Shown here: in pieces, positions 1-64,000 of the stretch | Layout: each line of letters opens with the position of its first letter | Position numbering within the stretch: position 1 is the first letter of the stretch | Assembly (NCBI GenBank): GCA_017499595.2 | Contig: CM039010.1 | Coordinates: forward strand, 1,240,001-1,304,000 | Length of the DNA stretch: 64,000 bases | Direction: 5' to 3' | DNA from: Psilocybe cubensis | Lineage: Eukaryota | Notes under the pieces: generated by a model | Seen by the model: only the letters and a program-made list of their open reading frames with translations | Databases searched by the model: none | Told to the model about the DNA's origin: nothing | Program-made: the position numbers and the translations under genes

Positions 1-889
1 CTAGACAGAGCTCAAGTTTGCATAAAGAAGGGGTGGACAGTCGATTAAGGAGGAGACCGCAGTCAATGGAACGACAGTACATAATGCACAGCTCTTGAAG
101 GAGTGGGAGCTTTACCGGTGGCAACGAAGACGCAGGATTATCGTTTTCTAAGCACAGTGCATGCTTGATAGTCAGAGATACCAAATTTTGTTGACTCCAA
201 AGGATTTCCACCCATTCGTCTATAGACGGTGGGCAGGCCTTTACGTTGACAAACAAAGTGGTCAGGTTCAAGCCAAGAAAGCTATTTGACGCCAGTGTGT
301 AGCCAGTAAGGTTAACATGTCGCAGATTTGGAGCATTTCCACCGAACAGCTCTTGCGAAAGTATATTACGGAAACATGGAATGGGGGGCTCAGTGATCTT
401 CGCTTCGAACGATCGGAGCAGAGGGGCAGCCATTTCCAAATAGGTTTGAAAGTCGTAGTTGGTGATATCGTCCACGAAGCTGAGCGACTCAAAGCGGTGG
501 AACTCTTCCAGGACTAACAGCCACCTGTTATATCTCGGGCTGTCGTCCGAGTCTATCGGAATTCCAGAGTAAATGGACAGTGGCGAAGATGACGACCAGC
601 GAAGAAGTTCCTGTATAAATTCCTCTGAGTCTGTATCTAGGTCGATCGGTAGAGAACCCCAAATTTTTTCACGATGGTTAATGCTCACTTCCCTCCAACT
701 TTTGCAGACCTGAGAAACAGAAAACATGTCTTGTCGTGCATCGATAGGATCGTAAGCAAGGCCCTTCATGCGTTGGAACACCCGTGTCAAGGCTTCTGCA
801 GTCAGTCGCTTTTTGGAGTTGTAAACATGTCGGCTGGGCTTGTATAACAGTGCTCGCCTCAGACGGGGCCAAGGATCCTTTCTGGACAT
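1..889 (-). CDS. F-box/LRR-like protein (Agaricomycete type), 3' end runs off the window
   Basis: Manual translation gives an open frame from ATG 889 to the window edge: ...KRLTAEALTRVFQ...VSQVCKSWREVSINHREKIW... (F-box-like), followed by LRR-like segments (APLLRSF, APNLRHVNL, LPLLQEL). Absent from the ORF track because there is no stop in the window. Confidence 0.7.
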   Translation of the reverse strand, partial: MSRKDPWPRLRRALLYKPSRHVYNSKKRLTAEALTRVFQRMKGLAYDPIDARQDMFSVSQVCKSWREVSINHREKIWGSLPIDLDTDSEEFIQELLRWSSSSPLSIYSGIPIDSDDSPRYNRWLLVLEEFHRFESLSFVDDITNYDFQTYLEMAAPLLRSFEAKITEPPIPCFRNILSQELFGGNAPNLRHVNLTGYTLASNSFLGLNLTTLFVNVKACPPSIDEWVEILWSQQNLVSLTIKHALCLENDNPASSLPPVKLPLLQELCIMYCRSIDCGLLLNRLSTPSLCKLELCL

Positions 890-1501
890 TTAGGAATTTG
901 GACAGGAGGAACATAGTTCGACGGCATTTAAATATTTTGAGCTGTGGCCTGTCTCTTCTGAGTTCGGGGAGCTTGTAGTCGTACTGATTGAGTGGCATGG
1001 CCTAAGTGACCAATATGTGATATTGGCCTGGCTCAAGTTGTGGCCCAAACAATTGACCATCGAGTCCATTGACCAGTCACTAAAGCAGGATGTTTATCTC
1101 CGCTTAAAATCCAATCCTCATTTGGAAGTCAGGCATCACGTCATGGGGGCTGCCGGTTGGAGGTTGGAATCTCCCCCGAGAGGCCTCGGGACTTGCTCCA
1201 CTCCTATGTTGGATCCCAGCAGGAAGAGATAAGCAATCACTCCTTCAAACCGGTACAATGTTTCCTAAGGGGCATAACGTGTAATGGTAACTGACAATCC
1301 GTATTCAATGGCGAACAAGTTGTTTATGAAACTAATGTAGATCACACTTGAAGCTTGAATCGTTTTCGCCATTTTCTTCTTCGCTTCCATCGGGAGTTAT
1401 GGCAGGCACTAACGAAAATAACATATGAAGCTAAGGTCTGGTTCTTTATAAAAAGGAGCCCTTAATGGGCGACAAATGCGCTGTACTTCCCACTTTCCTC
1501 C

Positions 1502-3835
1502 ATGGCCGAAAAGAGTTCGGAAACTGGGCAGGTTGAACGACCAAACCAAACACCTCTACCTCTGCATGATTCGCGTGCCGAAAAGGCACAATTTGTCAAC
1601 GTCCATGGAGAAAATGAGGACATAGAAATTGCAAGCTCTACGAACAATGACAAAGTTAGGCGGACACTTCAGCAAAGACAGTATGTATGAGTTACCTCTT
1701 TCTATTCCCGCGTTGTCTCAAAATCTCGTATCCCCAAGTCTTTCGATGATAGCTCTTGCTGGGATGATTGGAACCGGCCTATTTCTATCTAGCGGAAGGG
1801 CACTTGCTAATGCTGGACCTCTAGGATGCCTTTTGGCATTTGTTCTCGTATGTTTTTGTCGGACAGTTTAGCATTGCTGGCAAATCACGTACTGACTAAT
1901 TCTTCTGCACAAGATGGGCACTGTAACCGCATCTATAGGTCAGCAGTCCGATTGTTAGGATTCTACAGGTTTCCGGGATAATTTATATTTTTAAACAGCT
2001 TACATATCCGCAGAAATGTCTGCGTTCAAACCTGTAGAAGCTGGCTTCGTGAGGCACGCGACCATGTGGTTGGGTAGGAGTACTGGGATTGCGACCGGGT
2101 TTGTACCCTCAGTCTATGGATATGCTTTTTGTTATTGATATACTCTATCATAGCTGGAACTTCTGGTATTCCATGGCAATCACAATGCCAGCTGAAATCA
2201 GTGCCGCTACAGCTTTGGTCGGATTCTGGAATCCAACATTGAATCAAGCTATTCCGATAAGGTATGGGCAAAAGCAATGATATGTGTATCACGAACATAC
2301 AATGACGTCCTTGATTTCAGTATTCTTTGGCTAGCTATTGCAGTCATAAATTTCTCCGCCGTTCGACTGTATGGAGAATTTGAATTCTACTTTGCAATCC
2401 TGAAGGTGGGCCTTGAAAGAACGTTCAATATGCTAAAGATTATATTTCATTGGTACATGTCTAGATCTCCCTTATCATTTTATTTTTAATTGCAGGCATC
2501 GTCTTAGATCTTGGTGGATTTCCTCAACAAAATTTTATCGGCTCTCGATATTGGAAGAGCCCGTACCCCTTGTTTCGTGAATATACAACCTCTGGAGCAG
2601 AAGGTCGTTTTCTTGGCTTTTGGTCTGCCATGATATCAGCTGCGTTTGCCTATGGTAATGTGCAAGTCGTGGCAATAGCTGGCGCAGAAACTAGGAACCC
2701 TCGAAAGGCCATCCCCACTGCACTTAAGCGGACATTTACTCGCGTGATAGTGTTTTACGTCGCCTCTATCTTTGTGATATCTTTAATTGTGCCCGCGAAT
2801 GACACTCGACTCTCTCTGCCCACAGGAGATGTTACACATAGCCCCTTTGTCATTGCGTTCAGCAGTGCGGGGATAAAGGTGAATAACTAATCACAAGACT
2901 AATCGATTGACTGCTTCTTGCTTATCTATTTGATGTAGGGTATACCATCGGTAATGAATGCTATTGTATGTCATTTAAGCTCTCCAGATTTCCTTCAATA
3001 TGTTCTCATGAGAAACAGATCTTGACATCTGCATTCAGCTCGGGGAATGCGTGTACTTTCTTAGCTTCACGCACTATTCACGGTCTTGCTCTGGACGGTC
3101 ACGCGCCGTCTTTCTTATTATCTTTAAATCGGTTTGGCGCTCCGTACTGGGCTGTCGCTGTCTCAGTCATTTGGGGTGCAATTGCATATACTGGTTTGAA
3201 CAATGGCGCTTCTCAGGTAGGTGCTAATGGCTTTGCCAATGACTGAGAATTGATTGAAACACGCCCTTCATCTTCAAGGCATTTATTTGGCTAGTGGCAC
3301 TGGCAACTACTGCTGGGATAATATCTTGGATTGTTGTATGCTTCACATACCTTCGGTTTTTCTATGCATTAAAGGTGCAAAATATATCGAGAGACTTGTT
3401 GCCATACAAAAGCCCTTTCCAACCTTATCTTACGGTCAGTTTATCACATCAGGAGATCATAAATGTACTGACCGGCACATAGTATTATGCTTTAGTTATG
3501 AATATTTTAGTTCTGATATTTAGTGGTTGGAATTCTTTCTCCCCTACTTTCAACCTGACATCGTTTGCAACAAACTATTTGAACTGGTAGAGTTCTTTTA
3601 TCTTCAAATACAAGTCGTTTCATTGACTTTTGATTTTAGCATCATATTTCCAATCTTGTATATACTCTGCAAAGTCTGGCTCAGGGACACTGTGGTTCCA
3701 CTGAGAGACATTGATATCCGTTCAGAGCTTGATATAATCAAGCAGGAACAGATTTTTGAGGGCGGGCATGCAGAGGAAATGGCATTCAAAGGCTCCCTGA
3801 GTCTCTATGATAGAGTACTCAATGCCCTCTTCTAG
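1502..3835 (+). CDS. Amino-acid permease (APC superfamily, fungal YAT family), multi-exon
   Basis: Exon peptides SMIALAGMIGTGLFL, YGEFEFYFAILK, GRFLGFWS, AGAETRNPRKAIP, SPFV, LPYKSPFQPY; GT-AG introns. Confidence 0.92.
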
Positions 3836-4189
3836 AGGTGTATCGTGTATATTCAAGTAGCTATACGTGATTAATAACAGGAAAAGATAGGGGCTAGGGG
3901 CCGCTGTTTTATGAGCTCCGATACAAAATCATGGCATCGACGCGTCAAACTACCAACTTGCTGACCAACAGGACCCAGTCGAAGGTGATCCTCTTGACAG
4001 TTTCCGAAAGTGGTTGACCGGCAAGCCAACATAACCGATGCCCTTTCTCCGGAAAATGGATGTCATTGAAAAGAGCAGATTCTTTACGACCTTATTCAGC
4101 CCACCATTGCGTCTGTTCTGGGCTACAGGATAGTCCTTTCGAGCCCAAGGAAACTCGACTTGAAGTTTAGAGCTTCGCCGAGACTGACA

Positions 4190-7100
4190 ATGGCACCACA
4201 ACGACGCCTAAATCAACTTTTAAACGAACTCAAGCCACCTCTAGAGACAATTGGGACTTTGAAGCTTGGAGATATCACTTATGAAGTGCCCGCCTCCTTA
4301 ACACCTGCTAGGCTTGCCCGTTCTGTGAACATACTGGACGTCAACGATCCTGTTAACTTGGATAATCTTCACTTCATACTTCAGAAGTATCTTCTTGGAC
4401 AAGACGTCTTTCTGGTCTCACAACCTGGACCTTACGCTCGAAGATTGGCTTTAACATTTGCTAGGTAAGTTTTATCGTTTCTGCTGACGGAAAACTGAGG
4501 ACTAAAGCTGTGTTTTAGCATTATCAACACAGAATATGAATACATCGCATTGCACAGAGATGTAGGAGAAACGGAATTGAAACAGGTATGCATTCTTCTG
4601 TTGTTAAATTAACCAGCATCTAAACTTGCAAACAGGGTCGAGAAATTAGAAAAGGCGGAAACCTTGTATATGTGGATAGTCCAGCCGTAAATGCAGTCAA
4701 GCATGGGAGGTTGCTTATCTTAGAAGGGATAGAGAAAGCAGAACGCGGTATAATGCCTGTACGTCGACGATCAACTTAGTTTCCCCCGTGCTGACTGTAA
4801 ATAGGTACTCAACAATCTATTGGAGAATAGAGAAATGAATTTAGACGATGGAACGCATATCATACACCCTCATCGATATAACCAACTCTCATCTTCCGTT
4901 ACGGAGCAAGGAAAGGTGTTCATACCCGCTCACAAGAATTTCCGCGTTATCGCAATTGCTGCACCAGTGCCACCTTATCCTGGGTACCCTCTTGATCCGC
5001 CATTTCGTAGTCGATTTCAGGCTCGGTTCATTGACCCTGTAGGATCCCTGCTGTCCATTACTCATAGTTCATCAACTTCGGTGCCTCTCTATGACAAACT
5101 ACGAGATCTTATCCTATCCACACAATTTGCCAGCGAGTCACGAAGTGCTCTCGAAATTGTTTCGAAGACATCATTACCGCCTTTTCCTCAGACTGCATTG
5201 ACTAAACTGAGAAGTTTGATCGAGAAGTTCCCCCCTCCAGATGAACTTTCTCCTCCTCAACTCGCTCGTCTCTTCTTGACAATACATCCTGGGTTGATCC
5301 ATGCTCCTTTCCAAGCATGGGCTATTATCAGCAGGCAAACTGAGGAAAGTGGACTAGGAGAGTTGGGAAGCCCATCAATGTCTTCGGTTGACGAAAACAT
5401 TGGGCTTTTCGGGTACCAATTATCAAAGATTTGCCGAACAGGGGATGCTACCGCAGAAGTTACCTTCGACCCGCCACCAGGTCTGAGCGCAATATCTGTT
5501 ACTGTGCAAGCTGGATCTAGGCAGCTTCGACCTTTCCCTTTTGCAGGGAAACTGGAGTTCAACCCAAGTCCAAGATTTATGGGTCTTTTGACTTGCTTTG
5601 TACAGGCTCATGCCCTTGGTTGGGATATTTCTTTAATTCCTCCTGCTTCTCCGTCAACGGCATCAGCTTCGACTACCACTCTAGTTAGAGTGTTCGGCCA
5701 GATACTGGGTTATGATGCAGAAGTTATTCACATGTACAAAGAACTAGGCGGTAGAGAGCTTGTCATGCGCCGAAGGATTGAAGATGGTGGTGCTACAACT
5801 TGGGAACCAAGGTATTTTTGTTTGACGTCAGTGATGGTTACTTTCTGAGTTATTGACGAATGCTGTTTCGCGTCTAGTACGTTGATCGAAGGTGCTTGGG
5901 CAGGTCGATTACTGCATCTAGCTGGACTAGATGTCATTGGTTCTACTGCTGGTTCACTGTCACGAATTATCCAGGATCGTGAAATAGAGTTATGGGAAAA
6001 CAAGCGCATTGTGGCTGAAGCATCTCCAGAAGAAGCAAGTGCATAGTTTAGTTTCACTTGGGGTCGTAAATGCTAATCCATGCACTAGATTTCTTCAGGA
6101 GAGCTGTCGGTTGCCCACCCTTCATTCCGTGTCATAAGCACAGCATCGAAATCCCTTCTGCTCAAGGATTGGCTCTCTGACGAGCATGCAAACATGTTTT
6201 TCCCTATTCCAAGTCAGCCCATGGACAAGAAAGAGGAATCATCGATTCTATGTACCACGGGTTGTCGACAGGAGCTCATCGATACTCTTCTTGTCTTTGC
6301 GGAAAAATACAGAAACAGCATGTCGGCAGACAATGTGTTGAAAAATCGTAGATTGGGCACGCGTACCCTTGTTAGAATTGCCCGGAGACTCGCTTCATAC
6401 CCACAGGACACTGATCTTCATTCAATCATCCAACAATCTTTGTTGGCAGAGTTCTTGCCAGCTACCGAGAAAATGAATCTCAACACAATGCTGGAAGACT
6501 CCAATATTTTCAAGCTAACACCACCGGTAAGTTTGCTTCCTTCATTACTTCATTCTATTTCTTACACATTCTTTTTAGTTCAATCCTAGTCCTTATGTAG
6601 ACAATAATGCATTAATTTTCCCAGCACCAAGTAGCACTGGCGGAGAGACTTTACCAACCTCTATTCCGCTGTTCAACTCTGCCCATGACCCAGAAGGATT
6701 TGCTTCTCATGTGCCACACATGGACCACTTTTACGACAACAGCTTGCAGACAGGCCTCATGCGTGATATCGCGATAGATCTCGAAATCCTGGGAGAACAC
6801 ATAGTTTTGTTGGGCAATCAGGTGTGTCTCTAGATTCGCGCATGTTTTGTCATCAGAAATCAAACTTCGTTCAAAACATCAGGGTGTGGGAAAGAATAAA
6901 ATAATAGACAGGTATGTATATCGTATGATGTTTGGCAGCATATAGTTGATCAACGTGCTTTCTAGATTGTGCCAGGTAAGGAATTAATCAGTTGCATGAT
7001 CCCGACTATTGTTCAAATACTTTCCATCAGCTTTTGGGCCGCCCAAGAGAATATATTCAACTGCATAGAGATACAACGGTTACCCAGCTCATGTTTACTA

Positions 7101-9644
7101 CATCTTTAGAAGGCGGTATCATCAATTATACCGACTCTCCTCTTCTTCGCGCCATCAAATACGGTCGTTTTATCATCATTGACGAGGCCGACAAAGCACC
7201 TGAACACGTCGTAGCGATTTTCCGAAGTCTTGCTGGCCAAGGAGAGATGTCTCTCTCCGACGGCAGGCGTGTGAGACCAGTGTTAGAAAGGGAGGGTGAC
7301 ATTGTCGTTCATCCCAATTTTCGACTTATTTTGTTGGCCAATCGACCTGGGTATCGTGAGTTTGGCATTTTTCACGTTTTCTGATGTCATTATCGATTTC
7401 GTTGCAGCTTTCCTCGGAAATCATTTCTTACAAGTTTTGGGAGAGAACTTCAGCGCACATTCCGTCTCCAATCCTGATCAGGAGTCTGAACGCAATCTTA
7501 TTGGACAGCTCGCTCCTGAGATGGATAAAGATCTGGTTCTAAGACTTGTTGGGGCGTTTAGCGATCTTCGCAAAGGTTATGAAAATGGGGTTCTGAGCTA
7601 CCCATATTCGTTGAGAGGTCAGATACTTGACTACCATCGATTTCAAAATTTTTATTGCCCCTTCAGAATTGATCAATCTTGTGCGTCATATGAAAGCATA
7701 CCCGTCAGATTCTTTGGGCGATGCTTTGCGGAATATCTTCGATTTCGATGTCTATAAACCGGATACTATTGACAAGTTGTCGGAGATCTTGATTCACCAT
7801 GGGTATGATCTGTTTAATAACCTAATTTAATTTTACTGAGACAAATGATTCTAGGTTGCAAGTCCCTCACCTTGGCTTGGATGCTGCACGAGAAGCTGCA
7901 AAGAAGAAAGTCCAGGACATAGAATTCGAACCTAAGGAGACCAGCTTGAAAGGCCCGAAGGAGGGAGAGCATGACAATAAAGAACATTCCGGCGGCAATC
8001 GATGGGCTGGCGGCGTGAGTAGCTAACGCTCTATGTGCATTTCTCACAGAGCACTCATAGTTGACATAGACTGGTGGGCGAGATACGGCTGGAATGGGGG
8101 GTCGAGGAGGGTATAAACGATTCTATAAGGGCGGCGATATTAAGCAGGTAGGATCACCATGAACCACACCATTTTTACATTGGCTGATATGGTGCTTCGT
8201 GATCAGGTCTCGGACAAGCTCAAGCAGGATGTACCTGATCACATCAAAGAGAAGGCTCGAGAAATGGCTCGTCAAGAACTTCAGCGCAGGCTTGAGGAGC
8301 TTGATATGTCCGCTTCAGAAGCTAAAGGGTACGGTCAATTGATTGGTGCCACTGAAGCCCATATGGCATCCCTTCTTGATTTACTCGAACGTTAGTCCAT
8401 CTAGGTTTCTTTGAGATATTTTTTTTCTTAAACTTGATGTAGACCTTGCTGCAAAGGAGGAAGAACGAGTATGGGTCAAACGACAGATAGATGGTGAACT
8501 GGACGATAGTCGTCTGACTGAGGGATTGACCGGAGAGTCCACAGTCTATAAGCGACGTGGAATGGAGAAGCCTGAAATAGGTCGACCTCAAGTCAAGTAA
8601 GTCATGCATATTTTCTCTCCTCCTTCCGGTCTTTGATTTAATACCATCTTTCAGGCCAAAGAGAATCAAATTCATTTTCGATTTGAGCGCGTCGATGTAC
8701 CGTTTCCAGTATGATGGCCGTTTGCAACGAAGCATGGAGACAGGTAAATTTCTTTTTTAGTATGCCCAGAGGTCGCCATGGCTTATATCATTACATTAGC
8801 TGTAATGTTGATGGAGACCTTTGAACGTCTGTCTCGGAAAGACAAATATGTCTGGGATGTAAGCTTTACTTACTAATTCTGTTCTTTCCATGTATTCAAT
8901 TGTTCTGTTAGATGTGCGCCCATGTGAGTTGATCCAACGTCGTTGACTTGGCTTTCAGCAGCTAATAACTGGCATAGTCGGGAGATGGACCTGACATTAC
9001 GTTGACGGAGGCTGGTAAACCACCAGCTGACTTGAAAGCTCGATGGAAAGTTACAGAGAAAATGTATATGATTCCTCAGTATGCGTTTGCTGGCGATTAT
9101 ACTGGTACGTCTGTCGTCTTGCACAATTAATCGCTGCTCATTGTCTATTTATTCCTTATATAGTCGAGGCTATAACTAAGGGTGTCACTGAAGTTGCTAA
9201 ATATGATGCAGGTGAGTATGATGCAGTTGCATACATAATAGATCAATACTTATGTCGCCACGAATAGATGATTGGTTTGTGATCGCCATCACGGTGAGCG
9301 TTGCTCGCAGAATGTTCCAAGTAATCATAATTTCTGATTATGATGTTCTACATGTACCACAGGACGCAAACTTTGGTAGATACCAAATCACTCCCGAGGA
9401 ACTCACAAGGGCTATGCGGCATAACCCCAAGGTCAACACCGCCTTGATTTGTATTGGAGAAGGGGCAGAAGCTTCATGGTAAGTCCTAAAGTGGCTCAAT
9501 GATTGAACACAAGTAACACCTCTGATCCAATATCTGCATATTAGGATCACGAAAAGTCTTCCTGGTCGCGGTTTCCGGGTGGCTAACACTGGTGATATTC
9601 CAAATGTGCTACGCAGCATCTTATCTACTATGGTAGACCGATAA
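4190..9644 (+). CDS. VWA8: VWA8-like AAA+ ATPase with C-terminal von Willebrand A domain, multi-exon
   Basis: ILQKYLLGQDVFL, LENREMNLDDG, LDPPFRSRFQAR, EYIQLHRDTTV, IIDEADKAP, HPNFRLILLANRPG, C-terminal VWA segment DANFGRYQI; stop TAA 9642-9644. Confidence 0.88.
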
Positions 9645-10112
9645 TATTCGGTTTGACTTACAGCTAATATCTACTGAACCATTGATATATCTATTGTACT
9701 ACTGTACCAACGAAATGGCCTCGGTTAAATGTAGATTCTTTATGATTCTCTGAACTTGTAATATATCACGCCAGAGTGTTTGATCGTTATTCTAGCCATT
9801 TTTAATCAGCGCACAATTGGCGTTCGAGTTTTAGGAGTCTCTCGAGTCCGAAGGCCTGAACTTTGCCTGACCTTGCCGTCTGAAGCTCCGTGACGAACCT
9901 ACGACGTACGTTGTGACCACATGATCCAAGTGCTGAAATGATCATTACCGTCCCTTGCCCTTAACATCCGCGACACTCACTCATCACCTATTCACTGGTC
10001 GCGTTTCTCTGCTCAAAACTTTGTGTAAAAAGAGTATTCCCGTCTACTGAGCAGAGCACTGAGAAACCGTCGTCGATACCTTGCAGAGGCTCTATCACAA
10101 CCAGCAAACAAT

Positions 10113-11386
10113 ATGGCGTATTTCTTCGCGTCACCCATAGACGTCGATATCAAACTAGAAGGAGAAGAACTGAGAAAGCAGGTGGAACTGAAATCGGACA
10201 AGGATAAGAGCATATCATGTCCGGTTTACTTCGACGGAGACTCGGTCACAGGCCAGGTACATCCGCAGTACACCCTCTTTCGTCGTTAGCTCAATACGTT
10301 GGGCAACTCCAGGTTACAATACGGGTACGTGATGGAAAGAAGACTACCCATGAAGGCATTAAAGTCGAATTTGTCGGAAGCATCGGTTAGTCGAGTCGTT
10401 TCGGTTGGGTATATCTCAGTTGACCGGACTTCCTGCAGAGCTATTCTACGATCGCGGGCATCACCATGAATTCCTTTCACTATCGCAAGAACTCGCAGCA
10501 CCAGGAGAAATGAGACAGGCACAGACTTTTGACTTCAACTTCAAGAACGTTGAAAAGCAGTTTGAAAGTTACCAGGGCATCAATGTTAAGCTGAGGTACG
10601 TTGATTTTGCCTTTTCCGTTAACGAAACGAGCCCTGAGGCATACGTTTTAGATATTTCGTGAGGGTCTCAATTTCACGGAGGATGGCGGATGTTGTTAAG
10701 GAAAAGGATATCTGGGTGCACTCATTCCGTATGCCTCCCGATAGCAACAATTCAATCAAGATGGAAGTTGGTATTGAGGACTGCCTACACATTGAGTTCG
10801 AATATAACAAGTCCAAGTACGTTCTTTCCGGGCTTAGCTATTATGCCGCGGATTTTGAACTTCCCTTAGGTATCATCTTAAAGATGTGATTGTTGGCAAG
10901 ATTTACTTCCTCCTAGTTCGGATAAAGATCAAACATATGGAACTGTCCATCATCCGGCGCGAGACGACAGGATCACCTCCAAACCAGTACAACGAAAGCG
11001 AGACAATCACCAAGTTTGAAATAATGGACGGTGCTCCCGTAAGAGGTGAGAATGCCACTCATCAAAGCCTTTCCGTGACCAACACATTATTTTCAGGGGA
11101 GACGATACCCATTCGAGTTTTTCTTGGTGGCTTCGATCTCACACCGACTTTCCGGGACGTAAACAAGAAGTTCACTACTCGTTACTACCTGAATCTTGTG
11201 CTCATAGACGAGGAGAACAGACGGTACTTCAAGCAGCAGGTATGTTTCCCTCACAACATACTTAGGATATTTCGCACGTTAATCCCTACATTTAGGAAAT
11301 TACGATCTTTAGGATACCCGAGGTGAGTTATCAGTGAGGATTAGCCATGTCTGCAGGCAGCTGACCATATCGTTTGACAGAATTGA
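10113..11386 (+). CDS. VPS26: Retromer subunit Vps26, multi-exon
   Basis: ELFYDRGHHHEFLSLSQELAAPG, IKMEVGIEDCLHIEFEYNKSKY, GKIYFLLVRIKIKHMELSIIRRE, EIMDGAPVRGETIPIR, YYLNLVLIDEENRRYFKQQ. Confidence 0.96.
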
Positions 11387-11649
11387 TTATTGGTCCGTTT
11401 ATTAGTACTGTATTTTCTATATTTATCTTTGCGCAACATGGATTATTCCCCACTTTGACTGCCAATATCTGGTTAGTTAATGTTTTCTTCTTTCTAGTCA
11501 TTAAGAGAGCATATAATCTCGGCGATATAACATCATAAAGAACAGGATGGACCAGACAAATAAACATAAAGAAGTGAAAGGTAAACTACCCATGCAAATA
11601 CAACAGAACAAAAACGAACGACAACATAAAATGTTCAGAAGTACTGGGT

Positions 11650-14600
11650 TTATCTCTGTGTTGTAGGCAGACTATCCTCCATCGCCAACACTTCGGAATC
11701 TCTAAGTACTCCTGTTCCTCCTGGTCTCGACTCAAGACTTCCAACCTCTACTTGGATGGCTTGCATGTTAGCAGCTCTCGGCGGGATGACGATGGGTAAT
11801 AAATGGAAACTGCCCCTAGAATGGGCAGAGCGCATCGGCGTAGGCGTGGGCTTACTAGGTACTCTCCCGACACTCTTGAGCCTGCTAAGCTCGGGCTTTT
11901 GGTTAGAACCGTTAGCACGCGCGAGCCTGCGCTCATTCTGCTCCGCCATCCGAGGGTTTCTGAGCCACGGGATCTCGAGGTTGTCAATGCTCTTTCCACG
12001 GTCATGCAGGTTCTGGAGGTTATTCTCTCTGCGTGCGGCAGGTGGAGAGAGCTGGACGTCGTCGGGTGCTACAGCCACAGAAGCAGATGTGTCGACCCAT
12101 TCGGCAATCCTGCTCAACTTTTCGTGAACAGAAACTGTTTTTCGAGGTGTCGTGGTTCGAGGTGTCGTGGGTGACCTAGGGCCCTTGGGCACAGGGGGTA
12201 CAGGCATGGGCGGAAGAGTCGCAGATGGTGGTCGCCCCGGAAGTCTGAATTGCTTTGACCTTCCACTATCCAAAGCCGTACCAAGATCAATGAAAGGGTC
12301 CTCCGCTATACTCTTCGCAATCAGTTCGAATCCAGACATGTTTGACTCAACAGTTCCAGGGGTGATCCCTTGTGGTGTTTCGGGCACCTCCGCTTTGCGG
12401 GTCTTCGATGGTGGAACTGAAAGAACTGACGACCTAGTGTTCAGCCTGAGAGGAACCTTCGAAGGCTTGACAGTTGCCATCGAAGCATAGCTCATCCTAG
12501 AGTCGTTTTCATCAAACGGATCGATGGGTTTCTGGTTGTACGGTGCCATTCCTTTGCCCCGAGGGGTGATTGACATCCTGTAGTCTCCTGGTTGCATCAC
12601 AGGTGTTTTGCCAGCTTTGACAGGAGAAGGAAGAGAATATCTGACTGGCGAAATGGCGATTTGGCTGCTGCCGTCCTCGCTGCCACCCACAAAGGCAGAT
12701 GACTTGAGAAGAGGCGAAGGCAGCGGTCGTCGGAATGTAAATTCAGAAGGCGAACCTATCACTCGAGGTCTTGCCATAATACCAGGAGGATACAAAACGC
12801 TTGAGGCAGGACCACTCTCGACTTCCCACCTGGGGGTGAGTACAGTCTCCCCAGGTTTGTATTCAAATGGGCTTGGCGGTCCTGGGAACTGGCTTGCAAG
12901 CTCGCGAACGGCTTTGATCGAATCCGGCATACTCTTTATGCTGGCCATTGACTTGACTCTAGCTCCGAAATCTTCAGTCGTCCGTCGAGAGTCTGCAACG
13001 GTGGAGTGTTCCCTAAGTTCGGGTTCCTGCTCAGGTCCAGGGAACGACACGGGAGCGGTCGTCGTTGGGAAAGTCTGCTGAGGGATCTCAGGTACAGGGT
13101 TGGACGTTGGCTCAGCGACTGGCATGGCTACCATGTTTTCAGGGCTTGCGTTGTGAATGGACCTGGGAGCCTGATATATGCGCGCTTGTGCTGCTCTCTG
13201 GGACAATTTCCGCTGAGGAGCATTGATGATCTCGTACGGGCCGGCGAATGAGTTGAGCGAGTCGCGGTACCGGTCCTGTAACTCTTTCTCGGTGTGGAAT
13301 CGGGGTACAGGAGGTCTGATCAGGTCCATCTCGGAGAGTGATTTCTTGTCGGAATCGAAATAGTAGCTCGAGTGCGTGTATCGGCTTTTCTCCGAGGAAG
13401 CTGCATACCACGTACTAAGGGGCCTGGATTTGATGTCTTGGGCTACGAGTGCAGGGCTGGGAATGCTGAGACTTGAAAATCGCATAGTAAGTTTTGGGGT
13501 GCCTCTGTTATAGGTGATTGTAACACGGTTCTTGGACATCCTCTCCTTAATGCTCGCGAATTCCTCCATCCCAGGAAGACCAGACTGGAGAGTTGATTGC
13601 GACTGACGCTGCGACGTTGTGATGTAATGTGGGCCTCGGTAAGAATCAGCTTTCTCGTCAATGTACACGAGGTTCTGGGGGGCCCGAGGGGTTGCATGAA
13701 ACGCAGTAGCGGTTGGCGACAGTTGACGGAAAGTGCTGTAGCGAGGATTGGAGATGAAGTTACGTAGTCGGGATTTTCGAAAACTAGTGGGTTTTCTCCT
13801 TCTCGCGCTCATGATCTCATCTTGTACGGCTTGGAAGTCTTCCAACATGTCGACTCTAATTGCCAGCATCAAAAGATTGAGTTGACAGACGCAAGGTCAG
13901 ATGTACGCACCCTTTGACAATGCCAATGCACATGAAAGCCCTTGAGAGCATCCTCATTATTCGCCGCGTCAACGACATGCCGAAACTCCCCCCTGCAAAT
14001 CCAATTACTGTCTCCAGTGCTCCCAGCTTTGCCGACCCTGCTATCCACCCAATCCCATTGACAAGATGGGCCTTATCTGAATCTCTCCTCTCAATATTAC
14101 GCTGGTTAAGGAGAGCCCGAGTGAGACGAAAGAAAGAAAAACAAAAAACAGATGCTTGATAGATGATGAGAAGAGCCAATGTTAAACTGGTGAAGAATGT
14201 CCATAGGCCTTCTTGACCAGAGTTAGCAAAACCAATCACGATGTTGGGCTTTGGTTTCGAAGAGGAATCAGGCCCTGCAACACCAGATACAGAAATAATT
14301 GATCAGTAAGAATGGTCATTTGATCTGATATGAATAACAAGGCTATGGTCTCACGTATTGAAACGCCGATGAAAGATGCTACCTCGTTAAAGATGACGAT
14401 AGCCGGGATGAAGATGATGAGTGAGAGTTTGGCGACATTTTGAAGGCGTTTCGGGAGCGTGTCCGTGAGCTCCTCACTTGTGAAAATATAAAGAAAAAAA
14501 GTATAAAAGAAAATGGGGAGGAAGGAAGCGACACCTATATGTGTGGGGTGCAGAAGAATAGATTAACGTAAACGAGGACCCTTAATTTTGGACGCGTTGA

Positions 14601-14949
14601 CTGCACACTGAACGCACCTATCCCTAGATCTAAATCTCGAAATAGAGAGAAGTTGCTCCGCACTGTAGGTACGTTAGATATGAGTTCGATCACTGTGAGG
14701 ATCAAGTATATCCATCCTTCTGCTGTGAGGAGCAAATGTCGTCTGAACATCCAAGGATGAGCGAGGGCGCACCCAAGAGATAGAATGACCAGTGTGTACT
14801 CACCTTCCTTGACCCCATTTCGCAAAAATCAAAGACGATGTAAAAATGACCTCCAGTGCCGTTGGAATTACCAAAAGAAAGTTATCACGAGGTTCTGGTG
14901 TGGGGGAGCAGCGAAGAATCGAGGCTGATGATAGACAGACGGATCCCAT
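11650..14949 (-). CDS. Uncharacterised membrane protein: several N-terminal TM helices plus a long Pro/Ser-rich cytoplasmic tail
   Basis: Hydrophobic exons at 13.9-14.9 kb spliced to a 740-aa low-complexity ORF; start ATG 14949 inferred. Confidence 0.7.
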
Positions 14950-15871
14950 TTACTGCACCGCTAGCTATGCTGGAATGGGGTGAAGTCGATGGGAATGCGT
15001 TAATGATGTAAACCGACCCAGCAGAGCATCCTCAGATTGCAGTTTGTAGGGAGTAAAGAAATCAGCTGTAAGCTCCTGAATTAACGGTCTGGGACCTGGA
15101 GAAATTCCTGAAACTGCAACTTGGGGAAGAATAAAAGAATGGAATGCAGGCTGGCTGCTAGAAAGGATCGACCTGCGCGTAGTGCGAATAGAAGAAAAAG
15201 AAAAAGAAAAAACGAAATGAAACGCGGAGGTGAAAGGGAAAGAAGGAACTGTAACGGAAAGCAACAGCTCGGCTTGGGCGAATTCGTTGCCAGACATGAC
15301 GACTTAACCACGGTGTTTCTTGCGTGGGCTCAATCACAATCAGCAACATTCCGGGACGGTTGCTATAGAAGGATATCTGTTGTGGTATCCAGATGTCATG
15401 AGGCACACCAAGGTAAAGCGCGGCGAGATCATGATATATCACGATTCTGTCATTTGAGGTGGCTGGGGCGGATGTGTCGATTGTAGAAGATGGAATCTTA
15501 TGGCATTACTAGGGCCGTACTAGTATCAAAACAAAAACCGGTTTGATGAAATTGTTCGCCCATGAACAAGGCGATGATAGGCTGGAGTATGAGGTCTCTG
15601 CACACCAATGAGAGAACTCTTCCTAGAGGATTTGCACAAATGATAGTTGGGGACTGTCAATGCCATGGATGAGCGGTGTTTGGGTTGGCGTAGTGAACAG
15701 GACAACAGACAAGGAATTCAGATGATTACATAATACTCATTTATTCTTAGTAGCGCCGGTACACTATTTTCTCTTTCCTACAACCAATACAATTCCCCAA
15801 GTTTCAAACTTGTGCAAAAGAGCGCGGTAATCTGTTCTCTGTCGCAGAGCAGCAACACCACACAAAGCGCG

Positions 15872-17734
15872 ATGGTGGTATGTTCTTGTTTTTAAATCTT
15901 TTAAGCGTGCTAAAATTGACATTAACCTCTATGGCTAGAAAATCTCAGTGCTCCAACATGACCCGTCTACACATCTGCCAATGCGGCCTGGAGACCCGAC
16001 GCCTACATCTCGGAATCTAAACCCTCTTATGCACCCCTTTGCCCGTGCGAGAGAACGAACCCGTGCTTTGAATGCGGTTAAAATGGAAAGGATGTTCGCG
16101 AAGCCGTTTGTGGACAGTCTGGAAGGGCACATCGATGCTGTTGAGGTTCTGTGCAGGCGACCTGGCTCCCTAACAGGTGTGGCCAGTGGAAGCTGGGATG
16201 GAGGTGTGTGCGTGCGTTCTCTAATCACGCAGGCGATAATCACTAAATGATGGAATTGGAATCAACCAGGAATAATCCTCCACAATCTAGCAACCCGAAA
16301 ACCGATCGCCAAAATTCCCCAGGCGCACAAGGGGAAAGCGTCAGGGCTATGCTTCTCTCCGGATGGTCAAAGGCTTCTTAGCTGCGGTGTCGATCGTAAC
16401 GTGAAGCTATGGGCCGTTGGAGACGATAACCTGAATACGGAGGTGGTAAGTCAACACCCTCGGACGACAGCGCTGCATGTCCGGCATCAGCGCTTCTTCT
16501 ATTTACTGTGCTCAATTTCTAATCCTTTAGCCTCTTAATGTATTCCCCGGGAAAGCTGCGTTTAAGTGAGGATCAATCTATCCATCTTTCGATAAATTCA
16601 CTTACCTAGTGATTTTCTCACCCGTTCTTCCTCCACGCAGCTCGATAGATCACCATAGAACAGACCCGCTTTTTGCAACAGCTTCTAATACTGTGCAGAT
16701 ATGGGACGAAACAAAGTACGTTAATATGATGATGCAAAGACCCAAAAAGAAAAATATCTGATAACGTCCACGATTCGTAGGAGTGCCGCTATATCAAATC
16801 TCACTTTCCCAACATCAACCGAGACCATCACATCTGTTCGATTTAATATGAGCGAGTCATCCGTGCTCGCAAGTATTGGATCCGACAGGACATTCACGCT
16901 GTACGATATCAGGACTGGAAAGGCTGAGCGACGAGTGGTTATGCAGGTAAAACTCATCTCATCCGAACCACATTTTTTTGATCTCTTAACTGCGTTACGC
17001 AGATGCAAAGCAATGCCTTGTCATGGTCGCCAACTTTCCCGACAACTATGCTACTCGCCTCGGAAGATCATAACCTTTACACATTTGACATCCGTCATCT
17101 TGATGCCCCAACACAGATATACAAAGCACACGTAGCAGCTGTTATGTCGTGTGACTGGAGTCCCACTGGTCTGGAGTTTGTGAGCGGAGGCTGGGACAGA
17201 ACAGTCAGGATATGGCAAGAAGGAAAAGGGCGGGCACCCGAAGTGTACCACACAAAACGAATGCAGAGGTGCGCTACGTTCCTTAGTATGTGATTAAATT
17301 GACTGACAATTTTCTTTCCAGAGTTTCGTCGACTGTTTTCACAGGCGACGCACGCTTTGTTCTATCCGGCTCAGATGACGGTAACGTGAGGATATGGAAG
17401 GCGAAAGCTTCTGACAAGCTCGGCGTCGTCACCGCTCGCGAACGCGCTGCGATTGAATACAGAGAGAAGCTCAAAGAAAGATGGAGAATCGACCAAGAAG
17501 TGGACCGTGTTGCTCGGTTAGTCGAATTGCTTGAACCATCGACCTTGATTGACCCGTCTCATGAAAATCAGGACACGGCATTTGCCAAAGTCAGTGCATC
17601 AGACGAACAAGCTCAAAAACACCATGCTGGAGGCAAGGAGAGTCAAAGAGGAGAGACGGAGAAAGCATACTCGGGCCGGGGAAAGCAAACCCAAAGCAGA
17701 ACGGAAAAAATTGGTTATTGCAGAGCAGGTGTAA
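15872..17734 (+). CDS. SOF1: WD40 U3 snoRNP/SSU processome protein Sof1/DCAF13, multi-exon
   Basis: RNLNPLMHPFARARERTRALNAVKMERMFAKPF, YHTKRMQR, LSGSDDGNVRIWKAKAS, RHLPKSVH...KEERRRKH. Confidence 0.95.
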
Positions 17735-17883
17735 CCTTGCATTCATGCTTCGTTTTTCGAACCCAATGTGTAATTTGTCTTTGTGCGCGATTACCTTCAG
17801 GGTTTGTTCAATGCTATAGTATGATTGACAATTTGATGTGAGCAAGTGCCAACGTAAAGTTCAAAAAATAATAACACTACTTG

Positions 17884-17919
17884 TTTAAAAAAAGCCCTTT
17901 CCAAAGGGCTTTTTTTAAA
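17884..17919. repeat. Perfect hairpin, 17-bp arms, 2-nt loop
   Basis: TTTAAAAAAAGCCCTTT-CC-AAAGGGCTTTTTTTAAA read directly. Confidence 0.9.
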
Positions 17920-18300
17920 GCGGGCTCGCTTCGCTCGCCCCTTGGGATCGAACTCAAACCTATTGAGCCTGAGGAGAGGATGTATTGTTTGCATTTGGTT
18001 TTATTTGACAGATAACGGTGTATTACTTCTTATCTGTTCAAAAAAAAATTATTTTGAGCGCAATACACCCATAATAATTCCAGATCCCTCAACTAATGTA
18101 AAATCTGAGATACTGAACCCACTTCCCCAAAAAAACCTGACGACAATATCAAAACAATTGGCCAACGTGGGGATCGAACCCAAGACCTGGTCCGAGAAAA
18201 GGGGGCGTGCCCGAAGGGTGAGCCGGGGCGGGGCAAGCGATACGAGGAGAGGGGGGAGCCCGAAGGGCGACACCCTCTCCGAGTATTGCACAACAAATCT

Positions 18301-18415
18301 GCGAGCGAAGCGAGCCCACAAACATGCGAGCGAAGCGAGCGCCCAAACCTGCGAGCGAAGCGAGCGCCCAAACCTGCGAGCGAAGCGAGCGCCCAAACCT
18401 GCGAGCGAAGCGAGC
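18301..18415 (+). repeat. Five copies of GCGAGCGAAGCGAGC at 25-bp period; one inverted copy at 17924-17938
   Basis: Copies start at 18301, 18326, 18351, 18376 and 18401. CTAGT follows 11 nt after the last copy (18427). Confidence 0.9.
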
Positions 18416-18460
18416 CGAATTTAAAACTAGTTAACGGTTAACACGCAAAGGATAAAGACA

Positions 18461-18537
18461 AAACTTTCTCTGAATCGGAGAAAGTTTCTTGGCCCACTCC
18501 TCTGACAGCCCAAACTTTCTCCGATTCAGAGAAAGTT
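18461..18537. repeat. Two inverted copies of a palindromic site AAACTTTCTC-N7-GAGAAAGTTT
   Basis: 18461-18487 AAACTTTCTCTGAATCGGAGAAAGTTT; 18512-18537 matches its reverse complement over 26 nt; 24-nt spacer. Confidence 0.9.
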
Positions 18538-18919
18538 CATTGGCACGTCTATTTTTAAACAACTGACGCGCGCAAAGACTAAACGGTTTAGCATACCTAT
18601 TAGTGCAGACTAAAGTCAATTAGCATGTAATGTGTCGGAAACTTCCCAGGTGCATGATCAGGCCGATAATGCCGTTAATGCTAAATTTGTATGATAATGC
18701 CTGATCAGAATTGTAGTCGCATGATCATTAAGCACCAACGTGATCAGGTAGGCCATGATCAGACAACAAATACCTGATAAGATGCATTTGACAAGATTAG
18801 GTGACCCGTAAAATGAGAAGAGTCAAACATGATCAAAAGAATACAAGAGCGTTGCTTGCCTTTAACACATACCTATAAGCCAGATATTGTAATTACAGAG
18901 CATTCATTAAGAGGATGTA

Positions 18920-19005
18920 CTTAGCGGGATTCGAACACATTACCTTGAAAGTTGTTAGATATACGTGAAAGACTTCTTACCTTTAAAACCACTGAGCCAT
19001 TTAGC
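18920..19005 (-). other. Degenerate tRNA-like Pol III cassette (A box and B box) inside the Plavaka element
   Basis: Minus strand TGGCTCAGTGG (A box, ~18989-18999) and GTTCGAATCCC (B box, ~18926-18936); no convincing acceptor or anticodon stems. Confidence 0.45.
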
Positions 19006-19282
19006 TGGATATTAACTGGTTAAAAAAGGTTAACTCGTACCTTTGTAAACATTTAACTCTTGAAGGCGTCACTCTTTGCCTCGCAAGTCGGATGCGCCTT
19101 GCAAATCGGATACACCTCGCAAATTGGATATGCCTCACAAATCGGATGAGATTGACTTTTGCTCTTACAGTAATACCCACAATTTGCAAGGGACTAATAG
19201 CAGTCGGATAATGACAGTAAGTTCAGTTTAAAATCTACACTGGATGTACTAATATTATCAATAGGACATCGACAATAATAAG

Positions 19283-21579
19283 TTATTTCCGTCCTCTTTT
19301 TCCAGAACCCCGGGACCGCGTTGAAGACTTCCCACCTCGTTGCGTGCCTGGGTCATGACTGGTGGGAGAGGAATCATTGGCATTGTCATCGGAATGATGG
19401 GAGGCATTGATTGTGTGAAAAGAAGTATGGGCTGGAAATCTTTCTTCCACGGCTAGACGAGAAGCTATAGCTCTGGACTCGGTGCGTGTTAACCGTTTTG
19501 TCAATGTTGCGACGGGTTCTGATGGATTGGCTTGAGAAGGTAGGGATTCTGTCAAAGGGTCGGCAAGTGTCAATGGATTGATAGTCGTCGGGTTGACATT
19601 GATATCATTGACAGAATCTAAAGTTGGATCGTTGCGGGGCTGTTCATTGAGTGGACGTGCGCCATCGTGATGTGGTTCTTTTTCAAAATTATCAGAGTAC
19701 TCTGCATCTGTAGTCGGACCATGGATAGGAACAAGTACTATAAGCCAGTATAAATTAGTACAGTATTAACAAACATAGTCACAAAAGTTGAATTTATGAC
19801 TTACAATCTGAGCGCATATCTTGACCTTCAATATCGTTGTCTGCATCCTCCGTTTCATCGAAATCTTCTCGATCAAATGCATCAGAATATGAAGACACAG
19901 CAAATTCAGATTCTTCTTCAAGACGCAGACGCTCCATGTCTCGCTCAATTTCGGCAGCTTGATCTAATTCAATAACCTCTCCATCACCATCGTGTCCAGA
20001 TTGTCCATGTGCCGAAATATTGACAGCAAATACTTCACTGTCCCACTCTTTGAGAAGTCTAACAACATACCCTGCAGTTGCCGGATTTGCATGAAGTTGG
20101 GTGAGGTACATTTTGTAATAATTGATCTCGGCATTGTAGTCAATCTTCGTATCGGGTCCAATTCCTGACCCGCCAAACGATTTGTCGCTAGATAAAATAT
20201 ATCTGCACTGATAATAGATGAACGTTGTATATAACAAATAAGGTAGACGGTCCAGCAACTTACAAATCCACAAATATTTGCAATTAGACCAAATGTAGTC
20301 TTTGCAGGCTTGTCCGACCCTAGATAAAAGCTTGAGGCCCGAGACACAGCATTGTCCTTGTCCATAGCGGATGTCTTTCCAAAAAGCGTAGCACGAGCAG
20401 TCTACAATAAGCCACCATAGTTAGTGTGAGCTTTGTAATTAAAAAAAATAAGCAAGTAACTGTTCATACCATATATAGAGACCTGTTTCGAAATCTATGT
20501 TCAACACGGGAGGTATCACCATTTTTACACAGAATAGGTGGAAAGCGAGCATAAGCCTTTTCGGGTGAGGCCTTTCCTGCTTCCGAGTTAGCAAATGCGA
20601 CATTAAATCCCAAAAGCTTCTGAATTTCCGGCATCTTGATTCGTTGGGATGTAAATTTAGGATCAAAGTAATGTGTCGGAAGGCCAAAAATACTGGCTGC
20701 ACAAGACGTTCGAAGCATTGATAATGATGTGGACCGACCAGCACTGAGTCCCTCCCTAAACTGTCGATGTAATTTGCACCCATTCAACAAAACATTAGCA
20801 TTCTATCGACAACTCGTTTAATTTAGAATATTAATGACTTACCAATCGGAGAAATGTTTTACCCTTTGAGCTAGACGCCAACCGCATGATTGGATGATAC
20901 TTGGAGGGAATGTGCTCGTAAAGCTCTAGAGTTGCTCCAATAGCCTCATTAGCTGGTGATTTGTAGCGCTCAACGCTGTCCAAGGCAAATGATGCAGTAG
21001 GTAATGTTGGAGAAAACATGGCAGGTGTAACAAAGAGATTGTAAAACAGTCCAAAATACCGCCCCCATTTTTTCACATCCAGCGCCATATCTGTCACAGC
21101 AGGGTCTACTTCGGATGAAATTGGGTCTACAATAGTGCCTGGAATACTTGCATTTTTAGCATTCTGCACGCGCTTTGGTTGACGTGTGAGCTGTAGCTTT
21201 AAATCTGCAACCTCAGCTTTAAGCTGTGAGTTTGCAGTCTGTAGAGACGAGTAGTCCTTTTGCAGTGTACAGTAGGCCTATGATATGTCAAAGTGATTCA
21301 TTTTCTGTTATTCTATACAGAAGTGTGAATGAACTGCACCTTATAGAGCTGTGTCATGTCTAGAAATTGAGGAACAGCAAAAGATTCTGAAGGATTATTT
21401 GATAGCAAGGAAGCGTTGGAAGAAGAAGTATCTAGTGGGAGTAATGTTCCGGGATCTGTAGCAAGTCCTGGCATTGAATCCACAATAAGAGGAGGAGTGC
21501 TAGTATGTGATAGCATTGGGTGATTGCCAGATGTACTTCTAGCAGAGCTTGGACCTTGGATACGACGACGGGCCATCAC
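19283..21579 (-). CDS. Plavaka companion gene, uncharacterised, multi-exon
   Basis: Co-oriented exons with GT-AG introns: KKWGRYFGLFY, RFPPILC, CRYILSSDKSFGGSGIG...YYKMYL...WDSEVF, then an acidic/low-complexity tail; lies between the TIRs. Confidence 0.7.
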
Positions 21580-22268
21580 TTTTATGTAGTTAGATTATGT
21601 CTACATATGCCTTTGGCTTGTTTTTTTATAAGAGCTTCCCTTCTACCCACTTCCAAATTAACTATAAACAATGTCTTCTATCTACTGATAATGAGGTAGA
21701 TGTGAAAGTATTGTATTTTAGAACAGTCTGAGACACATGCTGCTTGGAAGCGCATGCAATATGATTAGCAGATAAGCATGTTGTAGCTACACACCATTTT
21801 GATCAATGCACCCGGTTGATAGTGAAGGGATTCTCAATTTATTAATTCATCACTAATGCACATGAAATTGCATTGACACCACATGAGCAACTATCTATTG
21901 AGACCTCCACCTGATATGTGAGCGCATTCTAACATGATAGAATGCTATTCTATACTACAAATTAATTGAATCTATGTTTAATTTGTTGAATTTAGCCATG
22001 CCGCTCTCCAAACGCCTGTTACCATGTGCAATTGATTTGTTCTAAGTCAACTTTTTCACGGCTGTGAACTTTCTCACGATGTCGCATTCTTCTTTACTTG
22101 CATTTCAGGATGTGCCGATGTGTTACCGTTGGGCCAAAATTAAGTCTTTCAGTTTAATATGCCTAAATATATATGAAAGCGCAGCAAGTCTAAAGAAAAT
22201 ACCTTTATTTGGGGTGACCATTGACAAGTACAAAGGCAAGTGCAATTAATAGCAGGGCGGACAGTATA

Positions 22269-25200
22269 TTACACATTTGCATGATTAATCAATTCTACAT
22301 GACCTAAATCTGGATTTAAGCGTTCCCACATATCCTGATCAATGAGATCGTTGACCAAAAATTCTGATCCAGTGACATCCGTGCTGTGATTTTTGGATAA
22401 AAGTGCACCCCGAATGATTGTATCAGCATGTATGAAAACAGCTGATGATCTTGGCCGAGACCGAACCCTGATTAATCCCAAGTCTATGTCGCGTCGGCGA
22501 GCCAATAAGGATCGGGGGACATCCATAGGCAAGGCTAGTGCCATATAATATGTTTGATTATGTAGCTCGATACCAAATAGATACAAAAGCTGCACAAAAA
22601 TGCATTGCTTTTGATCAACCTTGATAAGGGCAAAGTCATATCTTTCTTTATGATGGAATTTGGGATTTGTTCGGAGTATATTGCTTTCTACCCGCCAGTC
22701 AATGAGTGATTCATAGAATACCTCAATAGACTGATAGGGTGTGATCTAAGTATTGAGAAATTTGATGTTAGTTCAATGCTTCAAACTGCATGCAAAAGTC
22801 TAAGTCTGATAAAGGTTAAACACTTACTGGATGATCTGTACTCAACAAAACTCTACTTCCAACGGTTTGTGAGAGTGATTGACCCAGCCTTCGTCGGAAT
22901 AAATTAAATGCAGTGTCTTGTGAGTGGATAGTTTCCAGCTCAAGTTCAGACAATGTAATGGTAGGAAGCTTTGATCCAAGATGTATATGGTCATTTCCAG
23001 GCTTAGATTTTGCTGGCAGGTCTAGGCCGTCTCGTTCTTCTGCATCTTCTATATTTTTCTCCACAGAAACATCGAGTAAGTCTATTCCATCACGTACAAT
23101 ATTTGACACAAGATCCATTTCATTGACTTGGAGAATCTAACGAGTTAAAAAGATGTAGTGATTCAGTTATGTATCAGGTAATGCTCACATAAAATAACAC
23201 AGTTCATGGCTTACTTGTGGTGCTACATTCTTGAAATTGGTATGATTCTGATAGAACTTTTTCAATGGTCCGTTTGCCTTCTCATATGGCTTTGTATTAT
23301 AGTTGCGAGTTACGCCTTTATTAAGAATGTCGTCAAATATATGCTGGTGCGTGTGTGTCTTGGGAAAATTCCAAGACTTCTCTGGACTTTCAGATGCATA
23401 CAACTATTTTGTTAAAATTTTGTGACAAAGTAAGCCACAAACCAATATTTGTAAAAGAAACACACCTGAAGAGTTTTGTTGAATATTTCAAGATATTTCC
23501 GGCCATTACTGATTGTTGTTTCCGTTTGCAGAGTTAGTGAAGCAAACATTCGAAGGTTTAGGTAGCTCCGAATTAGCCGTAGTAGTAAGTATCCACGTGG
23601 AGAAGCTTCAGCAGTCAGCACATGTTGAGCAGCAAAAATGATAACCTTGGATAGGTGTTCAAACTTTCGTCCATCAGACATTTCTCCGGTTTTATTTAGT
23701 GCATCAAAGTGGTTGAGTGCAGGCCATGGGGGAATACTTTGCAGACCAAGATCTACACCAACCTCAGCATCTCTACCTAGATCTCTAAGCACTGCTTTTA
23801 GCTCCACCAACATATGTGATTTGAATAGTCCCCCATCATAAGCATGTAGCACATCAAAGGAGAGTGCTTTGTATATATCGGTTCGGTTTATATCCCAGAA
23901 TACATTCTAGAAACATAAAATATAATTTCAGCACAAGAGTAAACAATCACCCTGCTAATGGGCGCTTATTTGAAATATACCATAACATCTGTAATCCCAT
24001 ATGATTTAAGCAGATCTTCGCTCTCTGTTGCATTTAAACTTTGGGAATGAATGTAAATTTGACGCATTTGAGAGGTTGTGCGTCGAGGATACACAGTTGA
24101 AAGGTTGGAAAGCTCGGAATTTGGAACTAAACAAATTGGGCAAGGAAACAGTCCTGTTCGACCTCGTGTCAATGCCATCATTGTCCTGTCAATAAAATTA
24201 TAAATTAGTTATGCTACAGAACTCTACTTTTATAATACAGCTTACTGTTCTTCGTAGTCAGCAGATATTGAGAGAATATGAGGAAAGATATTTCGAGTCT
24301 TTCCATCACCACACTTGATTGCAGCTCCAAAGGTTGCTGGCGCTTCAATTGACTGTAGAATTTTGTGTACGGCCTTATGCCAAATTAACCGTTTAAGGTC
24401 AACGTAGCTGGCTTTGTGAGTATGGGCAGAATCCTCGTCTGGCTATAATGAGAGAAGTTCAAATAATATTAGCAAAGATATGGGCTATTTGAGAGACATT
24501 GAATCATGTAACAAAATAGAGACATACAATGGGTAACCAGCCAATAAGTCGACCTCCTCCAACTCCAGTTCCATTCCGAATATCAACAGGAAGGTTTGCA
24601 CATCGTACCATGACAGGATAGCCTTTGACTGTTCCAAAGGATGATAATTGGGATTTATCTGCCCAAGGATTGATGAACATTACACTAGCGTCATTTGGAA
24701 TGTCTGGCCGTGACTTTGACATATCAAACATTTTGTGAGTAAATAGACTTGATTCTCAATGAAGTATTAGAATTTTGATACCTGGATGTCCCACCAAGTG
24801 TTCGCAGTCCACGGCTCATCAATTATCCGCTCAAACCTCTCTCCTTTATACATGAACAACTGTTCTGCATTCCAGTGAAACCTTCGGACAAGTGCTGGAT
24901 CCAAAAGAAGTTCACGGCACCATTCCCATAGGGGACGGTACCACACATTGTAGGTAAGGCTTTCACCCTTGTAATCGACCGAAATGGGAGTCTTGATAAA
25001 CTAAACCAGTTTTCAACAGGTGAATAATGAATTGTTAAATAAAGTTGCAGTGTGCACGTACTCCCTGTGCACGGGTTTCCCGTGCAAAAGTCCATATTTG
25101 AGTTAAATCGGCATCATTTTTCAGTGTGAATTCATTCGGTGATGCGATGGCTTGATGAATTAGAGCGATAAGCACCTCTAACTGATTATGGCTCAGATGG

Positions 25201-25886
25201 GCGCTAAGAAATATCTCTGCAAACTCGAAGTCAAGACGTGTACGGAACGGGCGCCAAGGCCTCTGGTCCACATTGACCGAGTTTAATGGTGAGTTGCCTT
25301 CGCTTTCAAGCTCGCAGTATTCGTCAAAAGTATAATTTGCATCTGGCATTTGGGAGCTTGGGTGATACTTAATGTGTATGTCTTGAAATTGGGGAGTGTC
25401 AGTGCTGCGAGCTTGCTCAAAATTGACGTCTAATTCAGAATCCTCTTGTATTTCTAAATTACAACATCATCAGTAGCTTCTTATCTGTTTTTCTCTCAAT
25501 TAAATAGTGCTTACCTTCGGAGAATATATTCGGAAAGTTGGGTACTTCTGGTAATATACCGGCCTTGTGATAGTTGTTTGGATGTTGTTGTTGAGCAATT
25601 CGGATAGCATCATCAACTATTAGAAATACAAGCATTAGAAATATGTATGCACAGAAGTAGATACCATCTTTCCATTTCTGCCCTCTTGCTCAGCAAGAGC
25701 AACAAATTCCGTGTCGATTTCCGGTGCGTGACGGTTTGAATTGGCTGGATTGAGTGCGCATCGTCGTTCATGAGCTCCAATTCCGCGAGGAAGGTACATG
25801 TTTGTGCACCAGGTGCACTCAACACGACCAGGATCTGCATGAGACATCATGTGCCCTTTAGATTGAGATGTTTTACGAGGAGGCAT
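22269..25886 (-). CDS. Plavaka transposase, multi-exon
   Basis: N-terminal zinc-finger-like CTWC...HERRC; PWRPFRTRLDFEFAE; EPWTANTWWDIQ; WADKSQLSSFG; SADYEEQ; FPCPICLVP; SFDVLHAYDGGLF; WNFPKTHTHQH...NYNTKPYEK. These motifs are typical of Plavaka transposases. Confidence 0.88.
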
Positions 25887-26856
25887 AATATTTGGTAAGA
25901 GGCTTGTAAGAGAGAAGATAAGGGCGCTATTTGTTCATTTAAGAAAGCACACATTCCACTGTAATTTATACTTTTCTATGTCTTAAGAAATCGAGTTACA
26001 TTAAGCTAGAAGAGTTCTATACCTTCTCTAGAAGTTTACATGTCTACTTTCTTGTGGAACTAAGTGTTCTAAGCATGCTAAACTTTGTAGATGACAAAAA
26101 ATCGAAGCCATTAAAGGCATTTAAAGTGTTCTATTGTCCATTTTATTTGTGTTTAGTATTGTGATATACAATCTAATCATACAACCTAGTGCACAGATTG
26201 CCCGTAGAAGCATAATGTGTGGTGCTATTAGGGTTTTTGGTATGCTTAAACAACTCCAAAGTCTCTAGCAATCGTTTCCTCACGTCGTCTATGACAAGTC
26301 CCTAGTGTACGTTATCTTATCTTAAGGTCATTTATAACATCACACTGCTCTTAGCATTAACAGGAGGCGGTCTCGCTTATCATACCACGTTGTGCATTTT
26401 AGCCCATTAACAATGATCTGATCAGTAAAATTGGGGCAATGATCAGACTAACGCCTGAAAAGGCGATCTAGAGGTTTCCGACATGGCCAGACTTAACAGT
26501 CGCCCCTCTATTCCTTGCTCTCCAACATGTCTACCCAACAGCCCCAACCTAACCCTCAGGTCAACCCAGTGGCTGGCCAGAGCAAGACTCCTTCCTCATA
26601 TGCATTTCGGCAAATGTCTTCCCTTGTATGTCTATCCGTTTCCTATGACCCACTATTTTCTCACTCTCGATACAGGATATCAAACCAAAGGCATGTTTTA
26701 TGTCTTTTTCTACTTCTTCAACTCACATCTTTAAAAGAAATGTGATAATTTTTTGCCCGGACAGACATCATTTTTCATAAATGAGTGGGTTTTCTCTTCT
26801 TTCTTGTCTTTCTTCGCTCATCCTTCACAGAGAATCTCCCACGCAAAAATAAATTG

Positions 26857-27922
26857 TTATACAGTCTGACCCGCAGACGTGCGGTTATCTACGAAATCAA
26901 ACACATAGTCCCTCACGGGACCCCCAATAATGTCCATCAGCTCAACAAAAAATTCCATTGATTTATGCGGCATTTCCCTAGGCGGGGTCTTGAGTGCAAT
27001 TGCCACCATGGACGTAAAAGTAATTGAACGACCAGTTTTTCCGTCTGCGTAGCAAATACTAGGGTTCCAAAAAGCATCCAAGAGAATGCATACCCCAAAC
27101 TATGTTCCATCAGATGTGATTCTCCTATGACATTGTACTCACCTGTTCATACAATTTGGCCAAATCTTTTCTAGCCTTGACTATTTTCTCGTGGCGGTGT
27201 CCAAGCACTACACTGATTTTTTTGCGTTCCAATTCCTCCTCGCCTGCAACCAGGTCTGCAATCACTGCTTCGCGGTAGCGTCCCTTTGTGGCACGGTCAA
27301 GTGTTCCCCACTCTCGTGCATACCGGATAGCTTGGATTATTCCCAGCAAGCCATGTACGTATGATTGCAGCTTGTCATCCGTCTTGATGTCGGCCTGGAG
27401 CATCTCGCGTCTGTACAAACGATCACATACATTTGTGATCTGCTCAATGCTGAAGCTCGCCTCACAGATTGAAATAAACGTCCCATTGTATGCGTATGTA
27501 CCTATATAGTCTCGCTTTAAAATGTCAGCAATGTTGGTATACAATAATATGCCACCTACCAAATTTCCATCGGTTGTGTATCCCCGGTAAAGGCGCAACA
27601 GCGCCCCTTCCTCCCTTGCTTTCTGTCCCAAGCACACTCCAAGGTCATATGCCCAGTCCTGTGCAGTAACGGGCACCATGTCCTGTGCAAGCAGACTGTT
27701 GAAACGAGTCTGCGGTATCATTTTGCCGTCCGTTGGCACCTCTATTTCTCTCCAACAATCAGTGTCTGGCTCAATTCCAGACGCATACATGACCCCGGTG
27801 AGGTGCATGTACATCAGCCCTGCCATTCTATGGAGCCTCGCTATATTGTTTCTGTCGTCCGAATCATCTTCCAATGGTTCGAGTTTTGTGACTTCGGCAT
27901 ATGCCTTTTCCAGGCTCTTCAT
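26857..27922 (-). CDS. Uncharacterised protein, paralog A of a head-to-head pair
   Basis: MKSLEKAYAEVTKLEPLEDD...ASGIEPD...LLGIIQAIRYAREW...LYEQ|FGVCILLDAFWNP; alternative upstream ATGs at 27955 and 27970. Confidence 0.75.
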
Positions 27923-27985
27923 GGTACAAGCAAGAAAGACGCGTCTGAGTGACATCTCGTGACCGCGCATATATTGACCACCACC

Positions 27986-29076
27986 ATGAGACCTTTGAAA
28001 TCTCTCGAAAAAGCCTACCTCGGCCTTGCGCAGCTTGACCCTCTTGAAGAAGACGCAGGCCAAAATGAGATAGAGCAATTACAGTACCTTTACCGCATCG
28101 CAGGCCTTGTTCATTTACAAACAAGTGGCCTCTTGGCGGCGTCGGGTATAGAACCCGATGACGATGAATGGGCCGCACTCGAGTTTCCTGATCAAAACGT
28201 TCCTCCGACGCCGCAAGAACGGTTGACAGAGATTATTCAACACAATTTCTTTGATTCTCCCAATGATGCCGAATACTGGATCCCCAGGATTGTTCAGTCA
28301 CCTGTCAAGGCCAGCATGCTCCAGCAAGAGCAGGTGGCCTTTCTTCATCTTTTCCAGGGATACAACAAGGCAAACAGTATTAATGATTTGGTCAGTTTTC
28401 CTATTTTCTTGCCCAGAATCCTCACTGAACATTGTCAGATCGAGCTTCTTGGCAGCGACGATTATACCGGCACCTTTGATGCCTTGTTCCAACGCATTGT
28501 AAACATTGAAAATAATGCCCACAATCCCAGGCGACTCCTGGCCCGTTTCCACATTTCTAGTGATTTAGAAGCGGACTCGAGGGTCCACAAATTCCTCCAT
28601 GCCATGCTCGGTACCATCCAGGCCATCAAATTCGCTGAAGAATGGGATCAAATGGACAATAGGGGCAAACAGCAATACCGAGAGGAAATGTTTAACGTAA
28701 TCTATCCCTTCCACAATGAAGTGGATACCGCAATTCAGAAAAGGCACAAGGCCACTTTTGCAAGCCGGCACAACAAGGTTGTCAAGAGTCGTCAGGACAC
28801 CAAAAAATTGTTTCAAAAAGTAAATTTGTTATTTTTGTTCCTGAACATTCTCATACCCTGTACCAGTTTGGTGTAGCTGTCCTCATGGATCCCTTCTGGA
28901 ACCCAACAGCATCCTACTTGAGTGGAACCACAGGCAGATCACCTACCTTTCCAGACACTCTCTCACTCGTCCTCGCTCACCCTCACATTCCAGTCAATAG
29001 CACACCGGCATTCCAACAAATTTTGTCTTTATTTGGTGGCGGCATCGAAGAATTTGTCACAAATTTTATACATTAG
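27986..29076 (+). CDS. Uncharacterised protein, paralog B of a head-to-head pair
   Basis: Kozak-like ACCACCATG; MRPLKSLEKAYLGLAQLDPLEED...ASGIEPD...MLGTIQAIKFAEEW...LFQK|FGVAVLMDPFWNP. Confidence 0.78.
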
Positions 29077-32028
29077 CAACCCTACGAGCAAAACACTCCT
29101 TAAAACGACGCGTGTGAGGAGATCCACGATACCATGTTCGCCACTGTGCACGCGTTTGCGGTTGTGCTTTGCCATCCAAGATCATCTCTACCCGTTCTTT
29201 GTACCATCGCTCGTTTGCCGGCGTCCATTCAATCACCTGTCTTCCGTTTCGCACAGATATCCACATGTCGGCAGGTGGAAACCATGACTTGATGGTCGTT
29301 TGACTTTTGCTGTGTCCTATACAGTAATTAGCATAAATATCAATTACGCTCCTGCTATTTTACCTGTGTACATTCCGTATGTTCCACAGAGGATCGCCAG
29401 CTCGCGTTCCGTAAGCTCATCGTCTCCATAAAACAAATTTAAAACCCCCGTCGGAGCTACAAACCCTTGTCGATTCGTCTGGATTTCATGCGAAGGACCC
29501 TCCAAACAGTCACCCAAATCGAGATAGTCGCTCGCGATCCGACCCACCAATCCACCCTTCAACACCGCTGCCCGACCATGCGAGTGTTGCAGCAAGGTTT
29601 CGCACTGGTACTGGTATTCCTTAAAGTCATCCACGCCAAATTGATATCCTGCTGGACGGTATGACACGGGTTGGAATACATCTGCCACCGTCTTGCTTCT
29701 GGTGGACATTGAAAGTCCAACCAGAGTCCGACATGGAACTCCTTTGCTGAGCATCTTGTATGCAATTTCATCTACTGCTAGCAAAGGGTTATCTCTCACA
29801 AGTCGGCACACATACAGTGCAATTTCAACCGATTCCACACCCAACATCCAGTCCGAGCTCTCAGACGGACGTAGCGAAAAAACAAACAGGTTGGGAAGCG
29901 GGCGTTGAACATGGTGCAGTGGTACATCGCAACTCCATGTCCCATCACTGACAATGTCATGGTAAAAGTCGTGGATCGACTGCTGCTCCAATATGCTAAT
30001 TTGGCCCAGATCCGACTGGTTAAAACCAAAGCATTCCACAATGTCCTGCCAATCGTTGGGTGGCCTCAATTCTTTGCACGTTGACACTCCGGTGTATCCA
30101 TAGCTATACCGAATGGTCTCCACGAAATCTGTCGAGGGCATCAGCCACCGGCGTTCTGGTTCACTGGCCTCCTCTGCAACAATGGTGGGGTTTGCTTTAT
30201 CTGCAACGAGGGTGGTGTGGGCTTCCTCTGCAACCATGGTGGGGTTTGCTTCATCTGCAATGATGGTGGGGTTTGCTTCATCTGCAACGATGGTGGTGTG
30301 GGCTTCATCTGCAACGATGGTGGTGTGGGCTTTCTCTGAAACAAGGGTGGGCTGGGGTTCTGTTTGTTTGGATTCACTGCCCTGTTTTGGAGAAAAGAGC
30401 CCGTGGTATGGCTCTGACGACATGTCGTCACTGTCCTCGTCACTGTCGCTTCCCCTTGTGCGGTAAACCAATTCTTTAGGAGGATCAAAAATGCACAAAT
30501 CCCATTCATTTTTTGCAGCATTGTACACTCGACGCCGGGTAGGACAATCTCTATGAGCACTTGAATGGTCGCTTTTCAAAAGTTTGCGACGCACGTAAGC
30601 ATTCATCTCAAACGTCCACGCGTACATTGTTGTTTTCAGCAGAGGAGCAGGTGTTGACATTGGGCGCGGGGGTTTCCTTTTCCACTGGGCCAGCCTGTCC
30701 TGCCAGTACGGAGTCCAATCCGCAAATACCTGGGTGTGCTTATGACCGCCGTAGTCTTCAGAAAAGTCAAATACTTGCAATTCATTGGCTACTTGCACAG
30801 CGTGCGTCTTCAGCTCTTCAGACCTCTCCTTCAACAGTGCGTCAATATCCAATCGGTCCCATTCTGCGCTCATCTCATCCAAATGGTCCCTGTAGTGGTT
30901 GACTATGTGCCGGAAAACAACAGAATCAAATGTCATTTGGCTCATCAATTTCAGGCTCGGAGAATCTGTGTTGTCGTGCATGTTGTGGTATCTGCGAATA
31001 AGCAAGCACCCAATGGGAATATTCTGTGCAGCCGCGGTCCCTAGAACCTCATCGATGACGTCTGTAAGCATTTTGGAAGGTGGTTCAAGACCCTTCCTAT
31101 TGACACGGGACGTTTTCAAAAACTCCTCTTCCACAACCCGCCACGGATAGTACACCGGGACATGGTTCTCCAAAAACACTTCGATGGGTGGCTGAGTTCG
31201 GTGAGTTTGTGTCCATTCATATGCGATTCCAATGCGAGGCGTTCGTGCATTGAAAGAGCACACATTCGAATTGTATATCCCGTCTAGCCATGCCTCCGTG
31301 ATCAAAGGTGTCTGGCGCTCAGGAACCAGCCAACGACATTCCTTCAATGCTCTTTCCATTTCTTCGTCAGCAAGTTTCTCCTGCTCCTCTAGGATTCGCG
31401 TGTGCCATGCAGGTACAGGAAGATTGGGTTGACTTTGTAGGTGCACGGCGTGTTCGGGTCGACGGGATTGCACAATCAGGTAGGACATGAAGCCCATCCA
31501 CAGGACAAAACAATTTCGGCTGATTTCAATCATCTTTTTCGCCACTGCAGATGTTTTGTGGGTCCGCTTGTAGCCAAAATCCCCTGGAAAAGGTGGTGGG
31601 GTGCCAGGTATGCGATACCACAACCGCAGCTTCTCGCACAGTTTCACTATACGCCGTTCACACATGTCCCATTTGTCTCGGTCTGCTTCGTTCATTCCCC
31701 ATGTTTTATCAGTTTTAATCAGCTTCGGTGCCCAGCATAGTGGTTCAAACGGTGTGGCCAGAAAAGTTGGGGTTAAAGGCACGAATGATAGCCATCCATA
31801 GCTGTCCTCCCATCGAACAGGCTGTCTGTAGTTGGCGAGATCTAGGTTGTAACGGGGAGGAATATACGCTGGATCGGACACGTCTGCTGTCATCACAGGT
31901 TCAAAGTGCCTCAACGTGGGCCTCTCATCTTCACCAGGCATAACAACAACTCGTTCACTATTTGGAGAACAGTATATAACACCATCTTGCAAAAAAACAA
32001 CGCCCTTGGTCCAGTCAATGTTTTCCAT
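29066..32028 (-). CDS. Large (~970 aa) uncharacterised protein, probably element-associated
   Basis: 894-aa exon plus a terminal exon after an intron at ~29320-29365. Motifs GRAAVLKGGLVGRIA, DDELTERELAILCGTY, SWFPP, WTPANERWY...W. Contains an internal 9-aa repeat. Confidence 0.78.
30170..30335 (-). repeat. Coding 27-bp minisatellite (~6 copies; EAHTTIVAD/EANPTIIAD)
   Basis: CTTCATCTGCAACGATGGTGGTGTGGG-like units in tandem. Confidence 0.85.
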
Positions 32029-32037
32029 GTTTCGTCT

Positions 32038-32245
32038 CAGGAAGATCTTCCGAGAGAAACGTGTTCGTTACAGGAAGATCTCCTGAAAGACAAGGGTACG
32101 AGTGCTCCCGAGAGAAACGTGTTCGTTACAGGAAGATCTCCTGAAAGACAAGGGTACGAGTGCTCCCGAGAGAAACGTGTTCGTTACAGGAAGATCTCCT
32201 GAAACAAATGGGTACAAGTTTTTCGTCTCGGGAGATCTCCTGAGA
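32038..32245. repeat. 58-bp tandem repeat carrying CAGGAAGATCTCCTG quasi-palindromes
   Basis: Units at 32071, 32129 and 32187, plus degenerate cores at ~32038 and ~32228. Confidence 0.88.
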
Positions 32246-32359
32246 GAAACAAGTACAAGGAACCAATTGAACAAAATTTTTACAAGTCATTCGCATTCGT
32301 GACCCGATTACATAAAGGCTTACCTAATCCATGGACTTCGCGTTACCTGCTTGCTCACC

Positions 32360-32480
32360 ACGCACTCCAGAGATCTCTGGTTTGCAGCCTATCAAAGTGT
32401 ATGCTACCTGCACTCCAGAGATCTCTGGGTTGCAGCCTATCAAAGTGCACGCTACCTGCACTCCAGAGATCTCTGGACTG
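32360..32480. repeat. 48-bp tandem repeat with perfect 14-bp palindrome CCAGAGATCTCTGG (3 copies)
   Basis: Palindromes at 32367, 32415 and 32463. Confidence 0.92.
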
Positions 32481-32647
32481 CAGCAATTGCGTGTCTCTCG
32501 CCTATGCAGTGTGCAAGACTGGGTGTTGGCAAAAAAAACTACGATCACGTGTGACCCTATCGCGTCCGAACGCGTCCCCTCCCCCGCCCCCCCCCCCCCA
32601 CTTCTCTTTCAGACCATCACGCAACTCCCTTTGCATATATCCAAAAC

Positions 32648-33522
32648 ATGAATTCCCCAGCCTCCGAACAACATCTGACCGTCATCAGCGTCCAAAACAT
32701 GGATTCTCCAGCCTCCGAACAATATGACGACGCAGTATCACACGAACAACATCTGACCCTCTACAGTGAGGAACAAATTGGCGCATATAATCTGGTTTCC
32801 AATGCTGCATTGCGTATGATCAGTATAATCGAAATAGCCCTGCCTTCGACCATGACTTTGTGCCAAGACCTTGGTGCCGCACTCTCGTCGTCTGCCGTCA
32901 CAGAACTCAACATTCACGGAGAACTGTGCCCTGCAGCGGTTTCATGGCTTTTAGACGAGAAGTGGAGAATAGTTCTAGGACAATTAACTGTTTTGCGCTA
33001 CAAACTTGACCTGACCACGGCAGAGGTGAATATTTTGCAGATTCAATATAATCATGCTCACCCGGCCAGGATGAATTTGAGGAGCAAGTGAATTGTCCCT
33101 GGGATTCCCCACTATGGCCGAAAATGTTATCCCGATGCACTTCCTTGGTCTTGTTTCTCGTCAAGACACCCGTCCTTATTCAATTCGATCACGGCTTATC
33201 CCCCGATTTTACCATCAGCAAGGCTGTAGAAAAATGGAATTTGGAATCCATTAAAACACTTCGACGATTCTATCTGTTCCATGCATATAAGTCAACGCGG
33301 GTCACTGACTTATATGGATGCCATAATCTTCTCTGGCGCACTTCAGAAAATGACCAGTGGCACCAAACAATAATTCGCCCACCAAAGAAAATCATGTCAT
33401 TACACCGCCGTTTGCTTCGATATTCTGCGGACCGAATCGAAGATTCCGATATAGATGTATTTGATTCTGATGATTCTGATGATACTGACGATACAGATGA
33501 TGCTGATGAATATGATGATTAA
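32648..33522 (+). CDS. Uncharacterised two-exon protein with acidic C-terminus
   Basis: ORFs 32648-33091 and 33088-33522 join in frame through a GT-AG intron at 33026-33069; tail DSDDSDDTDDTDDADEYDD. Confidence 0.6.
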
Positions 33523-33879
33523 ACTTGTCGTAATACCGTTTGTCGCCCGAAAATCGTGTTTTCATTCAATAAAGTACTACACTATGTTTTCACTTTTGCA
33601 AATTGCTTCTGGAATACAAGAAAATCGCTACCAATAGTAAAACAAAAATAATGTTTTGTGTGAAATACATGTACTGTGAACAACATGCCTTACACCTATG
33701 AGATACTAATATTATCATAACGAGACTGTGCAAGTACGCGGTCTTTTCACAGACGCGACTGTTACGTTGTGCAGCAAATATATTATTTCTGTACATTGAT
33801 CGTGCACGTGATATACTGCACGTGATTCCATGGACCTCCATAGCCAACACGTCAGCAGCTCTCTCTGGATCTGCTATAC

Positions 33880-34290
33880 TGCACTCCAGAGATCTCTGGT
33901 CTGCGGTACATGCACTCTGGATCTGCAATACTGCACTCCAGAGATCTCTGGTGTGCGGTACATGCACTATCGACTGGCGATTCCGGCACTCCAGAGATCT
34001 CTGGTCTGCGGTACATGCACTATCGACTGGCGATTCCGGCACTCCAGAGATCTCTGGTCTGCGGTACATGCACTATCGACTGGCGATTCCGGCACTCCAC
34101 AGATCTCTGGTCTGCGGTACCTGCACATCTGGCATTGAGAACATGCCACAGCCTATTCCGTCCTCCGGTCCGCGGGTCTCTCCCTACTACTCATATGTTA
34201 CTTGCACTCCAGAGATCTCTGGTCTGCAGCATATCCAAAAATCTGCCCTATCGCTCCCCAGGCCTTGTACACCAGAGATCTCTGGTCGGC
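33880..34290. repeat. 52-53-bp tandem array with CCAGAGATCTCTGG palindromes (7 copies, one variant)
   Basis: Palindromes at 33886, 33938, 33991, 34044, 34097 (CCAC variant), 34209 and 34272. Confidence 0.92.
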
Positions 34291-34815
34291 AGGTCTTAGT
34301 GTGGCCTTCTGCTTTGGTTCTGCAGGCTGACATGAATATGACAGCTGTAAATCATACAAAAGAAGGATTGCATCAAGCACTCTATGCTTCTCCGATTCAC
34401 TGCCAAGATATTGATGTCGATCAAAATGGCCACCCCACAAAGGCAATCCCATACAGAGGTCGAGTCGTTTAACATCGCCCTCAATCAGTGTTGCAACGGC
34501 CAGACACTGTGGGCCAAAAAGTCATGTAAAGGTTGGTGATTTCTACCACTGTTATGTGATTCAAATTCTAAATATCATGTTTTTTTCCTAGGCCTAAAAA
34601 TATGCTGTGCGACGCCTATGATTAATCCTAAAGCAAACACCACCAATCATATGCAGCGGAAAATTGTGCAATCTGTAACTTCATTCTAAACGTCACTTTT
34701 GATACTGCAAAGCACTATTGGTGATATGCATTACACTTTTCATTAAAAAAAAAAAAAAAACTCGTTGAATTAAGCAGTTTCAGGCGAAATTAGTGTGCAT
34801 ATGACGCGCATATAT

Positions 34816-35419
34816 TCACACTGATGCCATATCAAACATTGTAACTCCCACCATAGCAGACTATAGACATCTTTAGAACAAACAATATCATCGCGGACAG
34901 ACTATACTCACATTGGTGGCCTGTTCCAAAAGCAACCTTTTCTGGTCCAACTGGGCCAACTGGATCGTCTTTTGTGCTTCGATGGCCTGACGCTTGGTTA
35001 TCTCCGCTGCCTCCGCTGCCCTTGCTGTGGCTTCCTGGGTCTTCAAGATTTGGATCCTTTCTTGGACTTTGGCTTCTTCAAGCTTTATCTTCTCGGTAAT
35101 CGCGGCATTCTTGAGCAAGCTCTCCATCCGGGTAGCATCAAACAATGACAATGGGGTGGAACAGCTAAAGACAATTAGCATATGCAAGGGCCACTACGCC
35201 AATATTCACTGTTCATTTTCTTTTTCTCTGCTAACTATCAGAATACGGAAGTGGTTATTCAAAATCTTCTTACTCTTCGGAATCCGTTATTGCCTTTCGT
35301 TTGCCTTTGTCACCAATTTTCTGTCTTTTGTTTGCCGGCCTGCGTTTGCTTTTGGGTGCCGCTATGTCTAGTTCTGTAACACTAGAAGTTGAATCATTGA
35401 GCATTTTTACGTCGGCCAT
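34816..35419 (-). CDS. Small basic/coiled-coil protein, divergent from the recombinase gene
   Basis: MADVKML...KSKRRPANKRQKIGDKGKRK (NLS-like), a coiled-coil exon (EKIKLEEAKVQERIQILKTQEATARAAEAAE...) and a short last exon ending TGA at 34816. Confidence 0.6.
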
Positions 35420-35543
35420 AGTGTTACGTGCAAAAGCAAGCAGGACGCCGTGTCGGACAGGAGGTCGAACGGCACCACGTGACCGTTGAGATATCAAGGA
35501 TTCGCAAAATTGTTACCAACAAGATTCCTTCCTCCCCCCCAAA

Positions 35544-36793
35544 ATGTCGTCTCACCCCCACATACGAGCCGCATATTTCAGGGTCTCCCTCGATGAAGCT
35601 CAGGAGGCTCTCAAGGATTGCATTGAGAACCTTATGTCGACGACTGCGCCTGCAACTCTGCGCAACAGAGAAAAAATTCGTATGAAGTTCCTCTTCACTG
35701 TGCAAGCGTTCGAACCCGATCTCGAAGAGCATCGTCTCTGGTTCCACGACACTCTTGAAAAGTACTACCAGAAGTTTCTTGTATTTTTGGTTTTAGCACT
35801 CAGACAACCAGATGGCACTTACAAGTGCACCGCTGGAACTATGAAAGAGGCTTATCTGACTTTTTGTTGGCACATTGCCAGATTCGCAGTCGATGCACAA
35901 GGGAAGCTTATAGGCTCCAAGCTTCTTTCAGCAGAGGGGTACCATCAGTTTTTAAAAGATCAGTGTTATACACGTACGTGATTTGCTCCTTATATTTTCC
36001 CTGTTCACGGAGCTCATTTTTCTACAGTAATCACCAAATACAAACTGGCACGCCACCAAAAACCTCGTATTATGCTGACTGAATTCGAACTTCGCCTTAT
36101 CGTTGAACAAAACTTGCTCATGTCACAAAAGTTCAATCGTCTGGTTGCGCTTCAACGCATCTGCCTAGCGTTAACTCTATTCTATACTCTGTGCCGGCCG
36201 GGATCTCTGGGACCTTCGGAAAAGGTCTACAAACAAGATAAAAAAGTATTTACTCCTCCTTTTCTTTCCCTTTTGTTTTCTTATTCCCACCTAGTACCCC
36301 TGTGTCAAACACGTCAAGTTTATTCGTATCGACCGTCTCAAATATCGAGTAAAGTTGCAAATCATGCAGCTCAAAGGGCACAACACCACATTCACTGGCG
36401 AGCAACGCGAATATATTTTAGAGCCGGTCAAGAACTGGTTTAATATCATGTTGGAACATGGGATCTACATGGTTTCTTTTTTTCTCGCCCGCGGATTGTT
36501 TGTAAACATTCATGTACGTGTTTCCTGCCTCTAGTTTTTATTTTCTACAACGGCTTTATTTGCAGACTATTGAAGATCTTGCAAACTCGACCGATCTTTA
36601 TTTGCCAATTGATCCAACACGAATGGAAGAACCCCTATTCTTGGCGAGCGGGCCTGGCGGAAGAGGCTTTAAGGACCCTCCGGAACCAATGGTCTCCACT
36701 GGTATTACCGCTGGCATGAAGACTGTCGCCGTCAATGCAGGCCTACCAGGTGCTACAGCATATGGTTTTCGTTCTCAAGGCGCCATAGACGCA

Positions 36794-36824
<31 letters not shown>

Positions 36825-38958
36825 CCTATGATAACCGCTATACTATTAGGTCAAAAACAAATTTGGCAAAGACGTGGCAGAAACTCTCCTCACCCATATT
36901 GAACCAGGGTCACACAAATTTTACTCCTCCGAAACTGCAGCTTTTGACCTTACTGGCATGATGCTCAATGAGCTGCCTATACCCTTGGATGCAAACAAAA
37001 TGGCAAGTTGAATCTTGGTTTGATGTCTTATCACCTAACCTATTGTTTTAGCACATCATTGAACGTGATTTGATTACTCGTCCTGCTATTATGTGTCTGA
37101 TGCAGATACAACGTGCTATCCGTGCACACCTGCCAAAACAACTGATTGCTCAAGTTGCTCATGCCACAACCAATGAGCGGACGGCCCCCGTCAAACTAAC
37201 TGAAGCTGAGACCATGGAAGCCCATAAGGTATTTAATCTGGTTTTGCAAATTAAACAGTTAATCATTCGGTACTTCTTTAGAACAATCCTAAATTGCAAA
37301 ACCTATTGAAAGAGGAAAGCAGACTTCGCACAGAGTTTCGAAATTGCTTTAGCGACACTCTCACCAATGGCCAACCTTTCCATTACTCTAGCCGAAGCAT
37401 TTCAACAATATTAAATTCCAAGACAGTTATTCGGCTTGTTCCTGATGACAAAATAGACAAAGTAACTGCTTATGTCCTTGATTGATCTCTTTATCTTCTA
37501 ACCATCTCTACCAGGTTGCCGCAGATTATCGAAAAGCTGCCGCGGCTGCAACATCCATGCGATCCAAAGTTGCAAAGGCTGCCAAACGTGACAAGGAAAA
37601 GCAAGTTGTCGCGACCAGGCGTCAGGACACAGCAGGATCCACTGACGACGCCAACAAGGCTATAGCATTGCTCAAACAACCATCCGATTATCTTCTGGTT
37701 CCACAGGCCTCTACCTCCACTCGGATCATAGACTCCATAACCACTGCAGTCGGCTCAGCCTCGATTCTTGAAAGAGCTAAAAGGAAAGAAATAGATCATA
37801 TTATTTCAAAATCTCACATAGATGGCGTGGATCCTTTGCAAGCTGATCCAACCTTCAACGCCATGGTCAAGTTAGTCGCAGCTCGGATGCAAGAAGCTAA
37901 CCTGGGTGACGGAGAGCATGACAATCCCGAGGAAGATATTCCAATTGACCCAGCTCTCCGGAATCTCGATCAATTAATCACCAATGCTACCCCAGTGCAC
38001 AAACGTTCTTCTGCGCCTATATTTGCATCTGATGACGAGTATGAGGATGATGACGACGACGTCGAGGATACTCCAAACAACATTGCTGATCATGAGCACC
38101 CAGACGACACCAAAGTCATAGTTGATATGACCAACTTGCGAATGTGCACTATGGAATCAATTCTCCGCCCCATCATCACCCAAAGAGCCCTGGAAAACAA
38201 TGAAAAGGTGTGTATCAGTTTCCTACGTATTCACAACAGCTGACCAATGAGCAGAACGCCAATGGCAAATATGTTTGCCCACGCTGCACCAAATATTTCA
38301 ACAAAAATCAAGAATTTTCCTCACTTGCACATTTGGAGCGACACATGCAAGTATTATTATGGAGCCTGCTATTTTACCCTAATCCATTTATTTTAGAAAT
38401 GTTCAACATACTGCGTGGAAGGAGCTCATTTTGTTGATGCATGATGCAACCAATGCCGACACATTTATTTGCCCCACTGTGCAGTGCAAATTCAGGCAGG
38501 CTTTTCTACCAAATGATCACCTTGACCTTGACCTTGTTGACGTCTCTTTCAGGGCAACCTCTGAGAAGGCAGTAATTTCACACTGTCTCAAGGAATGTGT
38601 TGATGTGGAAAAATATACACAAATGTGGCAACATCACCAAGAGATGACTCTCGATAGCCGGTCCAGCAAAGGCCAATATAATCTTGTATCAAACGTAACA
38701 ACAGGTGAAATATCAGAACCTAATACCAATCTTCTTCTCGCCTCGTTTTTACCGTTTGCAACCAGTCACCCTGTGAGTTGATTTTATGTAATAAATTTAT
38801 CATCCACACTGACAAAATCAAAGCTTACGTATGGGATCGTTAGTGATGTATTTGAACAGTACGCCAGCTATCAACCGATACAGCAAGAGGATGCTCGAAG
38901 CATTGAGGAGGTGGCAGGTTTTACATACCAAGATTTGATAAATGAGTTTGATGCATAG
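35544..38958 (+). CDS. Tyrosine recombinase, DUF3435 (Starship captain)/Crypton-like, with C-terminal C2H2 zinc finger; multi-exon
   Basis: Spliced translation shows ordered YR catalytic motifs: LFYTLCRPGSL (R), QLKGHN (K), FFLARGLF...PLFLA, AGLPGATAYGFRSQGA (YxxR), LLTH...HKFYS...FD (H, Y); later CPRC...LAHLERHM. GC-AG introns at 36791-36849 and 37003-37051. Confidence 0.75.
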
Positions 38959-39594
38959 TAATCTTGATGGGGGTACTCGGCAGTGCCGTTGTAGCGCCCC
39001 CTCGCTAATGTCGAACCTTGTAGCACTCTTGTAGCTTAGGAATGTTTTCGGTAGAAGTTCGATGTTGTATCATCGACAACGTGTAATTTCATTCCGTGTA
39101 TTCCTTTATCCCATATTATAAAAAGAAATACTGTGGGGAAATGATTTGTGGGACCCCTCCGCACGTCACCCCCATAGTTGCATTCCACGCCTTTGCCCAG
39201 TATCATCTCGCATTTCAATATCCACTAAATCCCCTGCAAGTGTTTTGGAAACGTAAAAGTAAGCATTTCGTCGTTCCTCTGGTGGCCGAAAGATGGCAGC
39301 AAGTTCATCTGATCGTCTGAACTTTTGATTATATGCTTTCTGGAAAACAGTGATCTTTTACCAGACAAACATTTTACAATTATCCAGTGAATCAGGTGGT
39401 GATTTGTCTACGCATCATGATGTGTCAGTTCTCAGCAGTCGCCGAGCTCAAGCTTGGAGCAATCAGCAGGTCATTCGGCAAGCCTTAAGAAGAAGAGCCA
39501 TATTATCATCGAGCAGTCTGAACTTCCGGCACTTACGGAGAGGTTGACTCGTCCTTTATCTGTCTTTCCAACTTCACCTCGCTTGCACCGCGAC

Positions 39595-40634
39595 ATGAAC
39601 GAGGCTGGGGAATATGCCATATTCCCGCTCACAGTCTTTGATAGACTGTTCGAACGTACTACATTCGTCACAGGGTGGCTCATAGAAGGAACCATCGACA
39701 CCGCTGCCCTTGTCTCTGCATTACAGAGGGTCACTGAGAAATGGCGGATGTTATCAGGTAGACTGCAATCCACAGAACAGAATAATGTATGTCTTTCGCT
39801 TTCTGTCGCATCCGATAAAGGTCGACCCTGCCATTAGAGCGTACAGTGGTTTCTCAAAATTCCCCTTGGTCGACTACCCCATGATTATGCGACATTTAGC
39901 TTGACAACTTCGACTTCAACCACTCCTCTCTCGAAATATGTCAAGATCCCAATACCTTCTGTGTCTACATCTCTTCCTTTGGACGTGTTCCTCCATCCAT
40001 CTACTCCCAAAAGTTACACGGTTTGGGAATCCAGCAACCACCCCCTGACATGCTGGAATATTACCTATTTTCCCGCCGCCAGCAATGGGGGTGTAGACTA
40101 CACATGCATTGGATTCGCGAGAAGCCATGGAATATTTGACGGAGGAGGAGCTGCGCTGGTGATCAACGCGCTCGTCGCAGAACTGAATGGCCGCGATTGG
40201 GAAGTGCCACCTCTACCTCAGGCAGGACTGAATGTCAACCCTTTAGACGACGTCCTTGCGCGAGCGGCACAGGCTATTCAGTATTCCACTCCAGCTGATG
40301 CCTTTCCTGCCTATACAGTCGTTGGACCTGGTGGTGTTTTGAAGTTGGCAGCGTCGCATGTGAAGGAGCGGTTCTGGGCTGGCGCGGATCGACGCATAAT
40401 CCTATTGCCAAAAGTTGTTCTAGATACTCTCGTCGAGGAGGTCAGGTCTTCCCTGCGCAATGGGCAGAAGACAGTTGAGCATGTTACCACCGGTGACGTC
40501 TTGGTCGCCTGGATATTTAAAGTACGCACGCATCACCTTGTCTGTGGTTTATTTATCCATCTTTTTCTGTGCAGACGGTTTACGCATGCAAAAGTAATAT
40601 GTACAAAAAACGGATAAAAAGTAATCAACGATGA
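39595..40634 (+). pseudogene. CoA-dependent acyltransferase (HXXXD transferase family), apparently 3'-truncated
   Basis: ARSHGIFDGGG (HXXXD) and TTGDVLVAW. After the 40522-40574 intron the frame runs into AT-rich sequence and stops at ~310 aa; no C-terminal half is seen. Confidence 0.6.
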
Positions 40635-41278
40635 GAATTAAACCACCAGAGCCCCAAAGAAAAGGGAAAAGTGTGTATGTATTCAATAGAATATTTTAGT
40701 TCGCTTCACATCAAGTGCATCTTGATAAAACTATAGTGATTAATCACCACCTACTAATAGTAAAAATGAGTCTACCCAGTGCGGAAGGGAGGTGTAAAAA
40801 ATCGTATAAAATATAACCAACGGTGGGACATGTGTAGAGTGCTTGCAAATACTTAAGCGCTCAGGCATGACTCAAAGCGCTCAAGCTCGCTCAGTGGTCT
40901 CGCTTTCCCAAGTCAATTTTCTGAGTAATCAAAGAACCTCAGTTCTAAGAGTAGAATTACCTGCTAGAGTTGAATTACCCGAGAATGCTTTGATTGTATG
41001 AAGATCTACTTCAGTGACACAAAATTCACTTAATACTTTGAAGATCTGCTTCTTCACTGTGATGCTCCAGGGGTCCATGACGTTCAGCACCATTCAAAGG
41101 CGCGGGAACCCACGACCACTTCCAAATGCTAATGAGCAGAGCGTCCCGGTACTTAGCCCGGCCGCGATAAGGTGGTATTACTCGTTGTAGAGGGCATTTC
41201 GGAGGTGAAGCTGTTTTCGGTTGCGAGCGGAGTACTGCCCTCGCTAACTTGATCGGCTCCGCTGAAGCCACACTTCAG

Positions 41279-42963
41279 CTAAGTCACTAAGCGGTCAAGG
41301 CTATCAGGGAGTTTTGAGGGTCCTGGAATATTGTTCTCGATATCGTTGACCAGCACTCGCATTTCCTTGACCACTCTTTCCTCCTCCTCGTCTGATTCCT
41401 CAGAGTCTCCGGATTCCTGATGGCGGCCTGGAGTAATGACGCCCACTTGTTGTTTTCCTTTGTGTGCTACTGGTGATCCAACAAACAGAATGGGCGAGGA
41501 GGGAGTAGACATTTGGCCCTCGAGATGCTTGACCGAAAATTTACGCAGGTGTATAATCATTCTGCCTGTCACAATCCCCATGGATGCGTGGAATGGGCTA
41601 TCGTGGTTGAAAGATAAATAAAACGTGGGGGCTGATAAAGTATGTTTTACTCACCCAAATCCAAACCATGGGATACCTGATTTACCCTAGAGAAAAAAAG
41701 GTTTACTAGTAATCTACCGTAGTAACATAAATCTCACCACCACCATGATGTTGTTGAAAATAAGAAGACAGCCGATGCTTAAACGTACGTTGAGACAATT
41801 AAAATGACATGGAAGCCAACGACTCACATAGCAAAGTACGCAATGTTCTCTCTCAATAAAACTGCAGTCAAAGACGAACGTTCATTAAGTTGGACAAACG
41901 TTGACGAAGATGTGATGGCTTTGAGTACAGCGAATCCGAAGAGTACAAATTCAAATGCCATAGCTGAAAATTAGGCGAATGTTCATCTCTGTTGTGGCGA
42001 AAAGAAGAATTTAAAATACGCACCAGGCATCCACAACGCCCATTGGGTCCCACCGTTAATAGCAGGACAGCCGCGCGCCGGCAAGTGATCTAGGGCGTCT
42101 AACACGAGTTTTCTTTGTATAGCATTGGCGATCATGATCCACAAGAAGAGTCCGATGGAAACGATGAAAAGGATTGCGTTGAAAATAGCAACCTTGAACT
42201 AAAATCAACGATGATAGGCCTCGAACAGGTGCAAGCTCCTTACTTTCGTAGATCGGTTAAACAGAACGTAAATCCTCATCATCATGAATATTTCTATTGA
42301 CCACAAACTGATTGCACCCGCCATTCTGGTCGTAGGGTCAGCCGCAATGCATCTAGATTCATTATATGGTCAAAATCAAGAAGAGATGTGCATCAAAAGA
42401 TTAGCCTACAGTTCTCGGGTAACTACACCTGGAATGGCAAATCCGTGAATCTGGAGAACATCGAAGGACACCAAGAAGATGGTATAGTAGCGAATCTATG
42501 AGAAAAATCCGGGTGTTATGGATAATCTCAAGTAGCTATGTCATTATTCATACCCAGAAGAACATAAATTTACTGAAGCAGGGCTTTTGCGACTGTTGAA
42601 TAGATCAATATCAGAAATAGCTCATTACAGCGAGATTTCTCAAACTCACCCAAATATATTTGACCTATCATTCCTTCAATGAAAAGTGATTACCGAGGCA
42701 ATTGAAAGTGGATGCGCACCTCGTCCTCCAGTGTAATGACTATTAATAATAAATAGGGTTCAACCAATTGTTCATTTGAGCAATCCAGAACACTCACAAT
42801 AATCGTGAAGGACCCATACAAGTGAAGTCACTGCCATTTTGAAGATCAATGCGCGTTCACGAAGATATCGGTAAAATTTCAACTTACAGACGGTATAGAG
42901 TGGTATCATTCCCAGCCTTACAAGACGGATCCTCTCATCGACTGAAGTGTTCATAATTGGCAT
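41279..42963 (-). CDS. DUF6533-like multi-TM membrane protein, many short exons
   Basis: AVTSLVWVLHDY, TLEDEV, hydrophobic exons, GIVTGRMIIHLRK near the C-terminus. Confidence 0.7.
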
Positions 42964-44736
42964 GGCCTAGCGAGGAGGAAGATCTATGAAGCTTGAAGGT
43001 TTATGATGGGCGGCCAGCGCTCTCTGTACAGGCATCGCAGAAGTCTACCTTTTATACGGGCTCCACTGACAGATATGGTTTGGAGATTGGCAGAAATGAT
43101 CCGGGTCCGTTACAAGCCGTTCTCCAGCGCTCTCCGGAGCGAAATTACGTTTACGTTAGGGTTTAGCAACGGCACCTTTACCAAGCTTGGGAGTCATTTT
43201 CTCTTATCTCCCTTACACATAAAAAAATTGCTTTGCCCAATTTATCCCCTTAAACTACGCTCAAGCTTCCAGTTTTTGAGAAAACAATGTGAATCGAATC
43301 TATAGATATTCGTGCGGCCACATAGACTGTCCAAAACTTTAACCAGTTTACCTATGTACCCTTACACGAATTACCGCATAGGTCGGCTCGGTACATAAAT
43401 TTATTTACTGACGTAAGTGTCAGGTACCTTGATTACTACAGAGGCGCCTTAAAAGCGATCCGCTTCGCCTTTCGCGGAGTGAATGCCTAGTAATCACTCT
43501 GCGTTTCATGATGATCCTCAAGAAAATTAAGACAATTTGCAGTCAACTGCTTATTGCTCAGATAGACCAGATTTGAAGAGCGCGCCCGTGCGATAAAAGA
43601 TGACTTCAACTCGATGGTGGGCGTTCATACATCGTTGAGCTAAGTAATACTAGTTACGTTTTCTGTCTACAGATGAAACGTATTCTGAGGCTCGAAGCAA
43701 GATCGACATCATTTGAGATTAATATTTTTATCTCACCGACGTGAGATATTTTTAACAACTTTAGAACTTAACACCCGACTCAGAGGCGCTGGTTTCGTGA
43801 TCCAACAGCTGAGAATGTTTGGACTAGATGGTAAAGTCGGACTATTGATACACATGTGTATAAACGATGGGGGTCCAGAGGTGACGCTAACACTATCATG
43901 GTTAAAAAGACAATGTTTGAAAAGATGACAATGAAATATTAGAAAGTGTTCAGTGCACTGTGAAGGAGTGATGTTGATGTATTTATTGCTACGGGGTATT
44001 AAGGAATGTGATGTTATTTGAAGGAAATCTTTTCAATCACCGGCTGGGTAATATCTTGATGGGTTTGAGGTCGCAATGCCTGTGAAAAGTCCGAAAGAGG
44101 CGACGACAAAAAAATCCAAAATGGGTATGGTATGCGAGACCTCGCATAGTACACAAGAGCGGTTTGGTAAGTATCGAGCTAGGGATAGAGGAGGCTGCAC
44201 TTCGGGGGTTCCGGTCCGGATAGGAAGAGGGTATCGTTGTTGATGCTGCTGTTGTGGATTTGTAGGGCTTGAACGTGAGGTGGGAGGGGTTAGGTTGTGG
44301 TGTCGACTAACTGATAAATGTAAGAAAAATAATGAAACTATAAGGTAATTGGATGTGATGTATATTTTGGCGTATTTCTGGCGCCTGTCATGCAAAACGT
44401 GAAGAAGAATGAAGGAACGATGCAAAATGTGAAGCGAATAGTGTAATCAAAGCATGACAAGACAGAGAATGTGTAGGTTGGATGCAATTTTGAATTAAGA
44501 TGACCGATGATGATGTTGAACCGTGAATGTAAAAAACCATGCAAATAGAAGTAAATGCTAGCGTTGAACTAAAGATTTTAAAAATTAACCCGCGTGAAAT
44601 GAGTGGGTAGGAGCTGATGATTTGACAGGACCCACGGTATGCGGTGATGAAAAATGGAGGAGTGTTGCGGGATTAATGAATAAGGCAGAAAAATAGCCGT
44701 AGTGTCAGCGGTACGGAGATATGGCAGGCGAGGGAA

Positions 44737-47700
44737 TTAGCAGGAGAGTTTGGGTTTCGAGGAAGCTCCACTACGTGCAGATGGGGTGAAAATGGCATCC
44801 AACTTCGGCCGTCGTGGTTCATCGAATTCATGTCTCCCGAGAGGTTTGGTTGGGTAATCAAATTGTCGCGAGCCTTCACGCCTCTTACGGCTGCTTCGCT
44901 TCTGCACGTCCATGGAAAGAGTGAATTCGTCCTGGCTAGCTTTAGATGTCTGAGAACGAGACTTAGGCGAGATGGCAGGTCTACCATTTAAAGGCTCATT
45001 CTTGTATTGTGCATAGTCAGTCGAATCTGGATCGTAGACCTGGATGTCAAGCATGTCCACCTCAATATTGGTATAAATAGCAGCGGAGGACGTGCGCGCA
45101 ATCTTAATCGCCTTTTCATTCGCGTAGGCGGGGACGGGAGGGTCTGTCCGCTTGAATCGAGCCTGAGACTGGGTTTGCAGCTGGAAAGCCTTCTTCAAAG
45201 GCGCTGGGGATGAAGGAACGACCACCGAGGCGGGGACTCCCTGGCAGAGAAGACTGTCCTTCGTCAGCTGCCGGCTATTTGATTGGAAGGAGCTCTGCAT
45301 GCCCTTGGCCCTCTGCAGGAAAGCGCCCATCCGACTGGTCGAACGCGTCTTCTGAGCCTTTGGTCGCTGAACAACTTCAACACCAGCCATACTGGAATCA
45401 ACGTCGTGGGGCACCTCACGGTCGCCGAATTCACTAAAGCCTGATTCAACATCGAATTCATGGTGATCTTCGTCGTCGTCGCCGTTGAAAGCATACATAA
45501 TTTCCTCTTCGTCCTCACTCTCAACGCGAACCTCGTCACAGCCCATAAAAGTATGTGTCTGCTCCTTTTTATACGTGGTACGACCATGAAGCGCAAACTC
45601 ATAAACCTGATCGTCGTTTGGATAATGATCCTGAACCTCGACCTCCCTCTCCTCCGTCACCGGAAACAACCGGCCAATGACAGATCTGCTCTTTTCAGGA
45701 GCAGGCGCACGCGTCGATATGCTGACTTTCCTGGTGGTGACACGTTTCTCGTGCATGGCACCTTTAATCCCTGCATACATGTCGATGTCACGCTCTGCCG
45801 CTGCCGGATGTGCGTCCGCCAAACTCTCCTCCTCAAACGGGCCACCCTCCTCGTCGTCCACAAGGGAGTCTCCGTGCATTTCAATCCCCAAAACGGCCTC
45901 TACATCATGGCGAATTTTAGGACGCAATCTCGGGCGGTATGGCGGGAACCCGAGGCCCGAGCATCGGGACAGTGACGAAGCAGGTGAGGAATCGGCAGAG
46001 CCCGACCCACAGGCTAGATCTTCCGCGGTCCACATGTACCGCGCGAGCGCCGAGGAGCGGAACGGCGTAGCCAAGCCGTATGCCGCAGATCCTCCAAGCC
46101 CAGTGCGGGACTTGGCTTCCATCGACAGCGCGCGGTTTGACCAGGCGCGTCTGCGACTCCGCACAGCGAGGACGTCGAGCCGGCTTCGCGCCTCCTCATT
46201 GGCGACGCGAGATTGGCTCGCAGCAAAGAGAAGCAGCTGCGCGAGGCGCTTGCGGCTGTCCATGAGGTACCGGTATTCCTCGAGGGCGGCGGTCGAGAGG
46301 CGTTGCACAGGGGGCACTGGTTGTGCAGGTTGAGATACCAACAGCCTGATGGTTGGTCGTTGCCGGCTTGTCGATGGTTGCACAGAGGGTTGAGCTTCAG
46401 GAAGATCTTTTGGCGGGACAGGAGGCGTAGGTGACGCAGAGAGCAGTTCATGTTCGTCTGAGTGAGAGGAATGGGAGCTGACATTAGAAGACCGGGACGA
46501 CGTCCTAGTGGAGGGAATGCCAGGATAGCACTGGAAATGAGATGTTGTGGAAGGAGTATGCACAGAACTACCGTCGTCAGAGTCTGAATCATCAGGCGTG
46601 GCTGATAGAGGTGGCGGCTTAGTTGGCTCGTCTTCGTCATCCGAGAATGACACTGGCACAATCATAGTTGTCGTCTCCAGGCCAGTATCTTCTTGCACAT
46701 CAGAATTTGGCGCTGCATCGAGAGTGGACAGATCTGAGGCTAGCTCCGCCTCCGCCTCTTCCAAAATCTGATCCATCCTTTCTAACATACGCCTTCGCAT
46801 GCTGTGCAAAATCCACACACAGAAATTTGTTGGATCCTGTCTGCGGTATTCTTGTGAATCATCTTCCTGTGACGAGTCCGCTTCAAGTGTGTCTATGCTG
46901 ATGGTAGGGCCGGCAATCCGGCGAACCAGTTCAGTGAGCACATAGAGGCGATATGTATCCACTAGTGATGAACGTGCACTTCGACGGAGTGCACGAGCAC
47001 GAGGTGAAGTTCCAGTTGGCGCAGTGGTAGAAGGTGGAGACGTAGGTGTTGGCCATGCTTGGGAGGTGCTAGGGCGAGAGGAGAAAAATGAAGTTGCATT
47101 GCTAGAAGGAGAGGCCGGGGATGACAAGTTGATAATTGAACTAGTAAAAGCGAATAAATTAAACTGAACATGATATCAGACATTTGGACTCAAACGCACC
47201 CAACTGCTGAGACAATTTGCATAAAAAACGAACGAGATTTCTTATGCTTCGTCGGTTTACTTGACCCACTACTGACCTTCGCTACTGACGCAGCTGTTAC
47301 CGAAGAGAATGACCTATTTCTCTCCACCTTTTGCTTCTCCCATGCCCGTTCTCGCAAGACACGTTCGTCCTCGAGCGTACTTTCGTGCACATCCTTGACA
47401 ATCTTTTCCAATGCATCTGACAATCTTTTCCCGTATTGTTCGCCGTCAATATGCCTGAAAGCGCCAGCACGGGAAATTCCCTCCCAAAATCCCCATCTTT
47501 CAACTTTGCCGTCTATGAATCGACATCTCACTTCTCCCAAAGCAACGTCAAGCTCAACTTCCTCCAGAAGACTTGTCACCCCTGCCGATCGGTCTAGGGA
47601 GTGCAAAGTCGTCGGAGTCTCGAGGTCTTCGTGCATAAGTTGTGCCAGTTGTGATGTCCATGCTGCAGGTGTTGGTAGGTTGTACGGAAGATCAGAAAAG

Positions 47701-47756
47701 GAGAGAGAAAAGTGGATGGTCGGTTCAGAAAGCGCAGGAATAAGTTTGAGGAGCAT
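44737..47756 (-). CDS. Uncharacterised Ser/Pro/Asp-rich protein, two main exons
   Basis: 188-aa and 796-aa ORFs separated by an intron at ~47130-47197. Confidence 0.7.
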
Positions 47757-49427
47757 TGCTGATGGAAGACTGGCTTGCGATGCTGAAGCTATGTTTGTGC
47801 GCGCAGCGGACCACTCATGCCAATTCGATGGTTCAAAAAAAAAGATGAAAATAAGAAAGGAAAGACGGTGTTGTTATGGATTTACAGCTAGCAGCAGGAA
47901 CACTGTCAACGACCTTCACTGTGGGTAATGAAGAAGGATACTTGCCAGAACAAATGATTACGTTGATCCAGACAGTCCCAAAGAATTACCGGTGGGCACA
48001 ATTACGGCGGCTTGAGTTGACTAGGAGTTCAAGGCTTCAAGTGGCCGTGATACAATGTGTGGCACTACGGTGCTATACGTGGGCTGACAATAGGGGTCGA
48101 GAAATGGAAAGGAGGCTGACAGTCTCCAAAAACCTAACAATGGTCCTGTCCAGAGGCAATGATAGGTAACTAGAGATTGACGATAACCTGGAAGACACGA
48201 TGCAAGCCTGCCAGACTAAACCAGGGATGAGAACAGGAAGTAAGGGCTAAAAATTGCAACCCCCGAGTACGTATGTTCGCGTTAGACCGGATCGGGCCCA
48301 TTGTCATAAGCGAAATTGCAACATCGCATCCTTCTGATGTGCCCATTTTCGTAATTCTTCTTCGACACTACTTTCTGTGGGTGTTTAGTGCGCATTCAAA
48401 TCTCAGACTGCAGAGGATACTGCAAGTCGAATAGCATTCGACTCGAAAGATTCCCCGCCATAAATGTGAACATAACTGTCCCCTATATCCGATATAACTT
48501 GGAAACGCGGAAGCTTTGAGACATGTGTGGCACGCGATGGGGAGAAAGTCAAATTCACGCTTCCTTTCTGGGACGATTCAGTGGACCTAGATCACCTGAC
48601 CGTCTTTTCTCCCACGGGGGCTTCTTAGCTCAGGGACACGATAAGGCCCAACGATGGGACTCTCTTGTACTGTACCAACTCGTAGCATTCTTTGCTCGTT
48701 TCCCCTCGCTCTCTTTGCATGTATGTCTGGAGAATTGGCGACCCATTTAGACTCCTCGTATCAAGATCCGTGGGCTCTGTATTGCGCCTTCTTTGGGACT
48801 CAATTCACTTGTCCAGACTCTAAAATTGGGCTCTTATCGTCATTCTCGCCGAAATGTATACGAAACGCCTCGAATATCCGTCTCTCGGCACACCACGCAT
48901 GACTCGATAAGTACATGCCATTCGGCACTATCAAAGCTATCTAGGACAATATCTTCCATGTCCAGGCCGTTATTTCTTCGCTTTATGAGATAAAAACTGC
49001 CCTAAAAGTCTTTCTCAATCTTTCACTTGCACTGATGCCATAGGTCGATAATACGACATGATCATGATATGACGACCACCTATGACTATCCCATCATCCA
49101 AATGGACCGAAGTAAAACCACAAATCAAATACAAGCCATGAAACTGCGTCACTAAACTCTGTCTACGCTACTTTGACTAGGATTTCTTGATGTCTATTGC
49201 GCAAGTCCTGACATCATGAATGCAAGCAGACGTCATACTCATGCCGACATCTCCGAAGAAAATAGCCATACTTGGATATTGTTGAACGTAGCTATCTCCG
49301 GACTACCATGATGCTTCTCAAATCTACCCCATGATTCCCAACTACAATCTACAACTCCCATCAAATCAACTTCTTCAGTTATTTTTTTCCATTTTTCTAA
49401 ACATTCGCCAAAATAAACTACCTACAA

Positions 49428-49841
49428 CTAAAATCCTGGAACACCAAGGTATTTGAAAAGCGCAAAGAAATCCAAATACTCCCTGACTTCCTGAATCTTG
49501 CCCTTTTCGTTAAGTATCAATTTTACAATTGCATACGTCTCGTAGTGCTTCTCGCCAGGTCCATCGAGTGTTCTGTATACCTCGAGCACGGCGACGTTAC
49601 CGTCGACCGTCAGCCCGACGAGCTTGGTAGTACTTTTATCGGCACCTTCATTCAGCTGCTCTGTACCCTGGCGCCGCTGCACGTATGGCATGTCGCCCGC
49701 CACCGGGATCTTCTCCTTTGATCCGCCAATCCACCAGTTAGCGCTGGGTGTAGCAAGCGCGTCTAATTTTTCGTATTGGTGGCCCTCGACGTATCCAAAC
49801 CATTCTTGAGCGACTTTGCGGGTAACTTCACTGGTGGACAT
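49428..49841 (-). CDS. SnoaL/NTF2-like protein, copy 1 (intronless)
   Basis: 137 aa; LDALATPSANWWI...YAIVKLILNEKGKIQEVREYLD, typical ketosteroid-isomerase/SnoaL-like fold signature. Confidence 0.82.
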   Translation of the reverse strand: MSTSEVTRKVAQEWFGYVEGHQYEKLDALATPSANWWIGGSKEKIPVAGDMPYVQRRQGTEQLNEGADKSTTKLVGLTVDGNVAVLEVYRTLDGPGEKHYETYAIVKLILNEKGKIQEVREYLDFFALFKYLGVPGF

Positions 49842-50785
49842 CTTTGATAGTGTTTATATTCGGTAATTCGCTGTGAGCAGCAATTTAGCTGTCGAACTTG
49901 GCAAGGGAAAGGGATGAGCTTGATCTACTTACCAGTGGATTATTCAACCTATCAACCACAAACAATGTGAGCAGCCTGATGTCTGAGCAGAAATTGCACT
50001 ACTGTACCTCAGCAAGAAAAAGGAGAGCGCTTGTGCCACTGGGTTCAAAAGGGAGACAATTTATACGAAAAAATAGCATATCTATTATGTTGTCATCTAG
50101 TCTGTTATAATTTGGTCCAACCGTTTGAAACTGTACGATAGCATTCAGGAAGTCACATTGAAACATACGCGTTCGTCGGAAGCCTACCATGCTATGCGCC
50201 GATGTGTACGTTAAGGCGATGGTAAATGTATCGATTGCATAAAGTTGTCATAGAATTGTTTAATACGAGAAGGCCGGGCTAGCATTACGTCTAATTGTTT
50301 AAAACATCTTCACAGCCGCACAATCTGCCGGCCCTGTTGGATTTCACACTGCTCTCTCTCAGTATACATCCAATGTAATGTAAAAAATTGAACACCACAA
50401 ATCGATTACTTCTGAAATTTCGGTCGATTTTAAGTCGGGCGCTTAAGCGCTTATGGCCCACTAGGAGTGCAACGCGTGTACATGAAGTCAATTTCAACTC
50501 GCGGTCATTACATGGCGCGAGAGGAAAAAAGTCTTTAACCTTGCTACCGTTGAACAGAGCCTTGAAAGTATTCAATCAGACCTGGTGAGAGATCAAAAGA
50601 AAAATACAATATATGTACTATTACAAGGGGTACACCGTACACGTACTCATTGCTGGTAATGACTACACAGCAGAATTAAAAATGTAATTTTTTCTCAAAT
50701 AGATTCGATCCAGCTGCGGCTACAAGAAATGGAATGCCATGTTTGCACTACAGTCTAAACCTGCTCCAAAATAGAATACTGCCAA

Positions 50786-51199
50786 CTAGAATCCTGGAAC
50801 ACCAAGATATTTGAAAAGCGCAAAGAAATCCAAATACTCCCTAACCTCCTGGATCTTGCCCTCCTCGTTAAGTATCAGTTTCACAATCGCATATGTATCG
50901 TAATGCTTCTCGCCCGGTCCGTCAAGGGTTCGGTGAACTTCGAGCACAGCGACGCTCCCGTCGACCGTCAGCCCGACGAGCTCCGTGGAACTTTTGTCGG
51001 CGCCTTCGTTTAGCTGTTGTGTGCTCTGCCGACGCTGAGGGTAAGGCATATCTCCTGCCACCGGGATCTTGTCCTTCGACCCGCCAACCCACCAGTTGGC
51101 GGTGGGCGTAGCGAGCGCATCTAGTTTCTCATAATGGTGGTTCTGGACGTATCCAAACCATTCTTGAGCGACTTGGCGGGTAATTTCGCTGGTGGACAT
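50786..51199 (-). CDS. SnoaL/NTF2-like protein, copy 2 (intronless)
   Basis: 137 aa, highly similar to 49428-49841. Confidence 0.82.
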   Translation of the reverse strand: MSTSEITRQVAQEWFGYVQNHHYEKLDALATPTANWWVGGSKDKIPVAGDMPYPQRRQSTQQLNEGADKSSTELVGLTVDGSVAVLEVHRTLDGPGEKHYDTYAIVKLILNEEGKIQEVREYLDFFALFKYLGVPGF

Positions 51200-52148
51200 C
51201 TTCGATGGTGCGTATATGTGGTAAAATATAGTCGACCTTTGTTGGGTTCTAAGGCAATTAATGGAAATTTAGCCCTCGAATTTGACATGTGAAGGCAAGA
51301 GCCAAGTTGGCTGTACCTGTGTTATGGTTCCAGTCTACGAGACGTGAATGATGTGAACAAGTTGATAATGTCTGAGGAGAAACGGTGCTTGAGACTGTAT
51401 ATATGAGAAAATCATAACTGCGTTATATTAGTACCACGGAGGTAAACGTAATCTTCCAAAGCGGCATTGGAATAGGAATGTACGATGAACAAGGAGTTCT
51501 GGTTTGAGGCAATGTATATAATTATAATATCAAAATATACATCTTTAGCATGCCACACAACATACAACTTGTAGGAGTCGGACTCCATCCGACCCTTTAG
51601 GATGGTATTACCCAATGACCATCCAGGAAATAGCGTTTATACGTACGCGTTGTTTAGAACCAAACATGCTGTGCGCCGATGTATATGTCCTGGTCCCTGG
51701 AGCTGGTAGATATCTTGATTGTAATGATTCTTCGATGAGATTATTTGGAGCATCACTATGGCCGTGCGCGCCGCTGGGTTTCACGGAGCTTATGTCTGAT
51801 CTCTAGAAACTGGTGTAGATTTATTGTCGAGGTTTTTGAAGGTGTTGTGTGACAATAATAAACCATAGTGGTAGGAAAGACTCTCTTTGTATGCCCGCTG
51901 TAGTGTCAAACGCCGCACACCACTTATGCCGATTGCTTCTGATTTGGCCGGCGCTTACGTTGTAATTGGCGTCATCACAAGGCACCCTTGCTTAACGAAA
52001 AGTTAAAATTAGAAACAAGTAATCCCGCTATACCGATGGGATTGGAAAGCAGAGATAATTAAGAGCGGATATACACGTACTTATTCTGGTAGCCACTACA
52101 CAGCATTAAAATTATACATAGGTGTAGTTTAAGTTTATCCGACTTGAT

Positions 52149-54865
52149 TCAATCCAGCGGTGGCCACAAGAAATGGAATGCAATGTTGGCACTACAGTCC
52201 AAGTTTTGAAACATATCGCCTTTCGTTGGTTTGTCGATTCCGTGCCTATTCAACCGATGACAATCAGAACAGAACAACTGAAAAGGTTTTAGAATCATAG
52301 ATCGACTGTCGGACATACTTTTCTTTAATATGTTGCTTCACAGTTACAGAGTCGGCGACTGTTCGGCAATGAACACATGTGATGCTCTTCATACCATGGG
52401 TAGTCGATGCCTGATAAAGGGCATTGGCTTCATCCAGCCTTTCCCGTACGATCTGAGCCTCACGTTCTCCAAGTAATTCCAGCTTACACGGCGGGTGATT
52501 TATGTGACGTTGATATGATAGTTTGTGGCGTGGCTACCACATTTCATATGAATGTGTGAGTAATGATTCAGGACAATCACACATATAGAGCTCACCACCA
52601 TTCTCCATCTCATAGTAGCACGGCCCTGACGGGGCGAGTTGCAAGAAACACAGTGGAAGATAGGATCAGCAGCATCCATCTCTGCTGCCGTGGTCGTCTG
52701 TGGGTCGTAACCGAATTCTGTCAACAAGTCAGAGAGAACTTCCCAGCCATCTTTCCAGAATTTGATGTTGTCCAGTGTCCCCCAGCAAATCTTTGCAGTT
52801 GTCTTGCGCAACCTGAGAATATCAGAGTCATCAGGTTTTAAGTTCCAATCACAATACCGTTTCTTGGGTTCGTTGGTTGCGTGTTCATGGACAAGGACTC
52901 TAGGGTATTGCAGGAGAAAATGGTGGTGGCCTTGATCTTTTTGATAATAATTGATTCCGACACAGTGTTCACAGGTAAAAATTGTGGTAGCAAGATGGAG
53001 AACTTTCGTACGATCAAATGAATCCTGCCCAATAGCAGACAAAATTTCATTTATCAACTTTGATTCCACCCCCTGTCGCCAGTCCAGAGATATGTCATGA
53101 ATTTTATCACGCACGGGGTCGAAATTGGATATCTCAAATGGTTTGGGCATCGTGTCTTTCCAGATTTTCTGCACGATGGGGTGTAGAAAAATATCAGCGA
53201 CATCAGGCGTTTTCACATCCAATGGAAGCTCCTGCTTGATATCCTGGATGACTTGGCGCAATAACGGTATTCCTTGCTTGAGACGGATGAGCCGTTGTTT
53301 CCTCAGCCTCTTGTTCTTCAATTCGACCATGCGTCGGACAAGCCGGGGTTCCAAACGGGCGAGCACTGCATCAGTGTACTAATTAGACATGACGAAGGTG
53401 TGCTAACTGAAAACGCACCTTCAGAGGTTATTTTTGTCTGACAAGCATCATAGATACCAGGAATATCCATGATCGTCTCACAAGGATCGACAAGTTTCTC
53501 GAGTTCGTCCTCCCAACCCAAGGTGTCCAAGTAGTCAAGGATGCTGTATATTGCGTTCAATACAATTGAGTAACTGCTGTTCGATATCATAAACTTACCA
53601 CAGGAGCCTGTCAGCTCCCAATTTTGGTAGTTTAGCAGCAATCCAGTTTTCGCATTCCCTGGCGTGCTATTGTATGAATTATGAATTGATTAGCGACACT
53701 GTCAGGGTTAGAAGAAAATATTACCATTTCTATAGGCTCTATCTCTGCTATCTTAGCGTTAGCCCACTTGGCCCGCTCATTTACGTTGTGTTGAACTTTG
53801 CTATGCTCCTTTGACCAAGTTTGATGAACTGCAAGGGGCCAGTAAGTGTACTTTTGACCATCCAGCAATTGCGCTTTACAGAAGCATGAATTGACGTTAG
53901 TTAACCCTAGATAATACTAATAAACAAACTTACGGTCTGCTATAGTGAGTTGGGGCAAGTGCAAAGCGAGTTTTTTCTGATACGGGCCATCCCACCAGGT
54001 CGAAATGTCGGGTAGATGGCTTCTGACAAACAGTTTTCTGATACTTAGTGGTAAGTATAGGTATATTAATATTATGAAACACCACGTACTCGTTACTCAG
54101 GCATTGAAAGCAGGCCTTAAAACGACCAGCGTAAGACTCATAGACAATACTACGCTCGTTGAAACAAATCTAACAACGTAAAGATAGTCAAATGAAAATG
54201 AACAATATAAAGTTTAAGATGCTGCACCTACATAGCAATGGTGGCCGAACAATAAGCTGGCATATTGAGGTTCGCTTAAGTCGCTAGGACATTGAGGCAT
54301 GCCCCGAATACGAGACCTTGACTTTTTCCAAATCCCCGAAGCTCCTTTACTGCGAAGAATCGTGCGGAAAACTTTGGAGGTCCACATGAGTTGTAATAGA
54401 TCTTTAGGATACACTTGTCCAAAAATCTATCAATAATGATGTAGAACACCTGTTTGAGTATCGTGTTTTACTGGAACATGGCAATAACGTACTAGAATTA
54501 ATAGTTCTGTAGGCATTCCCTGCAAGCTCGCTGGAGCGTACGTCACAGGGACTACCCTAGCCTTGCTTTTAGAAGTGCGAGTACCTTTTGCAGTAGCTCT
54601 ACGTCCTCTCTTTTGGGGCTAACACAATGGTATATGAGCTGCTAGAGCCTGAACTGCGCACCAAGTCAAAGCAACGCACCACTTTTACCGTTTTTGCATC
54701 AGAAGCTTGCGTTGCAGATCGTTTCTGGTCTACCTTTCGCTTCTTTCTCTTTGGAACGTGATCTGGTAAGTCAGCAGACTCTTGCGTCGCGGAAGTTGCA
54801 ATCCCTGCAGAATCCCCAGCTTGTTGCGAAGGACTCAGTTGACGTTTTGCGGACTTGGTGGGCAT
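52149..54865 (-). CDS. F-box protein (Agaricomycete expanded family), multi-exon
   Basis: YPKDLLQLMWTSKVFRTIL...IWKKSR...PQCPSDLSEPQYASLLF; LHLATTIFTC; GYDPQTTTAAEMDAADPIFHCVSC. Confidence 0.8.
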
Positions 54866-56638
54866 TGAAGTGTTGAAAGAGATATCAAGAGTAAATTTTA
54901 ATGTCTCTTGGTTTTCTAAAACTGAAAAAAAAAAAAAAAACGATGTGCTGGCGGCTAGCGATTTTTTTAGGTTAAAATATGGGTAAGAACAGTTCGGTGG
55001 GTCATTTCCCGTTAAGTCAGAAACGCAACATTGAACATCACGTGATGTGACCTTCCGCGTTCAACGCGTCAAGCGGTGTCACGCGGAACATTCCACGACA
55101 GCCATTCCAACTCACTATGTAAAGCAAACATTATTCCAGTTTCTCTCCGGGATTGAGGTTGTTGGAGGACCCATAGACTATTGTGGCTACCTGAGTGACA
55201 ACACGCTCAATCATTGGGTCTCAATTTCGTTGAACTTCAATAAAAACGGATAATCGGATATTGGGCCGCCTGAGATGGGACAGAAATCCTTTGGTCCGTC
55301 TACGTGCACATCGTTGACACAAAACTGGCACTCCTAGATATGAATATATGCAGGCATTAAACCGAAGTATACTTTTGAATTTACACAACCTTCGGAAGCA
55401 ACCCAAAGATGACAAAATCCATCAAAAGGGGTAAATGTTTTCCAGAAGTGCAATATGCTCGTTGCTGAAGCCACAGTAACGGGATGTGTATGTTTTTGTC
55501 TTGCACAGAGACACGATCAACCGAAGAGCTGAGAAAGCTTCAACAATGATGATAACGGCAGTGAACTTAACGGTTGTCACGAAAGGTCGGCCTCCCCAGA
55601 GGCAGATACAAGTGCAGGGACATGAGTATGATGAGCCATGAGGTCAATGACCGGCGTTGTCGCGAAGGCCGAGATGTGTGTGGAAGTCATTCCCGGTACA
55701 TTCTCTCTGATAGTAATATGTGGAGAATCATCAACTAGATCATTTCCCACCAGTGAGGTTTGTAGTCACCAAGTCAATGCCCGAGGTTCTGCTCGAGATC
55801 CCTTTGAAGGGTTGTTTTGGATATCAAGCAACACTTTTCATGATCGTATGGAGGAAAGCCTTTGAATCGTCCAGGAATGAATAACACGATCCCAAGAGCT
55901 GCCCTCAGCGCAGCGATGGTCGATCAGGGTTCAATCCAAGTAAGGGTAGAAGAGGGTGGAATACAAAAACGCAAAGCCTTCCTGTCGAAACATACACAAG
56001 AGAAGCTTTAGCCATCCGATCCACTGCAAAAATCACCCTGAGGATAAGCGTCCAGGCCCTATGGGATATAGAGGATGCTTCGAAGTTCTTGTATCCTCGC
56101 GATTGATCAAAGATGCACCTCGAGAACATCAAAGGTAGACAACTAAACCCGGGCAATGGTGACAATGCAAAGCAAGTCGAGTGTGTGTATCGTGGCAAAT
56201 GGGACAAAATTAGTCATCTGGGGTCTGCCAAAGGACTTGCACATGAAAATGGCATTGGACAAGGAAGAATGATGATGCATCGCGATGGTCCGGGTTGACG
56301 TGGCCGCTGCGGGGTAAATATAGTGTGGGGAATAACAAAAGATTCGGTGCTGAGCTGGATTAGAAAAAGAGCGGTGTTTTCAGACATTTGTGCTTGACAA
56401 TCGTTGTGGACGACCTTGAACAGTGTTGAAGCTCCTATTCACGTCCGGCTCAACTTGTCGCCGCAGCGAGCACGCGTTGTATCGGCCCTCACACTTTCGG
56501 CGTTATCGCGAATATAATCCGGATAGGGAACACAGAAAAGTCGCAGCGACAAAACAACGACAACCTTGAGACCTTAAACCTGTTGAACAACAACAGGCTT
56601 CCTGCCACTTACTCCCAACCACCATCAGGTATCCGACG

Positions 56639-58784
56639 ATGTGGGCCTCTACCGCTCGCAATGCCCGTCTTTTGTCGGCAAAGGTCCCACTGAACAGGGC
56701 ATGGACTCCTGCGCTCTCGTTATCGGCTCCTCACCGAGGATTTGCTACCTCTAAATGTGCGTGTTCTGTTTACCTGGTGCCAGCTCTCGCTTGCTGGTTC
56801 CGCTTTTTCTCGTTTTTGCGGTCGATTTCAAACGGATTAAATCGCTTGCCCGGGCAAATCATATTTATGATGCGTTCGGGATGAAGGAGTCCCGCCCATC
56901 AGACTGTGCCATGCCTTACTTCCCCGCTTCGGAATTTCCTTCTCCACCCGGGCCACTACTTTTGCGAATCTCCCCATTCCGATCCTCTACTTGCCTCATC
57001 ATCTCTCAGATCCGCTCCAGACTCTCCGAAGACTAACTACTTGCCCTTTCTGCCTTATTCACAGACGCTATGTCGGGAGCTATCCAAAAGATTGTTGTTC
57101 AAAACCCAGTCGTCGAGTTGGACGGCGATGAGATGACAAGGATCATCTGGAAGAAGATTCGTGAGGAGGTGCGTTGTTTTGTTGCCTCGATCCTTGTTCA
57201 CCACTGACCGCTCTTCCCTTAGCTTATTCTTCCTTACCTCCAATTGGACATCAAGTACTTCGATCTGGGATTGGAGTACAGGGACCAGGTATACTACTTC
57301 CATCCATCGTGGCTAGATCATCACTAATGCACCCATCTAGACCAATGACCAAGTCACCGTTGACGCTGCAAATGCCATCTTGGAACACCAGGTTGGTATC
57401 AAGTGCGCAACCATCACACCTGACGAAGCTCGTGTGAAGGAATTCAACCTTAAAGAAATGTGGAGGAGTCCCAACGGCACCGTGAGTACCTTTATCATCG
57501 TTGAAATGTACCTTGTGCTTACCGGTTGTTTGTTCTCAGATCCGTAACATTCTCGGCGGCACTGTCTTCCGTGAACCCATCATCCTCTCCAAGATCCCTA
57601 AGCCCATCCCAGGATGGGTTAAACCCATCGTCATTGGCAGACACGCCTTCGGTGACCAAGTAATGCCTTTCGTCCATTTCCGCCTTGTTGGTGCTAACAT
57701 TCTCTTTTAGTATCGCTCGACCGACTATGTCGCTCCTGGACCTGGAAAACTTCAACTTGTCTACACCCCGGCTGATGGCGCTCCTGCTACTGTAATGGAC
57801 GTTTATGACTTCAAGGGTCCTGGAGTCGCCATGTCCATGTACAACACTGATGAGGTTCGTTTTCGGTCCCTGACTTCTATGCGTGTTCAACATGCTGATC
57901 AACACGCCAGTCAATTACCGGTTTCGCACACTCCTCTTTCAAAATGGCCCTGGCCAAAAAGATGCCTTTGGTAAGACGCTCGCGCGTCCTGATCCGTGTT
58001 TACATTTCTGATCGAGGTGTGGTCGCGTAGTTCATGTCGACTAAGAACACCATCTTGAAGAAATACGACGGACGTTTCAAGGACATTTTCCAGGATATCT
58101 ACGACACGTAAGTTTTTTATAACTGAAACGCTGACGAGCCCAACTGACCTGCCTACGAAAGGCAATACAAGACCCAATTCGAGGAAGCTGGCATCTACTA
58201 TGAGCACCGTCTGATCGACGATATGGTTGCACAGGCTGTCAAGTCTTCTGGAGGATTCGTGTGGGCATGCAAGAACTATGACGGTGACGTGCAATCCGAC
58301 ATTCTCGCACAGGGTTTCGGCTCTCTGGGCATGATGACCTCGGAGCTCCTCACGCCAGATGGCCAGATCATCGAGAGCGAGGCTGCACACGGTACAGTCA
58401 CCCGCCACTACCGCGAGTACCAGAAGGGCAACGAGACGAGCACGAACCCCGTCGCGTCCATCTTCGCGTGGACCCGCGGTCTGCTTCACCGTGCTAAGCT
58501 CGATGGCAACGACGCGTTGAGGAACTTCTCGTTGGACCTCGAGGCTGCTTGCGTGGAGGTTATTGACCAAGACGGAATCATGACCAAGGATTTGGCGCTT
58601 GCTATTCATGGAAAGAACATGCAGAGGGAGCACTGGGTCATCACTGACGTCTATATGGATGCCGTTAAGGTTTGTCCCCTATTTGTTTATCGGACAGAGG
58701 TTTCATTTGCTTACCTGCGGTTCTTTCTCTTTCCTCCAGGCTAAGCTGCAGCAGAAGCTTGACGCCCGCAAGTCCAAATTGTGA
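56639..58784 (+). CDS. IDP1: NADP-dependent isocitrate dehydrogenase with N-terminal mitochondrial presequence exon and C-terminal SKL
   Basis: [75 protein letters not shown], ...ARKSKL*. Confidence 0.95.
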
Positions 58785-60213
58785 ATCACCTTTCCTCCTT
58801 CTGTTTCCCTCCATTTCACCTTCACCATTACGATTTCGATTTATCTTCTCTGCTCCGGTTCACCTTCGTCATGGACGTCGTGGTTCCCTGGACCTTTCCT
58901 TTCCTTTCTTCTCCTTTCTTCCAACGCTTCTCGCCAGCAGAGCATTTTCTCTCCTCGACCTATTGAACACGGATCTGACCTAGCGGACGTTATTACAGGG
59001 ATTAAATGGTGCAGCAAGCGTCGAAATTGAACGCGGAGTTGTACAACACAAAGGCATTCAGAAACCAAGAAATCAAGGGACAATGTGATCTATAAACATG
59101 TATTTATATCAGATTTAAGGACGGAAGCGGAACGGCGTGGACTCAGGTGGCGAACCTGGCGAAGCAGGTGATAGCTGCCACGGCTAGTGAGCAGCAAATC
59201 GACGATCATGAGAAACGACGGAGGGGGCGGATGCTTTTATTTCCTGTTGTGTTGTCTTTTTTTGCTTGCTATTTTTTTTATATTCTGAAATGTGCTTTGC
59301 TTTTCTTGTTTGTAACTTTCTCTCTGGTTCTTGAACACACTCGAAGTAGGGATGTCATTGTAGATGTAGAACAAGCAACGAGGGGCGAGTAGGTTAGACG
59401 TGTAATCTACATTCGCATGCGGAGGTAGTGAACGTACAGAAGGCGCGGAGGTAGAGTGGGTGTGTCATGGTTTGGCTGATACTTCTGCTATTGCAATAAT
59501 GCTACTACTCACACATCTATATGTACCATTTCTCGGCTTACTTCTCTCTAACCTACAATAAACGTCTTAGTCTTTCACAGTGCTACTTAAGGTTCAAGGA
59601 TTCACTACCAGTGTTTATTGCAGCGTGGTTGGTTTACTGTGATTCTTTTGACGCAAATTTCGGTTGTTCCCATGGATCTGACTACTAGGCAAAAAGCGGA
59701 GGAGAAAATTGGCATGGTCAAGTGGGTGCCGTTATACTACCACAACTTTGAGTAACTTGGACCTGAGTATCTTTCCATCTGACGAATGGGAGCTTTGAAA
59801 CTATGCTATTGTTTAGACATAAATTTGAAAATAACTAGCGAGGTGTAATACCGATGATGCTCATCACATCATACATAAAAATAAGGAGTAGTTATGCCAC
59901 CTCAAACAGCCTGGGAGAGGCTGGGCTAGGAGGGGGGACGTGAGGGCCCCCCTTAGTGCAGAGGGGATCGACGAAAGCCAAAACGCTAACGGAGCGTAGT
60001 AGGTAGTTAATTAGTAGTAAGCCAAGGGAGGGGCCCACCCCTCAGAGGCTATAACACAAAAAACAAAAAACAAAAAAACAAACAAGGAGTAGTTAGATGG
60101 GGCAGACTGCAGTCCAATTGTACAACATGAAACTTGGAAAAGAATAGAAAAGAGAAGTCCATTGTGTCTATGACGACGGTCGGCGACGGTCCTTGCTGGA
60201 GCCCCTGTAGAGG

Positions 60214-61007
60214 TCATAGCAAATACTTGACAGCGATACCAGTGGCGAGCAGCATGACAAAGTACGGTAGTTTGTAATCAACCTTCAAGCGTTTCGGCTC
60301 CCTGTTATCCTCCTCGTCATCCTCCCGCTGGCGTTTGAGGGAAGACCGGCTGTTTAAATATTGTGTACGCCGTCCTTCTTGCTCAAGGTGGTTCTGAACA
60401 TCATTATGAATGATGATTAGACGCCTGAAATACACCGTTGTGATGGTCGGAATTTCATTGTCCATCAGCATCGGTTCCTCAACAGAGTTAGCCTTCGTGT
60501 AGAAGGCTTGAATGCCATACTGGTCCGACACAAGGAAATGGATATCTTCTTTCGCTGGTACAACTCGGCCGCGATATAGAGGGGCTATTGTTTGATTTCT
60601 TATGGAATGTTAAACGCTCATTTCAAGATATTAGTAGGAAGAAGCACTCACATCGCAGTGGCACCAAGTGGTAGAGTGGTCCTCCTGACACGGCGACTTC
60701 CAAGACACATCCTGACTCCGGGCATGAGATATGCGACGACGTCTGCTGGAGGTACCTCACCCGATTCCTGTTTTGTCTCAATCCTCAAAATTGTGATATC
60801 ATCGGAATCCCGAGGCGGAGGGGGCAAGGGTCTCGGCGTTGGGGGTTCAGATCTCCCGCTGTTGTGCGATATCAGGACTCTTCTCAAGTACAATCGACGA
60901 AGGGCTCTCGGACTAATATGGAATTGTGTGCTGACGGGCATATCGGTATAAGAGGACATCCAGGAATACAGGGAGGTGGGTTTCGCAGGAAAGGGGATCA
61001 ATGGCAA
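60214..61007 (-). CDS. Hypothetical protein, probably multi-exon
   Basis: Two co-oriented ORFs (119 and 105 aa) separated by an intron-like gap at ~60590-60650; no recognisable family. Confidence 0.35.
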
Positions 61008-62286
61008 GGTGAACCAGCGAGACCATCAAAAAAAAAAACTGCAATTTATAAGAATCTCACTTGGGTGCTTGAGTGGCAATTTGATTCTGAATGACCGCGT
61101 TGGGAGTAGATTATCTGCATCTGCGTAACCAATCTCGGGTCCTGTTGTGCTATTGCGATGTGCTTAATGGAGAGTGGTTCCAACAAAAAACGTATGCGGC
61201 TGGTCTTGATTTATTATCTCGCGGTTGGCCGTTATTGAAGATAATAAAATGTGCACCGCAAAGAGAACACCTTGCGCCGGTTTGTCACAAACGGTAGACG
61301 CAAGAGGCTTGGGGTCTAGGACCATATGTACGAGACAAGTATGTTGTGATTTTGTGAGAGGGATGCGGATCTATCGCCACAGGAATAATAAATGCATTGA
61401 CTGTGTTGACTGATATTAGACGCATATAAACATCCATCACAGTGTGATTTAACGGCCAGAATCTGAATATTACCGAGGAATTTTCGTTTAGAGATATTCA
61501 TAGTGACAATGGTCTCATCCTATTGTCAAGTTGAAACCCCGACGACAATAGGAAAGTGAGAATTCACAATAGGCCGAAAAAAGTTATCCACTATACCTGA
61601 GTTTATCCTGTCGTTATGGACAGGTCACCCGGGACCAGGTTACAAAGCTTTTCAAACTCGCCTAGCTTTCTTTCGTCCAGAGTACTTCTTCAATGCTTTG
61701 ACCTATGAAATCTATATCTATCGAGTAACTTCGACTTGGCGGTGTTTACAGAGGACACTCGTGGGCGCACTGAGGCAGGTATGAAGCAGGTATCTTCTCC
61801 ATGTTCCTATTTTAACCTGTAGAAGTCGGTGATATAGTCTTTGAATTTTGACTTCGAATAAAAGATTCATTTTCGTAACAACAGTCAACTGGAAGGTAGC
61901 CACTCCAGGCGTGGCGTGACAGAAGCCTATCGATTAAGCGCAAAGTCTATGAGGGTCATATGCTGGCCAGGTGTTCGCCAAGTCGTGGACATTCGCTTTG
62001 GACCTAAAGAGTTGAAAATAAGACCAATTGAAAGATTTGATTGTGAACCTAACAGCAAAAAATCGATAAGAAACGCGTCTGTCACGGTCACGAGACCTTT
62101 TGTCACTGTCCACACCTGTCAGTGAAGTTAAGCGCCGACAGCTTGACACCAAAAACTGGCTAAAGGCAGAGATTGCTAAAAAAATGCACATAGCTAGGAA
62201 CCAAGGGAAAAAGATGCATTAGTGGCTTTTAGAAATACGAAAAGACCCTTTTTTTAGATGTACTTCAAAGTGGTCTCCACTGGCAG

Positions 62287-63794
62287 CATCAGGAAAACAG
62301 GCGAGGAATAGAACAAATAGAACTAGCAAAAATATTTGATTATATTTAATATATTGATTCTATTTGTTTATTTGTCGAAATAGATCTAAGCCCTCTGATC
62401 GGATTGCAAATCGACGTTTAGAAATATATGCCATGTCGGAAACTATTTCAACTGGTAGAAACGGCACTACAGGTATTTCTAGCATGCACTTATAGAGGAA
62501 GTAGAATTTGAGATATAATCAAATAGAACATTGCTTGAATTGAATAGATTTTTACATTTTTTAAGCTTCACCGAAATAGTAGAGATAGAAAATTTATATT
62601 TTGGTTAATATGTACTCAAAAACATTCATGTACTATGAGAATATCCTAAGAAAAAGCTACTATTCCTGGTTTCCTGGAAGGGTGGCATGAATTGACAACG
62701 GGCGAGGATAGCTAGAAAGCTAATCAGGTTTTGCTGAAGCTACAATAGCACATGTCAGCGAGCAAGATCAACAAGAACAATAACACTCACAGCCTAGCAG
62801 ACGGCGGCGGTGTTGTCTGTAGTTGTAGGAGTGGGGTAGTTAGGAAGGTGGAAGGAATGCACGTACCTCACTCGAAGCCGAGCAGAGATGGCGGTGGTGC
62901 GATCTGTAATTGTAGGAGTAGGGTGGTAAGTTAAGGGAGGTGGAGAATGCACGTACCTCACTTGCAGCCGAGCAGAGACGGCGGTGGTGTCATCTGTAGT
63001 TGTAGGAGTAGGGTGGCAAGTTGAGGGAGGTGGAAGGAATGCACGTACCTTGTTGGCCTCCCCTCACGACTCTCACGCGCCCTTTGTCATGTTTACAGCT
63101 GCGGTGAACACATCGTGTTGTTGCATCAGGCGTCGTCCGAGTCGTGTCTTCATTGCGTTGCGACGGTTGTGCATACGTAGGAGATGGTGGTAAGTTGGGA
63201 CTTGTGTTGAACGTGAAAAACGCGGGATGGCTCACAAGTCGGAGTTTGAACATTTGATCGAAAAATTAAAATCGGATCACTTGTCGGGTGAATAAATATT
63301 TCGGCCGCGCCAAGGCCGCGGAGAGATGAATCCGACGAGTGCTCCTCCAACGGAGGAGCAATCCATACCCGCTGCACTTTGTCGGGGTCATTTTGCTGTA
63401 TCCATAGTTGAATCTTGTTTCGCATTCAAGTTGGTGATGAGTCGTTTATCGGCTTGATTTTGTGTCGTGACCGCGTTGTCGGGATAATTTGGGTGTTAAA
63501 CATTTAATAGTTTGTGTCACCTTTGTGGTGTGGCGGTTATGTCTGACAGTTGTAAAGACCTTTTTTGTAAGGTTACGCGTTCGATCCCGCACGAGCGACG
63601 TTTTTCTGGCCTTGATAGAAGTATAACTCACCCCTGTAAAACATGGAAAAAAATTCGTTGAATAGGATTTGATAGGAAATTTTCATGTAGTTGATAACAT
63701 TTAGAGAAAAATTGTTAGATAGAAAATGGTACATTATGTGGACTATCCCTTCTATATCTTATATCTCTTCTAATCCTCGCCTGTTTTCCTGATG
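62287..63794. mobile_element. Non-autonomous TIR DNA transposon (~1.5 kb)
   Basis: CATCAGGAAAACAGGCGAGGA (62287-62307) and its exact reverse complement (63774-63794), extendable to 27 bp with 1 mismatch; AG on both flanks (possible 2-bp TSD); AT-rich interior without a transposase. Confidence 0.82.
62790..63050 (-). repeat. ~90-bp tandem repeat (3 copies) inside the TIR element
   Basis: Units of ...GCAGAGAYGGCGGTGGTG...TGTAGGAGTAGGG...GGAATGCACGTACCT. Confidence 0.8.
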
Positions 63795-64000
63795 AGCCTA
63801 CTAGCAAAACAGGTTTCAGTGCCAGGTTTGCGGCATGGATGACATATGTTCATGACAGATCTTACATGGTGGTATACTATCTACTGTAAAAATCAGCCGC
63901 CACAGACACCTCTGGCTCATGTATAGCCTGCCAGAGGTTCTCAGATCAATAGGCCATGGCTCAGCTCGCCAGGCTGTTCCCGGACACCATCGACTGACAG

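Follow-up and report, generated by a model that had tools for sequence, protein, structure and literature searches.

Organization of the locus

The analysed window, a stretch of 64,000 nucleotides of Psilocybe cubensis DNA, contains a probable nest of mobile DNA to the right of SOF1 that reaches up to about 39.1 kb (Table 1). SOF1 was identified by the Sof1 domain in the open reading frame at 17287-17841 (Pfam), and the sole Pfam match between this gene and about 39.1 kb is the transposase of a Plavaka transposon. This agrees with an earlier note on this DNA, which had found no housekeeping genes in the interval. Nonetheless, the region of 39-57 kb is also without Pfam matches and, for this reason, the absence of housekeeping genes alone cannot delimit an island. 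No tRNA genes or Rfam matches were found across the window. The right-hand neighbour gene, which had been called a truncated acyltransferase, is indeed shorter than in the contigs of other runs (truncated at 40521/40587), but a Pfam search gave no match even at E up to 5, and the acyltransferase identity is putative. The region of 39.3-44 kb has full depth and ordinary spliced genes, which rejects the suggestion that the element extends to the right. The contigs of run X10, an RNA set by guess only, are confined to 39385-44000. From run X12, labelled as a different organism, there are just short pieces with exact identity, at depth 2-3, and scraps of low likeness, and the run therefore provides no information on synteny.

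Table 1. Features of the locus, with positions in the window
Feature	Position	Strand	Remarks
Fold-back region and 25-nt tandem array	17913..18443		SOF1 3' flank; array of 5 copies at 18294-18443
PlavakaA DNA transposon, complete	18633..26483	-	7851 bp; ends TGTCGGAAAC..GTTTCCGACA; 2-bp TG target duplication
Plavaka transposase domain	23415..25000	-	5 collinear exon pieces; PF18759 positions 41-322 of 325
Gene A1	26860..27973	-	unclassified family; 2 exons (intron about 27100-27142); last exon crosses left break zone
Left break zone	26926..26951	.	X9 high-depth contig ends, low-depth contig begins
12-nt direct repeat ACGTAAAAGTAA, left copy	27012..27023	.	60 nt inside left contig break
Gene A2	27986..29076	+	A1 paralogue (31% identity), same intron position; divergent to A1
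Gene B	29066..32028	-	971 aa; one 47-nt intron (29317-29363); precomputed family PF28437
Five CAGGAAGATCTCCTG-type palindromes	32038..32242	.	just upstream of gene B
Three CCAGAGATCTCTGG palindromes	32367..32476		48-nt period
Gene C	32648..33522	+	no family; acidic tail; model uncertain, two ORF pieces
Dispersed multi-copy repeat fragment	33644..33760	.	inside block
Seven CCAGAGATCTCTGG palindromes	33886..34285		52-53-nt period; direct orientation to 32367 array
Gene D	34300..35419	-	no family; coiled-coil-like; model uncertain
Tyrosine recombinase (YR) gene	35544..38957	+	about 11 exons, about 1000 aa; C-terminal C2H2-like zinc finger
Right breakpoint of low-depth block	39233..39234	.	alternative-sequence loose ends exactly at 39234
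12-nt direct repeat ACGTAAAAGTAA, right copy	39251..39262	.	17 nt outside right breakpoint

The Plavaka transposon is a separate element within the nest, as had been proposed. Its inverted end TGTCGGAAAC, a perfect 10 nt, is found at 18633-18642 and 26474-26483, with TG on either side and TGT..ACA ends. Of the five exon matches to PF18759, three (36.9, 26.5 and 35.7 bits) exceed the 26.3-bit cut-off and two fall short of it. The empty site is present in the reads or contigs of two runs, where the left flank is joined straight to 26483. These loose ends comprise 30 reads in run X13 and one contig in run X9, and their consensus equals window 18600-18629 with one mismatch when compared by eye. 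PlavakaA transposons are defined by 5'-TGT..ACA-3' termini and a 2-bp target duplication, and the nested element shares with them the transposase, the termini and the duplication (excerpt of PMC12730594). It is an ordinary member of PlavakaA with nothing notable to set it apart.

A block present in some genome copies

What the earlier note had taken as the backbone of the island is a discrete block that is present in some genome copies only. Between about 26.95 and 39.23 kb (about 12.3 kb), the depth is 0.36-0.40 of that of the flanks in two independent sets of reads or contigs. In the raw reads of run X13 the mean depth is 16.4 over the 18 bins of 27336-39341, against 41.7 in the five bins to the left and 40.6 in the seven bins to the right, and in the contigs of run X9 the block has a depth of about 33 versus about 91 for the flanks. 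Given that about 1632 million letters were read in run X13, and that the contig sets of runs X1-X9 amount to 40-50 million letters, the genome-wide depth is near 35, which places the flanks at the normal level and the block below half of it. Depth is informative in these two runs only, and their strains may be related. Most simply, the block, found on roughly 40% of genome copies, would belong to one of the two nuclear haplotypes. The fold-back part beside SOF1 (17.9-18.6 kb) is only a putative member of this low-depth block.

On the right, the block has a sharp edge, 276 bp past the stop codon of the YR gene. The other genome copy has, to the left of 39233/39234, at least 99 nt that are absent from the window; the empty site that the earlier note had recommended looking for was not obtained in clean form at this edge, where the other copy has unrelated sequence. 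The left break is not fixed to the base and falls in the last exon of gene A1. No terminal repeats were found at the breakpoints, and a search of the block edges for Plavaka-type ends gave none. Among the joints listed for the two runs, none links both flanks, and circle-type (back-joining) reads are also absent among the joints listed. The 12-nt direct repeat ACGTAAAAGTAA, of a length common to just 165 among 20000 pairs of random windows, was a candidate for the junction but was discarded, since a full-depth contig starts already at 39234; it is off both breakpoints and is probably not the junction, so that the direct repeats expected at the ends were not recovered. Differences between run X9 and the window amount to 0.2-0.7% in the block and 0.16-0.37% in the flanks, and this similarity indicates that the arrival of the block was not very recent.

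Gene content of the block

The genes of the block are tightly packed, in line with the earlier description. The start codons of A1 and A2 are 13-61 bp apart (27925, 27958 or 27973 on the minus strand versus 27986 on the plus strand), A2 and B overlap at their coding ends (stops at 29074-29076 and 29066-29068, respectively), and 124 bp separate the start of D at 35419 from that of YR at 35544. Pfam searches with A1, A2, B, C and D gave no match at E up to 5, and a PDB sequence search with A2 was also without match. Protein-atlas matches of A2 (0.86, unnamed clusters) and B (0.83, RdRP clusters) were dropped because shuffled proteins often score higher.

The palindromic site arrays were likewise recovered, with five CAGGAAGATCTCCTG-type sites and ten copies of CCAGAGATCTCTGG, all of the latter inside 32367-34285, versus 0.12 copies expected by chance. 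Between the two CCAGAGATCTCTGG arrays, the fragment at 33644-33760 attracts 54-65 loose-end reads versus a local depth of about 16-24, and a variant contig of run X9 reaches a depth of 228.

Gene B belongs to a family of dispersed repeats, which in other places behaves as a repeat in its own right, of about 3.3 kb. In the annotation, B is modelled with 894 aa, without its last exon. Units of about 3.2 kb, with 82-88% nucleotide identity, occur across different contexts and sometimes twice per contig; P. cubensis has three B paralogues, and 49 loose-end reads fall at 29577, within B. Relatives of B were found in 48 metagenome loci, all of them distant (23-38% identity). The co-occurrence of the backbone genes, which the earlier note had put forward as a check, was not observed there: relatives of YR, A1, A2, C or D lie beside B in none of the 48 loci, while a Plavaka transposase does so in eight. 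This linkage was examined from the side of B only, given that YR alignments are too variable for a metagenome scan. The palindrome motifs are also absent from the 48 loci, save for one 11-mer. A Foldseek search with the structural model of B (pLDDT 67.5) was without match at E up to 0.001, and the best VIA-align match of the model has Z 5.1, with helical bundles only.

The tyrosine recombinase

No recombinase gene other than YR lies in the block. YR is collinear with a Galerina homologue of 970 aa over residues 7-903 of the homologue and, although the annotated model (383 aa) is truncated, the gene itself is intact. The catalytic residues R (CRPGS), K (LKG), R (GFRS), H (THIEPG) and Y (KFYSS) are encoded in window exons 2-5 and align, in conserved order, to nearly invariant columns of the family. 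The first His of the (His-x-x-)Arg box is a Tyr here, at a position that is not conserved in the family. A model of the family member P0021, built from a 49-row alignment that includes the protein of the window, has a pLDDT of 84.4, and its top Foldseek matches are XerH, Cre, XerA, lambda Int and Flp (best E 2.2e-4, probability 1.0); the Cre/Xer/lambda-integrase fold was thus tested on this relative. Membership in the tyrosine recombinase superfamily, as already claimed for this gene, is confirmed by the residues and the predicted fold, both of which fit.

There are 126 relatives of YR in the representative library. DUF3435 (PF11917) was matched by three of the 30 relatives tested, two of them above the Pfam cut-off, while the window exons and the annotated 383-aa model gave no DUF3435 match. 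The family is Agaricomycete-wide and related to the captains of Starships (DUF3435). A word-index search with the YR alignment returned only the query itself, and the 90% identity cluster has one member on one contig (single-copy). Depth across the gene is flat, at the low level of the block.

Comparison with known elements

Captain families described include, for example, 'Family 11' of basidiomycetes. The block differs from a Starship in its Agaricomycete host, in a YR that is below the Pfam threshold and in its size of just 12 kb, and the short direct repeats or inverted terminal repeats and the empty site of Starships were not found at its breakpoints. It resembles the Starships of Pezizomycotina in its recombinase, of a DUF3435-related family with a YR fold, in the extra genes carried and the presence/absence polymorphism (excerpt of PMC11162782). 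In a Starship the captain lies at the 5' end and points inward (same excerpt of PMC11162782), whereas the YR gene here is at the edge and points outward, as the earlier note had remarked.

Like fungal CryptonF, the block has a YR without reverse transcriptase and no long terminal repeats (Goodwin's model, cited in the excerpt of PMC13465315). Cryptons are simple elements with one gene and optionally a second, expected to insert site-specifically and to leave only short direct repeats (same excerpt of PMC13465315). In contrast, the block has 12.3 kb and six genes, and its YR is single-copy where Cryptons have repeated genome copies. CryptonF carries a GCR1_C domain, while the YR protein here ends in a C2H2-like zinc finger.

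Tremella belongs to the Tremellomycetes, a class other than Agaricomycetes. With the starfish program, Starships of 42-606 kb were reported in Tremella fuciformis; these share with the block a captain-type recombinase, boundaries and a basidiomycete host and, unlike it, combine a typical captain with both direct repeats and inverted terminal repeats (excerpt of PMC13066641). Another unexplained YR gene of the genus is 'tyrR', as yet uncharacterised, which is part of the psilocybin gene cluster in Psilocybe gandalfiana; it lies at a different locus and is compared here by description only (excerpt of PMC11812301).

Origin of the block

The explanation that we favour, with about an even chance of being correct, is that the 21-kb stretch is a composite, partly present nest of mobile DNA with at least three pieces and not one element. 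The first would be the PlavakaA transposon (18633-26483), a cut-and-paste insertion with 2-bp TG duplication; another the block of about 12.3 kb, with A1/A2, B, two palindrome arrays, the repeat fragment, C and D, on roughly 40% of copies; and the last the intact YR gene of Cre/Xer fold at the right edge of the block. Most likely, there would have been several insertions into one haplotype, the recombinase unit among them. We infer that the block grew by separate insertions, and site-specific recombination by YR would account for the insertion of at least the part to which YR belongs. Nonetheless, uniform low depth with one sharp right edge would also be given by a single insertion, the unusually tight packing, with stops that overlap and starts at 13-124 bp from each other, points to a unit that has co-evolved, the linkage data of B come from distant relatives only, and the window haplotype alone fits an insertion or a deletion, in one event or several. 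It is rather unlikely that the block is a single cargo element, Crypton- or Starship-like in a mushroom-forming host, with the YR gene at its trailing edge excising a circle and integrating it at a specific short site. The sole recombinase gene is intact with its catalytic residues and close to the sharp breakpoint, the depth of the block is uniformly low in both runs where it is informative, the packing is tight, a 12-nt repeat rarely shared by random windows lies near both ends, and the differing sequence in the other copy could be another occupant of the same site. A specific form of this idea, with a captain-like YR in reversed layout, palindromes as protein-binding sites and a target site with different occupants in the two nuclei, is unlikely. 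Against a single cargo element in general, the 12-nt repeat is displaced at both ends, flank-to-flank joints and circle reads are lacking among the joints listed, YR points outward unlike Starship captains and is single-copy at 90% identity, and the block contains a dispersed-repeat fragment. Given that there is no clean empty site and no breakpoint repeat, that the left break is in A1 and that B is unlinked to YR, the self-contained unit of the earlier note holds as a discrete low-depth backbone with a sharp right edge, but is not supported as one YR-mobilised element with its own gene set.

The block may also be immobile, being an old structural difference between long-lived haplotypes or the result of a deletion in the other haplotype, with heterozygosity kept, for example, through linkage to a balanced locus, of mating type or otherwise. 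Both runs that can be judged are heterozygous, nine of the 12 runs listed with some of 31001-41000 carry 0.88-0.96 of its words, the divergence in run X9 resembles that of the flanks, the other copy has different sequence instead of an empty site, and the left break is in a gene whose 3' end is shared. We regard this as doubtful, since the content is transposon-like (the B repeat family, YR, the repeat fragment) and just two runs, possibly of related strains, were examined. Homeodomain or pheromone-receptor matches were absent among open reading frames of at least 90 aa in the window and of 55-89 aa in 39-57 kb, and a mating-type locus was rejected on this basis. That the low depth is an artefact of mapping, sample mixture or mis-assembly over ordinary fixed sequence is highly improbable. 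The ratio is indeed 0.36-0.40 and not 0.5, and samples may mix genotypes, but raw reads (X13) and contigs (X9) step at the same places and loose ends lie exactly at 39234. Furthermore, the contigs of run X9 span the internal junctions of the window with 0-24 mismatches, which means that these are not an assembly artefact.

Implications

Cargo-moving recombinase elements like the Starships of ascomycetes are an open question for basidiomycetes. According to the excerpt of PMC11162782, captain-type recombinases of basidiomycetes are not linked to any element whose boundaries can be identified, and the excerpt of a 2026 Psilocybe preprint presents such elements as not characterised in Basidiomycota, while some were found by software in the 2026 Tremella paper (excerpt of PMC13066641). 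Even if the locus is a mere nest of transposons, as we favour, it exposes an Agaricomycete-wide family of recombinases of about 1000 aa, of which the one annotated copy seen, the model of the window itself, is truncated, and also a dispersed repeat family (B) without known fold. If the block were a single element moved by YR, it would be the first bounded one of its kind in a mushroom-forming fungus. An intact captain-related gene is found here at the sharp edge of a block that is still segregating in a cultivated and easily crossed species, so that excision, inheritance and the empty site are directly testable, and the block of P. cubensis is a testable candidate for a mobile element with cargo in a mushroom-forming fungus.

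Presence and boundaries of the block

The block of about 12.3 kb that lies to the right of the Plavaka transposon (about 26.95-39.23 kb) was shown to be real and present in several of the sampled strains, and to occur in only a fraction of the genome copies in each of the two public sequencing runs where depth can be judged. This is seen from a step in read depth, breaks in contigs, an alternative sequence and the occurrence of the block across runs. Four public runs were mapped to 24001-44000, the interval to which the findings on depth and joints refer. Mean depth of the raw reads of run X13 is 41.7 at 24001-27335, 16.4 at 27336-39341 and 40.6 at 39342-44000, and the contigs of run X9 have a depth of about 33 in the block versus about 91 in the flanks. 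From the roughly 1632 million letters of reads and contig sets totalling 40-50 million, the depth across the genome comes close to 35, which puts the flanks at normal depth and the block at about 0.4 of it. The X9 contigs break at 26926-26951, the left boundary being known as a zone, and at 39234-39263, while another X9 contig at 39234 bears 99 letters that are absent from the whole window. Sequence differences between the X9 block and the window amount to 0.2-0.7%, similar to those in the flanks, and among the 12 listed runs that contain part of 31001-41000, 9 carry 0.88-0.96 of its words.

The earlier note had considered that the element might extend to the right. This is excluded for the polymorphic unit, because 39.3-44 kb is at full depth. 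Within 39.3-44 kb, contigs of X10, taken by guess to be an RNA run, skip stretches bounded by GT..AG or CT..AC, as in spliced transcripts. In the right-hand gene, earlier called a truncated acyltransferase, an X10 contig and an X9 DNA contig depart from the window at 40521/40587 and continue with non-window sequence, the next listed X9 contig beginning at 40830, which indicates that the window copy of this gene is broken at 40521-40830.

Genomic surroundings

Database entries with 100% identity exist for two proteins encoded in the window. One of these entries is hypothetical protein JR316_0013135 of Psilocybe cubensis, a species placed in Agaricales, and the window accordingly belongs to this species. 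The Pfam matches on the left side are an amino-acid permease, an AAA_5 protein, Vps26 and a WD40/Sof1 gene ending near 17.8 kb, all of them ordinary genes. The scan gave no matches in 39-57 kb, and the first match on the right side, at about 58 kb, is an isocitrate/isopropylmalate dehydrogenase. In 17888-18537 there are a tandem array of 25-nt units, a fold-back whose arms measure 26 nt (17913-17938 / 18401-18426), a hairpin that is rich in GC and has a T run, and an inverted pair of 26 nt without mismatches (18462-18537). tRNA-like T-arm strings occur here too, yet ARAGORN found no tRNA, and the stretch could represent a small, non-autonomous element.

Features of the window and their coordinates
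Feature	Position	Description
Plavaka element	18633-26483	perfect 10-nt inverted ends TGTCGGAAAC, TG on both sides
Tyrosine recombinase (YR) gene	35544-38957	about 11 exons
ORF	11653-13896 (-)	748 aa, GC-rich (local GC 0.52-0.57 for the two ORFs), no Pfam match
ORF	44740-47175 (-)	812 aa, GC-rich, no Pfam match
Direct repeat outside the finding	49396-49866 / 50754-51224	471 nt, 83% identity
Tandem repeat outside the finding	62784-63050	unit of about 90 nt

The nested Plavaka transposon

Inverted ends and a target duplication delimit the Plavaka, as the earlier note had observed. Exon pieces on the minus strand (25000-23415) are collinear with positions 41-322 of the 325 of the Plavaka transposase profile. 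PMC12730594 gives TGT..ACA ends together with a 2-bp duplication as marks of PlavakaA, and the nested Plavaka is an ordinary transposon of an already known kind. In X13, 30 reads carry unmatched letters before 26483, as does one X9 contig. The consensus of these letters, compared by eye, equals the left flank (window 18600-18629) with one mismatch, indicating that a transposon-free form exists. The X9 contig carrying this form has a depth of 139.7 versus about 91 in the flanks, which means that the surroundings of the insertion point are themselves repeated; the empty form may derive from a different locus instead of the other allele. Among the variant places in 24001-44000, C>T and G>A predominate (154/292 in X9 and 133/282 in X13) and, among the rows listed, lie mostly within the Plavaka, to which other copies also contribute reads.

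The tyrosine recombinase

The product of the YR gene at the right edge of the block is an apparently intact tyrosine recombinase, of a family that is related to the Starship captains but distinct from them. This is indicated by its relatives, their matches to the captain domain, the catalytic residues and the fold model of a relative, which together confirm the gene proposed from the sequence. The exons are collinear with residues 7-903 of a 970-aa protein of Galerina marginata. The public model is truncated (383 aa versus about 1000 aa) and skips part of the catalytic region, and a Pfam scan of the exons and of this annotated model gave no match. Among 1.84 billion representatives, a full HMMER scan detected 126 relatives at E <= 0.001 and 72 at <= 1e-10, mostly about 1000 aa long. 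DUF3435, the domain of Starship captains, is matched by 3 of the 30 relatives scanned, two of them exceeding the curated cut-off. Of the 30 relatives looked up, 26 have names, each 90% cluster having 1-3 members; all 26 belong to genera generally placed in Agaricomycetes, which a look-up confirmed for Tulasnella. The residues R, K, R, H and Y are nearly invariant in the family alignment and all five are present in the window exons, which also encode a C-terminal C2H2-like finger. For a compact member of the family, the predicted structure (pLDDT 84.4) has XerH, Cre, XerA, lambda integrase and Flp as top PDB matches.

Other genes of the block

The other genes of the block (A1, A2, B, C and D) are as tightly packed as had been described, with the starts of A1 and A2 13-61 bp apart, those of D and YR 124 bp apart, and the coding ends of A2 and B overlapping at 29066-29076. 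A1 and A2 are divergent paralogues with 31% identity, a common intron position and a second exon in each, with which A1 extends down to 26860. B (29066-32028) has 971 aa when a 47-nt intron and the last exon are taken into account; the public model missed this intron and is therefore truncated, at 894 aa. Three paralogues of B with 32-42% identity are found in P. cubensis, and relatives in 48 metagenome loci. In these loci, units of ~3.2 kb around a single ORF recur with 82-88% nucleotide identity in differing surroundings, sometimes twice per contig, indicating that the B family behaves as a dispersed repeat. The ORF of this family (precomputed PF28437) is mostly intronless and of 800-990 aa (loci L022, L024, L028-L031, L035-L040), and the units often adjoin a Plavaka transposase or an unrelated ORF family of ~800 aa. 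The predicted fold of B had no informative structural match; it may be a transposon protein of an unclassified kind. For C and D, none of the sequence sets searched contained a relative. Loose-end reads (54-65) and a variant contig of depth 228 mark 33644-33760 as a short fragment of a multi-copy repeat.

The palindrome arrays, with site motifs CCAGAGATCTCTGG and CAGGAAGATCTCCTG, are far above chance (10 copies of one motif versus 0.12 expected). They occupy the B-C and C-D intervals, directly oriented and with a common left flank, and look like putative binding-site arrays for a dimeric protein.

Origin of the block

That the whole block is a single element driven by the recombinase, as the earlier note proposed, would fit its uniformly low depth, its packed genes and its sharp right edge, 276 bp past the YR stop codon. 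Nonetheless, the left break falls within the last exon of A1, a multi-copy repeat fragment lies inside the block, and the other genome copy gives the unrelated 99 letters at 39234 instead of the clean empty site expected. Neither a flank-to-flank nor a circle-type joint was found among the rows listed for the reads of 24001-44000. The short direct repeats anticipated at the ends amount to one near-terminal 12-mer, which sits off both breakpoints and is of a kind shared by 165 of 20000 random window pairs. The linkage of the backbone genes was also not found in the metagenome loci: relatives of YR, A1, A2, C and D occur in 0 of the 48 loci, which hold distant relatives of B only, while a Plavaka transposase lies beside B in 8. 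The YR family is related to Starship captains but does not show, or does not clearly show, several of the defining Starship features.

The preferred reading of the region is nested mobile DNA on a single haplotype, made up of an inserted PlavakaA, a repeat unit of the B type, a unit with the recombinase and passengers of unknown nature. The literature searched on Crypton and Starship in Agaricomycetes gave no description of such an element, and in the literature searched, bounded captain-type elements in basidiomycetes are treated as absent or only just reported; PMC11812301 mentions, without study, a tyrosine recombinase gene in another Psilocybe. According to the model of recombinase action in PMC13465315, YR would act like the Crypton and Starship enzymes, with excision as a circle, which would recombine at a short site of its own with a matching site in the genome and so become integrated, with only short direct repeats left behind. 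From this, we infer that circle excision and site-specific integration by YR may have operated in this region.

What the first reader, a model, noticed from the sequence alone, without database searches (positions are those of the whole stretch)
26857..29076. Head-to-head pair of diverged paralogs with almost no intergenic space
Seen: the minus and plus genes are homologous along their length (KSLEKAY, ASGIEPD, G.IQAI..A.EW, RH.K.VK.R.D..KL, FG...L.D.FWNP, G.TGRS.TF) and share intron positions (LYEQ|FG vs LFQK|FG, plus a probable in-frame internal intron after ..L|GT). Their ATGs are only 15-63 bp apart (27922/27970 vs 27986), so transcript 5' ends probably overlap or share one micro-promoter. 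Both stayed open despite deep divergence. Inference: an old inverted duplication kept as a co-regulated pair, for example a heterodimer, toxin-antidote or self/non-self module carried by the element.
Basis: partly seen in the sequence, partly recalled or inferred. Interest (0 to 1): 0.72.

Follow-up and report, generated by a model that had tools for sequence, protein, structure and literature searches.

The report
Back-to-back twin genes of unknown fold
Two old, still-intact copies of an unnamed mushroom gene sit back to back only 63 bases apart among mobile-DNA genes; the arrangement is real, but nothing found shows that the two proteins need each other or act as poison and antidote.

Summary
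The minus gene (325 aa) and plus gene (331 aa) are 33% identical, each has two phase-0 introns at matching places, and their ATGs are 63 bp apart. Silent sites are saturated, both frames are open and allelic pN/pS is about 0.2-0.4, so both have been under purifying selection.

They belong to an unnamed family of mushroom-forming fungi (111 other representatives; no Pfam family) with a confidently predicted all-helical fold (pLDDT 87) and no PDB match. They are each other's closest full-length relatives, so this is a lineage-specific inverted duplication. Agrocybe pediades independently has two adjacent paralogs (orientation unknown). The one homolog read in its DNA context is a truncated singleton.

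Corrections: the pair is outside the neighbouring Plavaka transposon (18633-26483, a nested insertion) and lies in a single-copy mobile-DNA-like island with no ends found. The intron sites are family-wide, and overlapping 5' ends are not needed. One strain has an early stop in the plus gene with the minus gene intact, which counts against an obligate pair and against plus-as-antidote.

Best reading: two co-promoted, non-obligate paralogs of a transposon-associated accessory protein. Expression and binding are untested.

The parts
26857..27922 (-). MINUS gene, 325 aa, three exons (27922-27560, 27514-27143, 27099-26857)
   Evidence: same as public model P0003; AlphaFold2 pLDDT 87
27515..27559 (-). 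minus intron 1, 45 nt, phase 0, in frame
   Evidence: spliced in P0003
27100..27142 (-). minus intron 2, 43 nt, phase 0, before FG
   Evidence: spliced in P0003
27923..27985 (.). 63-bp spacer, the inferred shared core promoter: 10-bp palindrome AGACGCGTCT (27937-27946), an AT-rich box about 50 bp before the minus ATG, a pyrimidine run before the minus ATG, a CCACC context before the plus ATG
   Evidence: read from the sequence; promoter function is inference
27986..29076 (+). PLUS gene, 331 aa, three exons (27986-28390, 28439-28819, 28867-29076)
   Evidence: public model P0002 agrees up to intron 2 and then uses another acceptor
28391..28438 (+). plus intron 1, 48 nt, phase 0, in frame
   Evidence: spliced in P0002
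28820..28866 (+). plus intron 2, 47 nt, phase 0, before FG
   Evidence: homology of the next exon to the minus gene and the family
28082..28082 (+). site of a nonsense allele (codon 33) of the plus gene in run X7
   Evidence: one contig, depth 27.4 of 27.4
18633..26483 (.). context, not part of the pair: nested PlavakaA transposon (TGTCGGAAAC inverted ends, TG duplication), inserted 373 bp beyond the minus gene's stop
29344..32030 (-). context: about 890-aa ORF of a multi-copy family that lies beside Plavaka transposases at some loci; converges on the plus gene

Best explanation
A single gene of an unnamed, transposon-associated Agaricomycete family was duplicated and inverted long ago in this lineage (shown: homology, tree, saturated silent sites). 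Both copies stayed full length and kept the family's conserved polar residues (minus numbering E104, K198, H229, R236, D253, R269, S270; shown), so both probably keep the ancestral activity. They are most likely transcribed outward from one core promoter in the 63-bp spacer (inferred). The proteins are soluble and all-helical, with an acidic loose linker and a conserved basic long helix (model and sequence). I read them as nuclear accessory proteins of a mobile-DNA island that bind nucleic acid or chromatin and help the island's genes stay expressed or move (inferred from neighbours and charge only). The two act side by side with overlapping roles and may mix in oligomers, but neither strictly needs the other.
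For: Sister position 99/99, with a minus-type fragment from another source inside the clade. Codon position identity 50/62/32%, and a neutrally mutating plus frame stays open in 12 of 300 runs at 0.1 and 0 of 300 at 0.2 substitutions per site. Columns at least 60% conserved in the family are kept at 30 of 34 (plus) and 28 of 35 (minus). Allelic changes in runs X7 and X9: 13 silent, 11 non-silent, pN/pS 0.23-0.36, binomial p 0.0005-0.01; no coding indels in the main contigs. Plus-null allele with intact minus gene. Singleton homolog on L041. Mobile-DNA surroundings: nested Plavaka, multi-copy neighbour ORF with a Plavaka transposase at 3 of 13 loci scanned, palindrome arrays, stray decayed pieces of the minus gene. 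Near-identical family copies on different contigs in Flammula and Lentinula. One homolog's gene model is fused to a KOW/SPT5-like protein (below Pfam's cut-off). No 19-residue hydrophobic stretch above 1.1.
Against: No transcript of either coding region and no start site was seen. No ends or mobilising enzyme of the outer island were found, and it is single-copy in this genome, so mobility is not shown. A family profile finds no member in the 10 kb downstream of 18 of 18 other loci of the neighbour ORF, so the family is not a regular passenger of those elements here. The molecular role rests on neighbours and charge only; no fold or family match gives it. 11 non-silent changes including a stop, many of them C>T/G>A, fit recent relaxation. 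The independent adjacent pair in A. pediades fits selection for two partners better than mere redundancy.
Confidence: 0.5

Rival explanations
1. Obligate heterodimer: the ancestor was a homo-oligomer; after duplication the two subunits co-diverged and now work only together, made in equal amounts from one promoter. The same switch may have happened independently in Agrocybe pediades.
For: 63-bp spacer kept intact despite saturated silent sites. Independent adjacent paralogs at 36% identity in A. pediades. One Hymenopellis model holds two copies of the domain at 42% identity.
Against: Plus-null allele with an intact minus gene in X7, although the stop may be young. Single truncated homolog on L041. 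Galerina's two consecutive models cover complementary halves and are more simply one split gene.
Confidence: 0.2
2. Selfish toxin-antidote or spore-killer module: one paralog poisons cells, nuclei or spores lacking the island and the other neutralises it. Only plus = toxin, minus = antidote fits the data.
For: Mobile-DNA setting and tight linkage. Loss of the toxin with retention of the antidote is what X7 would show. X11 raw-read depth on the pair averages 15.4 against 35 nominal, which could mean presence in one nucleus only, but no single-copy control was laid.
Against: Both copies keep the same conserved polar residues, so neither looks like a disabled decoy. No Pfam or NCBIfam family is shared by members. 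The pair is single-copy in this genome. Alleles differ by about 1%. Plus-as-antidote is contradicted by X7.
Confidence: 0.12
3. Silent or decaying relic: the pair was selected while its element was active and is now methylated, unexpressed cargo that has only begun to decay.
For: Nonsense allele in X7; C>T and G>A dominate the differences; decayed extra pieces of the minus gene exist; CpG is depleted (0.70-0.81 against 0.86-0.94 in the flanks); a Plavaka landed 373 bp from the minus gene.
Against: Allelic pN/pS is well below 1 for both genes (0.27-0.42 plus, 0.17-0.25 minus), although per-gene p values run from 0.01 to 0.07. No frameshift in the main contigs of X7 and X9.
Confidence: 0.12
4. 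Self/non-self recognition locus, like the divergently transcribed fungal HD1/HD2 mating genes or Tetrahymena MTA/MTB.
For: Head-to-head genes from a common ancestor, as the abstract of PMC7786109 says of MTA/MTB.
Against: Alleles in three other runs are about 99% identical or show no listed difference, with no divergent specificities. No homeodomain or other recognition family and no membrane segment.
Confidence: 0.04

Closest known systems
Accessory (non-transposase) genes of Agaricomycete Plavaka/KDZ elements, e.g. Pfam DUF6698, DUF6532, DUF6830 and TET/JBP passengers (Kojima 2025, PMC12730594: abstract, section 3.2 and one word search read)
   Same: Unnamed, lineage-restricted helical proteins found in mobile-DNA islands of mushroom-forming fungi. 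ESM Atlas features point weakly to DUF6698 and DUF6532 clusters (0.87, lead only).
   Different: No Pfam match for any of 107 aligned members beyond noise; hhalign to the window's DUF6698-like exon gives probability 0.1%; the pair lies outside the Plavaka's ends.
Tetrahymena mating-type gene pair MTA/MTB (PMC7786109, abstract and outline read)
   Same: Head-to-head genes derived from one ancestor and kept over a long time.
   Different: MTA/MTB specify self/non-self with several specificities (and are membrane proteins, recalled). This pair is soluble and nearly monomorphic among the strains seen.
Fungal poison-antidote drivers wtf and Spok, including Spok on the Enterprise Starship (PMC5478261, PMC8092012: search listing only)
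   Same: Orphan-like genes in a mobile-DNA setting with a recombinase-like gene nearby.
   Different: No sequence family shared. wtf and Spok put poison and antidote in one gene (listing and recall), not in two inverted paralogs. No killing shown here.
Head-to-head co-regulated gene pairs of fungi, e.g. in dimorphic Mucorales (PMC12957363, abstract and outline read) and basidiomycete HD1/HD2 (recalled)
   Same: Divergent genes sharing a short control region.
   Different: Those pairs join different, functionally related families; here both genes are one family, the spacer is only 63 bp, and there is no homeodomain.

Membership tests
Inverted gene duplication with shared bidirectional promoter | Two homologous genes in head-to-head orientation | tested here: met
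   33% identity, 204 bits, ATGs 63 bp apart
Inverted gene duplication with shared bidirectional promoter | The two copies are closer to each other than to relatives elsewhere | tested here: met
   Reciprocal best hits; clade 99/99 with one minus-type fragment, 42 of 115 rows used, bootstrap not fully settled
Inverted gene duplication with shared bidirectional promoter | Both copies under purifying selection | tested here: met
   one nonsense allele of the plus gene seen
Inverted gene duplication with shared bidirectional promoter | Both transcribed from start sites in the spacer and co-expressed | not testable with these tools
   No RNA holder listed; contigs cannot show starts
Cargo of the PlavakaA transposon in this window | Lies between the element's inverted ends and target duplication | tested here: not met
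   Element is 18633-26483; three other copies and the empty site lack the pair
Cargo of a larger (outer) mobile element | Defined ends, a mobilising enzyme, other copies or an empty site | tested here: inconclusive
   No end repeats found; single copy; only a left-end fragment on C12; recombinase-like gene nearby has no Pfam match
Toxin-antidote / killer meiotic driver (wtf, Spok type) | Sequence relationship to a known driver family | tested here: inconclusive
   No Pfam or NCBIfam family shared by members; no fold match
Toxin-antidote / killer meiotic driver (wtf, Spok type) | Antidote cannot be lost while the toxin is intact | tested here: inconclusive
   X7 has plus null and minus intact: against plus as antidote, silent on minus as antidote
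Toxin-antidote / killer meiotic driver (wtf, Spok type) | Killing of cells or spores that lack the locus, rescued by the partner | not testable with these tools
   needs expression tests and crosses
Obligate heterodimer | Physical binding of the two proteins | not tested
HD1/HD2-type or MTA/MTB-type self/non-self pair | Homeodomain or membrane recognition domain | tested here: not met
   No homeodomain by Pfam; no hydrophobic segment
HD1/HD2-type or MTA/MTB-type self/non-self pair | Several deeply divergent alleles in the species | tested here: not met
   Main contigs of X7 and X9 differ at 21 and 22 letters in about 2.9 and 2.5 kb; X11 shows none of the listed coding differences; only 3 DNA runs laid

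The most novel reading that the evidence does not exclude
An undescribed protein family with a fold not in the PDB, carried in mushroom mobile-DNA islands, repeatedly and independently turns into two-gene modules of diverged paralogs (here head to head on a 63-bp promoter, adjacent in Agrocybe pediades, tandem in Hymenopellis) that act as a hetero-oligomer or as a toxin (plus) with its antidote (minus). That would be a first candidate two-paralog selfish module in mushroom-forming fungi.
Probability: 0.2. Interest if true: 0.78.

Novelty: new member of a known kind. Interest (0 to 1): 0.42.

Why it matters
The arrangement (inverted duplication on a shared promoter) is a known kind, but the protein family is unnamed, widespread in Agaricomycetes and has a confident helical model with no solved match. 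That makes it a tractable target for a new fold and for learning what accessory genes of mushroom mobile DNA do. The 63-bp spacer, if it drives both genes, would be a very compact bidirectional promoter for mushroom genetics. If the pair proved to be a heterodimer or a poison-antidote module that arose more than once, it would bear on selfish elements in dikaryotic fungi. A natural plus-null allele makes that directly testable.

Tried and rejected
Word-index protein searches found only the public models of these two genes, or those plus one relative; the family appeared only in the exhaustive profile search. The first structure prediction with a 4-row alignment failed (pLDDT 36). Fold searches of the good model: no Foldseek match at E <= 0.001 in PDB or BFVD; best VIA-align Z 4.4 among 48,161 chains, none at 5 or more. 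This shows neither that the fold is new nor that it differs from known ones. PDB sequence search gave only helical noise. ESM Atlas: no usable hit for the plus exon, leads under 0.9 for P0004. hhalign to the DUF6698-like exon and to the neighbour ORF gave nothing. No RNA holder was listed and run X13 had no contig on either coding region apart from 18 bases of the minus gene's end: no evidence either way. Metagenome scan with the minus protein found 0 relatives among 68 pattern hits. The spacer word CGCGCATATATT occurs 47 times in the genome against 2 for its reversal, but 40 of the other 45 sites read show no fixed distance to an ORF, so it was rejected as promoter evidence. Intron sequences of the two genes are no longer alike (43 and 175 of 500 shuffles score as high). 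Long ORFs downstream of the neighbour-ORF homologs are repeat-derived, not family members. No end repeats for an outer element were found. The 115-row tree did not finish; a 42-row tree was used. Five literature searches brought up no paper on this family, but it has no name to search by and subscription papers are not held, so absence from print is not shown. Iyer et al. 2014 on KDZ/Plavaka neighbours was not held and is recalled only. No supplements were read; those of PMC12730594 list Plavaka families and might hold family members.

Full report
1. The observation. The window is from a mushroom-forming fungus; the only close database matches of the two genes are two consecutively numbered hypothetical proteins of Psilocybe cubensis. 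The minus gene runs 27922-27560, 27514-27143, 27099-26857 and gives 325 aa, reading the same as the public model. The plus gene runs 27986-28390, 28439-28819, 28867-29076 and gives 331 aa. They align end to end at 32.8% identity, 204 bits; the local score was 494 against a maximum of 63 in 1000 shuffles. Each gene has two phase-0 GT-AG introns at matching places. The public model of the plus gene uses a later acceptor for intron 2 (28876) and ends in 14 unrelated residues; the 28866 acceptor restores a 69-residue exon that matches the minus gene and the family. The homologous ATGs are 63 bp apart. These are the only two family members found in the genome, with four different protein queries.

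2. Age and selection. Identity by codon position is 50%, 62% and 32%, and 8 of 34 four-fold sites agree, so silent sites are saturated. A plus frame mutated at random stays open in 12 of 300 runs at 0.1 substitutions per site and 0 of 300 at 0.2. Of family columns conserved at 60% or more, the plus protein keeps 30 of 34 and the minus protein 28 of 35, including all strongly conserved polar residues: E104, K198, H229, R236, D253, R269, S270 in minus numbering. I laid 4 of 14 listed runs. The main contigs of X7 and X9 cover both genes without coding indels; all 22 differences of X9 and 20 of 21 of X7 were shown. In coding sequence they give 13 silent and 11 non-silent changes, pooled pN/pS 0.23-0.36, binomial p 0.0005-0.01 depending on the transition bias assumed; per gene p is 0.01-0.07. 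One non-silent change is a stop at codon 33 of the plus gene in X7, whose minus gene shows only a Leu-Met change. This rests on one contig, may be recent, and the next in-frame Met (112) lies just before the conserved core. Still, it shows that plus-null with minus-intact exists.

3. The family. A profile search of 1.84 billion representatives returned 113 proteins at E <= 0.001, two of them the pair's own models. I looked up 30 of the other 111: 24 are named, all hypothetical proteins, from 18 species of Agaricales and Boletales; 6 have no name. No Pfam or NCBIfam family is shared by the 107 aligned rows. With that alignment AlphaFold2 gives a confident all-helical model of the minus protein (pLDDT 87, pTM 0.77; residues 56-65 loose). 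No fold search gave a clear match, which does not prove a new fold. The proteins have no hydrophobic segment and are acidic overall, with a basic long helix. Many fragmentary models of relatives run off at the same two intron sites, so the shared introns are a family trait and say nothing special about this duplication.

4. Do relatives come in pairs? In a 42-row tree (chosen from 115 rows, bootstrap not fully settled) the two genes form a clade with one 143-aa minus-type fragment from an unnamed source (99/99), so the duplication is lineage-specific but older than this species' alleles. Three Agrocybe pediades members form their own clade (100/99). Two of them have consecutive locus tags and accessions and overlap in the family alignment at 36% identity: an independent adjacent pair, orientation unknown. 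A Hymenopellis model holds two copies of the domain at 42% identity. Two consecutive Galerina models cover complementary halves and are more simply one split gene. The one homolog read in its DNA, on the 8.9-kb metagenome contig L041, has no second member in 2.1 kb upstream or 5.8 kb downstream and is itself cut short. For the other species adjacency is untested. So duplication into neighbours recurs (2 cases besides this one) but is not shown to be the rule, and a second head-to-head case is not shown.

5. The surroundings. The Plavaka transposase left of the pair belongs to a separate 7,851-bp element, 18633-26483, with TGTCGGAAAC inverted ends and a TG duplication, which fits PlavakaA as defined in PMC12730594 section 3.2.2. 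It has three full-length copies on C1 at 100, 93 and 92% that stop at the same ends. The empty site is present on C12 and, linked to the whole pair on one contig, in X7. The pair is therefore not Plavaka cargo. It lies in an outer island of roughly 18.2-39.2 kb between host-like genes. That island holds an ORF of about 890 aa with 78 matches in the genome, palindrome arrays and a single-copy gene with motifs that I recall as tyrosine-recombinase-like (no Pfam match). A Plavaka transposase lies beside 3 of 13 scanned loci of that neighbour ORF, but none of 18 such loci has a member of the pair's family in the 10 kb downstream. The island is single-copy and I found no end repeats. Pieces of the minus gene's 3' part lie elsewhere: on C12 here, and as decayed copies in X7, X9 and X11. 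Three long homolog models join the domain to other parts: one KOW/SPT5-like (Pfam E 0.0008, under the cut-off) and two that share a stretch (E 3.5e-10) I read from memory as JmjC-like. Unchecked earlier notes of this scan list such genes as Plavaka passengers in this genome. A link to mobile DNA is thus likely, not shown.

6. The spacer. The 63 bp contain a 10-bp palindrome, an AT-rich box about 50 bp before the minus ATG followed by a pyrimidine run, and a CCACC context before the plus ATG. That leaves room for two back-to-back start sites, so overlapping 5' ends are possible but not needed. This is inference. A 12-base word from the spacer is over-represented in the genome but shows no fixed distance to ORFs and is not used as support. 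There is no evidence on expression either way.

7. How it most likely works. Shown: an old inverted duplication, two constrained full-length proteins with the same conserved polar residues, and a mobile-DNA neighbourhood. Inferred: outward transcription from one small promoter, and a nuclear, nucleic-acid- or chromatin-binding accessory role for the island, with the two copies overlapping in function and not strictly dependent on each other (0.5). Rivals: obligate heterodimer (0.2; favoured by the kept spacer and the independent Agrocybe pair, weakened by the X7 stop and the singleton), toxin-antidote (0.12; only plus = toxin, minus = antidote survives X7), silent relic (0.12), self/non-self locus (0.04; alleles are nearly alike).

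8. Known systems and novelty. It resembles Tetrahymena MTA/MTB in layout (PMC7786109, abstract and outline), Mucorales head-to-head pairs (PMC12957363, abstract and outline) and wtf/Spok drivers in setting (search listing only), but meets the defining features of none. It is best filed as a new, unnamed member of the accessory-gene families of mushroom mobile DNA, here in an unusually tight inverted duplication. Five searches brought up no paper on the family, which has no name to search by. Interest 0.42; the bolder reading, a recurrently evolved two-paralog module, has probability about 0.2 and would merit about 0.78.

Noticed in passing
window 18633-26483: Complete PlavakaA transposon with inverted ends and TG duplication, carrying a transposase and a DUF6698-like gene (weak Pfam hits); three more full copies on C1 at 100, 93 and 92%; empty site on C12 and in run X7.
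   Followed up: yes
window 28820-28876: The public model of the plus gene (P0002) uses acceptor 28876 and loses the conserved last exon; homology supports 28866.
   Followed up: yes
window 35544-38960 (+): Single-copy multi-exon gene with motifs I recall as tyrosine-recombinase-like and a Cys/His-rich end; no Pfam match, no second copy in the genome. Candidate mobiliser of the island or a separate Crypton-like element.
   Followed up: partly
window 29344-32030 (-): About 890-aa single-ORF family with 78 matches in the genome and no Pfam domain; found beside Plavaka transposases, and in 29.5-kb repeated units on C15 next to an ORF that looks like a reverse transcriptase by eye (L029:2040-4256, no Pfam hit at 0.001).
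   Followed up: partly
window 32047-32483, 33877-34294 and 18461-18537: Arrays of short palindromes (core CCAGAGATCTCTGG and variants) on both sides of a small gene, and a double palindrome near the island's left end.
   Followed up: no
window 26581-26874 (+): Run X13 (RNA is a guess) has a 220-base contig that skips 26785-26832 with GT..AG ends on the + strand: a spliced transcript converging on, and overlapping the end of, the minus gene. It could come from this locus or from the C12 fragment.
   Followed up: partly
L040:4928-5685 (G000:C12) and runs X7, X9, X11: Stray pieces of the island's left end with the 3' end of the minus gene, some heavily C>T/G>A mutated with broken splice sites; the C12 piece abuts a tRNA-like half.
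   Followed up: partly
window 39234-40587: 1.35-kb stretch duplicated at 99% on C4, where it follows a tRNA-like sequence that ARAGORN did not call.
   Followed up: partly
window 18149-18188: Short tRNA-3'-like piece, matching several places on C7, directly before the point where homology with the C12 fragment begins.
   Followed up: no
window 27964-27975 and 34805-34816: The word CGCGCATATATT occurs twice in the island and 47 times in the genome against 2 for its reversal, with no fixed relation to ORFs.
   Followed up: yes
window 49396-49866 and 50754-51224: Tandem duplicate of a small gene at 83% DNA identity.
   Followed up: no
L041:4792-5598: A degenerate polyubiquitin-like ORF 1.7 kb downstream of the truncated family homolog on the metagenome contig.
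   Followed up: no
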